This document shows, piece by piece, positions 1-64,000 of a stretch of 64,000 bases of DNA. The position numbers and the translations under genes are program-made. The notes below the pieces were generated by a model. The model was given only the letters and a program-made list of their open reading frames with translations, made no database searches and had not been told where the DNA came from. Source of the DNA: an uncultured Verrucomicrobiae bacterium. GTDB lineage: Bacteria > Verrucomicrobiota > Verrucomicrobiia > Chthoniobacterales > UBA10450. The DNA lies in contig CAWFGO010000002.1 in NCBI GenBank assembly GCA_963815455.1, positions 1 through 64,000 on the forward strand, in the 5' to 3' direction. Every line of letters starts with the position of its first letter. Position 1 is the first letter of the stretch.

Positions 1-1975
1 TCGAGTGGCAAACGATTTTGCCTCGGAGAACAAGACGACAATTGCCGATCGCAAAGGCAATCAATTGCTCATTCTCGGCCGACTCAAATCCGGAATGACC
101 GCGGCCGCGGCCAAACCCGCACTGGAAGGTTTAGCGGCGAATTTGGAAAAAGCGTTTCCGGTCGAACAAAAGAATCAAACGTTCATAACCGAACCGGTGT
201 CGCGCAATTCGGTGAGCACGAGCCCGTCCGGCGACGGCGGCATGGTGGCAATCGGGCCGTTGCTACTCGGCATGGCGACGGTGGTGTTGCTGGTGGCCTG
301 CCTTAATCTCGCCAACATGCTCCTTGCGCGCGGGACGGCGCGCCGAAAAGAAATCGCGATCCGACTCGCCCTTGGCGGCAGTCGTGCACTCGTTGTGCGA
401 CAGCTCCTGGTCGAGGGGTTCGTGCTGGCGTTGCTTGGCGGGTTGGGCGGACTCATTCTCGGGCTCTGGTCGTCCGATCTCCTGGTCGGTTCACTTCGCA
501 AAATGATACCGCTCGACATCGTCTGGGCGAGTGGACCGAGTCCCGCGGTTCTGGGTGCGACATTCGGATTTTGCCTGCTCGGCACGCTTTTGTTTGCGCT
601 GGGACCGGCCTTGAAAATTTCGCGCAGCGCGGTGATAACCGATCTAAAGGAGCATGCCGGCGAAGACGTCGTGCGCCGTCGATGGAAATTTCTGCCGCGG
701 AATCCGCTGGTGGTTATACAAATTGCATTCTCGCTCGCGCTGCTTACTGCCGCAGCCTTGTTCATTCGTGGCGCGGCCAAAGCCGCGTCCGTTGATACCG
801 GTCTTAAGCCGGGGGCAAGTTTTCTTCTCGAAGTCGATGCCAGCCTGGCTGGTTACGAATCGAAACGCGCGGAGCAACTCTATCAAAACCTGAGCGAGCG
901 GCTTGCTGCGCTTCCGGGGGTTGAACACGCGAGCGTTTCCGCAACGGTGCCGTTTGGGATGATTTCGTTGGGCCGAAACATTCAGCGAGCAGGCGTTCAC
1001 CCCGGGCCGGACGACAAACCAGCTACGGCCGCCGAGGGTCTCGCTTTTGATGCGGCATGGAACAGTGTGGGCGCAGATTACTTTCCCACGGTTGGGCTGC
1101 CTGTGATTCGCGGCCGCGCGTTCACCGAAGCGGAAGCCACGCAGCCTGGCCCGAAAGTCGCGATCATCGACGAGGTGCTGGCCAAAAAACTTTGGCCCGA
1201 AGGGAACGCGCTCGGCCAGCGGATTCAATACGCCAGCGAGAACGCAGCCAAACAAGGCGGGGGAGACAAGAAGATGGGAATGACCGCCGACTTGAGTGAA
1301 GAACAGAAAGCGGAAGAGACGATTGAAATAGTTGGTATCGTGCCGGCGACGCGACGCGCGCTTTTCGAAAAAGAGCCCGGATGCGCCATCTATTTGCCAT
1401 TCGCGCGTGGATTCCAAAGCGACGTGAATTTTTTTGTTCGATTTCGTTCGCTCCCTCCCGGTAACGAAGCCAGCGCCGCCGATCTATTGCGACGAACGGT
1501 GCGCGATGTCGATCCTTCGATCCCAATCCTATCGCTGAAAACATTTTCGCAGCATCTCGATTCCAACTTGCAACTCTGGATTGTCCGGGCCGGAGCGGCG
1601 TTGTTCTCCATCTTCGGCGGACTCGCGCTCGGTCTCGCTGTAGTCGGTCTTTACGGAGTAAAGGCGTATTCCGTCGCGCGGCGAACACGCGAGATCGGGA
1701 TTCGCATGGCTCTGGGCGCACAGCCCGGAGCGGTTCTGCGACTAATTATGCGCGAAGGGTCGATCATGCTTTTCAGCGGCATCGCGCTCGGTCTGCTCCT
1801 CGCGGCAGCGACCGGAAAGATACTCAGTGGAGTTTTGTATGAAGTCGGCGCCTTCGATCCCATTGCGTTTACGGCCGCTCCCCTGCTGCTGGCCGCTGCC
1901 GCACTCGTCGCAACCTGGTTGCCGGCGCGCCGGGCCGCTGCACTAAACCCGGTCGAAGCTCTGCGCTACGAGTAA
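1..1975 (+). CDS. ABC transporter permease, duplicated MacB/FtsX type (ADOP-like); 5'-truncated by window edge
   Basis: ORF 5..1975 has both FtsX-type signatures ([48 protein letters not shown]) and ends P.EALRYE. Confidence 0.92.
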   Translation, partial: RVANDFASENKTTIADRKGNQLLILGRLKSGMTAAAAKPALEGLAANLEKAFPVEQKNQTFITEPVSRNSVSTSPSGDGGMVAIGPLLLGMATVVLLVACLNLANMLLARGTARRKEIAIRLALGGSRALVVRQLLVEGFVLALLGGLGGLILGLWSSDLLVGSLRKMIPLDIVWASGPSPAVLGATFGFCLLGTLLFALGPALKISRSAVITDLKEHAGEDVVRRRWKFLPRNPLVVIQIAFSLALLTAAALFIRGAAKAASVDTGLKPGASFLLEVDASLAGYESKRAEQLYQNLSERLAALPGVEHASVSATVPFGMISLGRNIQRAGVHPGPDDKPATAAEGLAFDAAWNSVGADYFPTVGLPVIRGRAFTEAEATQPGPKVAIIDEVLAKKLWPEGNALGQRIQYASENAAKQGGGDKKMGMTADLSEEQKAEETIEIVGIVPATRRALFEKEPGCAIYLPFARGFQSDVNFFVRFRSLPPGNEASAADLLRRTVRDVDPSIPILSLKTFSQHLDSNLQLWIVRAGAALFSIFGGLALGLAVVGLYGVKAYSVARRTREIGIRMALGAQPGAVLRLIMREGSIMLFSGIALGLLLAAATGKILSGVLYEVGAFDPIAFTAAPLLLAAAALVATWLPARRAAALNPVEALRYE

Positions 1976-1987
1976 CGGACGCGTGTC

Positions 1988-4444
1988 ATGCTCCAAGAAA
2001 TCCGTTTCGCGTTCCGGAGCCTGACAAAAACACCAGGGTTCACTCTAATCGCGATTGTCACTCTGGCGCTCGCCATCGGCGCCAATACCGCCGTGTTTAG
2101 TCTGGTCGACGCCCTTTTGTTCCGTCCCCTGCCGTTTCACGAGCCGTCGCGTCTTGCACTCATCGTGCAGCATTTTCATTCGATGGGGCTCGAGAAAATA
2201 CCGATGTCTGCGCCGGAGTTTCGCGATTACGAGCAACGCGTTGGCAGCTTCGAAAGAATCGGCGCTTTCACCACCGCCAATTACAATCTGGCCAGCGGCG
2301 ATCAGCCCGAACGTGTTCCTGCCGCGCTGGTCACTGACGGCGTGTTCGATGCGCTCGGCATCAAACCAGTGCGGGGACGGACCTTTACTGGGGAAGAATG
2401 CCAGGTTGGCCGCGACAACGTCGTCGTCATCAGCGCGCGATTGTGGAAACGGCGGTTTAATTCCGACTCAAACATCGTCGGCAACCAGATCGCGCTGGAT
2501 GGACGCAACTACACGGTGGTCGGAGTAATGCCGGAAAGTTTTGATTTCCCAATACGACTCTACAACGTGGCAGTTGCCTCATTTTCCGAGCGAGCCGATC
2601 TCTGGTGTCCGCTCGCTTTCACGGAAGAACAAATGCAGGCTCGTTATTCGCGTAACCTTGTCGCGATCGCTCGCCTGCGGGACAGCGCGACTTTCCACTC
2701 GGCTGAGGCGGAAATGGAAACGGTTAACGCCCAAATGAGACGGGAAAATCCGAACCGATATCCCTCGGGGACAAGCTTCGGAGCGGACGTTTTGCAATTG
2801 CAGGAACTCACGACCGCGCCGGTTCGTTCCATGTCGCTCATCCTGGTCGCCGCCGTCGGCCTGGTTTTGGTCATCGGTTGTGCAAACGTCGGGACGATGC
2901 TGCTCGCGCGTGCCACCGCGCGCGAACGAGAGTTTGCAATTCGCGTCGCGCTTGGGGCCAACCGATGGGCTATTGTGCGTCAGATGCTGGTGGAGAGCGT
3001 CATGCTCGCGCTCGCCGGAGGTAGCCTCGGTGTTCTGACTGCAGGCTGGAGCGTGAACGTCCTGAAACGTATTGGCGCTCAAACGGTGCCGCGACTGGGC
3101 GACGTCAATCTCGATCTCACGGTGTTGCTCGTTACTTTGGTGGTGGCGATCGGCGCTGGTTTACTCTTTGGCCTTATCCCTGCGCTCACGACCGCTCGAC
3201 CGGAATTGAGTGGAGCATTGAAAGAGGGCGGTCGTGGGACGAGCGAAGGCCGCCGGCACAATCTCGCGCGCACGGTTCTCGTGATCGCCGAAGTAGCGCT
3301 CGCTCTGGTCCTCCTTACCAGCGCGAGTTTGCTCATCAAAAGTTTCGCGCGCCTACAGCAGGTCGATCCCGGATTCAACCCGCAAAACGTGTTGACGATG
3401 GAACTCACTCTTCCGTCGCTGAGCTATCCCAAACCGGAGAACATTATACGTTTTTCCGATGAGCTCGTGCGCAGAGCCGCAAGCGTTCCGGGCGTGACTG
3501 CCGCCGCAATCACAGATATTTTGCCGCTCTCCGGAAATAATTCCGACTGGTCGTTTGCAATCGAAGGTCGTCCGATTGCGCCGAGAGAGCCGGGACCGGA
3601 TGAAGAGATTCGGCATGTCAGTCCGGATTACTTTCGCGCTCTGCAAACGCCGGTGCTTTCCGGCCGGCCCCTGGTCGCCGACGACAACCAAAAAGATGCC
3701 CGCGGTGTTTTGGTCAATCAGGCTTTCGCCAGCAAGTTTTGGCCAAACGGCGATGCGCTCGACAAACGCATCACGTTTGATAATCCGGCGAAGAATCCGC
3801 ACTGGATCCCGATTGTCGGGATCGTGACAAATATGCATCATCTCGGCCTCGATATTGATCCGAACCCGGAAATGTATCTGCCGCTCTGGCACTCACCGCC
3901 GCAAACAATGATCCTCGTCGTCCGGAGCACAATGGATCCGCGCCCGCTCATCGGTAACATTCGACGCGAAGTCCAGGCGATCGATTCCGGTGTCGCCATC
4001 GCTTACGTGCGGCCGATGGAGCAAATCATGGGCGATTCAATAGCCGCCCGGAGATTGTCGGTCGTGCTCCTTGGCGCTTTCGCCGGAATCGCGTTGCTCC
4101 TCGCGTCAGTAGGAATTTATGGAGTTATTTCCTACCTGGTTCTGCAACGCACGCACGAAATCGGAGTGCGCATGGCGTTAGGCGCGCAACGTCGCGATGT
4201 CTTAAATCTCGTCATGGTCCGCGCGCTGATGTTGATCGGCGCGGGGACCTCCATCGGCTTATTTCTCGCGTTCCTGAGCACACGCGCGCTGGCAACGTTG
4301 CTTTATCGGGTCAGCGCATTCGATGGGCCGACATTCGCCCTGGTCACCGTGTTGCTCGGGTTGGTGGCGCTGGCCGCCAGCTTTGTGCCCGCGATTCGCG
4401 CCACGCGAGCCGACCCGATGATCGCTCTCGGACACAACCCCTAA
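1988..4444 (+). CDS. ABC transporter permease, duplicated MacB/FtsX type (ADOP-like), 818 aa
   Basis: N-term 'LQEIRFAFRSL.K.PGFT...LALAIGANTAVFS', two FtsX domains with REFAIRVALGA / HEIGVRMALGA. Confidence 0.95.
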   Translation: MLQEIRFAFRSLTKTPGFTLIAIVTLALAIGANTAVFSLVDALLFRPLPFHEPSRLALIVQHFHSMGLEKIPMSAPEFRDYEQRVGSFERIGAFTTANYNLASGDQPERVPAALVTDGVFDALGIKPVRGRTFTGEECQVGRDNVVVISARLWKRRFNSDSNIVGNQIALDGRNYTVVGVMPESFDFPIRLYNVAVASFSERADLWCPLAFTEEQMQARYSRNLVAIARLRDSATFHSAEAEMETVNAQMRRENPNRYPSGTSFGADVLQLQELTTAPVRSMSLILVAAVGLVLVIGCANVGTMLLARATAREREFAIRVALGANRWAIVRQMLVESVMLALAGGSLGVLTAGWSVNVLKRIGAQTVPRLGDVNLDLTVLLVTLVVAIGAGLLFGLIPALTTARPELSGALKEGGRGTSEGRRHNLARTVLVIAEVALALVLLTSASLLIKSFARLQQVDPGFNPQNVLTMELTLPSLSYPKPENIIRFSDELVRRAASVPGVTAAAITDILPLSGNNSDWSFAIEGRPIAPREPGPDEEIRHVSPDYFRALQTPVLSGRPLVADDNQKDARGVLVNQAFASKFWPNGDALDKRITFDNPAKNPHWIPIVGIVTNMHHLGLDIDPNPEMYLPLWHSPPQTMILVVRSTMDPRPLIGNIRREVQAIDSGVAIAYVRPMEQIMGDSIAARRLSVVLLGAFAGIALLLASVGIYGVISYLVLQRTHEIGVRMALGAQRRDVLNLVMVRALMLIGAGTSIGLFLAFLSTRALATLLYRVSAFDGPTFALVTVLLGLVALAASFVPAIRATRADPMIALGHNP

Positions 4445-4449
4445 CTCCA

Positions 4450-5121
4450 ATGATTAAACTTCGAAATCTCGAACGCGTTTATCCGCTGGCTAAAGCGCAG
4501 TTCTTTTACGTGCTGCGCGACATTAATCTCGATGTTGCCGAGGGAGAATTCGTTTCGGTCATGGGCCCTTCGGGCGCCGGCAAATCGACACTGTTGCATG
4601 TGCTCGGCATGCACGACCACGGTTGGAATGGCGAATATTTCCTGAATGATGTCGCGGTCCACAACTTGAAAGCAAAAGAACGCGCCACGCTTCGCAACGA
4701 ACAAATCGGGTTCGTTTTTCAACAATATCATCTGCTCGACGACCTGACCGTGTACGAAAATCTCGAAATCCCGCTCTCCTATCGCAAGGTCGGCAAAAGC
4801 GAGCGAGCAGGGATGGTGGCCGAAGCTCTCGATCGTTTTCAGATCGTCGGCAAGAAAGATTTGTATCCGCGCCAGCTCTCGGGCGGGCAACAGCAGCTCG
4901 TCGGAGTCGCCCGGGCGATCATTTCAAATCCGAAGCTCCTGCTGGCGGACGAGCCGACCGGAAATCTTCACTCCAGCCAGGGCGAGGAGATCATGAATTT
5001 GTTCAAGAAATTGAACGCCGAAGGCATGACCATTGTGCAAGTCACGCACTCGGAAAAAAACGCGGCTTATGGAAACCGCATCATCCAACTGCGCGACGGC
5101 TGGGTGGTATCGAAGCAATGA
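4450..5121 (+). CDS. ABC transporter ATP-binding protein (LolD/MacB-type)
   Basis: Walker [11 protein letters not shown]-loop GFVFQ, signature LSGGQQQ, Walker [13 protein letters not shown]-switch VTH. Confidence 0.96.
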
Positions 5122-5225
5122 CGAAGCACGAATCCGAAACAACGATGAGGTGCAAAGTCCGAAACGCGGCCGATTTGGTATTCGATATTTGAACGTTGTT
5201 TCGACATTCGGCTTTCGCCATTTTT
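5118..5225. repeat. Degenerate short-period inverted intergenic repeat
   Basis: aatgacgaagcacgaatccgaaac... faces complementary-type tttggtattcgatatttg...ttcgacattcggctttcg. Confidence 0.4.
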
Positions 5226-5229
5226 TTCT

Positions 5230-7677
5230 ATGATCAGCGAACTAAGATATGCAGTACGCGTTTTGGCGAAATCGCCGGCGTTCACCGCGATTGCCATCTT
5301 GACACTCGGGCTCGGAATCGGAGCGAACACTTCCATCTTTAGCGTAGTCAATGCGGTGCTTCTCCGGCCGCTACCTTATCCGGAGCCGGACAAATTAATC
5401 ATGATCCGGGAGCGCACGGATACTTTTCCAAACGGATCGGTGAGTTATCCGAACTACCTGGACTGGCGAGAAGGCCAGCGTTCGTTCACCGACCTCGCGC
5501 TGCTTCGTCGCGACAACTATAATCTCTCGACCCCAAAAGGTGGAACTGAACCGCGCCAGGTCGGCGGCGCGCGCACGACATGGAACTTTCTTTCCATTAT
5601 GGGGCTGCCGATGCGGCTCGGCCGCGATTTTGTTGAAGCAGACGATCGTCCCGGCAGCGCCAAAGTGGTCGTGATCAGCGAACGGTTGTGGCAGGAACGC
5701 TTTGGCGGCGGCGCCAATGCGATCGGTCAGCAATTGATTGTCGATGCTGTACCGCGCGAGGTCATCGGCGTATTTCCCAGCAGCCTGCGAAATCCTCGCA
5801 ACACCGATGTGATTATTCCGCTTGCGGAAAAGCGCGCGGAGGAAGGTGTTCTAAACCGGGGGAACCATCCCGGTTTTTCAGCCCTCGGGCGGTTGAAACC
5901 TGGGATCACTCTGGCCCAGGCCAACAGCGATTTGGATAACATCGCCCGCGAGCTGGAGAGGAAATATCCCGAATCGAATGCCACCCGGCGCGTCCGCATG
6001 GATGTGCTCTTGGAGGCGGCCGTCGGCGATTATCGACATGCTCTTGGTTTGATTCTTGCCGCCGTCGGCTGCGTGTTGCTGATCGCCTGCGCCAACGTAG
6101 CGAATCTGCAACTCGCCCGCGATCTCGTCCGGAGCAAGGAGCTGGCCGTGCGGGCGGCACTTGGCGCGAGCCGGTGGCGGCTGGCCCGGCAACTTCTTAC
6201 CGAAAGCAGCGTGCTGGCCATCGCCGGCGCTTTGTTAGGCATTCTCTTCGCCATCTGGAGCCTCGATGCGATCGTGACGTTGAGTCCGGCCCGGGTTACG
6301 CGCTTCCAGGAAACACAAATCGATCTGGCGGCTCTGCTCTTTACCGGATTTGTCGCGCTTGGCTCCGGATTTCTGGTTGGAATCTGGCCGGCCTGGCGCA
6401 TTTCGCGCGTCGCGTCACTGACCAACGCGTTGCATGAGGCCGGAATGCGCGGAGGGAGTGACGGCGCCCGCCGTCATCGAGCTCGGGCTGTCCTGGTAGT
6501 TACTCAGGTTGCACTCGCGATTATTTTGCTGGCCGGCGCCGGATTGACCTTAAAAAGCTTCTGGCGGGCGCAGAATGAGCCGCTTGGATTCGAGCCGCGC
6601 GGTATTCTGAGCATGGTCGTTGCGCTGCCGCGCGCCCGGTACGATACGGATGAGAAAGTTGCAGCGTTCAACTCTCAGCTGCTGGAACGAGTGCATCGCC
6701 TGCCTGGTGTCGAGAGCGCCGCCATCGGCGTAAACGTCCCCTTCGACGATTCGGAATGGGACAGCTCATTTCATCTCACCGGAACGCCGAAACCGAAACC
6801 AGGTCAGGAACCTTCCGCCGAAGTCAATGTAGTATCGCCCGGTTATTTTCATCTCATGGGCATGCCCCTTCTTCGCGGGCGGGATTTCTGGCCGGAAGAA
6901 ACGGCGGGCAAACCGCGCTCGGTCGTCATCGATGAATCGTTAGCCAGACGTTATTTCCCAAATGTCGATCCCATCGGGCAACATCTGGATGACAATCAAA
7001 CCATGAAAAAGGATCCGCCGCCGCTGACGATTGTCGGAGTGGTGCCGCGCACTCGAAATGAGGCGCCCGGGGAAGAGAACATCGAGCAATTGCATTTCTC
7101 GCAGATGTATTTTTGCGCCGCCCAATATCCCCAGGAGGAAAACAGTTTGTTGGTGAAAGTAAAATCCGGGGACCCGCTGGCGCTCGCTGCCGCAGTCAAA
7201 AAAGAAGTCCAGGCGCTCGATCCGGATCAACCCGTGGCCGCAATCTCCACGATGGAAAAGAACATCGGCGGCAGTTTGGCCACCCGACGGTTGACCATGG
7301 CCTTGCTCGGATCGTTCGCCGGACTCGCGTTGCTGCTCGCCAGCGTCGGGTTGTATGGGGTTATGGCACTAAGCGTGACCCAGCGCACTCGCGAACTCGG
7401 GATTCGCATGGCGCTGGGCGCGGCGCGCAAGGACGTCTTTAGTCTGGTGCTGCGCCAGGGGATTGCGCTGGTCTCCGCCGGCATCGCATTCGGACTGATT
7501 GGCGCAGCCGCTGCCAGTCGTGCTCTTAATAGTATACTGTACGGCGTCGGCTCCCTCGACTTGGGCGCCTTTGCCATCGCCATCACTTCCCTGGCCCTTG
7601 TCGCTCTTCTGGCCTGCTTCGTTCCGGCCCGCCGCGCGACCCTTGTGGATCCTATCGAGGCATTGCGCGCTGAATAA
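5230..7677 (+). CDS. ABC transporter permease, duplicated MacB/FtsX type (ADOP-like), 815 aa
   Basis: [18 protein letters not shown]...[13 protein letters not shown]; two FtsX domains; ends DPIEALRAE. Confidence 0.95.
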
Positions 7678-7687
7678 GGAAAACAAT

Positions 7688-10147
7688 ATGATAAACGACA
7701 TTCAATACGGACTGCGACAACTGATAAAAAATCCCGGATTTACTTTTGTCGCGGCAATCACTCTTGCTCTCGGGATCGGCGCGAACACCGCCATCTTCAG
7801 CGTGGTCAACGCTTTGCTGTTGAAACCGCTGCCGTTTCCAGAACCGCAGCAGCTCGTCGCCTTCGGCATGACCAATACCCGCCAAAAAGACCAGGAGAAT
7901 CTCGGTTCCCTCTCTTATCCCGACTTCTTCGACTTTCGCGCTCAGAACAGGACCCTGTCGAGCATCGCGGTCTTTCGTCCCCGGCCTTCGGCGCTAACGA
8001 GCAGCGAAGGCGCAACCAGCGTGCTGGGAGTAAAAGCGAGCGCTGAGTTTTTCGATGTCGTCGGGGTTAAGCCGGTCATTGGTCGCACCTTTACGCGGGA
8101 CGATGAAAAGAGCGGCGGCGGTCCCGGAGGATTCAAGATCATTATCAGTAACGATTTTTGGAAGAGCCATTTCGGCGGCGAAACGAACGTGCTGGGGCGC
8201 ACCATCGAGCTCGATCGCCGGCAATTCACTGTGATCGGCGTGATGCCTCCCGGCTTCCAGTATCCCATCCAGTCCGACCCGATTAATTACTATGTAACGA
8301 TTGCCGAAGACGCCACGAGTGTCGATGCCGGCAAGCCCGTGACTGAAGAGCGCGGCAGTCACAGTTTGGAAGCAATTGCCCGACTCAAGCCGGGCGTAAC
8401 CATCGAGCAGGCACAGGCCGACCTTGGAACTGTTGCGGCAAACCTGGAGAAACAGTATCCCGATTCGAACTCCTATTTCGGAGTCGCATTCAAGCCGTTG
8501 CGCGAGGAACTCATCGGCGATGTTCGCACGGGCCTTTATGTTTTATTCGGTGCTGTCCTTTGTGTGTTGCTAATCGCAAACGCCAATGTCGCAAATCTTC
8601 TTCTCGCCCGGGCATCAGTTCGCGGGAAGGAAATGGCCCTGCGCGCGGCCATGGGCGCGAGCCGCGCCCGCATCATTCGCCAATTGCTAACCGAAAGTTT
8701 GCTGCTCGCGGGACTGGGCGGCCTGCTGGGGTTACTCGTTGCCCAATGGGGAACTGAAGCGCTGATCCGCACCGTCCCTCAAAATATTCCGCGCATCGCC
8801 AATATTCAGCTTGATGCCGTGGTCCTCGCCTTCACCTTGATCGTCTCACTCGCAACCGGAGTTATCTTTGGGCTCGTTCCGGCGTGGCAGGCATCGCATG
8901 TCGATCTTAACACGGCGTTAAAAACTGGTGCGCGCACCGGCACTGGCGGCGAACATAAACACCGTTTGCGCAATGCCCTGGTCATGTCCGAAGTCGCGCT
9001 CGCGCTTATTCTGCTCGTCTGCGCGGGCTTGTTGATCCAAAGCTTTGCCCGCCTGGGTCGCGTCTCGCCGGGTGTGCGAACGGAGCGGCTTCTTACCGCG
9101 CGCATTCAATTGCCCGGCGCCGTCTATCCGAAGAACGAAAACATCATTGCTTTCTTCGACCAATTTCTCCCGCGCATTCGCGCTCTGCCGGGAGTTGAAG
9201 CGGCCAGCACTATCGTTCCCCTGCCTCTGAGCGGAAGCAACATGGTCACCAGTTTCGATATGGAAGAACATCCATTGCCAGATGGCCAACAGAACGGCGC
9301 CCCGGTCCGAATCATCGCTACCGATTACTTTAGGACCATGGGAATTCCATTGAAACAAGGCCGCGTCTTCGATGAGAACGACAGAATGGATTCACCGCCG
9401 GTCGTAATCGTGAACGAACGTTTCGCTAACAAGTTCTACCCCGGCCAGAACGTCATCGGAAAACGGATCAAGCCCGGGTTCGCCGCCGATGATAAAGGCG
9501 AAAAAATGCGCGAGATCGTTGGCGTAGTCGGCAATGTGAAACATTTGTCTCTTAAAAACGAAGACTCGCCCGAGATGTACCTGCCACGGACCCAAATTCC
9601 TTTCGACATCGTTTCACTGGTTGTTCGCACCCGTGTTTCAGATCCGGCCGCGCTCACCTCGGCCGTCCGAAATGAACTGGCCACGATGGACGGCTCGATT
9701 CCGTTAACGAGCATCCGAGTCTTCGACGAATACATTTCTCGCTCTCTGGCCCGTCCGCGCTTCAACGCCATGCTATTGTCGATCTTCGCCGGCACCGCGC
9801 TGATCCTTACCGCCATCGGAATTTACGGCGTGCTGGCTTACTCCGTCTCACAGCGCACCAACGAGATCGGCATCCGAATCGCCCTCGGCGCCGGGCAATC
9901 TAACATCTTCCGCTTGGTCGTCGGCCAGGCCATGATCCTCGTCGGGGTCAGCATCGCTTTTGGCCTTGTCGGAGCGTTCGCCGCCACGCGTTTGTTGAAC
10001 AGCCTGCTGTTCGGGGTCGGTGCCTGGGACCCGATCACCTTTGCGTCCATTGTCCTAATCATTGCTGCGGTTGCCTTCCTCGCGGCATGGTTGCCAGCCC
10101 GACGGGCCGCGCGGGTCGACCCCGTCGTCGCGTTACGTGCCGAATAA
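7688..10147 (+). CDS. ABC transporter permease, duplicated MacB/FtsX type (ADOP-like)
   Basis: Start reassigned to ATG 7688 ([12 protein letters not shown]) after TAAGGA RBS; same two-domain architecture; ends DPVVALRAE. Confidence 0.94.
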
Positions 10148-10161
10148 TATCGGCAGAGACC

Positions 10162-10368
10162 TGTAGCCACAGCCCGCCCGCCGCGTGCGGGGCTCTGTGA
10201 ACCGTTTCTTTCCAAAACCGTGCCGTGCGATTGAGCGCAAAACCATTGTCATCCTGAGCGAAGTCGAAGGGCCTCATTCTTTCCATCATTCCTCTGCGCG
10301 TCCGGCAGAAAGAGTTGTATTCGCAGCGGCCGTAGAATAGCGCTGTAGCGTCCGCTGTCCTCAGCGGA
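10162..10368. repeat. Cluster of three different REP-like elements
   Basis: tgtagccacagcccgcccgcc.. (10162; family of 37103/37928), tgtcatcctgagcgaagtcgaagg (10247), tgtagcgtccgctgtcctcagcgga (10344; family of 18498). Confidence 0.7.
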
Positions 10369-10561
10369 TTTCCCGGATCGCCCCATAATATATAGAGCGC
10401 GGTTGCCAGAATCAGCTCCGAGCACAGCTGACCGCGGGAATGCCTTGATCAAAGCTGGCGATACGCTCCTGGTGTATCGCACGACAATGTAATAACGTCA
10501 GATCGATGCGCACGACTGTCGACATTGACGACGACACCGCGCACTCCTTCTGGTGACTTCC

Positions 10562-12994
10562 ATGAAGGACCTGCTGCTGGACATTCGGTATGCGCTGCGT
10601 GTGCTTTGGAAGTCGCCCGCGTTCACGCTTGTAGCTTTGGTTACTCTAACGCTTGGAATTGGAGCAAACGTCGTCGTCTTCGGAGTCGTGAATGCGGTCC
10701 TGCTGCACCCACTGGAAGTGAGCGGCCCTCAGAATCTCTACCAGCTTCGCCTCGGGCCGTGGACAAGCTTTAAACTGCTGACCACGTCGTATCCCGCGTT
10801 TCAAGATTATCGGCAACGTAACACCACTTTCAGCGGGCTCGCTGGTTATTACGGATGGTCGTATGCGAGACTGAGTTGGGGTAACTCGGTGAAAAGTGTC
10901 ACCGGCTATGCGGTCACCGGCAATTATTTCGAAATGCTGGGGGTGCAACCAGAGTTAGGCCGGTTCATCCAGTCGGCGGACGAGCATGGGCCGAAGTCAG
11001 CGCCCTATGTCGTGTTGAGCGATCATCTTTGGCGCAACGCATTTCATGCCGATCCGGGCATAATTGGAACAGCCGTCCGGCTCGACAAAGATTCGTTCAC
11101 CGTGATCGGCGTGGCGTCAGAGCGGTTCCACGGCACGGAGCAGTTTGTCTGGCCAGACTACTACATACCCATAGTGAATTACTTCGGCCGGGAATATCTG
11201 GAGGACCGAACGGGCAGACCTTTAGTGGTGCTGGGCCGTCTGAAGCCAGACGTGACGCCCGTGCAAGCTGCGGAAAATCTGAGTGCGATCGCGGCCCAGT
11301 TGGCCAGGGAGTATCCAAAGACAGACACTGGAGTGCCGCTGCGGCTGGTCCACCCGGGACTCTACGCGGACGACGGCGACGTCATTCGCGGATTCCTTTA
11401 TAGCGTAACCGGGCTGGCTCTGCTGGTGCTGGTTGCGGCAGGCGCCAATCTGGCCAGCTTGTGTGCCGCGCGCGCGGCAGATCGCAGCCGGGAACTCGCG
11501 CTCCGTGTCGCACTGGGAGCGAGCCGGTGGCGACTCGTTAGACAACTATTTACCGAGGCGATGGTGTTGTCGATCCTGGGCGGCGCCGCCGGGTTGGCGG
11601 GTGCAGGTCTTCTCCTGGGTGCGCTGAGCCGGTGGCAGTCGCCGGCCTTCATGGGAAACGCGCCCAACACGCACCTGACCGTGAGTGTGGATGGGCGTGT
11701 CTACCTTGCAGCGCTCGCCTTCACGCTGGTCAGCGCGTTGCTCTTTGGGATGATCCCGGCACGGCAGGTTTGGCAAAGCAGTCCGTTGCCGGCGATGAAG
11801 AGCGGGCCGGTGAAAGGCGGTCATTGGCGCCGGTTGGCTTTGCGTGATCTCTTGTTAGGCGCACAAATTGCCATCTGCATGCTGCTGGTCACCGCCTCAT
11901 TCGTCGCCGTGCGTGGGATGGTGCGCATGCTAAAGGCTCCCCTGGGTTTTCAACCCCACGGCGTGCTTCTGGCCGACATCGACTTCAGTCTGGTGGAAGG
12001 AGACGATGTGCCTCTTGAGAAAAAGAAAGCGATGCTTGAGGCGGTACGGAGCATTCCCGGCGTGACGGCCGCGGGCACGCTAAACAAGTCACCCTTTACC
12101 GGTGGGATTCGTGGTATTCCGGTTTTCCTGCCCGGAACGACCGAGTTGACCCTTAACCATTCCGTGCTCGCGCCTTACGGGTTTACGATTTCCCCGGGCT
12201 ACCTTGAGGCTGCCGGAACCCGTCTTCTGCATGGGCGTGATGTCTCATGGCGTGACACGACGAAAACCCCGTATGTCGCGATCGTGAACCAAACGTTCGC
12301 GCAGAATATGTGGGGCGAAATTCCGGCGATTGGACAACGCTTTATTTTCCTGGAGCACTTGCGTGAAGTCGTGGGCGTGGTGGAAGACGGCAAGTATCAC
12401 GAAATGGTGGAGTCGCCCCAACCGGCGGTGTATCTGCCGTTATCGCAAAACGAGCAGAGTTGGCCGGTCTTTGTGGTCCGATCACAGAGGACGCAGAACG
12501 ATATAGGGCCAGAGATTGAACGCACCCTAACCAGCCTCGAGCCGAATGTGCAGGTCACCGTACAGAGCTGGCCGGATACAATAGCGGGTGCGCTCTTTCC
12601 GGCGCGGGCAGCGACCGCAGCATTAGGCGTAATGGGTCTGCTCGCCGCCATGCTGGCAATGACCGGCATCTTCGGCATGGCCGCCTATAACGTGAGCCGC
12701 CGGATGAAGGAGCTTGGCATCCGCGTTGCGTTGGGTGCGCGCACGAAGCACGTGATGAACGCGGCGGTGGGTCGGCCCATCGTGCTGCTTGGATTCGGAT
12801 CGTTAGTAGGGTTGCTCTTGAGCGTCTTCGCGAGTCGCCTATTGGAGCAGATCGTGTATCAAGCCAATCCGCGAGATCCGGTGGTGGTGATCGGCTCGGT
12901 GCTACTGATGGCGTTGTTAGGCGTTGCCGCGTCCGCCATTCCAGCCATGCGAGCACTTGCGGTCGACCCATCGAAACTCCTGCGGGAAGAGTGA
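10562..12994 (+). CDS. ABC transporter permease, duplicated MacB/FtsX type (ADOP-like)
   Basis: MKDLLLDIRYALRVLWKSPAFT...GIGANVVVF; RELALRVALGA and KELGIRVALGA; ends DPSKLLREE. Confidence 0.93.
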   Translation: MKDLLLDIRYALRVLWKSPAFTLVALVTLTLGIGANVVVFGVVNAVLLHPLEVSGPQNLYQLRLGPWTSFKLLTTSYPAFQDYRQRNTTFSGLAGYYGWSYARLSWGNSVKSVTGYAVTGNYFEMLGVQPELGRFIQSADEHGPKSAPYVVLSDHLWRNAFHADPGIIGTAVRLDKDSFTVIGVASERFHGTEQFVWPDYYIPIVNYFGREYLEDRTGRPLVVLGRLKPDVTPVQAAENLSAIAAQLAREYPKTDTGVPLRLVHPGLYADDGDVIRGFLYSVTGLALLVLVAAGANLASLCAARAADRSRELALRVALGASRWRLVRQLFTEAMVLSILGGAAGLAGAGLLLGALSRWQSPAFMGNAPNTHLTVSVDGRVYLAALAFTLVSALLFGMIPARQVWQSSPLPAMKSGPVKGGHWRRLALRDLLLGAQIAICMLLVTASFVAVRGMVRMLKAPLGFQPHGVLLADIDFSLVEGDDVPLEKKKAMLEAVRSIPGVTAAGTLNKSPFTGGIRGIPVFLPGTTELTLNHSVLAPYGFTISPGYLEAAGTRLLHGRDVSWRDTTKTPYVAIVNQTFAQNMWGEIPAIGQRFIFLEHLREVVGVVEDGKYHEMVESPQPAVYLPLSQNEQSWPVFVVRSQRTQNDIGPEIERTLTSLEPNVQVTVQSWPDTIAGALFPARAATAALGVMGLLAAMLAMTGIFGMAAYNVSRRMKELGIRVALGARTKHVMNAAVGRPIVLLGFGSLVGLLLSVFASRLLEQIVYQANPRDPVVVIGSVLLMALLGVAASAIPAMRALAVDPSKLLREE

Positions 12995-13052
12995 GGTACG
13001 TGAATACGCTTCTGGTCAGCGTCTTTTTGCTGAGAACTTCGGATTGAGCCGA

Positions 13053-15543
13053 TTACTCCGCTCGCAGCGCGACCATCGGATTGACCTGGGTCGCGCGACG
13101 GGCTGGAACGAAGCAGGAGGCTGCGGCCACGGCCGCCAACAGCCCGGCTACGGTGCAATAAATAAACGGGTCCACCGGGTTGACCTTGAACAGAATATTT
13201 TCCAAGGCGGAAGCGGCAATGACGCCGAGAAATAGACCAGCGCCGCCAATTCCCAATGCGAGCCCGATGAGCAGTTGCCATGCGCCCTGGGTCATCACCA
13301 TCCGGAAAATGCTCGGAGAATCCGCGCCTAATGCCATGCGAATTCCAAATTCCTGGGTCCGTTGGTTGACCGAGAAACTCATCACACCGTAAAGACCAAC
13401 TGCCGACAGCAAGAAAGCCGCGATTCCGAACAGAGTGAATAGCGTCGCGGTGATGCGATTGACTCCGAGGATTTCGTCATGCAACCGAGCGGGGGTGCCG
13501 CCAAAATATGTTGGCAAATTGCGAATCCAGCGCGGCTACGGCTTTGCCAAGTGGCGCCGCCAAAGTTTCAGCGCGCTGACCCCCGTGCGGACGCACAATA
13601 ACGGTCACGAACTGCGGGGCGGGCGGAACACCGAGGATTGGCACGTAGAATCCAGCCTGGTCAGTCTGCGTATTGAATGGTCCCTGCATCAGCGTGTCGG
13701 GCACAACCCCCACGATCGTTCGCCACGGTTGCGGCTGTGCCGGATTAAATAGCCGAATGCGTTTCCCGATAGGACTTTCATTTCCATAATATTTCTTGGC
13801 AAAACTGGTGTTCACAATCGCAACCGCCTGTTTGGCATCGTCGTCGTCGATCGTAAAATCCCGCCCCTGCAAAATCTTCAGGCCGATCGTTGAAAAGTAT
13901 CCATCGGAAACGAATTCAAAGTTGCCCTGCGGCCGATCGCGATCGGTCACATAGCTTTTGCCGTCCACCTCATACTGACCAAACCCGCCGAAGGTCATGC
14001 GAAAACGGCCGGTCATGGCCGCGCCATCAAATGCGGGATCAGCGCGGAGTGAGCGCAGCGCGCGGACAAAGAACTGCTGGCGAGCTTCCGGTGTGGGATA
14101 ATCGCCCTCCATCAATCCCATTCGGGCGGAGTAAACGCCGTTCTCGTCGTAGCCGTAATCGAGCGTCGTCTGGTTGCGAATCGATTTGATCTGCAGCGCA
14201 GCCGCGATCAAAAGCGCGGCGGTCAACGCAATTTGACCGATCACCAGGACACGCGTGATGACGTTGACCAGACGGCTGCTATTGCCACGTCCGCCTTCCT
14301 TCATCATCTCCGCGGCATTGGCTCGAGCGCTCAGCAATGCGGGGATGAGACCAGACACGAGCGTAGCCACCAAAACAATGGCAACTGTAAACGCGAGCAC
14401 CGGCCCATCGATCTTAAACTGGACCCAGTAGGCCAATGGAAAGGGCAGCGCATCGGTCGCGCGAATGAGCAGGTCGAGCGCCCAATAGGCCATGAGCACG
14501 CCAACGATTGCTCCCATTGAAGCGACGAGAAAACTTTCGGTGAGCATTTGCCGCACAAGCCTCCACCGGGTCGCGCCCAACGCGCCGCGAATGGCCAGCT
14601 CTTTGGCCCGCAACGCCGCGCGGCCGAATTGCATGTTCATCACGTTCACGCAGGCAATCAGCAGAACGACAATCACCGCGCCGAGCATTGCGAATATCGT
14701 TTGGCGAAGCTGCGGACCGGTAAATGTGTACAGAAGCGGCTGCACGCTTGCGGACACGAGCTGCCCGTTCGTTTTCGGGTTGTCCTGCGCCATCCGTTTG
14801 GCCAGGCCAGCAAATTCCGCGTTGGCCTGGTCCATGGTCACGCCATCCTTGAGCCGGCCCATGATGGCGCCTCCTAACGCTGAAGGATCACCCCGCGGTT
14901 TAATCGGAAATTCATTATAGAACGGGACCCAGAGTTGTTCGCTCTGCGGGAACTTAAACCCCGGGGGCATTACCCCGATGATGGTGGCGGCTTTTCCGTT
15001 GATCCGAATGGCTTGCCCGACAATTTTCGGATCGCCGCTGAAATCGCGTTGCCAGATCTCGTGACCAATGATGGTCACCTTTTCCGCGCCCGGCTTATTG
15101 TCCTCGGCGGTAAAATCGCGCCCCATGATGGGCGCTACGCCGACAATCCTGAAAAAATCCTCCGTCACATAACCGCCGGTGTACCGCTGCGGGTTGTTGT
15201 GATACGTGACGTTGATGGTGGAGCCATTCAAATACGTCGACATCAGCGCAAACGAATGCTGGGCTGCCCGCATGTCCTCATAGTCCTGAGTCGAAGGAAT
15301 ATTGCCGGCACCAAAGTTGTTGTTTTGAGGAGTCGCCTGCGGATCGATCAAGCCCACACTCATCAACTGCTCGGGATGTGGAAATGAAAACCCGCGGAGG
15401 ACGAACGCATTGACCACGGTGAATTGAGTCGTCACGCCGCAGATGCCTAGAGCGAGCACGAACACCGCCAGAAAACAAAACGCTTTATCCTTGGTCAGAA
15501 CACGAAAACCGATGCGGATATCTTGAAGGAAGGATTCGAACAT
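13053..15543 (-). CDS. ABC transporter permease (ADOP-like), frameshifted as sequenced near 13521
   Basis: ORFs 13477..15543 and 13053..13517 join into one protein collinear with the paralog at 15622..18114 if one extra base (gat tcg Caat ttg) is removed. Confidence 0.88.
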
Positions 15544-15621
15544 ATGGATGGGCGGAGTGGTTGAGAGTTAAGCAAGCGCTAACCAAAAAAAACTTTCTGA
15601 GACATTCTTGAATTTCTCCGG

Positions 15622-18114
15622 TTATTCCGTTCGTAACGCCTCCATTGGATTGACCTGAGTCGCGCGCCGCGCCGGAACGAAGCATGAGATGGCCGCCACG
15701 GCCGCGAGCAGGGCGGCCACGGAGCAGTATATGAATGGATCGAGCGCGTTTACTTTGAAGAGAATATTTTCCAACGCGCCGGCCGCGATCACTCCGAGAA
15801 AAAGCGCCATGAAGCCGATCCCGAGCACGAGGCCGATGATCAATTGCCATGCGCCCTGGCTCATCACCATTTTGAAAATCCGCGCCGTATCCGCGCCCAA
15901 TGCCATGCGGATGCCAAATTCCTGCGTGCGCTGATTGACCGAGAAACTCATGACTCCGTAAAGACCGACGGCCGAAAGAATGAACGCAACGACTCCGAAT
16001 ATGCTGAAGAGCGAGGCCACCAGACGCGGACCACTCAAGACCTCGGCATGGAAAATCGCCGGTGTGCCGGGAAAATAGACCGGCAGATTCGAGTCGATTT
16101 GCGCGACCGCTTTGCTCAAGGCGGGGCCGAGGTTCTGCGCCGCCTGCCCGGGATGGGGGCGCACGAGGATGGTGCAGAATTGCGGCGCCGGGCTCGCCCC
16201 GATGAGCGGCACGTAGAAGCCGGCGCTGTCCGCCTCGCGGTTGAACGGCCCCTGCATGAGCGTGTCTGGGACGACGCCGACGATGGTGCGCCACGGTTCC
16301 GGCTGGGCCGGATTAAATCTGCGGACCTGATGCCCGAGCGGGCTTTCGTTCCCCCAGTGTTTTCGCGCAAAACTCGCGTTCACGATCGCGACCGGTTGTT
16401 TCGCGTCGCTGTCCTCGAGAGTGAAATCGCGGCCCTCGAGAATCTTCAACCCGAGGGTGGTGAAATAGCCGTCCGAGACCGCTTCGGAGTTGCCTTTCGG
16501 CCGGTCGCGATCGGTCGCGTACTTCTGGCCGTCGATTTCGTACTGACCGAAGTTGTCGAAGGTCATGCGGAAACGATCGCTCATGGCGGCGCCTTCGAAG
16601 GCGGGGTTAGTCCGCAGCGAGCGCACGGCACGTTTGAAAAATTCCCGGCGCGATTCTTCCGTCGGGTAATCGCCTTCGAAGAGACCCATGCGCGCGGCGT
16701 AAACGCCTTCTTCATCGTAGCCGTAATCGAGTTTTACCTGGTTACGGATCGAGCGGACCTGCAGCGCGGAGGCGATCAGGAGCGCGGCGGTCATCGCGAT
16801 TTGGCCAACGACGAGGATGCGGGTGATAACAGTGACGAGGCGGCTGCTGTTGCCGCGGCCGCCTTCCTTCATCATCTCGGAAGCATTGCCCGCGAGCGGC
16901 AAGCAGAGCGGGCACCAGACCGGAAACAAAAGTCGCGAATCAAGGACCGCGCCGAGAGTGAAGCCGAGGACTTTCCCGTCGATCGTAAAGTGGATGTAAT
17001 ACGGGAGCTGGAATTGCGGCGTGCTGGTGATTTGCACGAGCAGATCGACCGCCCAATAGGCCAGCACGACGCCAACGACTGCACCGAGCAGGGCGATGAG
17101 GAAGCTCTCGGTCAGCATTTGCCTAACGATGCGCCAGCGGGTCGCGCCGAGCGCGCCGCGGATGGCAAGTTCCCGCGCCCGCAAAGCGGCCCGGCCAAAT
17201 TGCATGTTCATCACGTTCACGCAGGCGATGAGAAGCACGACCACGACCGCCCCAAGCATGGCGTACATGATCTGCGTCAGTTGCTGGCCGGTGAAGGTCT
17301 TGTGGAGCGACTGAACGCTGGCCGAAGTGTACTGGGCGTTCGTCTTCGGATTGTCCTGCGCGATCCGCCTGGCCAGGCCGACGAATTCGGCATTCGCCTG
17401 GTCCTGGGTGACTCCCGGTTTCAGCCGGCCCATGATCTGCGCGCCGTTGGCCGTAGGATCGCCGCGCGGTTTGAGCGGGAACTCATTGTAGAGCGGAACC
17501 CAAAGCTCTTCGTTCTGCGGGAACTTAAAATTCGGCGGCATCACGCCGATGACGGTGGCGGCCTTCCCGTTGATCCGAATTGCCTGCCCAACCACGCGCG
17601 GGTCGCCATTGAAATCGCGCTTCCAGATTTCGTTGCCGAGGATCGTGACCTTCTCTGCGCCCGGTTTGTTATCCTCCGCCGTGAAATCCCGGCCGAGGAT
17701 CGGTTTCACGTCGATGATCTTGAAAAAATCCTCCGTCACATAACCGCCGGTGTAGCGCTGGGGAGTTTTGTTGTAGGTGACGTTGATGGTGGAGCCGTTG
17801 AGATAGGCGCTCATCATGGCAAACGATTTTTGCCCGGCCCGCAGGTCTTCGTAATCGTGCGTCGAGGGAATGTTGCCGTTGCCGAAGTTGTTCTGCTGGT
17901 CGGTGCCCTGCGGGTCGATCAGGCCGACGTTCATGAGCTGCTCGGGATGCGGAAAGGAAAAGCCGCGCAGCATGATCGCGTTCACCATCGTGAACTGGGT
18001 CGTCACACCGCAGATGCCGAGCGCGAGGACGATGACGGCGAGGACGAAGAACGTTTTGTCCTTCACCAGCATGCGCAGACCGACGCGGAGATCCTGAAGG
18101 AAGGATTCGAACAT
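15622..18114 (-). CDS. ABC transporter permease (ADOP-like), tandem paralog of 13053..15543
   Basis: Starts MFESFLQD like its paralog; two FtsX domains; a short out-of-frame patch (DSRLLFPVWCPLCLPL, ~16890-16945) is explained by three single-base insertions. Confidence 0.92.
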   Translation of the reverse strand: MFESFLQDLRVGLRMLVKDKTFFVLAVIVLALGICGVTTQFTMVNAIMLRGFSFPHPEQLMNVGLIDPQGTDQQNNFGNGNIPSTHDYEDLRAGQKSFAMMSAYLNGSTINVTYNKTPQRYTGGYVTEDFFKIIDVKPILGRDFTAEDNKPGAEKVTILGNEIWKRDFNGDPRVVGQAIRINGKAATVIGVMPPNFKFPQNEELWVPLYNEFPLKPRGDPTANGAQIMGRLKPGVTQDQANAEFVGLARRIAQDNPKTNAQYTSASVQSLHKTFTGQQLTQIMYAMLGAVVVVLLIACVNVMNMQFGRAALRARELAIRGALGATRWRIVRQMLTESFLIALLGAVVGVVLAYWAVDLLVQITSTPQFQLPYYIHFTIDGKVLGFTLGAVLDSRLLFPVWCPLCLPLAGNASEMMKEGGRGNSSRLVTVITRILVVGQIAMTAALLIASALQVRSIRNQVKLDYGYDEEGVYAARMGLFEGDYPTEESRREFFKRAVRSLRTNPAFEGAAMSDRFRMTFDNFGQYEIDGQKYATDRDRPKGNSEAVSDGYFTTLGLKILEGRDFTLEDSDAKQPVAIVNASFARKHWGNESPLGHQVRRFNPAQPEPWRTIVGVVPDTLMQGPFNREADSAGFYVPLIGASPAPQFCTILVRPHPGQAAQNLGPALSKAVAQIDSNLPVYFPGTPAIFHAEVLSGPRLVASLFSIFGVVAFILSAVGLYGVMSFSVNQRTQEFGIRMALGADTARIFKMVMSQGAWQLIIGLVLGIGFMALFLGVIAAGALENILFKVNALDPFIYCSVAALLAAVAAISCFVPARRATQVNPMEALRTE

Positions 18115-18203
18115 ATGGATGAGTTGAGTGGTTGAGAGTTGAGCAATCGCTAGCCAAAAAAATCCAAAATTTTCAGATTTCTTCCGGTGGTTGACCAAGC
18201 TGT

Positions 18204-18220
18204 TGCAAGGCCCGTACCAA
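18204..18220 (-). promoter_or_regulatory. Candidate sigma-54 (-24/-12) promoter
   Basis: Minus strand TTGGTACGGGCCTTGCA = GG-N10-GC, ~90 bp upstream of permease start 18114. Confidence 0.7.
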
Positions 18221-18249
18221 AGCGATCTCTAGAGACATAACTGACTTAT

Positions 18250-18262
18250 TTTCAACTATTTG
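18250..18262. promoter_or_regulatory. Candidate IHF-binding site
   Basis: TTTCAACTATTTG matches WATCAANNNNTTR with one mismatch; lies between the -24 element and palindromic upstream sites. Confidence 0.5.
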
Positions 18263-18307
18263 CAAATCATCGCCGACGCTCCCCTTTGCCGGGATCGCTT
18301 CGCTTTT

Positions 18308-18335
18308 GGGACATTCCTGTCCCGATTCTGGGATG
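18308..18335. promoter_or_regulatory. Candidate enhancer-binding-protein UAS
   Basis: GGGACA-ttcc-TGTCCC perfect inverted repeat overlapping TGTCCC-N6-GGGATG, ~90-115 bp upstream of the -24 element. Confidence 0.5.
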
Positions 18336-18497
18336 GCACCGCCGTCTTCCACCTTGCTCATGAGATGCAAAAAGTCAGCTATTCAGATTCAACCATTTTC
18401 TCTCTCATTGAAGACGCCGCCGATTGGACCTTTTGTCTATCGGAACCGATAGAAGAATTCGGTGCTTCAAAAAGCAGTTGCTTGCCCGCGCTATTAC

Positions 18498-18561
18498 AGT
18501 GTCTGCTGTCCTCAGCGGAAAAACTGTCGTCTCGGCTGCGCTGAGGACAGCGCACGTTACA
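18498..18561. repeat. REP doublet (REPIN-like)
   Basis: gctgtcctcagcg ... cgctgaggacagcgcacgttaca inverted arms; same family as 10344. Confidence 0.7.
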
Positions 18562-18787
18562 GCGGGCCGATGGCATTTATAACGAGATTGATCTTGCCAC
18601 CGCGGAATTGTCGCTTACAACTTCCATTCGGCTCGCGATGTTGATGCGGGCCCTTTGTCGCGGTTTATCGCAGCCGCGGCGATGTCGAGTGCGCCGGCGA
18701 TTTGCGTAAGCAGCGCCGGTGAATGCGATAACGAAAATACGGCGGGACGGTGCACTCCTGTTTCGCCGGCCAGGAGCTTGACTTAAT

Positions 18788-19366
18788 CTGCAACCACAAA
18801 TTCGTGTAAACGGTCGGATTCGCGCCCGCGAAGTCCGGGTCATTGTCGCGTCCACCGGTGAACAGCTCGGCGTCATGAAATTGACTGATGCCTTGCGCAA
18901 AGCACAAAGTCTCGGGCTCGATCTGGTCGAGATTGCGGCCACGGCCAATCCTCCGGTCTGCAAGATTGTCGATTTCGGAAAGTTTCGTTACGACATCTCC
19001 AAGCAGGAGAAAGAGAAACGACCTTCGGGAACAAAACTGAAGGAGATCAAGTTTCGGGTAAACATCGATGCCCACGATTACCTGACGAAGATTCGCCACG
19101 GGGAAGAGTTCCTCGATCGCGGCAACAAGGTCAGGGTCCAACTTCAGTTTCGCGGCCGGGAAATGGCCCACCAGGAATTCGGGATGCAACTGATGGGCCG
19201 GGTCCGCGACGATCTGGCCGGCATGTCGCAGGTGGAAATGAACCCGAAACTTACCGGCCGCAATATCACCATGACCCTGTCGCCGCTGCCGGCCAACCGC
19301 CGCAAACGCCGCTTCGCTCCGCCGTCCAAGGAAGAGCAGGAGATCGAAGCGCGAAACAACGAATAG
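18788..19366 (+). CDS. infC: Translation initiation factor IF-3 (non-canonical start, CTG 18788 or ATT 18800)
   Basis: IF3-N (IRVNGRIRAREVRVI..GEQLG..LDLVEIA..PPVCKIVDFGKFRY) extends in frame upstream of ATG 18875 to a TGA at 18779; IF3-C (KEIKFR..HDY..K..FL..GNKV..FRGRE). Confidence 0.95.
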   Translation: MQPQIRVNGRIRAREVRVIVASTGEQLGVMKLTDALRKAQSLGLDLVEIAATANPPVCKIVDFGKFRYDISKQEKEKRPSGTKLKEIKFRVNIDAHDYLTKIRHGEEFLDRGNKVRVQLQFRGREMAHQEFGMQLMGRVRDDLAGMSQVEMNPKLTGRNITMTLSPLPANRRKRRFAPPSKEEQEIEARNNE

Positions 19367-19502
19367 TCCTGAGCAAAAGTTGCTGCTTCGCCGATTGGGA
19401 TAGCTTTCAGGATGCTATCGACCCGTTCTTCACAGCGTAAGTTCGCGTGCCGGTGCGGCCATTGCTAAATCCCTAAGCCATCTCATAAATGGCGTCTTAC
19501 GT

Positions 19503-19599
19503 TGTAGCCACGGCCCTCTGTCGCCGTGTACCGAGGCCGGGGACGCCCCGACAGAGCTCGCCACGGCGGGTCCGTCCGGTGGCGGACGGGGCGGCTACA
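19503..19599. repeat. REP doublet with nested second repeat
   Basis: tgtagccacggccctctgtcg ... cgacagag[ctcgccacggcgggtccgtccggtggcggac]ggggcggctaca. Confidence 0.7.
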
Positions 19600-19670
19600 G
19601 CGGGAATATTTATGAGATCGCTATCGCTTCTAGGAGAAACGGGTATTTGTTGCTATTCTAGCGCCCGTTT

Positions 19671-20907
19671 GTGCCCAGGGTCCTAATCCTCACCATTCTA
19701 GCTCCTCAGCGTTGGCGGTTGCTTGCTCTCATTGCGGCAGTCGTCTCGCACTCCGCTTTCTCCCAATCCGAGCCTCCCGTCCATTATTATGATGCCGCAA
19801 TCGGCAAGACCGGGCTGCCGCTCAAGTCGGCCCTTCAGACTATAATAAGGAGTCACACTGTTCTTCCTTATACCTCTGGCGGCACCGACACCTGGACGGC
19901 GCTGAAAATCCTCGATCAAGACCCGGTCAATTCCAGCAACGTCCTGCTCATTTATTCCGGTTTCAGTGTCCCGAAGAGCGAACAATACAATGGCACCACC
20001 GGGACGTGGGACCGCGAACATCTCTGGCCCCAATCCTTCGGAATTGTCGCCCTAAACTCCAACAGCCGCGCGAAAAGCGACATCTTTAATCTCCGCCCCA
20101 TCGACATCGGCGTGAACAGCTCCCGCGGAAACAAATACTACGACGTCTCAACCCCACCGGTCTCGACTTATCCGGGCGCACCGGGTTGCACCTACGACAG
20201 CGACTCGTGGGAACCGCGCACAGCTGACAAGGGACTTGATTGCCCGCTCCATGTTTTACATGGCCGTGCGTTACGATGGCAGCGATTCCGATGTGCCCGA
20301 TCTCGAACTTTCCGATACCCCGAACGCCTCTCTATATCGCTTTGGCAAACTCAGTACCCTCCTGGCCTGGCACCGCCAGGTTTCTGTCGATGCGCTCGAG
20401 AAGCAGCGCAACCAGCGCATTTACTCCGACTACCAGCACAACCGAAACCCGTTTGTCGATCATCCTGATTATGCCGAGATGGTTTTTTACGGCGTGTCGC
20501 CAGGCCAGGCCTGGAGCGACACCAATTTCACGGATGCCGAGCTGCTCGACCCAAACATCGGCGGCGACTTGGCCGATCCCGATCGCGACGGGTTAACCAA
20601 TCTGCTCGAGTATGTCTTTAATCTTGATCCGTGGCTGCCGGATAACTTGGCCATCGTGACCACAACCGTGACCAGCTCGGGAGGCATCAACAATTTGTTT
20701 GTCACCTGCCCCCACAATCGTAACGCCACCGACGCCACGCTCAGCTACGAGATCTCGACCAACTTGCAGACGTGGACCGCGGCATCGGCTCAACTCATCA
20801 GCGCCACAGCCATCAGCTCGGAGGTCGAGCAAATCACAGTCCGCGTTTCCTCTTCTGCTCCGGCGTATTTTGTAAGGATTCGCGCGACAAGGAACGGCCC
20901 GTACTAG
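19671..20907 (+). CDS. Secreted endonuclease I family nuclease with C-terminal Ca-binding motif and beta-rich tail; frameshifted as sequenced near 20236
   Basis: WDREHLWPQS, NSSRGNK, WEPR..DKG|LIARSMFYMAVRY, E..RN..IY..QHNRNPFVDHP motifs split across ORFs 19671..20468 and 20236..20907; tail DPDRDGLTNLLEY..NLDP. Confidence 0.88.
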
Positions 20908-21614
20908 ACAGCGATGGCATCGCCGACTTTGTCCCGTATTCGGAAGGCCTGATCCAATCGTGACGTCTTAAAGATTGTCCGGACGGTCTCCCTCATTCCT
21001 ACCAGGTAAAGCTTGCCGCGGTAGGCTTCGACCCTCTGCATTCCGTCGATGAGAACGGCCAATCCGGAACTGTCGATGTAAGATACTTTGGAACAATCGA
21101 TCACGAGCTTCTCCGGTTTATCTTTGATTAGAGCGCGCAGTTCGGCGGCGATACGCGGGGAGGTGTGCAAATCAATTTCGCCTTCGAGCGCCAGAATATA
21201 AGGCGATCCAGTCGCGGCCTTTTCGATTCGGAGCGGGGAAATACGTGGTCCGGATCGCTGGTCGGCGCCTCTCGTTCGACAACGCGATGATTCACTGGGA
21301 GGACCAGCCTCGACGAGAATTCCGTCAGGTACTTGGCTGGCAAACTGCAAAACCCTGAAACCGAAATATGACGCCGGAAGCCTGATCTTCTTTGCGGGCG
21401 ACAAATCGGTTTGCACCGCTACGATCAATTCGCGGGCGTGATAGAGACTCTTGAAGACTTTTGCGACATGCGCCCTGGACCCAAACTCAACGTTGAATCG
21501 GGCCGCGGCTTCCGTCGCCAGGGAATGCCAATAGCCAGGTTCATAGGGATGCCAGGCGCGTTTTTCCGCTTCGCGTTCTGACTCGGACAGGGAAACCCAT
21601 TTAGCGAAGTTCAT
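20904..21614 (-). CDS. STAS-domain anti-sigma factor antagonist with unknown N-terminal domain
   Basis: C-terminal LEGEIDL..SP...LVIDCSKVSYIDSSGLAVL (phosphorylatable DSSG). Confidence 0.82.
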   Translation of the reverse strand: MNFAKWVSLSESEREAEKRAWHPYEPGYWHSLATEAAARFNVEFGSRAHVAKVFKSLYHARELIVAVQTDLSPAKKIRLPASYFGFRVLQFASQVPDGILVEAGPPSESSRCRTRGADQRSGPRISPLRIEKAATGSPYILALEGEIDLHTSPRIAAELRALIKDKPEKLVIDCSKVSYIDSSGLAVLIDGMQRVEAYRGKLYLVGMRETVRTIFKTSRLDQAFRIRDKVGDAIAV

Positions 21615-21786
21615 TGGTGTGTGGGCGAACTAAAGTTTGGTCATTATTATAATCGTAGCCGGTCGCCGGAATGAGCGTAACAAACGAACGGAAAGGCCGC
21701 CGACTCTACAAACTTTCCTGGCGCGATCTTTTTGCATCGGCTTTGGTCCCGGTTGAGGGCAGGATGCAACCCAGACACCCGTTGCC

Positions 21787-22680
21787 ATGCATGCATCGCT
21801 TGAAAAACTCGCCGACCGCTTCCGCATCACCAAACGGAAAAAATTCCGCCTCAAGAACATCGACCCGGCGGACATTGGAAAAATCAAATCGGAGGCGAAA
21901 GCGACCGATCTGCTCCGCCAAAGTGTCGAGTTGTTGAGCGACCTTCAGGAGAAACTCTACGCGCAGGATAAGTGGGCCCTGCTGCTGATATTTCAAGCAA
22001 TGGACGCGGCGGGAAAGGACGGCACCATCAAGCACGTCATGTCCGGCGTAAATCCGCAGGGCTGCGAGGTCACGAGCTTCAAGGCGCCCAGCGCCAACGA
22101 GCTCGACCACGATTATCTTTGGCGAACGATGAAAGCGCTCCCGGAACGTGGCCGCATCGGCATTTTTAATCGCTCCTACTACGAAGAAGTGCTCGTGGTC
22201 CGCGTTCATCCGAATTTCCTCGCCGGACAAAAACTGCCGCCGCAACTGGTTACCCGGCGCATCTGGAAAGAACGCTACGAAGACATCCGCGCGTTCGAAC
22301 GTTACCTCTCACGCAATGGCATCGTCATCCGGAAGTTTTTTCTTCATGTCTCGAGAAAAGAACAGCGCCAGCGGTTTCTCGCCCGATTGAACGAGCCGAA
22401 GAAAAACTGGAAATTTTCAGCCGGCGACGTGGCCGAACGCGAGCATTGGAAGCAGTATATGGCGGCCTACGAAAAGACGATCCGGCACACCGCGACCAAA
22501 CATTCACCCTGGTACGTTGTCCCCGCGGATAACAAATGGTTTACCCGGCTCGTAGTTGCATCGGCCATCATCGAAACTCTCGAATCGCTCGACCTCCACT
22601 TCCCGAAAATTGGCAAGGCCAAGCTCAAGGAGCTCGCCGCCGCCAAGCGGGCTCTGCTCACCGAACGCCGGGGTGGTTGA
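21787..22680 (+). CDS. ppk2: Polyphosphate kinase 2 family protein (class III-like)
   Basis: FQAMDAAGKDGTIKHV, SFKAPS..ELDHDYLWR, IFNRSYYEEVLVVRVH, KNWKFS..D. Confidence 0.93.
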   Translation: MHASLEKLADRFRITKRKKFRLKNIDPADIGKIKSEAKATDLLRQSVELLSDLQEKLYAQDKWALLLIFQAMDAAGKDGTIKHVMSGVNPQGCEVTSFKAPSANELDHDYLWRTMKALPERGRIGIFNRSYYEEVLVVRVHPNFLAGQKLPPQLVTRRIWKERYEDIRAFERYLSRNGIVIRKFFLHVSRKEQRQRFLARLNEPKKNWKFSAGDVAEREHWKQYMAAYEKTIRHTATKHSPWYVVPADNKWFTRLVVASAIIETLESLDLHFPKIGKAKLKELAAAKRALLTERRGG

Positions 22681-22753
22681 ATCGGGCATCGACAACCTGC
22701 GCCACGGATGACGGGGCATTCGCCGCGAAGCCGATGTCGATCTTATGCGAAGA

Positions 22754-23272
22754 TTACTTCTTCTCGTTCCGCGGATCGTCCGCCGGATTCACATATTTGA
22801 TCTGGAACGGGCCCTCGCTGTCGATTTGCACGATCGATTCGCTGATGGTCTTGACGAAATGCGACATCCCCGTTGGAAGTACGATGTAGCTACCCGGGCC
22901 CATTTCCTGGGTGGCCGTTTCGTCAAACTTGTCGCCCATGCCGAGGCGAAACGTGCCCGAAATCACTGTCACCCGTTCCGGTGCCGGATGGGTATGAGGT
23001 AAGATGTTATAACCGACCGGCGCCATCAAACGCACGGTAAACGGGCCGGGCTTGGTCGGGTCGCCATTCAGCACCGCCATCTTGCCGCCCGCCGGCAACC
23101 CGGGCGGGACTTCGCCCCATTTCAGGTCGGACGGGTTCATGACGTGATGCTCGATACTGGCAGCAGTCGACCCGCCTTTGGCGTGGTCTTCGTGCTTCTT
23201 CTCCTCAGCCGCAATTACCAACACGGCCGCGGCCGCCAGAATTACGCTGCACACAATGACACTCTTTTTCAT
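22754..23272 (-). CDS. Secreted cupin-domain protein
   Basis: Signal peptide MKKSVIV..; cupin motifs PHTHP..ERVTVISG and PGSY..LP.GMSHF. Confidence 0.85.
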   Translation of the reverse strand: MKKSVIVCSVILAAAAVLVIAAEEKKHEDHAKGGSTAASIEHHVMNPSDLKWGEVPPGLPAGGKMAVLNGDPTKPGPFTVRLMAPVGYNILPHTHPAPERVTVISGTFRLGMGDKFDETATQEMGPGSYIVLPTGMSHFVKTISESIVQIDSEGPFQIKYVNPADDPRNEKK

Positions 23273-23437
23273 GATGTAGATTCCTCGGGTTGAGATTTCG
23301 ACAAGCATTCACCCGCAGCGCGCCTCACTCAAGCGCCAAAGGTACACGAAGTTCCCGCGGCCTGACCTCTCCCTTCGGGAATGCTCCAAAATTTTTCTTG
23401 CAGCCCGAGATCGTTCCGTGTGAAATGGCCGCACACC

Positions 23438-24049
23438 ATGAAATCGACCCGTCTCCTTGCGCCCGTCGTTATCACGTTCTGTATTGCCGGGTTTGGTTCG
23501 TACGCTCTGGCCGGATCTCATGGCGATCACCGGCCTGCTCGCGCCAAATCGAGGCCTGCGTTCAGCTCCGATAATAATAGCCCGGGCAAGTTTGACCGAA
23601 TGACCAAAGATGAATATCCCGGGTTCTTTAACAAGGATAAGGGCAACGATGCCGCGGCGCGAGGAAACGAACTCGCAGACAAGAAGGCCGTGCAAGCCCG
23701 CTTCATCGAGCACGACTCGTTGCGCCGCAAGGATGTGAGCACCAATTTCTTTAACCGGACCACCAAAGCGACCGATACAAAAAACTTCATTACCGCGCAG
23801 CCCAACCCGGCTACAAGCGTGGTCCCCAGCCACGGAATCAGCCCGATTCCCATTCCAAACCCGGGACTGTTCCCGCCGTTGCCGCCGGTGCCAAGTCCGT
23901 TTCCGGTGATTCGAACGGGTCCGCCCGCGGGCGTCGGTCCGGTTCCGAGCGCCACTCCAGGCGGCCTGCGTCAGGTGGCGCATCCGCCGGTACGTTTGCC
24001 GGTTCCAATCCCAAGTCCGATCCCGAGCGCTACGCCAGCCAATAATTAG
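23438..24049 (+). CDS. Hypothetical secreted protein, Pro-rich C-terminus
   Basis: Signal-like N-terminus, low-complexity Pro tail, fills the space between neighbours. Confidence 0.55.
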   Translation: MKSTRLLAPVVITFCIAGFGSYALAGSHGDHRPARAKSRPAFSSDNNSPGKFDRMTKDEYPGFFNKDKGNDAAARGNELADKKAVQARFIEHDSLRRKDVSTNFFNRTTKATDTKNFITAQPNPATSVVPSHGISPIPIPNPGLFPPLPPVPSPFPVIRTGPPAGVGPVPSATPGGLRQVAHPPVRLPVPIPSPIPSATPANN

Positions 24050-24081
24050 ATTCGCGGCTTCCGGTCTCTGATTCCCATCGC

Positions 24082-25671
24082 CTACGGCACCAGCGCCGCC
24101 CGATAGAAACGCGCGTCAAAGTTGCCTGCGTCCGCGTCCACAAATTCCCAGACCGTTCCGGTAAACGTGTGCGTTTGCAGCGGAAGCCAGTTTACCAGAT
24201 CGCTCGAGGCCATTACGGTCACTTCCTGGCCGGGAAAAGCATGCACGTCGAAGCGCATCACGCCATCGCTGAGCGTCAGGGAAGCCGCATCGACAGTCGG
24301 CGCCTCCAGGCTGGGCGTAACGACAAGGGTTCCCGGCGCATAAAGGTACCGTGTGCGCGAGCCGTCGTTTAATCGCGCGCAAAGCCGATAACTTCCCGGT
24401 GATACCGTCTCCGCGTCGGTGGTCACATTCAACGCATCGAACAAGACCATGCTCGTCCCCGTTCTCGGCAACATCTGCTGAGCAATTTCGATTTCGTTAC
24501 CGTTATAAGGATTGGAATCGGGATCGACACGAATGCCGATGTCGATGTTACCGGCCGCGCTCGCTCCCGCTTGATGATAGAGCGAGACCCCGAATGATTG
24601 GCCGGCCGGGACCGTGTTTGTTCCTGCGAGTGCAAACCGAATCGGGTTCGGCCACAAACCTGCATTGGCCGGCAACGCCGTCCGATTCGGCGCCAGGCCT
24701 CCGCCCAAATCCCAATTCTTGTTGAATCCGTCATTGATTCGTCCATTACCAGTTCCGGCCGGCTCGATGTTGCTCAGCCGATCGCCGCCGCCGATCAAGC
24801 TGTAGAGGAACCCGGCCGCAGTCCCGGACATCTCCGTTGCCGTCCACCAGGTGCCGCGTTGGGTCGCTGTAATGGTGGCCTGCGTGTCGCTCGCGGGTGT
24901 GGCCAGATCGACCGTGCCATGATACCAGAGATGGACATCGCTGTGAGCTGAAGAATAACCGCCATTCAAATCGAGAAGCTTGCGGTTGTAAGCGCCAAAC
25001 ACCGATTGCCCGTTCGGCACGATGATTCCGTCTCCCATGTTCTGCCAGAAATTGTCGGCAAAAAACACGTTGGCCCAGCTCGTCACGGCGGCGTCGCCAA
25101 ACTGCGACACCGGCCGCGGATCGAGCGTCGTGACCTGATCGACCCAAACGCCCTGCGCTCCAAGCAACCGGGCCATCTCGGTGATCACCGATCCGCCTCG
25201 ACTGTGCCCAACCAGATGCAATGGCAACTCCCCCAGCGGCCGTCCGCCCATTTCCGGAATCAAATCCGTGGCCAGCAACGCGTTCACCGCCGCCTGGGCC
25301 ACTTGAGTCGAGGAAGCCCCGCCGATGCTCGACACGGTGGACCAATCCAGTTTCACGAGAATCTCCCCCGAATCCGTGATGAGCGGAACCGCTCCACCGA
25401 GGAACGTCGCGGCGGCCACATATTGCCCCGAACCGTTTCGGGTAATGGAAATCTCGTAGCAACTGTAGGTCGCGCCCGGAAATCCCGGATACGCCGGCAC
25501 TTTCCCCGCCATTGGAATAATCCAGTCGGTCACATTCGAGTTGAACCCATGGGTGATGATCGTCACACCGCCCGCATGAACGAAACTCGTCGGGAAAAAT
25601 GCGAGCAAGAGCGCGCTGAAAATCGCAGGACAACGTCGAATCATCACGCCCAATCCTATCAGACCGCGCAA
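24082..25671 (-). CDS. Secreted alpha/beta-hydrolase-fold protein with C-terminal beta domain (start may be 25644)
   Basis: IITHGF oxyanion motif, nucleophile elbow LVGHSRGG, VTTLDP, late H motif (SAHSDVH); signal peptide. Confidence 0.8.
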   Translation of the reverse strand: MRGLIGLGVMIRRCPAIFSALLLAFFPTSFVHAGGVTIITHGFNSNVTDWIIPMAGKVPAYPGFPGATYSCYEISITRNGSGQYVAAATFLGGAVPLITDSGEILVKLDWSTVSSIGGASSTQVAQAAVNALLATDLIPEMGGRPLGELPLHLVGHSRGGSVITEMARLLGAQGVWVDQVTTLDPRPVSQFGDAAVTSWANVFFADNFWQNMGDGIIVPNGQSVFGAYNRKLLDLNGGYSSAHSDVHLWYHGTVDLATPASDTQATITATQRGTWWTATEMSGTAAGFLYSLIGGGDRLSNIEPAGTGNGRINDGFNKNWDLGGGLAPNRTALPANAGLWPNPIRFALAGTNTVPAGQSFGVSLYHQAGASAAGNIDIGIRVDPDSNPYNGNEIEIAQQMLPRTGTSMVLFDALNVTTDAETVSPGSYRLCARLNDGSRTRYLYAPGTLVVTPSLEAPTVDAASLTLSDGVMRFDVHAFPGQEVTVMASSDLVNWLPLQTHTFTGTVWEFVDADAGNFDARFYRAALVP

Positions 25672-25802
25672 GCGTTGCGCACTCTTGTCGATCTTCCCCT
25701 TATTGGACGTGGGGGTTGAGCGTTCAGCGTTGGGCGTTGAACGGTTTCTGACCCTCGACTTACGACTTTTCCTGCTTCTGTAATCCTCGTAACTTTCCTC
25801 CC

Positions 25803-26375
25803 ATGTATCCCGCCGCGATCAATATCATTTCCGTTTGCTGGATCATATTCGGCGTCATCTGGTTGATCGCGGCCTTATCGACCAAGCGATCGGTTTATCG
25901 CGAGAGCAGGCTGCAACGCTTGCGTTACACGATCGTGCTCATTACCGGCTGTTTTCTATTATTTCGGGGTCGTCAGATGGCGTATCCGCTCAACGCCCGC
26001 GTGGTTCCCGAAATGAACGCGCTCGCGTTAGTCGCGGTGATTTTGTGCGTGGCGGGCTTGCTGTTCTGTCTTTGGGCCCGGGCCACATTGGGGCGCAACT
26101 GGAGCGGCAATATCACCTTGAAAGAGGAACACGAATTAATTGTGCGCGGACCGTACCGCCTCGTCCGGCACCCGATCTACACCGGATTGTTCGTCATGTT
26201 TCTCGCCACCGCTATTGTGTTCGGCCGTTTCGCAGGAATTATCGGAACCGTGCTGGTGTTCGTCAGTCTCTGGATAAAACTGAGCGACGAAGAACAACTG
26301 ATGCTCAAACAATTCGGCGACGAGTATGTCGCCTATCAGAAACGAACTAAACGCATCATCCCCTTCGTCCTCTAG
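25803..26375 (+). CDS. Isoprenylcysteine carboxyl methyltransferase family membrane protein
   Basis: LGRNWS...HELI..GPYR.VRHPIYTG...EE..M...FG..Y..Y.......IP. Confidence 0.9.
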   Translation: MYPAAINIISVCWIIFGVIWLIAALSTKRSVYRESRLQRLRYTIVLITGCFLLFRGRQMAYPLNARVVPEMNALALVAVILCVAGLLFCLWARATLGRNWSGNITLKEEHELIVRGPYRLVRHPIYTGLFVMFLATAIVFGRFAGIIGTVLVFVSLWIKLSDEEQLMLKQFGDEYVAYQKRTKRIIPFVL

Positions 26376-26523
26376 CCTTTCTCCTGCTCGTGCTCCTGCT
26401 CGACTCCGTAACCGCTGACCGCCTCCTTCGTCGTTCCGCCGCGACGCCAAAGAAAATTCGGCTTACTTTGCCGTCGAAAAAAATGAAAATGATCCCGTCG
26501 CCGTCACTAACTTCACCAACCCG

Positions 26524-27126
26524 TTATTCCGGCCGGCTCATCTCGAACCGGTCGCGCGTACGGCAGTACCAGTTAGGACTCGCCATGCGCCCGATCACAT
26601 GAAAGCGCTCGGTCCGAATCCGCAATTTATCGGGATCGATCAGCTCATCGCGGACATATACTCGCCTAACCAAGCCGATGACAACCCGGTTCCCACCGAT
26701 CTCGAGCGTTCCCCATTCCTTGCATTCGAGGCTGGCCGGCGCTTCGCCGATTCGTGGCGGCCCCACTATCGACGACGCGACCGCGGTTAATCCCGCGCTC
26801 TCGATCTCGCTGAGCCCATACGGCAGCGGCGCCGACGTGCGGTTCATCGCTTCGGCCGTTGCTTCATCCACGAGGTTCACCACAAACTCGTGGGTCCGGC
26901 GAATGTTGCGCGCCGTGTCCTTGGGCGATCCATCATCGCGATTGCCGGGAGCGAAACCGATAATCGGTGGATCCCCGCCGAGCGCGTTAAAAAAACTGAA
27001 CGGCGCAGCGTTGACCGAGCCGTTTTCGTTCAATGTCGTTACCCAGGCGATCGGGCGCGGTGTAATAAGTGAAACCAGCAGCGCATAACCGCGACTGGCA
27101 TGTTTACCTTCGAGATCGAGTTCCAT
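26524..27126 (-). CDS. Flavin reductase family protein (DIM6/NTAB-like)
   Basis: PRPIAWVTT...NAAPFSFFN...KDTARNI....EFVVNLV...ASLEC. Confidence 0.92.
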   Translation of the reverse strand: MELDLEGKHASRGYALLVSLITPRPIAWVTTLNENGSVNAAPFSFFNALGGDPPIIGFAPGNRDDGSPKDTARNIRRTHEFVVNLVDEATAEAMNRTSAPLPYGLSEIESAGLTAVASSIVGPPRIGEAPASLECKEWGTLEIGGNRVVIGLVRRVYVRDELIDPDKLRIRTERFHVIGRMASPNWYCRTRDRFEMSRPE

Positions 27127-27163
27127 CCGGAATCAATACGCAATCTCCGGCCGTTTCCCAATT

Positions 27164-28888
27164 TCAGCGTGAGAGCATTCCGCGGATCGTGTCGGTCACT
27201 GCTTTCGCGTCCAACAAGGAATTCTCCACGGCCGGCAGGGCCCAATTGTCCTGATTCACGAAGTACAGATTATTGCCAATGGGTCGATGCGCCGTTTCCA
27301 CCGTGCCGTTGGCGATGTATCCCGGACGCGGGATTGGCATGGCATGTCCCCAACGCGTTAGGCGCACCTGACGCACAGCAGATTCTGGAACATCAAGCAG
27401 CGAAAGCATGCGGCGAATCTGCGGCACGAGCAACCCGGTGTAATGGTTCCACGGATCATTGAGAAGCAGCGAAAACCGCGCCGATGCCCATGAAAGCGGC
27501 CAATACAGAGTCAAGACACTGCGCGGACCGTGCTCGCGCGTATAATCGCCGCGCAGCATGTCGGTAACGATCGGGTTTCGCTCGAGCTCCTCGCCATTCA
27601 TCGGGTAACTCACCCCATCGCCAAGCAGGAAGCAGTCGTAAAAATCGCGTTCGACAGGCGACTGCAAAAGAACATTGGCCACCAGATAGGCCGCGGTGGA
27701 GAGCTGGTTCATCGCCTGCAATTTCTCCCAGTCCCAATGCTCCAGATCGAACAACACATACTTGGCGATATGTTTCGAGCCGGCCATAATGACAAAGCGC
27801 GCGCTGATCGAACGCAAATTCTGGCTGGAATCAAGATAGGTCACCTGCAAGCGCTCCCCTCGCGGGCGCACGTCGATCACGCGGCTGCGGCCACGCAAAA
27901 AGTGAGGCCGGCATTCCGGCCGGACGTTATTCTCACGCTCCTTTAATCGCCGCCAAATCTCGTAAACGAAGCGTGAATTCCCCCCGGGCAGGACCCACCG
28001 CCCCCCTTCTTCCGCGGCGACGAAGTTCCATCCGCAAGCAGCGGAGATTTCTTCCATCGGCGCGTCGAATGAGGAAAAAAAGTAGGATTGAACACCTGCC
28101 GCCAGCAACGGCGTCATCGGCATGCCCATCCTTTGCTCGACGTCCTGGCGAAACGTAATCAGGTCCAGCGCGCGGACCCGTGCCGCTTCCGCCGGATCGT
28201 CGGAGAGCGGGATATCAGGGTATTCGTTGTCCCAAACATTGGTCACAACCTCGGCGTAGCGGCAAAACGCTCTCTGTTCCTCCCGCGAAGCGCCCACCCC
28301 GCTCCAGAAATCGTCGCGAATGATCCCGTTGAGCTCCATCGGGTCCGGCGGATCGTTTCGGCGAATCAGGTGATGCAGCCCGAACTCGTGGTAGAAGCGC
28401 TCCAGGAATGATCCAGGATCCGGTGTAATAAAATACGCGCCACCCATCGAGTACTCGATACCGTGCCATACTTCGCCCATGGCGTTTCCTCCGAAACGAT
28501 CGCGCAATTCGAAGAGGACGGTATTGTGATGGCGCAGCATATAAGCCGAAGCCAATCCCGATAATCCCCCGCCCACCACCGCAACATCGACATCCTCCGC
28601 CGGTTCCGGCGGCGGACCGCCGTTGAAGTAATCCGGGATAAAATGAAACGGGATCGTGTCGTTAGGGAAATCGTCGCCAAAGAACCATTCGGCAAAAGGC
28701 ATTCCATCCACCATCACCGAGGGAGGGGCCGAAGGGATTTCGAGAAATGGCGTGGTTGCCGGAATATGCAATCCGCCGGAGGGGGCGCACCGTGGCGGAC
28801 GCGGACTTGCAATGAGGCCCTTGCTTCCGAGCGCTCCCAGAGCAAACGCACTCAAGCCACCGCGCAGAAACTCTCGTCGATCCATCAT
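27164..28888 (-). CDS. Tat-exported FAD-dependent oxidoreductase (amine oxidase-like)
   Basis: DRREFLRG twin-arginine signal; VDVAVVGGGLSGL..A Rossmann motif; FE..DRFGGN; TRWGHAM. Confidence 0.85.
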   Translation of the reverse strand: MMDRREFLRGGLSAFALGALGSKGLIASPRPPRCAPSGGLHIPATTPFLEIPSAPPSVMVDGMPFAEWFFGDDFPNDTIPFHFIPDYFNGGPPPEPAEDVDVAVVGGGLSGLASAYMLRHHNTVLFELRDRFGGNAMGEVWHGIEYSMGGAYFITPDPGSFLERFYHEFGLHHLIRRNDPPDPMELNGIIRDDFWSGVGASREEQRAFCRYAEVVTNVWDNEYPDIPLSDDPAEAARVRALDLITFRQDVEQRMGMPMTPLLAAGVQSYFFSSFDAPMEEISAACGWNFVAAEEGGRWVLPGGNSRFVYEIWRRLKERENNVRPECRPHFLRGRSRVIDVRPRGERLQVTYLDSSQNLRSISARFVIMAGSKHIAKYVLFDLEHWDWEKLQAMNQLSTAAYLVANVLLQSPVERDFYDCFLLGDGVSYPMNGEELERNPIVTDMLRGDYTREHGPRSVLTLYWPLSWASARFSLLLNDPWNHYTGLLVPQIRRMLSLLDVPESAVRQVRLTRWGHAMPIPRPGYIANGTVETAHRPIGNNLYFVNQDNWALPAVENSLLDAKAVTDTIRGMLSR

Positions 28889-29050
28889 ATCGCGTTCCGG
28901 GAACCCCGATCCTCCCAAAATGCGTCTCCCTTTTCAATCCTCGATTTCTGCAGCAACATCGCTGCGCCACGCTCACTCCGTATTACGTCGAAGATCGAAA
29001 ATCCAAAATTCCCACAGACGGGCCCGGCCTATGCTTGCTCGGAAGAGACC

Positions 29051-29434
29051 ATGAAGAAGAAGCTGCGCATCTTGGGGGTCGATGACGAACCAATCATTGG
29101 CGAGTCAATCGCTTGCGCGCTGGAAAATCCGCATCGGAAGATTGTTATTGCCAAAGATGGCCAGGAGGCCTTGGCCCTGGCGAAAAAGGAAAAGTTCGAC
29201 GTCGTCATCACGGACCACCGGATGCCGCGTTCGGGCGGACTGGAGCTGGTGAAGAAACTTCGAGCCCGCAAGTATGCCGGCAAGATCGTCGTCCTATCGG
29301 GCCACCTGTCGCCGGACAACATCGGCATTTATGAGGAACTCGACGTCGATGAAGTCGTAGGCAAACCGATCAATTCAGCCGAACTTCGCGAACTCATCGT
29401 CACGCTCGAAGAAGACATAGAGATGGAAGGCTGA
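29051..29434 (+). CDS. Single-domain response regulator (receiver only)
   Basis: VDDE, FDVVITDHRMP..GLEL, VLSG, KP; start reassigned to ATG 29051. Confidence 0.9.
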   Translation: MKKKLRILGVDDEPIIGESIACALENPHRKIVIAKDGQEALALAKKEKFDVVITDHRMPRSGGLELVKKLRARKYAGKIVVLSGHLSPDNIGIYEELDVDEVVGKPINSAELRELIVTLEEDIEMEG

Positions 29435-29579
29435 TTTCTGACATCTGAGGCTTCAGCCCTCAATTTTCACCTTCCCAGCGCCCAGCTGCCGCCATTTTCC
29501 TCAAAAACGCATTGGCAAACTGACACCGCTCGTCCAGCATACTCCCGTAAGCCCGATGAACCTGGAGCAAAGATAATTT

Positions 29580-29900
29580 ATGGCACACGTCGTTACCAAT
29601 AAATGTGTGGAGTGCAAGTTCACCGACTGCGTGGTGGTATGTCCGGTGGCCTGCTTTTATGAGATGGACAAACAACTGGTCATTCACCCCGAGGAATGCA
29701 TCGATTGCATGGCCTGCGTGGATGAATGTCCAGTTCACGCCATCTACGCCGCCGACGACGTCCCGCCCGAGTTTCAAAAGGACATTGAATTTAACGCCGT
29801 CGAGGGCAGACGAATCCAGGAATCCGGCCAGGGCGCCATCGAAGCGAAAAAAGATCCCCTGCCCACCGCCGCAGCCCGAAAAGCGGAATTGGGTTACTGA
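29580..29900 (+). CDS. fdxA: 7Fe-type ferredoxin (FdxA-like)
   Basis: CxxCxxxxCxxxCP and IHPEECIDCMACVDECP clusters. Confidence 0.9.
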   Translation: MAHVVTNKCVECKFTDCVVVCPVACFYEMDKQLVIHPEECIDCMACVDECPVHAIYAADDVPPEFQKDIEFNAVEGRRIQESGQGAIEAKKDPLPTAAARKAELGY

Positions 29901-30003
29901 CCTCCATCCATAGACAAGATCATTGTGGAGCGTCTTTGTCAGACGCCGATCTGTTTCCCACCTTCTAATCGGTTAACCCGCGCGGTGAAGCCAGCACGAT
30001 CTC

Positions 30004-33000
30004 TTACGGAGGGAGCGCATTTCCGGAGCGGGATTTTACCGTCGAGATATCCGAAGCGTTGATCAGGCCGTTGACGTTCACGTCGTTTTTGAAGTTCGTC
30101 ATGGTCGCCGCTTCACCCGAATGCGACTTGGTCTGACTGATGTCGGACGCGTTAACCAAACCGTTGCCGGTTGTGTCGCCCACGAGGAATCCCGCCGTTA
30201 AGTTCGCTGACGCCAGCACTCCGCCATCTACCGCCGTGAGGTTCGTTGCGGTTACCGTCAGTCTCTGCTGATCCGTTACTCCACTCAGGGGCACAATCAG
30301 GTCATTTCCGCTGGCGGTTACCGAGCCCGCGCTTCCCACGCCCGAAGTGACCATCGCGTTTCCGCTCTGCATCGGCTTGTCGAACTTCAGCACCAGTGTG
30401 TAGTTGCCGCTCCCATTTCGCGGCTCCACTCCGGACCCGTCCAATGGCATCACCGCTTCGAATGATCCGGCGGCACCGTGCGTCATCCGCGATACTCCTC
30501 CCGTGAGCACTGGCGCCGGTGCTGTCGTAGTGCAGACGTTGCGCAGAAGAATATTCGTGACCGCGATGTCATCCAGATAGAAGCCCGCGAATTGCGCGCC
30601 TGGGTCGGACGTAAACCTCCATCGGAACTGAATCGGTGTCGCCCGGGGTCAGACCAGTCAGCAGATGGCAGCGCCGGCCATAAGCGGTCAGCGCGTCAGT
30701 GGTCCAGGTATTGCAATCCACACCGCCGATTGCAGCCGGCCCGGTAATGACCGCCTTGGAGGCCGGGTAATCGCAGGCGTTAATCGGCGGATCGTCGGTG
30801 CAGTCCAACGCCGCATAATCGGCCGTAATGTCAGAGACCATGCATCCATCTGCGGTCGAATTGCTCGGCGCGGGCACGTCGGTCCACGGACCGCCGTTGC
30901 GCGAATACTCGATTGCGATTCCATCCCAGCCTTTCTCCAACTGGTGACGTTCCCAATACGTCAGATTTAGAGTGGTCGAAGCCGACGGTCAGGACCGGCG
31001 TTTCGGCTGCCGCGCACACATTGTTGGAGTAAATCGCGTTCGGGCCCGGTCCGGCATTGCGGTAGGCGTAAGCGCCAGCCGGTGTATGATTGGCGCCCGG
31101 GTCGTCGGCAACCCTAACGAACCGCCACGCCGGATCGGCGCTGTTGCCGCCTCCGGCCGGATTTAGCCGCAGGAACGAGGTGGCATCACCGCCGCCATCC
31201 ATCCAGGTGCCGGCCGCGGCCTGTTGCCGGGACCGTAGGCTGTGCCGGCGATATGAACGTTGTTGGTTTCCTCGTTACCGCCGCACGCGCCCCCGCCGCC
31301 CGTGCCGTTGTCCTCCGCGCGCACCACATAATAGTACGTGTTGCCGCTGGTAAGATTGTCGGTATCGACATAGGAACTGGGACCCGGAACGCAGGCTGGC
31401 AACCCGGTTGCGCCGCCGATGGCACAAAATCCGGCACCGTTCCGCGATAAACGTTGTATTTCAGCTGTCTGAGGGGGCAACTCACACTGCCCGGCGACCA
31501 GCTCACCACAATGCCGCAATCAGGACCATCGACGCTGGTGGCAGCCGGTCGCGCCGGCGAAGATCGGTTGCAAGTTGCAGCTTCCGGTCGCGGTGGCGCT
31601 GACGCCGCCGCTCCGAACAAGCGCCTGGCACTTGCCCGCCGCATCGGTCGCCGCGATCACACGATAAGTGTAGGTCACGCCGCCTTGGGCCGTGGTGTCA
31701 GTGAAACTGGTCGAAGTACCGGGAACAGAGGTGAGCGGCTGATAAAGCCCTTCGCTGCCAACTGCCCCAACCGCGCGTTCGATGGCGTAGCTGCCCGGCG
31801 TCGGCGTGATGCCGGTCCAGGTCACTTGAATCTGGTTAGGCCCGGGAACGGAAGCGGTGCCGATAATCGGGGCGCTGGTTGGCCGAGAGGTGCAGGCCGA
31901 AGGCTGGCACTGGCCCATGCCGGTTCCAGCAGGAAAAGCGGCGGAGGCCACTCGGGTGCGCCATTCGAAGTTGGTCGTGCCACTGCCCAGGGCATAATAT
32001 TCGTTCGCATACCAGAAAGTGCAGTCGTCGGCCGGATCGACGCTCATGCTGCTATAATCGCCCCAGCGCCCGGGCAAGCATGCCGAGCGGGATCCGGCAA
32101 CTTCATTTCGGGTGCCGGTAAAGATGATCGTTTCAGGAACGGTCATCGTTCCCAGAGGATCGTTCTTCGCCCGGCCGGTGTAGCGGATCGAGTGGGCATC
32201 GATCGCTTCGATTGTGCCGGTGGCGCTATAGCCGACAATGATGTTCTCGGCGCCATCCATACTGATCGACGGCATCCAGCGGGAACGGCCATTAGGCGCG
32301 TCGGCCACGGTCCCCTGCTGATAAGTGCAGGGATAACTGGAGCAGACAGCGTCGGGTTGTCCTGAAATACGGAATTCGTACCAGCGAATGCCGGAGACGA
32401 CGCCGGTAATGTTCGGGTCGACCGAGTGTGAGATTACCAGGGATTCGTGATCGATGAAGTTTCGGTAGGCCAGGCGGAACATGAGACGATCGGCCAGCGA
32501 GTCGAGAGTGAATGCGCTTTGAGGCTGCGGAATGCAATTACCCGCCGCCGCAAGCGGCACTGGCCGGGGCGATGGGCATAACCGCTTGAAGCGTGCGGGT
32601 TGTGTTCGCCGGCGTGGCGAAATCCACTTTCATTCGATAGAGGTACATCCCATCGCCGTGAACGGAGGTAAAGATGCCCGGCGCCCCTCCCGGCGGCGGA
32701 GCGAATCCATCCAGGTCCGCGGGCATATGCCCGCCTTCCAGAGGATCGACAATGACCTGCCAGGTGGCGGTCGGATCTGCCGCGAGCATTTTAGTCCGAT
32801 CCATGGCGCCGAACCCGCCGCCCACATAGCTGGGCGTGCCGGAAGAGGCGGTAAAATGGTGGGCCATTACGTAGTAGGCGTCGGTCCAGACACCGTAGTG
32901 CGGATAATCGCCGAAATTGCCATTGGGCACGGCAAAGGCATAACGAGCATAATGTCCCGGTAGCGTTGGCTGTGGTGGAAATCGCTACGCACTGATAGTA

Positions 33001-33861
33001 GAAACCGCCCGAAACGGATGAAGTAAACTGCGAGATCAGCCATCGGTTCGCCACTTTGTCATAGAGCACAACCGGGTCGCCGGAATTCTGCGATTGGCAC
33101 GCACCGCCGAAGCCTGCCCAGAGCGTATTAATGTTGACCGGCCCTAGGATCGACGTGGCGGTGTTGGTCGCGCGATTGAGCGACCATACCTGATAGCTCG
33201 TGTTGACCGTCTCTACGTACTGATCGTTACCGACCGAGCCGTTCGTGTCCGGCGGGTATCCCCCCGTTAAACTCCCGGCAACACCATCGAAATTGAAACC
33301 GGTGACCGCAGTCGTCGGAGCCGCCGGCCGGCTCACATCCCGGGGGGCCGGCGCGACCTGAGTCACCGGGTCCGGCCTTGCTGAACGAAGTATGCGTGAG
33401 GGCGGCAGCGGAAGTTCCGGGAGCTGCTCTTCCTTCGGTTCAGGAAGCGAAATTTTAGCCAGCTCCGTCAGCGGCGGCGAAATGTCGAAGTTTGAGGGTG
33501 AGACCGAGTAAACGATCTGGCCGAGTTGATTGCGCTGTTCTTTAATCCTGATGTTCCGGGCGCTGGCTGCCGTCCCTGGCATTTGCCCGCCGCGGTCGGC
33601 GGTGGGCGGGCCGCCGGAAACGGTTTTCGCGGCGCCCCCTCGTGCCGTGAGCATCCTTTTTAATGAAGCCAACAACGACTGGTGGCTACCGGGACCGCTT
33701 TTCACGGCAACGGATCGCGTCTCCGTTCGCGATTCACCGAACGGAGCGGGAATGGTTCCCCCCGCGGCGAGCGCAAGAATGCACCCAACCGCGCCCAGTG
33801 AGATGGCTGTCAAAACGCGCAGATTAAAAATACCGGATTGAGAGGCGGATTTCTTTTTCAT
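30004..33861 (-). pseudogene. Large secreted protein (propeller-like domain, FN3-like repeats, C-terminal beta+dockerin-like module) with at least 8 single-base indels; probably intact and mis-sequenced
   Basis: Fragments 32791..33861, 32538..32930, 31520..32560, 31186..31644, 31163..31519, 30831..31202, 30569..30940 and 30004..30510 stitch into one protein homologous to 51041..53167. Confidence 0.8.
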
Positions 33862-34055
33862 AGAGTGATTAAGTTAAGGACCGACGATTAACAGGTTCGG
33901 ATGAACGAACGCCTGTTGAGTGGTTGACATGCTCCCAATTCGGTTCTCAGCCGGCAACCGGTTGCCTACCTTGTCCGTGTTTCGACATTTCACCTTCACC
34001 CGGCATTGCTCCGCCCGGTTGACAAATTCGCGGTTCTTTGATAGCAGATTCGCCC

Positions 34056-34859
34056 ATGTGTCGTTTTATCACCGTCCTTTTTGCTCTTGTTGCCGGTTCC
34101 ACTTGTTTCGCCGGGCCGGAATCGCTTCCATCGGGCAAGGAAATGGCCGTTTCACCGGCTCCCGCTCCACCAGCCTGTTCCTGGACCGGCATTTACGTTG
34201 GCCTGCGCATCGGTTACGGCGGGCAATGGCACGATGTTCGTTTTGATCCCAGCCGAAGCCCGGGAGACTTCGGTTATTACGGCGACGATGTCTCAGTTGA
34301 TAGCGATGGCGTGATCGGCGGCGGCGCGCTCGGATATAACTATCAGCTTGGCCGGTTCGTGCTCGGCGCCGAAGCGGATTTTTCCGGGGCCGACGTTTCC
34401 GGTAATGGCGTGAATGAGCATCTGAGGTCGGTTGGACCTAACGGCTATGATCCGGATGCGAGCGACCTGTTCGCCCATGAAGACATCGATTGGTTCGGTA
34501 CCGTTCGAGGGCGGATCGGGTACCTCGTTTCGCCCTGCCTGTTGTTTTACGGCACCGGCGGCTTCGCCTATGTCGATCGTACCCTAACGGGAGACCTGGA
34601 CGTTTTCCAGGTGGGTGCGTATCACCACTTTGGCAAATGGGATGGCGTCGTCCCCGGTTGGACGGCCGGTGCAGGCCTGGAGTGGAAACTCGATCGACAC
34701 TGGAGCGTAAAGGTTGAATATCTCTATCTTGATGCTCGCCATCACACTGCTCATGGTCTCGAGACTAGCGACGGTTTCACATATCGTTACTATGCGGTCG
34801 ATTACACTGGTGATACCGAACTGCACACCGGCTCCGTCGGATTAAACTATCAGTTCTGA
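34056..34859 (+). CDS. Outer-membrane beta-barrel protein (Omp25/RopB-like porin family)
   Basis: SWTGIYVG..GYG, GYNYQ..FVLGAEAD, TVRGRIGY, GWTAGAGLE..WSVKVEY, terminal YQF. Confidence 0.88.
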   Translation: MCRFITVLFALVAGSTCFAGPESLPSGKEMAVSPAPAPPACSWTGIYVGLRIGYGGQWHDVRFDPSRSPGDFGYYGDDVSVDSDGVIGGGALGYNYQLGRFVLGAEADFSGADVSGNGVNEHLRSVGPNGYDPDASDLFAHEDIDWFGTVRGRIGYLVSPCLLFYGTGGFAYVDRTLTGDLDVFQVGAYHHFGKWDGVVPGWTAGAGLEWKLDRHWSVKVEYLYLDARHHTAHGLETSDGFTYRYYAVDYTGDTELHTGSVGLNYQF

Positions 34860-35055
34860 TGTCGGCAGCGCGCCGGTTGCGACGGTGATGACATCCATCG
34901 GCCCGGTCTAGGCACCCCTTTTGTTGTAGCCGCTGGTCGAAGACTCGCCGTGGAGAGCGCCGACTGCGGCCACTCCGTCCTCTGTCCTCCGTCTGCTTTC
35001 CCCCTGCTCCGCGCCTGAATGGTCTGCGTTTTGCTTCCCTAGTGCCCCGGAGCCC

Positions 35056-35469
35056 ATGAAAAACCCCTTACGCATTCTAACTGTCGAGGACGAGCCGGCC
35101 GTGACAGACCTGCTTGCGCTCATATTGGGCGGGCCGGCCGCGAAGGTAACCAGCGCATCCGACGGCTGGATGGCGCTCATGAAGATCGGCGCCGCCGCGC
35201 ACCCTTTCGACGTCGTCATTACCGACCATCAGATGCAACGTGTGAATGGGCTCGAACTGGTGCGTCACCTGCGAAAGCGCGAGTTCCCGGGCAAGATCAT
35301 CGTCCTCTCGGCCCATCTCACCGATGAGAACATCCAGGCTTACGAGGAACTAAAGGTGGACATGTTCCTGGCCAAACCCTTCGATGTGGAAGAGCTGCAG
35401 CTGGCCATGAGCCTCCTCACGAAAAAAACGTCAGGAACCGCACCAGCGCCTTTGGCAGCGGTGGCCTGA
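35056..35469 (+). CDS. Single-domain response regulator (receiver only), paralog of 29051..29434
   Basis: VEDE, FDVVITDH, GLELV, VLSAHL, KPF. Confidence 0.9.
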   Translation: MKNPLRILTVEDEPAVTDLLALILGGPAAKVTSASDGWMALMKIGAAAHPFDVVITDHQMQRVNGLELVRHLRKREFPGKIIVLSAHLTDENIQAYEELKVDMFLAKPFDVEELQLAMSLLTKKTSGTAPAPLAAVA

Positions 35470-35498
35470 TTTCCGACTTCTTCGACTTCTGACTTCTG

Positions 35499-35801
35499 CT
35501 ACAGCCGGCTTATCTTTCCTGTCTGCGGGTCGACCATCACTTTTTCGGCAACGTTGCCGCCGGTCCGCCTAAACTGCACGATCCAGACGGAGTTGTCCTT
35601 TACCGTGCCCATTTCGCAGCTGATCAACTGCGCGCCCGGATACTTCTGCTGAACCAACTTCTGCGCCGCCTCTTTGGTGATCGTGGTCGCAGCGGCGGCC
35701 TGGCTATCGGTCGCTGCCTTTTTTGGCTCGGCTTGAGCCCGCGAGTTGGCGAGAACGGAAACGACAACAATTGAAAGAACGATGTAAGCGAATTTTCTCA
35801 T
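35499..35801 (-). CDS. Secreted PepSY-domain protein
   Basis: Signal peptide; IT.E.A...V...YPG ... VW.V ... V.VDP.TGKI. Confidence 0.75.
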   Translation of the reverse strand: MRKFAYIVLSIVVVSVLANSRAQAEPKKAATDSQAAAATTITKEAAQKLVQQKYPGAQLISCEMGTVKDNSVWIVQFRRTGGNVAEKVMVDPQTGKISRL

Positions 35802-35866
35802 GTCCCTAATAAATACGGATCGTCCCGATAATGCAATCCCTTTGCCTCGGGCTCCTGCTTGCCTGC

Positions 35867-36313
35867 CTCGCCCTGACCACTCGACTTCAAGGTGTCGAGG
35901 CGGCCGTGCCGGCCGCGGGTATTGAAACTCCGTCGTCGCAAGCCCTCGCGACTTTACCTTTCTATGTCGTTAATCCCAAATTCTTATTAACTGATAATCG
36001 ATAATGGCAACGCTCCGCATTTCCTAACGTCTGCCTTGGACCAGGTTAACAATGATGATAATGACGGCAATCACGAGGAGGAGATGGATGAGTCCGCCAC
36101 CCACGTGACCGATAAAGCCAAGAAGCCAGAGCACGACCAGAATAACAATAATAGTCCAAAGCATAGAATTCCTTTCGGTTGAGTCGGCCCTCATTTCGCC
36201 ACAACGCCGCGACTCAATCAAGAAAGATTTCGGCCCGACACGCCTTCTCGACGGACCCGCCCGCGCTCGCCCTGACCACTTGACTTCAAGTCGCAGAGGC
36301 AGCCGTGTCGGCC
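35867..36313 (+). repeat. Direct repeat pair (35867..35914 and 36266..36313)
   Basis: ctcgccctgaccactYgacttcaag-N5-gaggcRgccgtgYcggcc present twice, flanking a small gene. Confidence 0.8.
36024..36164 (-). CDS. lmo0937-family small membrane protein
   Basis: MLWTIIVILVVLWLLGF...GGGLIHLLLVIAVI...LVQGRR. Confidence 0.9.
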   Translation of the reverse strand: MLWTIIVILVVLWLLGFIGHVGGGLIHLLLVIAVIIIIVNLVQGRR

Positions 36314-36377
36314 CAAGATCGACAATTTCAGAACCTCGCTTTTTTTCCCGTTCTGACCACTGACTTGTGGCCGGACG

Positions 36378-36902
36378 CTACCAGGAATGTTTCCTGGCCG
36401 TACTTGCTTTTTTCTTGGCCGATTGCGGCTCTTTGGCCGGCACCGGCTGCAGGAACACGTCAGAATGAATATAAAAACCGTTTATCTGCCAGGTATCGTT
36501 CACACGCAGCAGCTGGATCTGAATGGTCGCATGCCCCTTCTCGAATTCAGCCGGAACGGTGTAGTTGCCTACCGTGGCCGTGCCTTCCCCGGTAAACGTG
36601 CTGGTGCCGACCATTCCCTTTGGCGTGCCGAGCTGTTTGAATGACCCCAGCCGCTGGAACATCTCAAAAATGCGATCATACCCGCCGCGCGCGGCCACCG
36701 TTGAATTCAGTTGCGGGCTGGCCCGGTTAACCAGCTCCTGGATGTTCCAATTCGTGACAATCTTAGGTACGGCGTTCTGAATATAAGCCGTGACGTCTTT
36801 ATCCAGCCTCAGCGCAGCCGGAATCAAAATAGCCGCGGCGATCCCGGCAATCACCAGGATCACGCCAAAAATGCCGCCCAGGATCATGAAGAACTTTTTC
36901 AT
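36378..36902 (-). CDS. Hypothetical protein with N-terminal membrane anchor
   Basis: 174-aa ORF, N-terminal TM helix, C-terminal Y..PAEFEKG.A.I.I.L....W.I.GF. Confidence 0.7.
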   Translation of the reverse strand: MKKFFMILGGIFGVILVIAGIAAAILIPAALRLDKDVTAYIQNAVPKIVTNWNIQELVNRASPQLNSTVAARGGYDRIFEMFQRLGSFKQLGTPKGMVGTSTFTGEGTATVGNYTVPAEFEKGHATIQIQLLRVNDTWQINGFYIHSDVFLQPVPAKEPQSAKKKASTARKHSW

Positions 36903-37000
36903 ATCAAGCGGAATAAAACGGGATACCGATCATCATCAGGTCCGCCCCAGTTAGGCAAGATCGAAATCCGCCCCGACCGGAACGAAAATCGAAAGAAAAG

Positions 37001-37055
37001 CTCGCCACGGCGAGTCCGTCTTTTGCCGGACAGGTCGCAGACTCGCCGTGGAGAG
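37001..37055. repeat. Hairpin repeat element (ctcgccacggcgagtc ... gactcgccgtggagag)
   Basis: Inverted arms; related sequences at 19557 and ~34942. Confidence 0.65.
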
Positions 37056-37101
37056 AACGAAGGAACTCCGACGTCGATCTTGTTATGACCTCCGATTGTT
37101 T

Positions 37102-37929
37102 CTGTAGCCACAGCCTGCCCACCGTGTGCGGGTCGCTACGCGACGTCAGATCTGTAGCCGCTGTCGCTGACTGCGGCCGATCCGACTTCTTAATTCTTAC
37201 TTTCCTGTTTCCCGTTTCTCCTCCCAGGCATAAAGCCGCCCCTGGGTGTCAAACCCAGGCACCTGCACCATCCGCTCGTAGCGAAGTCCGAGTTTTTCCA
37301 AAAGATGCGCCGACTTCGCATTGGTCGGCGAAGTGAAGGCGATGATACGCTTCAGACCCAGCTCGGTTCGGCCGTATTGCATCAAGGCCGTAGCCGCTTC
37401 GAAGGCGTAACCGTTACCGGAGAACTCCTGAAGCGTCGAATACCCAATATCGAAGTCCTCAAAGGTGCCGCGTTTCATCAATCCGCACGTGCCAACCGGC
37501 GCGCCAGATGATTTCAATTTCACCACGCAATAACCGACTCCGTAACGCTGGTGTCCTGGCAGAAACTTTTCCCTGATATAATCCGCGGCCTGCTCCACCG
37601 TTCGAACCCCGCGGTCGGCCACATTGGCAATGAAATCCGGCTCGTTCAGCGTCCGGAGGACAAAAGCCGCATCCCGCTCCGCCTCTACTGCCCGCACAAT
37701 TAGCCTCTTGGTTTCGATTTGCTGCATACGCGATCCGTCACCTGAACTTTAACAGAAGGAAACGAAGGTCGCGAAAGCGGGAGAGGGCGGAGATCGGTGA
37801 TCGGGGCTCATGCTCATGCTCATGCTCAATGGAAATTGAGGGAGCCCAGACCGGGGTCAGCGCTCCCGGCTACAACGGATTCCAATGTCGCATAGCGACC
37901 CGCACACGGCGGGCAGGCTGTGGCTACAG
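37102..37929. repeat. Nested inverted REP pairs enclosing a GNAT gene
   Basis: Outer arms 37102..37144 / 37887..37929 (41/43 identical inverted); inner arms 37153..37176 / 37851..37874. Confidence 0.85.
37197..37727 (-). CDS. GNAT N-acetyltransferase (RimJ/RimL family)
   Basis: IETKRL..R, GTCGL, DIGY...FSGNGYAFEAA, N.KS..LLEKLG. Confidence 0.92.
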   Translation of the reverse strand: MQQIETKRLIVRAVEAERDAAFVLRTLNEPDFIANVADRGVRTVEQAADYIREKFLPGHQRYGVGYCVVKLKSSGAPVGTCGLMKRGTFEDFDIGYSTLQEFSGNGYAFEAATALMQYGRTELGLKRIIAFTSPTNAKSAHLLEKLGLRYERMVQVPGFDTQGRLYAWEEKRETGK

Positions 37930-38031
37930 CGGACGTGAAATCGGAAGTCACAGGTCAGTTGTCAGTCAGTGGTCACCGAAGGCACTTTGACGCGTGCAGG
38001 CGGGTCGTCGATCTTCTATTCTTCTATTATT

Positions 38032-39042
38032 ATGAGCGATCCAAATCCCGCGCCGCCTTCACCCCAGCTTTTTTTTGAGACGATTAATGCGTATGAAAAA
38101 ACTGCGGCGCTGAAGGGGGCGGTCGAGCTGGATTTCTTTACCGCGATGGCCGATGGGCCGGCTACAGCGGCGGATATCGCCAAACATTGCCAGGCAGCCG
38201 AGCGCGGGGCGCGGATCCTGGCGGATTATCTGACGATCCTCGGGTTCCTGACCAAGACCGGTGACCGCTACGCGTTGACGCCGGATAGCGCGATGTTTCT
38301 CAATCGGAAGTCGCCGGCTTATGTGGGCGGGATGATCCAGTTTTTGTTGTCGCCGGAACTGCGCCGGGGCTTTGACGATATCGCGGCTACGGTGCGCAAG
38401 GGGGGCACGGCCCAGAGCGAGCTGGGAACGATCGCGCCGGAGCATCCGGTCTGGCTGGAATTCGCCCGGGCCATGGGACCGATGATGAAGACGTCGTCGG
38501 AGGTGCTGGCGGGATTGGTGCCTCTCGATGGTGCGCCGAAGATTTTGGATATCTCGGCCAGCCACGGGATGTGGGGAATGGCGTTCGCGCTAAAGCATCC
38601 GCGGGCGCAACTGGTGGCGTTGGACTGGGCGCCGGTGTTGAAGTTGACGCGGGAGAACGCGGAACGGGCGGGATTGAAGGACCGGTTCCAGACGATCGCG
38701 GGGAACGCGTTCGAGGTGGATCTCGGGTCGGGTTACGACGTGGTGTTGATTCCGAATTTTCTGCATCACTTTAACAAGGCGGATTGCGAGCGGTTCCTGA
38801 AGAAGGCGCACACCGCGTTGCGAAATGGCGGACGCGTGGCGATTGCGGAGTTCGTGCCGAATCCGGATCGGGTATCGCCGCCGCAGGCTGCGAGCTTCAG
38901 CTTCGTGATGCTGGCCAATACTCCGGAAGGAGACGCTTATACCTTGGCGGAGCTTGAGGAGATGCTAAAGAGCGCCGGGTTTAGCGGCATCGAGAGTCAT
39001 GATCTGCCGCCGATGTCGATGGCGATCGTTGCGCGGAAGTGA
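38032..39042 (+). CDS. SAM-dependent O-methyltransferase with N-terminal dimerisation domain
   Basis: AALKGAVELDFFT winged helix; ILDISASHGMWG, GNAFE, NFLHHF. Confidence 0.9.
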   Translation: MSDPNPAPPSPQLFFETINAYEKTAALKGAVELDFFTAMADGPATAADIAKHCQAAERGARILADYLTILGFLTKTGDRYALTPDSAMFLNRKSPAYVGGMIQFLLSPELRRGFDDIAATVRKGGTAQSELGTIAPEHPVWLEFARAMGPMMKTSSEVLAGLVPLDGAPKILDISASHGMWGMAFALKHPRAQLVALDWAPVLKLTRENAERAGLKDRFQTIAGNAFEVDLGSGYDVVLIPNFLHHFNKADCERFLKKAHTALRNGGRVAIAEFVPNPDRVSPPQAASFSFVMLANTPEGDAYTLAELEEMLKSAGFSGIESHDLPPMSMAIVARK

Positions 39043-39161
39043 ATGGGAGAGTGACGGGTGATCAGTGACCAGTGACCGCGTAAAGCGGGACAGTGATCAG
39101 CAATCAGCAAAGTTGTGAATGATATTTGGGCGGCTTCGGTCTAATCTGCAAAGGAGCGAAC

Positions 39162-39803
39162 ATGAAGTTACCAGGTGTTTTTGCCGGTTGTGTTTTGGTC
39201 GTATCTCTCTGTGGCGCGCAATCGCCGGCTCCGAATATATCGTCAGCACCGCAAGTCACGACGAAACGTCAGGCCAATGTCGAGCGCCGGCCTAAACCGG
39301 CGAAACGCCCATTGCCACCGGTTATTAGTTCGCCAATTCCGGCGCGGCCGCTCCCGCAGCGTGGAAAAAAAGGCGGGAACACCGGAACCGCAGGGAATGC
39401 GATCACGAGTAATCACGCTCCGTATTCGAACGCGCTCCGCCGGTACCGGCACGAACGGCACAACCGCAATTGGTGGAAACAGCATTACACCGTGATCGTC
39501 CTTGTCCTGGGCGGTTATTATTATTACGACTCGGGCTATTGGTGCCCGGCGTGGGGTTACGATCCGGCTTATCAATATTACGATTATGACGGGCCGATTT
39601 ACACCTACGGCAATTTGTTGCCGGACCAGGTGATCCTGAATGTGCAGCGGGCGCTGAAGGAACTGGGCTATTACACGGGCAGTTTAAATGGCTCGCTCGG
39701 GCCGGCGACGCGGCAAGCGATTGCGAGTTATCAAGAGGACGCCGGCCTAGAAGCGACAGGAGCAATCGATGCCGCGACGGTCGAGGCGCTCGGGTTGAAC
39801 TGA
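39162..39803 (+). CDS. Secreted Tyr-rich protein with C-terminal peptidoglycan-binding domain
   Basis: AAGGAG RBS; VQRALKELGYY.G..NG.LGP.TR.AI..YQ...GL..TG.ID. Confidence 0.88.
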   Translation: MKLPGVFAGCVLVVSLCGAQSPAPNISSAPQVTTKRQANVERRPKPAKRPLPPVISSPIPARPLPQRGKKGGNTGTAGNAITSNHAPYSNALRRYRHERHNRNWWKQHYTVIVLVLGGYYYYDSGYWCPAWGYDPAYQYYDYDGPIYTYGNLLPDQVILNVQRALKELGYYTGSLNGSLGPATRQAIASYQEDAGLEATGAIDAATVEALGLN

Positions 39804-39902
39804 GGGCAGGGCGGAATGTTTAACAGAAGGAAACTCCGAAAGCCTTCGCGAACGGGCGAAGTTTACGAAGGGAAGAGGTTAATCACAATGCGGGAATCAG
39901 CT

Positions 39903-39931
39903 TTGCGTTAAAAGAGCGGATGCGTTACCCT
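39903..39931 (+). promoter_or_regulatory. Candidate sigma-70 promoter giving leaderless antitoxin mRNA
   Basis: TTGCGT-17 bp-TACCCT, 7 nt before GTG 39939, no SD. Confidence 0.45.
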
Positions 39932-39938
39932 TTTCGCC

Positions 39939-40142
39939 GTGAGCGCGACGGAAATCATCGAGCAATTCAAGGCTCTTCCCGCCACTGAGCGAGCACAAGT
40001 GGCCAAGTTCGTTGTGGAAAACGATGATTCCTGGATTCCGGAATCCTTTAGGCAGGGTATGGCCGATGCCGCTGCGGGCCGGCTTGTGGACATGGAAACC
40101 GCGCTTAGCGGAACGAAACCGCCGTCTCGCGCGGCGGAATGA
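39939..40142 (+). CDS. Putative type II antitoxin (67 aa)
   Basis: Small acidic ORF overlapping the toxin by ATGA; 'MSA.EII..FKALP..ER' start and 'GMADAAAGR.V' motif. Confidence 0.7.
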   Translation: MSATEIIEQFKALPATERAQVAKFVVENDDSWIPESFRQGMADAAAGRLVDMETALSGTKPPSRAAE

Positions 40143-40408
40143 AATACTTTGCCACCCAGCGATTCTGGGAAAGCTTTTACGCCCTTTCATCAGGTCAGAA
40201 GGAGTCCACGCGTCGAGCTTGGGCAATCTTCAAGGAACATCCTTTCGATCCGCGACTGCGAACACACAAGATCCACAAGCTGTCGGCACGGTTCAATCGT
40301 ACGATTTACGCGGCGGAAATTGAAGCCGACTTGCGAGCCGTCTTCTACATTGAAACCGACATGGTGGTAACGGTGGATATCGGCTCGCACGATATTTACC
40401 GCGGGTGA
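40139..40408 (+). CDS. RelE/ParE-superfamily toxin (89 aa)
   Basis: T.RF...F..L...Q......F..HPFDP.LRTHKI...DLRAVF......VDIGSHDIY. Confidence 0.8.
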   Translation: MKYFATQRFWESFYALSSGQKESTRRAWAIFKEHPFDPRLRTHKIHKLSARFNRTIYAAEIEADLRAVFYIETDMVVTVDIGSHDIYRG

Positions 40409-40592
40409 TTCGGAACGCGGAGGGTTTTAGCGGAAAGAAACTCCGAAAGCCTTCGCGAGCGGGCGAAGTTTACGAAGGGAGGAGGTCAGTGACCAGGCTC
40501 CGGCTGTGACTTGGCGACGCTGAGGCTCCCTCCCACGCGCGAGCTTCGGCGCAACAAGATGGCGTGGCAGACGAGAGCAGCCAGCAGAGCGC

Positions 40593-40790
40593 TTATTCGG
40601 TCAGCTCCGGAACTTTCTCGTCTTCGTACTTTTCGATGAGAACACCGAGTACATCCATAAGTGACCGCGAGTGGATGGCCTTCATAAACCGGCTTTTCCG
40701 CATAATTACGTACCAGCGCGCGAGAGATGACCTGGTGGCCGGATGCGTTTCAGCAAACTCATTCAACCGCTTCCTAGTAATGACATGCAT
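40593..40790 (-). pseudogene. Chimeric HigB(N-term)-HigA-like(C-term) remnant
   Basis: MHVITRKRLNEF...HP.....L..WY is HigB-like; SLMDVLGVLIEKYEDE.VP resembles a HigA-type antitoxin segment; only 65 aa. Confidence 0.6.
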
Positions 40791-40878
40791 TCTGCTAAAA
40801 ACCGGTATCCGACACCGGCCTGCCAAAGCGCCGAAATCAGATGCCTGAAGTCAACGTCAGGCTGGAAGCCGATGGCTG

Positions 40879-42136
<1,258 letters not shown>

Positions 42137-42610
42137 AAGCGATAAGAGGTTGAAATGTTGGGAAAGTGACTTGTTACGAGTGACGAGCTAAGACAGGAAA
42201 AGTTGAGACAACGAAGAAACAGCCAATACTGAACACAGATACTCCATGCCGGAACCAAACAGGCAGAGGAGAGACGGCCGGATCAGGCCGCAGCGCTGAG
42301 ATTGGGTCGCTTATCCTTTGCGAGCCGCATTTCGACGGGGGCGTCACGTGTGCAGATGTCGCACCAATGGCGTTTTGTGCTATCCAGGCGCTTGCGGCTA
42401 CCGCACTTATCGCAAATAAAAAGATCGTTGTTGGGTTTCCTGACCGAGCGCATCCTACTTACTCGGTCGTTTTAGCTACTCTGGCAAGTCTGGAATTAAG
42501 AATTAGGAGTTTGCCGTTTCTGGGCGATATTGGGCCAAGTCTCTCTGGACTGGTTCTCTGGAGCGCAACCTCAGCTTCCGGAATCTCCGCACCTAGTCTT
42601 ATATATACCT

Positions 42611-42898
42611 ATGAAATCCGATCTCGTTAAAGCCGCCTCCGAAGTAATTCCAAGCCCGCAAATTCTGGTGAACATGGTCTCGCGCCGGGTGCGACAGCTC
42701 CTCCTCGGGCATCGCCCGATGGTGGAATTTGCCCCGGGGATGGGACATGCGGATGTGGCGCTTCGTGAGATAGCCGCTGGAAAGCTCATTTTCGAATCCA
42801 TCCTCGCTCAAAATGGGCACGTCGAGCCGGCCCAAGTGGTCGAGTTCCCAGGGATCATCGTGGCCAAGAAACCGGCGACGAAGAAAAAAGCGGCCTGA
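42611..42898 (+). CDS. rpoZ: RNA polymerase omega subunit
   Basis: LVNMVSRRVRQL..G.RP.V...DVALREIAAGKL omega pattern. Confidence 0.8.
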   Translation: MKSDLVKAASEVIPSPQILVNMVSRRVRQLLLGHRPMVEFAPGMGHADVALREIAAGKLIFESILAQNGHVEPAQVVEFPGIIVAKKPATKKKAA

Positions 42899-42958
42899 GT
42901 CTCCGGCCGGAAGCCAGATCTTCGACGGTCAGAGACCGCCGCTGCAGACGCTTAATGC

Positions 42959-44950
42959 TTAACGTTTAGCGCTCGGCGCCGCTGAGGGCAGAGCGGTTCC
43001 CAGGTTCGCTTTCAGCTGAGACACATCGCTGGCGTTGATGGTGCCGTTGACGTTGATGTCGTTGCGGAAATTCGAGCCGGATACCCCCTGGCCTAGCTGG
43101 CCTTTGGCCTGGCTTACATCGGTCGAGTTCACGCTGCCGTTTCCGTTCGTATCGCCGAGAAGAAAACCGGCGGTGACCGAAGCAGATGGCAGCGTTTGAC
43201 CAAAGCTATCCATCACGCTGCTCACGGCGACCGTGACGGTTTGGGCATTGGCGACTCCGGCCAGGTTTATGGTCATGGTGTTGCCGCTGAAAGAAGGAGG
43301 GCCCGACACGCTGCCGATGCCGCTGGTGACCATTGCGTTGCCGCTCACAACAGGATTGTTGAAAGTGAAAACAACGGTGTGATTACCGCCGGCGCCGCCG
43401 GTGCGGCATTCCACGCCCGGTGACCCGGAAAGCGGGAGACTCACATCGAAGATTCCGGCATTGGGGTGAGACTTGCGTGAGCCGGCGCCGTTCAGCGCGA
43501 GCGCCATCGGCAGCACGTTATAGACGCCGATGTGCGTGGCGATCGCGCCGTTGTTCTCCCTGGCCAGTGCATAAACGGTCTGCGGACCAGGGCGCGAATC
43601 TGCCGGGATCGTTCCGAGCCAATGGGTGCCGTCGCCACTGCTGAGTGGCGCCCCGTTGGCGAAAACGTTCGTGATGGTGCGCGTCGTCGGCATTCCGAAG
43701 TCAGGCAGGGCGGTCACAAAGACCTGGATGGGCTGACCTGCCATGACTGTCGGTGGATTGATCTGAACGGGATTCATGATAATCGGAGCGTTGCCTTCTT
43801 CGCATTGGTCGATCACCGCATTGTAGTTTTGATCCGGCGCAGCGCCGTTGGCGATGTCGATGGGATCCGGAATCCCGTTCATATTGCAATCGTTGGTTGG
43901 CGGGGAACAAGTCGTCGGCGGCATCGACGTATCGACGAAATGGGCCATGCCGGCGCAACCAAACGCGGCCGAGCCGTCGGAAAACGTCCCTTCGACGCGC
44001 AACGTGCTTTCGCTGCACGAGCCGGACGCGCACATGCCATAGGAACGGATGTCCACGAAAACATCAAAGAAGGAATCGGGCGCCAGCGGCGGGATCGCCA
44101 TCATGATTTCCGGCTGAGAATAGGGATGGCCAGGCAACGGAAGGCAGGGGCCCGGACCAAAAGCAATTGGAAAATCGTCGCCAAACGGATTTGCGATGGC
44201 AAAGATGCCCTGATTTTCGTTTGCACCTTGCGGCCGCGCAGCAGCCTGCTTGCCGGTAGCGAAGGCGGTGACAGTTAACGTGCGGGTAGGATCGTTGTTC
44301 GTGATCCGGTAGGTCATGGTGTGCTGATCCCCGCCGGCCATCATCGGAAATGAAGGCGTGAGCCGTTGCAAATCCAGCCGCGGAACACTCGGGTTGCCCG
44401 GAGCCGGCTCGACCAGACAAACTACCGTGTCCCCGCTCTGGCTAAGGGAGAGTCCGTCCGAGAAAAACACGGTTGTTTTCCCAACTACTTTGTAAGCACC
44501 CCGGGCCGTGCCCGCGGGCACAGTGATTGGAACCGAATAGTTGTTGAAGACGCCGATTGGCGAGGCGCCGGGCAGAGTCATGGTGCCGTCGGCCGTACTG
44601 ATCCCAGCGATGGCAATATTCGGTCCGCCCAGAAGCGGCGATACGACCATGTCGATCCTGGCCGAAGTGGGAGAAACCGGCATAGGACACGGGGCGCACC
44701 CGGGAGCGGGATTATTAGCAATCAAGAAGAGTTTAACCGGAATGTTAAACATGACGGACGTGCTCGCCGGCAACAGGACCACACCGGGACTGGATTTTGC
44801 CATCACCATCGACTTGAGGCAGGTGGTGGTCGTTACGGTGCAGACCGAGCCGCTACTGCCGGAACAGGCAAAAGCAGGCTCGCGCTCCGGTGCCAGGAGC
44901 AGACCGATACTGATGAGAACCAAGGCGGTAAGAATCTTTGCGTATTTCAT
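42959..44950 (-). CDS. Secreted Cys-rich protein with Ca-binding repeat and C-terminal beta+dockerin-like module
   Basis: Signal peptide; DCNMNGIPD..DQNYNAVIDQCE; SRKSH..GVECR..VANAQ..GDTNGNGSVNSTD..NFRNDINVNGTINASD. Confidence 0.85.
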   Translation of the reverse strand: MKYAKILTALVLISIGLLLAPEREPAFACSGSSGSVCTVTTTTCLKSMVMAKSSPGVVLLPASTSVMFNIPVKLFLIANNPAPGCAPCPMPVSPTSARIDMVVSPLLGGPNIAIAGISTADGTMTLPGASPIGVFNNYSVPITVPAGTARGAYKVVGKTTVFFSDGLSLSQSGDTVVCLVEPAPGNPSVPRLDLQRLTPSFPMMAGGDQHTMTYRITNNDPTRTLTVTAFATGKQAAARPQGANENQGIFAIANPFGDDFPIAFGPGPCLPLPGHPYSQPEIMMAIPPLAPDSFFDVFVDIRSYGMCASGSCSESTLRVEGTFSDGSAAFGCAGMAHFVDTSMPPTTCSPPTNDCNMNGIPDPIDIANGAAPDQNYNAVIDQCEEGNAPIIMNPVQINPPTVMAGQPIQVFVTALPDFGMPTTRTITNVFANGAPLSSGDGTHWLGTIPADSRPGPQTVYALARENNGAIATHIGVYNVLPMALALNGAGSRKSHPNAGIFDVSLPLSGSPGVECRTGGAGGNHTVVFTFNNPVVSGNAMVTSGIGSVSGPPSFSGNTMTINLAGVANAQTVTVAVSSVMDSFGQTLPSASVTAGFLLGDTNGNGSVNSTDVSQAKGQLGQGVSGSNFRNDINVNGTINASDVSQLKANLGTALPSAAPSAKR

Positions 44951-45290
44951 TGGGCCTCCACGAATCCTTTAGCGGATTCTGTTTTTTTGGGTTACTAAGG
45001 AACGCCGTAATCGTCCTGCGACGATCCCGGCATTCTTCGAGAAATTGGGACGCCGGAAGCCGCCAGCGCCGTTGCCATCCCAGAACATACCGCAGCCACT
45101 CTTCTACGCGTAAAGGTGGGCGGCGGCATGACGAACTCCTCTAAAGGCGATCCTCTTCAAGGATAACCAACAACGTCAAGCTCTTTTCTTCGGTATCGAA
45201 GTTGTGGATATTCAATCCGCGACGTCCAGGTCAGGGACCCGGGCACAAGTGTTCGTGACGCGGGTTGTGCGGCTTGGTAGAATCCGCGCT

Positions 45291-45809
45291 ATGGATTCGT
45301 TTTCCCCTGCTCCATTACGACCCGGCTCCGGCGAACGCTGGCGGTTCTTGCGCGATCTGATTGTTTTTCAACTTAAAATGTTGCTGGATAATGTGCGCGA
45401 TTTTGCGCTCATGCCGATCGCGCTGGTGGCCGCGATTGTCGATGTTGTTTACAAAGGGGAAGTGGAAGGCGCGCGTTTTTACAGGGTTTTGCGCTGGGGC
45501 GCGCACAGCGAAGAGGTCATCAATGTCTACAGCGCGATCAAGCAGCATCCGTTGGGCGAATTCAAGGTGAACCCCGCTTACACGGTCGATGCCGTGATTG
45601 CTCAACTGGAAGGCGTTGTTGTGCGCGAGTGCGAAAAGGGCGGCACCGCAATGAGCATTAAGGAAGCGATGGATCGCGCGTTCGACCAGATCCACCGACA
45701 AACGCGGGATACAGGCGACCGGGCCCGGGACGTTGTCGCGCGCACGGCCGATAAACTGCGGCTCAAGATCGATACTCTGCCGGAGGAGAAGAGCGAGAGC
45801 GAAGGCTGA
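45291..45809 (+). CDS. Hypothetical protein
   Basis: Helical ORF (RDLIVFQLKMLLD..RD..L.P); ATG 45291 7 nt after TAGAAT. Confidence 0.7.
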   Translation: MDSFSPAPLRPGSGERWRFLRDLIVFQLKMLLDNVRDFALMPIALVAAIVDVVYKGEVEGARFYRVLRWGAHSEEVINVYSAIKQHPLGEFKVNPAYTVDAVIAQLEGVVVRECEKGGTAMSIKEAMDRAFDQIHRQTRDTGDRARDVVARTADKLRLKIDTLPEEKSESEG

Positions 45810-45842
45810 CTTTACTTGGTTCGCGTTGGACGAAGAAGAATC

Positions 45843-46889
45843 ATGTTTTCAACCAAAGGATATGCCGCGCAGGCCGCGCAGGAACAATTGAAGCCCTTCT
45901 CATTCGAGCGGCGTGACCCGACGCCGAACGATGTGCAGATCGAGATCCTTTTCTGCGGCGTGTGTCACTCGGACATTCATACCGCGCGGAACGAATGGGG
46001 CGGCACGACTACCTACCCCTGCGTGCCCGGTCATGAAATCGTCGGGCGCGTGGTGAAGGTGGGACGCGACGTAAAGAAATTTAAAGAAGGCGACCTGGCG
46101 GCGGTCGGTTGCATGGTCGATTCATGCGGGGTTTGCGGGAACTGCAAGGCGGACCTGGAGCAGTTCTGCGAGAACGGATGCGTGTTCACTTACAACAGCA
46201 AAGATGAACACACCGGCGGGATCACCTACGGCGGATATTCCAAGAGCATCGTGGTGGACCAGGAGTTCGTGCTGCGAATTTCCAACAAGCTCGACCTCGC
46301 TTCTTCCGCTCCGCTTCTCTGCGCCGGGATCACCACTTATTCGCCGTTGCGCCGTTGGCAGGTGAGGAAAGGCCAGAAAGTGGGCGTGATCGGTCTGGGT
46401 GGCCTCGGCCATATGGCGCTCAAGTTCGCCCACGCCTTCGGCGCCGAGGTGATTTTGTTTACCACGTCACCGGGCAAGACCGAAGACGCGAAGCGGTTGG
46501 GCGCGAATGACGTCGTGATTTCCAAGAACGAAGATGAGATGAAGAAACATGCGACGAGTTTCGATTTCATCATCGACACCGTATCGGCGAAACATGATCT
46601 CGCCCCTTATCTCGATCTTTTAAAACGCGATGGCGTTCTGACATTGGTGGGCGTGCCGCCAGAGCCGATGCCGGTGAACGTTTTCAGCTTGATCATGCCG
46701 CGGCGTCAACTGGCGGGGTCCCTCATCGGTGGAATCGCCGAGACGCAGGAGATGCTCGATTTTTGTGCCGATCGGGGAATTACATGCGATATCGAGATGA
46801 TCCCGATCAGTAAGATCAACGAAGCGTATGAGCGGATGCTGAAGAGCGATGTGAAGTATCGGTTCGTGATCGATATGGCGACGGCGTGA
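45843..46889 (+). CDS. Zn-dependent NAD(P)-dependent alcohol dehydrogenase (cinnamyl-ADH/AdhC type)
   Basis: CGVCHSD, PGHEIVG, CxxCxxC..C, PLLCAGITTYSPL, GLGGLGHM, KYRFVID. Confidence 0.95.
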   Translation: MFSTKGYAAQAAQEQLKPFSFERRDPTPNDVQIEILFCGVCHSDIHTARNEWGGTTTYPCVPGHEIVGRVVKVGRDVKKFKEGDLAAVGCMVDSCGVCGNCKADLEQFCENGCVFTYNSKDEHTGGITYGGYSKSIVVDQEFVLRISNKLDLASSAPLLCAGITTYSPLRRWQVRKGQKVGVIGLGGLGHMALKFAHAFGAEVILFTTSPGKTEDAKRLGANDVVISKNEDEMKKHATSFDFIIDTVSAKHDLAPYLDLLKRDGVLTLVGVPPEPMPVNVFSLIMPRRQLAGSLIGGIAETQEMLDFCADRGITCDIEMIPISKINEAYERMLKSDVKYRFVIDMATA

Positions 46890-46943
46890 TGGGAAGTGAC
46901 GAGTGGCGAGTGACGAGTGATCAGCAGGCGGTGACCAGTGTGA

Positions 46944-47945
46944 TCAGAGTCCTTTTTTCATTTTCACGGCGGGTGGGCGCTCGACGTGACCGCCGAAACC
47001 TTTGCGCATCGCGGAGAGGATTTTCTCGGCAAAGGTGTGTTCCTGCCGGGAACGGAACCGGGTGTAAAGCGCGACCGAGAGCACTTCGGCCGATACGCCC
47101 TCTTCGAGCGCGGCTTGAATTGTCCAACGGCCTTCTCCCGAATCCTCCACGAAACCGGAATAACCCTCGAGTTGCCGATCGCTGGCCAGCGCGGCCGCAG
47201 TGAGATCGAGCAGCCAGGACGAGACGACGCTTCCGCGCCGCCAGAGCTCGGCGATGTCGGCAAGGTTTAGATCGTAAGCGAGTCCCGCGGGGAGGTTATC
47301 CGAATTCGCGCCGCGCAGAATGTCGAATCCTTCGGCGTATGCCTGCATCAGGCCATATTCGATTCCGTTATGAATCATTTTCACAAAGTGTCCGGCTCCG
47401 GACGCGCCGCAATAGAGATAGCCGAGCTCGGCGGTGCTCTTCATCTTTTCCCGGCCCGTTGTCTTGGGAAGGTCGCCCGGGCCGGGCGCCAGAGTAGCGA
47501 AGATCGGGTCGAGCCGTTCGGCCGTGGATTGATCGCCCCCGATCATCATGCAGTAGCCTCGCTCCAAACCCCAGACTCCGCCGCTCGTGCCAGCATCGAG
47601 ATAGTGGATCCCACGGGGCTTGAGCATCTCGCTGCGGCGCACGTCGTCTTTGTAGAATGAATTTCCGCCGTCAATAATCGCGTCCCCGGACTGCAGCACT
47701 TTGGAAAGCGCGACCACGGTCTCTTCCGTAGACGGGCCAGATGGGAGCATGATCCAGACAGCACGGGGCGCGCTAAGTTTTTCGACAACTTCCTCAAGCG
47801 AGTAGGCGGGAAGCGGGCCTTCCTTGGCCAATGCATCGACCGTTGCCCGGTTGCGATCGAACACGACACATTGATGGCCGCCCCTGGTCAGGCGTCGTGC
47901 CATGTTCCCGCCCATTCGGCCCAGACCGATCATTCCAATTTGCAT
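46944..47945 (-). CDS. gnd: 6-phosphogluconate dehydrogenase (decarboxylating), short type
   Basis: [48 protein letters not shown]. Confidence 0.95.
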
Positions 47946-48069
47946 TCAATGAGCCTGATTGGGAAAGCGGAAATTAGAAAGGCTAAAATGGAAAGGCCGA
48001 ACGAAAACGCCGGGAGGCTGGCATGTTCGCCGCGATCGCTTATTGTCTCTTGAACGATAACCGCCCCTG

Positions 48070-48342
48070 ATGATGGCAATCATTCAAAGTAACCCGGCAA
48101 AATTGATCCTGGCCATGGCCGACCCGCTGATGCCGATCCGGATTCTCGCCGTCATTGCGCTCATCGCAGCGATCGTGGCGTTCATCTACGTTCTGCGACA
48201 TTTGAAGAAGATCGAGAAAACGATCGCGACCGATAATCTTGTGCCGGCAGAGCGCGGTCCACGCAACAACATGGTGCTCATGGTCTGCGCAATCCCGATT
48301 ATCGTGGTGGCGCTTCTGCTGTTCCTGATTGTCAATACTTAG
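48070..48342 (+). CDS. Hypothetical membrane protein (two TM helices)
   Basis: Two hydrophobic stretches in a 90-aa ORF. Confidence 0.6.
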   Translation: MMAIIQSNPAKLILAMADPLMPIRILAVIALIAAIVAFIYVLRHLKKIEKTIATDNLVPAERGPRNNMVLMVCAIPIIVVALLLFLIVNT

Positions 48343-48389
48343 CGAGCAGCACAGAAGGCGTGGCGCGCGCGCTCAGTTGTAAACAGAGC

Positions 48390-48893
48390 TTACGGCAACG
48401 CGGTGCCGAGGTTGGCTTTCACCTGCGAGACATCGGTGGCGTTGATCGTGCCGTTGCCGTTTACGTCACAACGGAAATTGGAACTATCGATCGGCTGTCC
48501 CACGCGCGATTTTGCCTGGCTCACATCTGAGGCATTGACGACGCGGTTTCCGTTCGTGTCGCCTTGAAGGAAACCAGCCGGAAGGTTCACGTCGTTGGTA
48601 TGGACGCCGTCGTTGACGTAGTTGAGCCTGACGTTGATTTGTTGCGCATTCCCAACACCGGTCAGGTTCACGGTCACTTGCGACCCGTCAACGCTGAAGC
48701 TGCTCACGCTTCCGACGCCGCTGTTGACGCTGGCGCTGAAAACCGTGACCGGCGTCGCGAAGTCCATGACGATCTGAAAATTTCCGCTCGTTCCCGACCT
48801 GCGAGGTTCAACTCCGACAGTGCCGGTTAACGGAAACTCGACACCGAATTGACCATTCATCATCGAGCGGTTGCCGCCAGAATGCATTGTCAA
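48390..48893 (-). CDS. Stand-alone beta+dockerin-like module protein
   Basis: Entire 167 aa matches the C-terminal module of four other genes (GVEPR, VGNAQ, GDTNGNRVVNASD, NFRCDVNGNGTINATD); no signal peptide. Confidence 0.75.
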   Translation of the reverse strand: MTMHSGGNRSMMNGQFGVEFPLTGTVGVEPRRSGTSGNFQIVMDFATPVTVFSASVNSGVGSVSSFSVDGSQVTVNLTGVGNAQQINVRLNYVNDGVHTNDVNLPAGFLQGDTNGNRVVNASDVSQAKSRVGQPIDSSNFRCDVNGNGTINATDVSQVKANLGTALP

Positions 48894-48926
48894 TCTACCA
48901 TTGAATCGTTTTCACCGACGGGCTTC

Positions 48927-50900
48927 CTAGAACGGCGGCGCGACCGGAACAGACGTCCCGACTTGCGACTTCACCAGAGCGACATCGGACGCGTTGATCG
49001 TCCCGTTGGCATTGACGTCCGAACGAAAGTTCGTCGCGTCGAGAATTTGACCCGCCCGCGACTTTGTCTGGCTCACGTCGGAAGCGTTGACGGTGCCGTT
49101 GCCGCCGGTATCGCCGGCCAACACACTCATTCCAATGTCCACATTGGCCGAACTGTTCACGGAGTTGAGCCTCACCGTGATGGTCTGGGCATTGGTCACA
49201 TTTGTTAGCGGAATCGTCACAGTATTGCCGCTGACCGTCACCATGCCGCCGTTGGACACTCCGCCGCTGCCTATTGTCCCTACGCCAGAATTTATCTGCG
49301 CTTGCGGACTCCCGCTTACGGTCACGGAATTAGCAAACGTAACCACGATTGCGTAATCATCGGTTGCCCCGCCACTGCGACACTCGATCCCTGGCGGCCC
49401 GCTCACTCCAAGATCGACATCGAAAGTGCCAGCACCGCCATGGATCTTTCGCGACACCGCGTTTTGCGCTACCGGCGCTGCCGGAGTCACTCGCACGTAA
49501 TAAACGTCCTCTTCGTGTTGCCCTCTGCTCGCGTTGAAATTGAACGTGGCGGCATAGGCGACATTGCCTCCGGTGTTGTCCGAAACGATGGTGATGTAAT
49601 CGCCCATCTTGTTCTGGTTCGGATAGCCTTCCGATGGATTAAACGAATTGCTCACCGCGATGTTCGGCGCCCAGGTCACACCGCCGTCAATGCTGTAGGA
49701 ATAGAACAACTGCGAATCGATGTTATTCGCGCCGTTGCGGCTATCGAGCCAGACAGAATCGATCCGGCCGTTAGGCGCCACTGAGAGCGTGCCGAACCAA
49801 TGATACTTGCTGTGATTAACGGGATCATCGTTGATCCGGATCGGCGCGCTAAAGCTTACTCCGCCGTTGGTGCTGCGGGCAAACATCACGTCGGTCCCGG
49901 TGCTAAAGCCGGTCGGCCGTACGCTGGCCAGCATGTAAATATTGTTGTTGGTCGGCCCGCCAGAACGGTCCACCGCCAGGAAAGCCTGTCCGCAAAGGCC
50001 TGCTGGATTTATTCCGCCGCTTACTATGAGACCACCAAGACTCACCGCGGTTACCCGGTCAAAAGTTGGCGTGACGCCACCATTCTGCGCATTGCTCGAG
50101 CGGACGCAGTAAAAGGTTGTGCTCCCTTCTCCTCCGATAAAAAGGTTGCCGTTCGTATCGACATCGAGCGTTCCGTACACAGGTGAGTTGGGAATGGTGA
50201 TGGGAGCCTGCCACGTAAACCCGCCATCCGTGGAGCGCTGAAATTGCACCCCGCTGCCGGTACAGTTAATCCCATCGTCCGCCTGGTACTGGAAGCCGTG
50301 CCCCGGCCCGTTGGTTTTATCAATGGTAAACCACTGCTTGTCGCCTCCCCCACCGCCCCTTTCCCCCGACAACAGCGTCCACGATTGGCCGCCATTCAGC
50401 GAGCGCCACAGATCATCGCAAAAAAACGACTGGTTCACATCCGACTGAAGACTGAGATAGAAAAAATTGCCGACCTCATCGTAAGCCGTTACCGGGTCGC
50501 TGCGGAAAATGTTGTTTTCCAAAACACCCGGGAAAGTCCAGGTGAGGCCGCCATCGCTGGTGTATCCCCAGCCGCCCTGCCGGAAGTTTGATAACACGCT
50601 GTTGAACTGCCGCCAGCCGATGGTCATCTTGTTAGGGTTGGTCGGGTCAACGGAAATGGAGCACTCGTTAGCGGCGTCGCCGACAATGTTGTTGCCACTG
50701 GCATCGACGTTTACCTGGTAACTGGTAAACGGACCGTACCGCGAGACCATTCGTGGCGAAGTCTCCAGCCGGTAAATGTACATTGGTGGATTGTCGTATT
50801 TTTCCAGCGGCTCGGTTCGGAGCGGCCTGTATGTGGGCGCGAGTTGCCCCGAAGCGGTGGCAAGGCCAGACAGCAGACCCAGACAAATAAAAAAGCGCAT
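48927..50900 (-). CDS. Secreted BNR/Asp-box (sialidase-like beta-propeller) protein with C-terminal beta+dockerin-like module
   Basis: Asp-boxes TSDGGLTW, SLNGGQSW, STDGGFTW, STNGGVSF, SIDGGVTW; signal MRFFICL..; module from AVSRKIHGG. Confidence 0.88.
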   Translation of the reverse strand: MRFFICLGLLSGLATASGQLAPTYRPLRTEPLEKYDNPPMYIYRLETSPRMVSRYGPFTSYQVNVDASGNNIVGDAANECSISVDPTNPNKMTIGWRQFNSVLSNFRQGGWGYTSDGGLTWTFPGVLENNIFRSDPVTAYDEVGNFFYLSLQSDVNQSFFCDDLWRSLNGGQSWTLLSGERGGGGGDKQWFTIDKTNGPGHGFQYQADDGINCTGSGVQFQRSTDGGFTWQAPITIPNSPVYGTLDVDTNGNLFIGGEGSTTFYCVRSSNAQNGGVTPTFDRVTAVSLGGLIVSGGINPAGLCGQAFLAVDRSGGPTNNNIYMLASVRPTGFSTGTDVMFARSTNGGVSFSAPIRINDDPVNHSKYHWFGTLSVAPNGRIDSVWLDSRNGANNIDSQLFYSYSIDGGVTWAPNIAVSNSFNPSEGYPNQNKMGDYITIVSDNTGGNVAYAATFNFNASRGQHEEDVYYVRVTPAAPVAQNAVSRKIHGGAGTFDVDLGVSGPPGIECRSGGATDDYAIVVTFANSVTVSGSPQAQINSGVGTIGSGGVSNGGMVTVSGNTVTIPLTNVTNAQTITVRLNSVNSSANVDIGMSVLAGDTGGNGTVNASDVSQTKSRAGQILDATNFRSDVNANGTINASDVALVKSQVGTSVPVAPPF

Positions 50901-51040
50901 CCTTGAAACCATAAAAAGCACTCGAGTTGAAGAAGGGCAGCCTATATCAGAATCCACTCGCGGCGTCGATCTAATCCTTTAGACCCAAGTGAGGAAATTT
51001 CGACTCGGGCAGTGCCGTTACACTTCGCGGCTCAGCTCCA

Positions 51041-53167
51041 TTGCCCTCTTATCGTTGCACAAACCGAGAACGACCGGGGGGCGTAGTTTGTTGTCGCGAA
51101 TCCAGCTGGAAAAAGTTACCATCGGCTATCACGGAAAAAGCGGCCAACTCGTATCCAAGAATCTTGACCGGGGCTGTGCTGTGTAGCGCAGGCGCATTGC
51201 TCGCCCTGTTATGCGTTACCGCGGCTCCACTGCCGGCGGGCAGGTCGAGCATTGAGCAAATCCAACGTCGGCCGGCCGTTGGCATGTCGGTTCACAACGA
51301 TGTCTCGCCGCCGCTGCGTGATATCGGCCGATTGTCGATCCAATCAGCGGATTCCATCACGCCGAACCTCCTTACGGATCCAATACTGAACTTTGAGGGC
51401 ATGACGACGTTCCTCGCTCCCCCCGCGATGCAAGGTGCAGTGGGACAAAGCCATTACGTCCAGATCTTGCACCAAAGTTATCAGGTATTCGACAAGACCA
51501 CCGGCGGTTCCGTGCTCGGACCAAACACCATCATGTCCATGTGGGTCGGCTTTGGCGGTCTGTGCCAGACAAATGGGGGACTGGAGCCCCTGGTTGTGTA
51601 TGACCAGATTGCCAACCGTTGGTTGGTCGTTCAATTTGCAGGCACCCTTGGGCTCACCGAAGCGTGCATCGCCGTTTCCAACACCAGTGATGCCACCGGC
51701 AGTTACAATCGGTACGCTTTTCATTTCCCGTCCAATAATCTTGACGACTGGAAACTCGGAATCTGGCCGGACGCGTACTATATGAGCGCCGCCGCCTTCG
51801 ACGCGAATACAGCTGTGGCAGTCGCGTTGGATCGCGCCGCAATGATCGCGGGACAGCCTGCCAGTTATCAGCTTTTTCCGCGACCCGCCAACGAGAGAAA
51901 AATGTTACCGGCGACCCTGGAAGGATCGACATCGCCACCGCCAGGCGCGCCGAATCCGTTTTTGCAATTCCCGAGCGGCGGTAGCTACAAACTTTTTCGA
52001 TACCACGTCGATTTTGCCACCCCGGCAAATTCTACGTTCACCGGACCGATTCCCATCGCAGCAGCGGCTTTTATGGAACTTTGTCCATCGAACTCAAGTT
52101 GTGTCCCGCAACCAGCCACCGCCACCCGGGTCGACGGAGTCGGTGATCGCCTAATGTCGAGACTCGCTTATCGGAATTTAAGCGATCACGAAATGCTGGT
52201 GGGGAATTTTAGCGTCCAAATCGGGATCAGCCCCAGCCAGTTCAGCGCAATCCGCTGGTTCGAGATGCGCAGGGTCACTTCTGGCACGCCGATCGTTTTT
52301 CAGGAAGCCACCTTCGCGCCGGACAACCTTTGGCGTTGGTTAGGAAGCAGCGCCACGGATCAACTCGGAAACATTGCTCTCGGTTATAGCATATCTCACG
52401 GCAGTTTGTTTCCCGGTATTCGTTACGCCGGGCGATTGGCAACGGGCCCGCCCGGTTCGATGCAAGGGGACTTTCTGCTCATCAATGGCACTGGCAGTCA
52501 AACCAGCCCCTCTCACACTTGGGGGCCTCACAGTGCGATGACTGTCGATCCGGTCGATGAGCGAACGTTCTGGTTCACCAGCGAATATTACACCACCACC
52601 ACTTCCTATCAGCCGCATACCCGCATCGGCAGTTTTAGATTTCCAGTTGCACCGGCCATACAATCGATTGTCTCGCGAAAGATCCATGGCGGCATGAACT
52701 TTGACATCGCGCTTCCCGCTACCGGTAATCCCGGAATCGAATGTCGCCGCGGCTCGGGAGCAAATTCGAACAATCACCAGGTGATCGTGACGTTTGCCGA
52801 GCCGGTCAACGTCGACGGTGTGGTGGTAAACAGCATTGACGGGCAGGCCACCGCGACTACCAGCGTTGCCGGAGCAGCCGTCATTGTCGATCTTTCCAGT
52901 GTAGCAAACGCGCAGATAATCAGAATCACGCTCACCAACGTAGCCGGCGACACGGATATCGGAAACGTTTCATTTCCAATGTCGTTCTTGCTCGGCGACA
53001 CAACCGGCAACGGTAGCGTCAACGCCTCCGATGTCGGGCAAACCAAAGCGCGAGCGGGTCAGGTGTTGAGTGAGACCAATTTTCGCAGCGACCTCAACGA
53101 GAACGGCACGATCAACGCAAGCGATGTTGCCATTGTAAAAGCGCAGGTCGGCACGTCGCTTCCGTAG
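51041..53167 (+). CDS. Secreted propeller-like protein with C-terminal beta+dockerin-like module (start uncertain)
   Basis: Collinear homology to 30004..33861 (YDQIANRW, GIWPDAYY, RLAYRN, IRWFE, VDP.D..TFW); module from IVSRKIHGG. Confidence 0.85.
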   Translation: MPSYRCTNRERPGGVVCCRESSWKKLPSAITEKAANSYPRILTGAVLCSAGALLALLCVTAAPLPAGRSSIEQIQRRPAVGMSVHNDVSPPLRDIGRLSIQSADSITPNLLTDPILNFEGMTTFLAPPAMQGAVGQSHYVQILHQSYQVFDKTTGGSVLGPNTIMSMWVGFGGLCQTNGGLEPLVVYDQIANRWLVVQFAGTLGLTEACIAVSNTSDATGSYNRYAFHFPSNNLDDWKLGIWPDAYYMSAAAFDANTAVAVALDRAAMIAGQPASYQLFPRPANERKMLPATLEGSTSPPPGAPNPFLQFPSGGSYKLFRYHVDFATPANSTFTGPIPIAAAAFMELCPSNSSCVPQPATATRVDGVGDRLMSRLAYRNLSDHEMLVGNFSVQIGISPSQFSAIRWFEMRRVTSGTPIVFQEATFAPDNLWRWLGSSATDQLGNIALGYSISHGSLFPGIRYAGRLATGPPGSMQGDFLLINGTGSQTSPSHTWGPHSAMTVDPVDERTFWFTSEYYTTTTSYQPHTRIGSFRFPVAPAIQSIVSRKIHGGMNFDIALPATGNPGIECRRGSGANSNNHQVIVTFAEPVNVDGVVVNSIDGQATATTSVAGAAVIVDLSSVANAQIIRITLTNVAGDTDIGNVSFPMSFLLGDTTGNGSVNASDVGQTKARAGQVLSETNFRSDLNENGTINASDVAIVKAQVGTSLP

Positions 53168-53174
53168 GAAACTT

Positions 53175-54890
53175 TCAAATCTCACGCACGACTTCGCTGG
53201 ACTCCTTGTCCTCTCGCAAGCCGAGGAAGACCGGCGCCCGCAATTTTTCATCGCGGGTCCATTCGGCAAATTTGATTTCGCAAACAAAGACCGGATTAAG
53301 CCAGTGCATTTTCTTCATCATTCCGGGCGTGATGTTCTGCGACCATTGCCCGGCGGTCTTGTGCGGAAGATCGACAAATGGGCAATCTTTCCGGCGCTCT
53401 TTCTGAAATTTCTTGTGCAGCATCGACAAGGTTTTTTCCGAGAACCCGGTGCCGACTTTACCAGCAAACTTGAGTTTCTTGTCCTCATAGTAGCCGACCA
53501 AAAGTGCTCCGAAATATTTCCGCGCGCCTTGTGGCGGAGTGTAGCCGCCAATGACAAATTCCTGTTCGTTAACGCATTTGAGTTTGATCCATGCGCCGCT
53601 TCTCCGACCTGGCTCGTAAACTGAATTGCGCTGCTTGCCGATGATTCCTTCCAAGCCGCGCCGCTTCACTTCTTCAAGCAAGGTTCTGGCATCGCCGCCA
53701 ATCGCGCCCGAGTAACGGATAGGGTCCCCTGCCCCGGCACAAAGTTTTTCCAGAACACTCTTCCGCGCTTCCAGCGGGAGCGAGATCAGGCTCTTGCCGT
53801 CGAGTTGGAGAAGATCGAACGCATAAAAATACACAGGCGATTTTCGGCCTTCCATCTCGAACGCCTGCAAGAGTTGAAAAGAGGACCGGCCCTTCTGGTC
53901 GAGCGCAACCACCTCGCCATCGATCACGCATTCCCGGACCGGCAATTCCTTCACTGCCTCAACGATGTCCGGGAACCGCTTGGCCTGTTCGTTCTCGTTT
54001 CGCGACAATAGCGACACTTTCTTGTCGATCTTAACTACGACCAGCCGAATGCCGTCGAACTTGAGCTCATACATCCAATCGCCCTGGCCCGGAGGCGCAT
54101 CGACCAGCTTCGATTTCATGGGCTCGATGAATCGCGCCTTCCCATCAGGTAGGGACAGCTTTCCAAGCTGTCCGTCGACTCCTCTACTTTCTGTATTTCC
54201 TCGGATGCCTCGGAGAGGCGTCCCTACCTTTTTGTCTTTTTTTTTAACCGCCGACCGAATGCGCGCCTTGAATTTCGACGTGGCGCTCGCGTCTTTGTCT
54301 TCGCGCCCCGATTCCCATTCGGCATCGCGATCAGCCGCAATCTGCTTCATGGTGCGGCCGGTCTTGATCGATTGATCGTCAACTCTCTTCGAGGGCGTTT
54401 TGGTGTCCGCTCCGGTTTTCAGGATCAGCCACTGATTTTTCTCGCCGTCGCGGCCGCGTATTCGCACCAATGTCCATTCGCCTTTTGCTTTGTCACCATC
54501 GAGAACGAGATGGACTTTGCCTTCCTTCCATGATTTCACCGGCTGTTCGCCGTAAACGTAATAGTCGCCCCGGTCCCAAAGCATCACGGTGCCGCCGCCA
54601 TACTGACCTTCCGGAATGATCCCTTCAAACGCTTCGTATTCGACCGGGTGATCTTCAACTTCGACGGCGAGATGTTTTTCGCCTCGTTTCCAGGGAAGAC
54701 CTTTCGGCAGGGCCCACGATTTCAAAACGCCTTCCATCCGGAGACGAAAATCGTAATGCAAACGACTGGCATCGTGTTTCTGAATTACGAAACGCGAAGC
54801 CCCGCGCACCGCTTTCGGCAGCGGCTTGCCGCCGGCCGGTTCGGCCGTTTTCCGGAAATCGCGTTTTCGTTTGTATTCGGCGAGGCCCAT
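53175..54890 (-). CDS. ligD: NHEJ DNA ligase D (phosphoesterase + ATP-dependent ligase domains; no polymerase domain)
   Basis: PE: FVIQKHDASRLHYDFRL, KSWALPKG, EDHP, GGGTVMLWD; ligase: ELKFDG, EGIIGK, WIKLK, LRAPVFLGLREDK. Confidence 0.93.
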   Translation of the reverse strand: MGLAEYKRKRDFRKTAEPAGGKPLPKAVRGASRFVIQKHDASRLHYDFRLRMEGVLKSWALPKGLPWKRGEKHLAVEVEDHPVEYEAFEGIIPEGQYGGGTVMLWDRGDYYVYGEQPVKSWKEGKVHLVLDGDKAKGEWTLVRIRGRDGEKNQWLILKTGADTKTPSKRVDDQSIKTGRTMKQIAADRDAEWESGREDKDASATSKFKARIRSAVKKKDKKVGTPLRGIRGNTESRGVDGQLGKLSLPDGKARFIEPMKSKLVDAPPGQGDWMYELKFDGIRLVVVKIDKKVSLLSRNENEQAKRFPDIVEAVKELPVRECVIDGEVVALDQKGRSSFQLLQAFEMEGRKSPVYFYAFDLLQLDGKSLISLPLEARKSVLEKLCAGAGDPIRYSGAIGGDARTLLEEVKRRGLEGIIGKQRNSVYEPGRRSGAWIKLKCVNEQEFVIGGYTPPQGARKYFGALLVGYYEDKKLKFAGKVGTGFSEKTLSMLHKKFQKERRKDCPFVDLPHKTAGQWSQNITPGMMKKMHWLNPVFVCEIKFAEWTRDEKLRAPVFLGLREDKESSEVVREI

Positions 54891-54904
54891 CAACTTCCAA
54901 GAAT

Positions 54905-54932
54905 AACCACGGATTACGCGGATTTCACGGAT
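54905..54932. repeat. Tandem 9-mer repeat (cacggatta/cgcggattt/cacggat)
   Basis: Three imperfect units between tsf and ligD. Confidence 0.6.
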
Positions 54933-54954
54933 TGATCAGCCAAGATGCTCGCCA

Positions 54955-55566
54955 CTAACCTGCCGACTCGTTCTCGACTGCTTCGCCCATGAGATAACGG
55001 GTGAACCGTCGGATTACGATGTTTTCGCCCAGCTCGGCAATCTTTGCTTTGACGAGGTCGTCGATAGTTTGGTCCGGGTTCTTGATGAATCCCTGTTCGA
55101 GCAGGCAGACCGTGCTGTAAAACTTCTCCAGTTTACCATCGACAATTTTATCCACGACGTTGGCCGGCTTGCCTTTCACCTGCGCCTTGTAGATCTCGCG
55201 CTCGGCTTCGATTAACTGCCCAGGAACCTGTTCCCGGCTGACGTAAAGCGGATGGGCCGCGGCGATGTGCAGGGTGATGTCCTTCACGAACACGCGGAAG
55301 TTTTCGTTCTTGGCCACGAAATCGGTCTCGCAATTCACTTCGACCAGCACGCCGACTTTGCCCTGTTGATGAATGTAAGCGGCGACGATCCCCTCCTTGG
55401 TCGCGCGCGACGCTTTCCTACTGGCGCTGGCAATTCCCTTCGCCCGCAGGATCCCTTCGGCTTTGTCAAAATCGCCGCCGGCCTCGGCCAGGGCGCGTTT
55501 GCAATCCATCATCCCCGCGTTGGTTTTTTCGCGAAGTTTTTTAACCAGTTGTGGATCGATTTCCAT
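54955..55566 (-). CDS. tsf: Elongation factor Ts (short form)
   Basis: VKKLREKTNAGMMDCKRAL, EVNCETDFVA, ENIVIRRFTRY; follows rpsB. Confidence 0.97.
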   Translation of the reverse strand: MEIDPQLVKKLREKTNAGMMDCKRALAEAGGDFDKAEGILRAKGIASASRKASRATKEGIVAAYIHQQGKVGVLVEVNCETDFVAKNENFRVFVKDITLHIAAAHPLYVSREQVPGQLIEAEREIYKAQVKGKPANVVDKIVDGKLEKFYSTVCLLEQGFIKNPDQTIDDLVKAKIAELGENIVIRRFTRYLMGEAVENESAG

Positions 55567-55637
55567 GGAAGAAAAAATGTGGAGAAGAAAGCGTTCTTGA
55601 GAGTCTGCTCAACTCCTCAACAACTCTACCGTCTCCG

Positions 55638-56369
55638 CTAGGCGGAGACTCCCGCCATCTCGACTTGGTCGCGGATGCGCGCCTCGTTGCTGGCCGAAAC
55701 GATCGCGTCCACGAGTTTTTGCAGGATGACGCGGATCGCGCGAATGGCGTCGTCGTTTCCGGCAATAGGATAATCGATCATTTCCGGATCGGCGTTGGTA
55801 TCGACGATGGCCACGACCGGAATGCTGAGCCGGCGCGCCTCGAGGACGGCGTTTTGCTCACGGAGAGTGTCGATGATGACAATCGCGTCGGGCAATTTGT
55901 CCATCTCGAGGATGCCCTCGAGATTGCGGCGCAGTTTGGCCGCTTCGCGATTGAGGGCAGCCAGCTCCTGTTTGCCCATTTTCTTGTAATCGGGCGATTG
56001 CTCGATCTGCTCGATAAATTTCAAGCGGCCGATGCTCTTGCGGATGGTGGTGAGATTGGTAAGCGTGCCGCCGAGCCAACGCTGATTAACATAAAATTGT
56101 CCGCAGGCGACCGCCGCTTCCTTGATCGCTTCTTGGGCCTGCTTCTTGCAACCAACGAACAAAATCTTGCCGCCGCGCCGGGCCACATCCTGGAGAAACT
56201 CGGTGGCGCGGCGAAGCTGCACCACGGTTTCATCGAGATTGATGATGTAAATCTGATTGCGCTGTTCGAAAATGAACGGCTTCATCTTCGGGTTCCAGCG
56301 TTTGGTCTGGTGACCAAAATGGACGCCCGCTTCCAACAATTCGGGTACTAATTCAACTGTATTTGCCAT
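55638..56369 (-). CDS. rpsB: 30S ribosomal protein S2
   Basis: LLEAGVHFGHQTKRWNPKM, RWLGGTLTN, DTNADP, GNDDAIRA. Confidence 0.98.
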   Translation of the reverse strand: MANTVELVPELLEAGVHFGHQTKRWNPKMKPFIFEQRNQIYIINLDETVVQLRRATEFLQDVARRGGKILFVGCKKQAQEAIKEAAVACGQFYVNQRWLGGTLTNLTTIRKSIGRLKFIEQIEQSPDYKKMGKQELAALNREAAKLRRNLEGILEMDKLPDAIVIIDTLREQNAVLEARRLSIPVVAIVDTNADPEMIDYPIAGNDDAIRAIRVILQKLVDAIVSASNEARIRDQVEMAGVSA

Positions 56370-56513
56370 AGAGAAAAATCGCGCCGGCCGAGCTTCGACC
56401 GGCGGAGCGGGAAGATGCTACAGGGGGAGAGAGATGGCAAATCCAATTTCAACTGAGATTCGCGGCCTGACTGCCGACCGGGCAATGGCCATTAGGACGT
56501 TAAGCAAAGGCGA

Positions 56514-57359
56514 TCAGCGGTGGAAAAGACTATCCACGCGGATGTTCACCCGCAAGGTGACCTGATCCTCGCAAAGATCGACATGAGTCGAATGGACCAT
56601 GAACTTCGAGTCCCCGGCAAAATCGAAGTTTTGGCTGCCAAACGAGGTGTGCCGATACTCGGCGCCAATGCTCACCGCATCGGACACCGCGAACTCGGCG
56701 CCGCCGCCGGCCGTCCAGCCCGCCACGACCGTGTCGTCGCTGGAGCTCTGCTCGCCAGGTGAAGTGGGCGAATAAAAATCGACTGCTTCGACATTGATAT
56801 TGGAAATGGCCAAACCACCGGTGCCGTAAAAGAGAATGCGCCCCCAAGCATAACCCAGACGAACCCGTCCGGTGAGCAGCCAATCGCTTGAGGCCGAGCG
56901 CTTGGCCGAAAGCCCCTCCACATCCAGCAGGTCCGAATGCAGGGTGAAGGTCTTCCAGGTGTTGAGCGACAGACCAGCCGCATCGCCTTCCACGCCCAAA
57001 ACAAAACTGCCAAACTGCCGATTGTAGCCGGCCTGCACTCCCCCAACAAAATCGCCACCATTACTCGCATTAAAAGCCGGAACTTCTATCGTGACGATGA
57101 CCGGGAGCGGCTCGGGCCCGTCACCCACCACACGCGGACCACGCAAGGTCACATCCACCGACGAATCCCCAAAACCGTAATCTCCCCAGATACCGCCGGC
57201 ATGTCCTCCAAAATAGAAACCGCTCCAGTTTAGCAGTGCCGACCCTTTTTGAGCAGGAGGAGAGATCGGTCCATCTGCCCGAACCGTCTCAACGGATGAT
57301 ATCGCAGCCAGTAATCCCACGACCAGGGCGGGCCAACAAAAGCGTCTGTTCCAGTTCAT
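56514..57359 (-). CDS. Outer-membrane beta-barrel protein (Omp25/RopB-like)
   Basis: NWSGFYFGG, GGVQAGYN.Q, RVRLGYA, GWTAGGGAE, IGAEYR. Confidence 0.85.
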   Translation of the reverse strand: MNWNRRFCWPALVVGLLAAISSVETVRADGPISPPAQKGSALLNWSGFYFGGHAGGIWGDYGFGDSSVDVTLRGPRVVGDGPEPLPVIVTIEVPAFNASNGGDFVGGVQAGYNRQFGSFVLGVEGDAAGLSLNTWKTFTLHSDLLDVEGLSAKRSASSDWLLTGRVRLGYAWGRILFYGTGGLAISNINVEAVDFYSPTSPGEQSSSDDTVVAGWTAGGGAEFAVSDAVSIGAEYRHTSFGSQNFDFAGDSKFMVHSTHVDLCEDQVTLRVNIRVDSLFHR

Positions 57360-57426
57360 TGATTGTTTGGCGATAGTGCCAAGTCGGACAAGTGCCAGAA
57401 AGCCTGCCAATGCACAACAACAAAAT

Positions 57427-57978
57427 TTAGGGCCCCGCGGCGCCAGGGGGCGGCTTTTCCACGTGACGGGCCAGGACCCAGCAAAAATCGGAGAGCCGAT
57501 TGAGGTAGCGGACGATCTCCGGGTTAAAATCTTTTTCTTCCTCCATTAGGACGGCCACCCGGCGCTCAGCGCGTCGGCAAGTCGTCCTGGCGAAATCGAG
57601 CGCAGCGGAAAGACCGGTCTTGCCCGGAATCACCCAATCTTTCGGGTAAAGCGATTTGTCCTTTTCGAGATCGACAATCTCCCCGGTCAGGCGTTCGACC
57701 ATCGGAGCAGTCGTAAGCTGAAATCCATCTTTGACGTAGCGTTGTCGATCCTGCGGGTCGGTCGCCAGTTCGCCCATCACAATGATCAGATCCTTCTGGG
57801 CGGCCAGGATTCGGTCGTAAACGAACTGCTCCTGGCAAACGGACCGGGCCAGACCAAGCGCCGCCGTCAGTTCGTCCACGCACCCATAGGCATCGACCCG
57901 AGGATGACTCTTCGAAACGCGCCGTCCATACATCAGCGAGGTTTCCCCCTGATCGCCCGTTTTGGTGACGATCGACAT
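57427..57978 (-). CDS. Cob(I)alamin adenosyltransferase, PduO type
   Basis: IVTKTGDQGETSL, RVDAYG.VDEL, ARTTCRRAER, YLNRLSD. Confidence 0.94.
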   Translation of the reverse strand: MSIVTKTGDQGETSLMYGRRVSKSHPRVDAYGCVDELTAALGLARSVCQEQFVYDRILAAQKDLIIVMGELATDPQDRQRYVKDGFQLTTAPMVERLTGEIVDLEKDKSLYPKDWVIPGKTGLSAALDFARTTCRRAERRVAVLMEEEKDFNPEIVRYLNRLSDFCWVLARHVEKPPPGAAGP

Positions 57979-58007
57979 CGGACGAATTGCAGGGCCCTAC
58001 AGAATCA

Positions 58008-61000
58008 TCACCCGATCGCCGGCTGCGGCTCGGCCTCCTCCATCACGGGAGCGCCGATCGGTTCGCCTTTCTCAACCAGCTTGATCTCACGATGGGCATG
58101 GAATCCCGTGCCCGCCGGAATCAAGTGACCCATGATCACGTTCTCCTTAAAGCCGCGGAGCCTGTCGATCTTCCCAAGCGTAGCCGCTTCGGTGAGCACG
58201 CGTGTCGTATCCTGGAAGGACGCCGCCGAAATAAAGCTGTCGGTCTCGAGCGAAGCCTTGGTAATGCCGAGCAGCACTGGAACGGCTTCCGCCGGCTTTC
58301 CGCCCTTCTCGACGACCTTGCTGTTTTCCTGCTCGAAATCGAGCTTGTCCACCTGATCGCCCCAGAGCAGCGAAGTGTCGCCCGGATCGGTGATCTTCAC
58401 CTTGCGCAACATCTGCCGAACAATGATCTCGATGTGCTTGTCGTTAATCTCGACCCCTTGGAGCCGATAAACTTCCTGCACTTCGTTGACCAAATGTTCC
58501 TGCAAATCCTGCGGTCCGCAGACCTCGAGAATTTCGTGGGGAACAACCGGTCCTTCGGTGAGCTGCTGCCCCTTCTTCACAAAATCGCCCTTGAAAACGA
58601 TCACGTGCTTCGTCATCGAAATGAGATGCTCTTCCTCGGCTCCCGTTTTCGCGTCCTTTAGAATAAGACGTCGCTTCCCGCGAGCCGTGCCGCCCATTTC
58701 GACGATCCCGTCGATCTTGGCAATCTCGGCCGCGTCTTTGGGACGGCGCGCCTCGAATAACTCGGCCACGCGCGGCAAACCACCCGTGATATCCTTGGTC
58801 TTGGCCACTTTGCGCGGCGTCTTGGCCAGCAATGCGCCTCCGCGAACTTTTTGTCCTTCTTCGACAATAACGTGCGCGCCGGCGGGAATGGAATAACTCG
58901 ATAGCACTTCCTTCTTGTCGCCCACAATGACGATCTGCGGATGCAAGTCTTCCTTGTGCTCGATGATGACCGTCCCCATCAGGCCGGTCGCTTCATCGAC
59001 ATCGCGCTTGATCGTGACTCCGGCAATCATGTCGCGGAATTCGATCTTGCCGCTCTTGTCGGTGAGAATCGGCACATTGTACGGATCCCACTGAACGAAC
59101 GTCTCGGCTTTCTTGACCTGGCCACCATCTTTGGTGGTGATGACCGAGCCAATGACAATGTTATAGCGCTCCAATTCGCGGCCGTCTTTGCCGTGAATGC
59201 CGACCGAACCGTTCTTGTTGAGCACGATCCAGTTGCCTTCGAGCGACTCGACCACGCGAAGATCGTTGTAACGAACTTCGCCGTCGTTCTTCGCTTTAAT
59301 GATGGGCTGCTTGAACGTCTGGCTGGCCGTGCCGCCGATGTGGAACGTCCGCATCGTCAGCTGCGTTCCGGGTTCGCCAATCGATTGAGCAGCGATGATC
59401 CCCACCGCTTCGCCCAGCTTCACGAATTGACCGGTCGCGAGGTTGCGTCCGTAGCACATCGCGCAAACACCGCGGCCGCATTCGCACGTGAGCACCGAGC
59501 GAATTTTCAGACTCTCCACTCCGATGCGCTGCAGATCCGCCGCCGTTTTTTCGTCGATGAGCTGGTTCGCTTTAACAATTTTTTTCTTCTTTTCAACCGG
59601 GTCCGCGATCGTTTCGCAACTGACCCGACCGATGATGCGCTGGGCAAGATCGACAACTTCCTCGTCGCCCTCGTAGATCGAACGCACTTCGATGCCGTTG
59701 ACCGTGCCGCAGTCCGGTTCGTTGATGATCACGTCCTGGGCTGCGTCTACCAACTTGCGTGTGAGATAACCGGAGTCCGCCGTCTTGAGCGCCGTATCGG
59801 CCAGACCTTTGCGGGCGCCGTGAGTAGAAATGAAGTACTCGAGCACGCTCAATCCTTCGCGGAAGTTGGACGTGATCGGGCGTTCGATAATTTCGCCGCT
59901 CGGCTTGGCCATCAAACCGCGCATACCGGCGAGCTGACGAACCTGTTGCCGGTTTCCGCGCGCGCCGGAATCAACCATCAGGAAGACCGGATTCAATTCC
60001 TTGCGGCCCTCGTTGTGTTCGAGAGTGCGGAACATCACGCTGGAGATTTCGTCGCCGGCATGAGTCCAGATGTCGATGATCTTATTGTAACGCTCGCCGT
60101 CGGTAATGATGCCCTTGCGATATTGCTGCTCGACCAAACGGATTTGCTTGTAGGCGTTTTCCAGTTCCGTCTGTTTCTCCTTGGGAATAATCATGTCCGA
60201 TATCCCAATCGAGATTCCGGCCTTGGTCGCTTCGGTGAAGCCCAACTCTTTCAATTTGTCGAGGGTCGCGACCGTTTCGGCCGGGCCCGCAACCTGGTAG
60301 CAACGCCAGATAATGTCGCTCAGCTGTTTCTTGCCCGCGGCCTTGTTGAAAAATCCCAGCTCCTTCGGCCAGATCTCGTTGAAAATAACGCGGCCGGCCG
60401 TCGTCTCGATGATTTTGAGATCTCCGTTCCCATTGAGCGTTTGTTTGCCAAAATCGGGATTCTTTAATCGGATGCGGTCGTGCGTCCGGACGGACCCCTG
60501 GCTCATGGCGAACTCCACTTCGGTGGCATCGCCAAATAGCGGAAGGCGCTGGCCGTCCTTGATCTGTCCGCGCGGATTTTGGGTCAGATAATAACAACCG
60601 AGCGTAATGTCTTGCGACGGCGTGGTGATTGGTTTGCCGCTCGACGGCGAGAAAATATTGTTCGGCGCGAGCATCAGCATGCGCGCTTCCAATTGCGCCT
60701 CGACCGATAGCGGCACGTGCACCGCCATTTGGTCGCCGTCGAAGTCCGCGTTGTAAGCGGTACAGACCAGCGGGTGAATGCGAATCGCTTCGCCCTCGAT
60801 CAATTGCGGCTCGAAAGCCTGGATCGACAATCGATGCAGCGTCGGTGCGCGATTGAGCAGCACCGGATGCCCGCGCGTTACTTCATCGAGAATGTCCCAC
60901 ACCTCCGGTGTCTGGCGCTCGATCATTTTTTTCGCGCTGCGCACCGTGTGGACGTAGCCGAGGTCTTTCAGCCGACGAATGATGAACGGCTCGAACAACA

Positions 61001-62126
61001 CGAGCGCCATCTTCTTCGGCAAGCCGCACTGATGCAGTTTCAACTCCGGACCGATAACGATGACCGAGCGGCCCGAGTAATCGACGCGCTTGCCCAACAA
61101 ATTCTGACGGAAGCGTCCGCCCTTGCCCTTGAGCATATCGCTAAGGGATTTGAGCGGGCGATTGCCCGCGCCGGTGACGGCGCGGCCGTGCCGACCATTG
61201 TCGAACAACGCGTCCACCGCTTCTTGCAACATGCGCTTTTCGTTGCGAATGATGACGTCGGGCGTCTTGAGCAAAAGCAGGTTTTTAAGCCGGTTGTTGC
61301 GGTTGATCACACGGCGATAAAGATCATTCAGGTCCGACGTGGCAAATCGACCGCCTTCCAGCGGAACGAGCGGACGCAAATCCGGCGGGATAACCGGGAG
61401 AACATCGAGAATCATCCACTCCGGCCGGGCGTGTGAGTTCATGAAGCCCTGGCAAAGCTTCAGGCGTTTCGCCAGTTTCTTGCGAATTTGTTTGCTCTTG
61501 GTCGCGCCCATCGCTTTATCGAGCTCTTTGTTGAGCTTGTTCAACTCGATCTCGCTCAGAAGTTTTTTGATTCCTTCCGCGCCCATGCCGGCCACGAAAT
61601 CTTCGCCATACTGTTCCTGCGCTTCGCGATATTCGCTCTCGTTCAAGAGCTGCGTTCTTTGCAGCGGAGTCTTGCCCGGATCGATGACGATGTAGTCCTC
61701 GTAATAGATGATGCGCTCGAGCTGGCGCGCGCTCATGTCGAGCATCAGCCCGATGCGCGACGGCATGCACTTGTAAAACCAGATGTGCGAAACCGGCACT
61801 GCCAGTTCGATGTGCCCCATCCGTTCCCGGCGGACTCGGGCCAAAGTAACCTCGACGCCGCAACGATCGCAGATGACGCCCTTATGCTTGATCCGCTTAT
61901 ATTTACCGCATGAACATTCCCAATCGCGCGTCGGTCCAAAAATGCGTTCGCAAAACAGACCGCCCTTTTCCGGTTTGAAAGTCCGGTAATTAATCGTCTC
62001 CGGATTTTTTACTTCACCCTTGCTCCAGGACCGCATCGTGTCGCTCGAAGCAACTCCGATTGCAACCTGATCAAAACCCACGGCCCGTTCTTCGCCTACT
62101 AACTCACGCCAGGAATGTTCGTTCAT
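58008..62126 (-). CDS. rpoC: DNA-directed RNA polymerase beta' subunit
   Basis: NADFDGD catalytic motif, zinc-finger [32 protein letters not shown]. Confidence 0.99.
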
Positions 62127-62148
62127 GATTATTTATTCTGATTGCTTG

Positions 62149-62182
62149 CTCGCCGTAGGTCGCCGCGGCGACCGAAGGCGGG
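62149..62182. repeat. REP-like hairpin between rpoB and rpoC
   Basis: ctcgccgtaggtcgccgcggcgaccgaaggcggg, imperfect palindrome containing GTAG. Confidence 0.5.
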
Positions 62183-62196
62183 TCGATCTAAAATTG

Positions 62197-64000
62197 TTAA
62201 GCCACATTCTCCAGGAAAGCGCTCGGCGCCTGGCTGCCGACTTTTACGTCGAGGCCAAGGCTCTGCATTTCCTTGATTAACACGTTGAAAGATTCGGGTG
62301 TGCCCGCTTCGAGCGAGTTGTCGCCCTTGACGATGGATTCGTAAATCCGCGTGCGTCCCTGCACGTCGTCGGATTTCACCGTGAGCAATTCCTGCAAGGT
62401 GTAAGCCGCGCCGTAGGCTTCCATTGCCCAGACTTCCATTTCGCCGAAGCGCTGCCCGCCGTATTGGGCTTTACCGCCCAGCGGCTGCTGCGTCACCAGC
62501 GAGTAAGGCCCGACCGCTCGCGCATGGATCTTGTCGGCCACCAAGTGGCCAAGCTTCATCATATAAATGTAGCCAACCACGACCTCCTGATCGAAGGCAT
62601 CTCCCGTGCGACCATCGAACAACCGCGCTTTGCCGGTCTCCTGCACCCAGGCGAACCCTTCTTTCTTGCGCGCTTCCTTGAGATAGCTGCGGATTTTCTC
62701 CTCCTTGATGCCGTCGAAAACCGGCGTCGCGACCTTGAATCCCAGCGCCTTGGCGGCAACGCCAAGGTGCGTCTCGAGAACCTGACCGACGTTCATTCGG
62801 CTCGGCACGCCCAGAGGATTAAGCACGATTTCCACCGGCGTCCCGTCCGCCAGGAACGGCATGTCTTCTTCAGGAACAATGCGCGCCACCACGCCTTTGT
62901 TCCCGTGCCGTCCGGCCATCTTGTCGCCCACACTCAATTTGCGTTTGCTGGCGATGTAAACCTTGACCTGCTTGATGATGCCAGGATCGATATCATCCCC
63001 GCTCTCCACCCGGTCCATTGCTCGTTCCCGCTCCAGTTCGAGCTCGGCGAACTTGTGTTCGTAGGAAGCGATGATTTCCCGTATCTTATTTCGAATCGGG
63101 CTCGGATCGATCTCGATGTGATCGTAAACATTGGCCAGTTTGCGCAACAGCGTTTTGGTGATTTTGCGATTGGCCGGGATGATGATCTCGCCCGTCTCGG
63201 CGTTGACCACGTCGAGCGGAATTTTTTCGCCCAACAAAATATTTGAAAGCGCGTCGGTCAGTTGCTCAGTCAGCTCCTCTTTCTTGCGCTTGTTTTCTTC
63301 CGCGATCGACTTGAGCTGCCGTTTGGTCTCTGTGGGCGTAAGTTTTTCCCGAGCGACTTCGCGACGCGAGGAAACCTTCACATCCATCACGATGCCGTAG
63401 GTCCCGGACGGAACCGTCAGGGATGTGTCTTTCACGTCAGCTGCTTTTTCGCCGAAAATCGCGCGAAGCAGGCGCTCTTCCGGCGCCAGTTCGGTCTCGC
63501 TCTTAGGCGTAATTTTGCCCACGAGAATGTCGCCCGGCTTAACTTCTGCGCCGACCCGCACCACTCCGTCCGATCCGAGATTGCGCAAAGCTTCTTCACT
63601 GACGTTGGGAATGTCGCGCGTGATTTCTTCCGGACCGAGCTTGGTATCTCGGGCGCCGATCTCGAACTCGTCGATGTGAATCGAGGTGTAAATGTCCTCT
63701 TTCACGACCTTTTCCGAGATCATGATCGCGTCCTCGAAGTTGTAACCGTTCCACGGCATGAAGGCCACGAGCACGTTGCGGCCGAGGGCGAGCTCGCCCT
63801 GATCGGTATTCGGGCCGTCAGCGATGACCTGCCCCTTCTTCACATGCTGGCCTTTGTGCACAATCGGTTTTTGATTGATGCAGGTGCCGGCATTCGAACG
63901 CATGAACTTCCGCAGTTCGTAAACGTGAATTCCTTCTTCAAGATCCGTCTTTAGTTTCCGCTTCCCTTCGGGCATATGCCCATCCTTGGTCACCACGATC
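62197..64000 (-). CDS. rpoB: DNA-directed RNA polymerase beta subunit (3' part; 5' end beyond window)
   Basis: [38 protein letters not shown]. Confidence 0.99.

Follow-up and report, generated by a model that had tools for sequence, protein, structure and literature searches.

Tagged genes of the window

The window, by which we mean the whole stretch of 64,000 nucleotides that was analysed, contains five copies of a module of about 165 amino acids (the tag), made up of a beta domain with a predicted Ig-like fold and a Pfam type I dockerin. Four of the modules lie on the minus strand. Their pairwise identity is 41-56% across about 160 columns. All five score 27.9-43.8 bits with Pfam Dockerin_1 (PF00404, type I; cut-off 22.9), in agreement with the type I dockerin-like loops described in an earlier sequence-only reading.

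The gene at 30004..33861 (minus strand) encodes a secreted-type protein with the tag at its end (tag 1, 30004..30498; beta domain about 30181..30498, dockerin 30004..30180), and the residues at positions 10-11 of its two dockerin loops are AS and AS (code AS/AS). The sequence-only reading held that five genes end in the same module; all five modules were found in place, but this gene is not one ORF. Its ORF pieces and a comparison with a paralogue on the same contig (G000:C2:175108-178734; G000 is our label for this genome, which is 90% complete) revealed a gene split by frameshifts, in which the frame changes five times and the module is confined to one 168-aa ORF piece. As several further genes of the assembly (GCA_963815455.1) also appear split, sequencing indels are as likely a cause of the frame breaks as a pseudogene. 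Its cargo is paralogous to that of the gene at 51041..53167, with 37-41% identity to the latter.

The Cys-rich cargo gene at 42959..44950 (minus strand) encodes a 663-aa protein with a signal peptide (hydrophobic leader), an unannotated cargo and the tag at the end (tag 2, 42959..43483; beta domain 43157..43483, dockerin with a short tail 42959..43156, code ST/AS). The gene at 48927..50957 (minus strand) combines a signal peptide and BNR/Asp-box repeats with a terminal tag (tag 4, 48927..49463; beta domain 49116..49463, dockerin 48927..49115, code AS/AS). With a Pfam BNR score of 28.2 bits (cut-off 27) its cargo is predicted to form a beta-propeller; the former label "sialidase-like" is backed by these repeats and by nothing beyond them. 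Starting 33 bp past the stop of this gene, a 167-aa ORF at 48390..48893 (minus strand) consists of the module only (tag 3; dockerin 48390..48563, code AS/AT). It has no hydrophobic leader or signal peptide, its first motif is degenerate, and it is likely a remnant. The plus-strand gene at 51041..53167 has a signal peptide, an unannotated cargo of a family that is multi-copy in this genome, and tag 5 (52667..53167; beta domain 52667..52993, dockerin 52994..53167, code AS/AS).

The tag in the genome and the family

The proposed count of modules and of their terminal position gave 44 full-length ORFs with the tag in this genome, 41 of them with the tag at the C terminus; the tagged proteins that end in it number about 45. 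The tag is N-terminal or internal in the other 3 of the 44, and also in the sequences P0001-P0005. It was detected in 89 of 121 genomes of one Verrucomicrobiota family and in 6 of 401 genomes phylum-wide, so that among the genomes searched it turned up almost exclusively in this one family. Genomes carry up to 61 copies, and the tagged genes form islands.

The expected linkage of beta domain and dockerin was borne out: in a search with the beta domain only, all 120 listed matches run on through the dockerin, and 115 of these 120 end within 25 aa of the C terminus. Residues of the beta domain are near-invariant throughout the family. No NCBIfam model matches the tag or the partner domain described below. 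The structure model of the tag, made from a five-row alignment, was of low confidence (pLDDT 57), and a fold search with it listed generic Ig-like matches only (best Z 8.2), with no X-module among them. An Atlas search with the beta domain returned only Verrucomicrobiota dockerin clusters, at 0.80-0.81.

A candidate partner with a predicted cohesin fold

Outside the window we found a candidate partner, a protein of about 220 aa that contains an unannotated 160-aa domain and usually bears a signal peptide and a PEP-CTERM tail. In this genome it is encoded at G000:C1:59829-60587 (minus strand; domain at 59913-60401), G000:C1:322718-323533 (minus strand) and, frameshifted, G000:C1:13701-14470 (plus strand). 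At G000:C3:75296-76450 (plus strand) and G000:C1:1028689-1030635 (minus strand) the domain is fused to a tag, and these fusions have no membrane anchor. Each of the five loci holds one copy of the domain. Further fusions were seen in P0001, P0003 and P0004.

The AF2 model of the partner domain (pLDDT 97.1, pTM 0.90) predicts an elongated beta-sandwich of the cohesin type. VIA-align placed cohesin entries of the PDB at ranks 1-17, with 6kgc as the best match (Z 13.8, rmsd 2.3, 135 aligned), and the best eight Foldseek matches were cohesins (top E 2.3e-7). The first non-cohesin in VIA-align was the CLIPPER adhesin domain (9ifr) at Z 9.9. Identity to the matched cohesins is 9-18%, and by sequence no cohesin matched significantly (best PDB cohesin E 0.13); Pfam cohesin PF00963 had no match in this genome at E<=1 and none among 14 partner sequences. 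A Pfam cohesin was also considered as the partner and rejected, with none in this genome and one above cut-off in 1 of 121 family genomes; that lone protein (L005) couples a cohesin to a PEP-CTERM-like tail and gave no alignment with the partner family. An Atlas search with the partner gave cohesin clusters at 0.93-0.94, in which 13% and 25% of the members have the Pfam assignment, and is a lead only at a recognition of 2229, below the 2300 mark. Modelling of the complex between tag 5 and the partner returned scores of 0.25 and 0.31 (mark 0.32), which count neither for nor against binding.

Co-occurrence and gene order

Phylogenetic profiling for a cohesin-like partner, as suggested earlier, found the partner in 53 of 89 tag-positive and in 0 of 32 tag-negative genomes. 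Its presence climbs with the number of tags (3/21, 11/22, 16/22 and 23/24 genomes). It was not found in 36 of the 89 tag-positive genomes, two of which hold frameshifted copies, and a relaxed search of 30 tag-positive and 32 tag-negative genomes added only four short matches (E 0.014-0.28). Exosortase is retained in 27 of the 32 tag-negative genomes. Nesting within tag-positive genomes is not specific alone, since a second PEP-CTERM family shows it too (14/14 occurrences).

At 19 of 38 loci a tag on the same strand ends less than 1 kb upstream of the partner, the partner gene lying directly behind the tagged gene. A tag lies within 5 kb of the partner at 26 of 38 loci, compared with 2 of 26 other PEP-CTERM genes of this genome and a background of 11%. 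G038, a genome of another family, has a single tag, and the ORF behind it is partner-like (E 4.5e-4). The common partner foreseen from the window thus has a candidate in this PEP-CTERM protein: it shares genomes with the tag, its gene often comes straight after a tagged one, and its presence tracks the conservation of the recognition residues.

Recognition residues of the dockerin loops

Positions 10-11 are specificity determinants in known dockerins (PMC8063739, PMC3413522). Our recount in the window gave the same numbers as before, AS in 8 of 10 loops, ST in one and AT in one. Genome-wide, loop 1 has AS 21, SS 10 and SA 5 times (n=44) and loop 2 AS 18, AT 9 and SS 8 times (n=43), so the code of this genome is small/small and not strictly AS. 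Asp occupies loop positions 1 and 12 in 87 of 87 aligned loops of this genome. AS as a constant of the family did not hold, because codes at these positions differ by genome and decay where the partner was not found. Charged residues, Pro or Gln occur there in 0 of 150 loops from 31 partner-bearing genomes (0/31), against 46 of 106 loops and 21 of 35 genomes in which no partner was found. The two loops have the same residues in 55 of 75 dockerins with a partner versus 13 of 53 without, and the same contrast is seen within genera g8, g42, g44 and g17. The natural code classes are AS/SS (this genome), AG (G002), SG (G007), AV (G067), GN (G125) and NG. In 26 adjacent tag-partner pairs, divergence between partners correlates more closely with that between dockerins (partial r 0.53) than with that between beta domains (0.12). 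Both the code test and the co-divergence test are biased by the relatedness of the genomes and by the fact that, where a partner exists, many of the sampled tags came from beside its gene.

The tag could instead serve primarily in export or sorting, as the T9SS C-terminal domain does, with a secretion machine reading the beta domain and cohesin binding being secondary. The near-invariant beta-domain residues fit such a signal, as do the four secretin matches in this genome and the persistence of multi-copy tags without a detected partner, e.g. in genus g4, which has 7-17 tags per genome and whose sampled loops have kept their calcium aspartates. We consider it unlikely, as the recognition residues are eroded in genomes in which no cohesin-like gene turned up, the tag can also be N-terminal or internal, and no export gene tied to the tag was seen at the loci read. 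TIGR04183 and PF11751 (T9SS) gave no match in this genome, but also none in any of the control genomes. The suggestion of an S-layer, T9SS or export-machine partner gained no positive evidence.

That the partner is a cohesin-fold adhesin sharing surface-gene islands with the tag but not binding it, the dockerin being a calcium-binding cap only, seems very improbable. It would agree with the clustering of tagged genes, the lack of a sequence-level cohesin match, the Z score of the CLIPPER domain and the similar nesting of the second PEP-CTERM family. It leaves unexplained both the genome-specific, loop-symmetric codes with their decay and the tag-then-partner order (19/38 loci versus 2/26 control genes within 5 kb).

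Anchor and cargo

Partner tails scored 27.1 and 19.7 bits with TIGR02595 (cut-off 16), and this genome has four exosortase genes, one of them split. With a signal peptide, PEP motif, hydrophobic helix, basic tail and a genomic exosortase, the partner has the features of an exosortase substrate, and its tail likely anchors it through exosortase. Tagged cargo includes a 3473-aa cadherin-like protein, RHS proteins, a subtilase and a phosphoesterase, types that usually act extracellularly. Glycoside hydrolase families were absent from the Pfam matches of 32 tagged ORFs outside the window (E<=1e-5), of the window genes and of the two fusions, although a large number of the cargoes carry no annotation and the scan passed over some fragments. 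No multi-cohesin scaffoldin was found in this 90% complete genome.

Surface location of the tagged proteins should not be assumed, because PEP-CTERM proteins of A. muciniphila reached higher abundance in the intracellular than in the outer-membrane fractions (PMC4960237). Exosortase cleavage might free the cohesin or leave it in the periplasm, so that binding would build a periplasmic or matrix network and not a surface coat. All evidence for binding fits such a network equally, the fusions lack a membrane anchor, and PEP-CTERM systems have been linked with EPS and floc formation (bioRxiv 10.1101/2023.06.07.544157). We nevertheless regard it as improbable given the usually extracellular types of the cargo.

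Discussion

With about 45 tagged proteins and, across the family, a gene for a predicted cohesin fold often right behind a tagged gene, the pair likely clips exported proteins to the envelope, and the lack of a glycoside hydrolase among the scanned cargo indicates that it is not a cellulosome. We think it fairly likely that this is an exosortase-anchored, non-cellulosomal cohesin-dockerin system that holds exported proteins on the cell envelope. Tagged proteins and partner would both be exported by Sec, and exosortase would process the partner. The tag of about 45 proteins would then bind the small predicted-cohesin partner with calcium, 1:1 and possibly in two orientations as the dockerin loops are symmetric, so that a single monovalent socket would hold many unrelated exported proteins on the envelope. 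The beta domain may be an X-module-like stabiliser or spacer, the fusions may be adaptors able to build chains, and passage to the outer surface could use the existing secretin genes.

OlpA and OlpC of C. thermocellum (PDB 3ul4, 4dh2) and the sortase-anchored ScaE of R. flavefaciens (2zf9) likewise join one cohesin to an envelope anchor, and the partner model matches them at Z 12.6, 12.4 and 8.9. Their anchors are SLH or sortase (PMC11557425), whereas the partner has a probable PEP-CTERM/exosortase anchor in a diderm host. Cellulosome producers differ in multi-cohesin scaffoldins, of which none was found in this genome, and in glycoside hydrolase cargo, of which none was found among the cargo scanned. 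In the XDoc dyad (C. thermocellum CipA/ScaA, CipB; 2b59, 5k39) an Ig-like domain of about 100 aa precedes a dockerin, 164 aa in all (PMC5141474), close to the tag in length, and the tag has a weak sequence match to 2b59_B that reaches into the beta-domain end (E 0.0024). PMC5141474 describes XDoc as sitting on scaffoldins with type II dockerins and as absent from the type I dockerins of enzymes; the tag, in contrast, is on every cargo and its dockerin scores best as type I. The nearest PVC diderm case is the hypothetical non-cellulolytic "Planctosome" of freshwater Planctomycetes (Nemodlikiaceae), a cohesin-dockerin display that comprises an anchor, an adaptor and peptidase cargo; the anchor, of 2,210 aa, carries a lamin-tail domain together with a cohesin that databases recognise (PMC6461901). 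Here the counterpart is a predicted cohesin-PEP-CTERM protein of about 220 aa, and the tag, present up to 61 times per genome, includes a beta domain. Tails above the TIGR02595 cut-off and exosortase genes are shared with ordinary PEP-CTERM sorting, from which the system would differ in that one PEP-CTERM adaptor extends the anchor to dozens of tail-less proteins.

It is conceivable, though rather doubtful, that up to 60 interchangeable proteins coat the surface through a self-specific code, a genome's own two-residue key for its exosortase-anchored cohesin, which databases do not recognise. Fusions would polymerise this coat, and kin could share or capture cargo, including RHS proteins, while non-kin would be excluded.

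We found no description of the tag or its PEP-CTERM cohesin in a literature search that largely excluded subscription journals, and none that joins exosortase and cohesin; a review on ANME mentions both separately. The function of non-cellulosomal dockerins has been described as unknown (PMC5244752, citing Peer et al. 2009). Cognate cohesins that escape Pfam, as here, may be one reason for this. Tag and partner are a concrete, testable candidate pair that would connect docking of the cohesin-dockerin type with the PEP-CTERM/exosortase route, which is poorly understood, and the decay of the specificity code where the partner is missing is a natural experiment. The natural code classes could serve as new orthogonal pairs for designer assemblies. 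The Chthoniobacterales-related group is abundant in soils, and the system would explain how this family keeps hold of a large share of its exported proteins.

Tagged modules in the window and the source genome

The sequence-only reading had described a C-terminal module of about 165 aa on five genes, a beta domain followed by a dockerin-like part. All five modules were found, four on the minus strand and one on the plus strand (51041..53167), with pairwise identities of 41-56% over ~160 columns. Their likeness to dockerins was borne out, as 5/5 passed the Pfam Dockerin_1 threshold, and loop positions 10-11 did read AS in 8 of the 10 loops. At 30004..33861 the module is present as described, but not the single intact gene, since the frame changes five times relative to the paralogue G000:C2:175108-178734. 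Indel errors are plausible there because further genes of the same assembly look split, including ORFs that we take to be dnaK and thyA. This paralogue (minus strand) and another, C3:759166-762873 (minus), end without the tag, which was therefore gained or lost among paralogues. The gene at 48390..48893 is the module alone, without a leader, immediately behind the preceding tagged gene.

Other window genes were identified by domain matches: seven large ABC permeases in a row (5..18198; five plus, two minus; MacB_PCD and FtsX domains), two OMP_b-brl outer-membrane barrels (34038..34859, plus; 56514..57410, minus) and a flavin amine-oxidoreductase (27164..28918, minus) with a twin-arginine-like leader read from sequence.

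A profile of the five modules matched 51 stop-to-stop ORFs in the 3.6-Mb source genome (G000), and 44 of these were full-length (at least 120 of 165 profile positions covered). The tag is a real feature. Of the full-length ORFs, 41/44 carried it no more than 30 residues from their end, in keeping with the terminal position first described, and each of the genome's 48 Pfam dockerin matches coincided with a tag locus. The three exceptions were one protein with an N-terminal tag and two RHS-repeat proteins (G000:C1:593872-596535, plus; C3:729372-735176, minus), in which the tag is internal, ahead of the C-terminal tip, and has off-code loops (SD, NA). A crude hydrophobicity test detected a leader in 26/44 tagged ORFs, and many of the remaining ORFs were short pieces. 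In a scan of 32 tagged ORFs located outside the window, the cargo comprised enzymes (subtilase S8, phosphoesterase), propellers (BNR, Kelch, FG-GAP, DUF5122), cadherin-like and PMP repeats, RHS and numerous unknowns; no glycoside hydrolase was found. A large secreted-type protein of a relative (L006:1-2667, plus; G131) carries another kind of C-terminal domain, which is duplicated and has an N-I-S-T-R motif, with a possible further case at G000:C3:237582-239837 (plus); the family may thus have a second tag system.

Range of the tag among relatives

The tag was detected in 15/24 same-family relatives (maximum 61 copies), in 1/16 genomes from other families of the order, and in 89/121 family genomes. 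These 89 include the unpublished G135, and the 32 tag-negative genomes the unpublished G008; the conclusions are independent of both. NCBI names for the relatives are 'Chthoniobacterales bacterium' or 'Verrucomicrobiota bacterium'. Searched alone, the beta domain matched 6/401 phylum-wide genomes, three with single copies outside the family. Among the 120 matches listed in a beta-only search all ran on into a dockerin, so the beta domain travels with it as proposed.

A candidate cohesin partner

The common partner that had been predicted now has a specific candidate. No Pfam cohesin was found in the source genome, and one above cut-off among the 121 family genomes. An unannotated 160-aa domain sits after the N-terminal tag of C1:1028689-1030635 and occurs at five loci of the genome, three with signal peptide, domain and PEP-CTERM tail (one frameshifted) and two as tag fusions. 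Homologues of comparable length number 366, and most of the best 120 had a PEP-CTERM match. The same genome has four exosortase genes, one of them split, and four secretin matches.

The folds of the partner and of the tag parts are predicted. Folded from 118 sequences, the partner model (pLDDT 97.1) was compared with 48,161 PDB representatives, and ranks 1-17 were cohesin entries, two of them presumably so. The best match had Z 13.8 (135 residues, rmsd 2.3); of the other folds, the CLIPPER adhesin domain came first (Z 9.9). Foldseek concurred (top 8 cohesins, E 2.3e-7), and no sequence-level link to cohesins was detectable. In L026 (G012), L055 (G090) and L012 (G038) an unannotated C-terminal domain, possibly an alternative anchor, replaces PEP-CTERM after the cohesin-like domain. 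L005:1384-2028 (minus; G022) has a Pfam-recognisable cohesin, a signal peptide and a PEP-CTERM-like tail, and is not alignable to the partner family.

Co-occurrence and gene adjacency

The partner was found in 44/121 genomes with a 14-row profile and in 53/121 with a 51-row profile, all tag-positive, and in 0/32 tag-negative genomes with both. Its presence rose with the tags per genome, from 3/21 (1-3 tags) to 11/22 (4-9), 16/22 (10-19) and 23/24 (>=20), the highest counts in this comparison being at least ~30. Exosortase was found in 110/121 family genomes, including 27/32 tag-negative ones, so a genome lacking the partner need not lack the sorting system. Nesting in tag-positive genomes alone is unspecific, because a second PEP-CTERM family, L126 (G000:C1:1115660-1116568, plus), chosen for its position 149 bp behind a tagged gene, was also confined to them (14/14). 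In G047 its domain shares one ORF with the tag, a swapping of domains between the two anchors.

At 38 partner loci (the best match from each of 36 genomes plus two additional from G002), a same-strand tag ended within 1 kb upstream in 19/38 and a tag lay within 5 kb in 26/38. As a control, a tag lay within 5 kb of 2/26 other PEP-CTERM genes of the source genome, 11% of which is that near. The partner of G007 is located within a group of four tagged genes, the sole such cluster of that genome. A partner-like ORF follows the single tag of G038, from another family; in G164 and G500, which also have one tag each, the 1.5 kb read held no such ORF. With this adjacency, a coincidental association with an adhesin would be very unlikely.

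Recognition positions of the dockerin

Positions 10-11 are specificity determinants in cellulosomal dockerins, according to PMC8063739 and PMC3413522. In the source genome small residues occupy them; the 87 loops held a single charged one, which belonged to the internal tag of an RHS protein. In sampled relatives with the partner they were genome-specific and loop-symmetric (AG in 25/32 loops of G002, SG 8/8 in G007, AV 10/12 in G067, GN 12/12 in G125, NG 6/6 in G100). Charged residues, Pro or Gln were found there in 0/150 loops (0/31 genomes) with the partner, as compared to 46/106 loops (21/35 genomes) without it; sampling covered part of each genome's tags, frequently ones adjoining the partner gene, G038, G067 and G125 were scored positive from weaker or frameshifted matches, and G140 was excluded for a truncated tag. 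The two loops agreed in 55/75 dockerins with the partner versus 13/53 without. The contrast also held within genera (with versus without partner: g8 0/3 and 5/5, g42 0/2 and 3/5, g44 0/1 and 2/3, g17 0/1 and 2/2), and was not seen inside g6, g48, g43 and g22. Calcium aspartates were intact in genomes without the partner.

Across 26 adjacent pairs, partner distance correlated with dockerin distance (r 0.59, partial 0.53) and less with beta-domain distance (r 0.33, partial 0.12); as kin are not independent, it is suggestive only that the partner tracks the dockerin more than the beta domain. Genus g4 (G004, G051, G068, G081, G092) has 7-17 tags per genome and no partner was found there; its recognition positions are scrambled and the calcium aspartates intact in the sampled loops, and its tags may be relics or be served by another partner.

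Proposed working of the system

From what is observed, namely features of the sequences, the order of the genes and the pattern of the code, we infer binding, processing and location as follows. Sec would export both tagged cargo and partner, exosortase would process the PEP-CTERM tail and so anchor the cohesin, and the cargo would plug into it via the calcium-loaded dockerin. The beta domain may be an X-module-like stabiliser or spacer; the tag would be XDoc-like (PMC5141474). Fusions of cohesin and tag would be adaptors, and the order tag-cohesin-cargo-tag was found in P0001, P0003 and P0004. It is unlikely that the tag is instead an export signal, and equally unlikely that the complexes form a periplasmic or matrix network.

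Unlike in the cellulosome, we found neither a multi-cohesin scaffoldin nor glycoside hydrolases among the cargo of the tag system. Among diderms, the closest precedent is the hypothetical planctosome (PMC6461901), whose anchor differs from the PEP-CTERM partner. In targeted searches of literature mostly outside subscription journals, we found neither a PEP-CTERM cohesin with dockerin cargo nor the tag. Most likely, exported cargo is docked by its dockerin on an exosortase-anchored predicted cohesin, which would work like the single-cohesin anchors OlpA, OlpC and ScaE.
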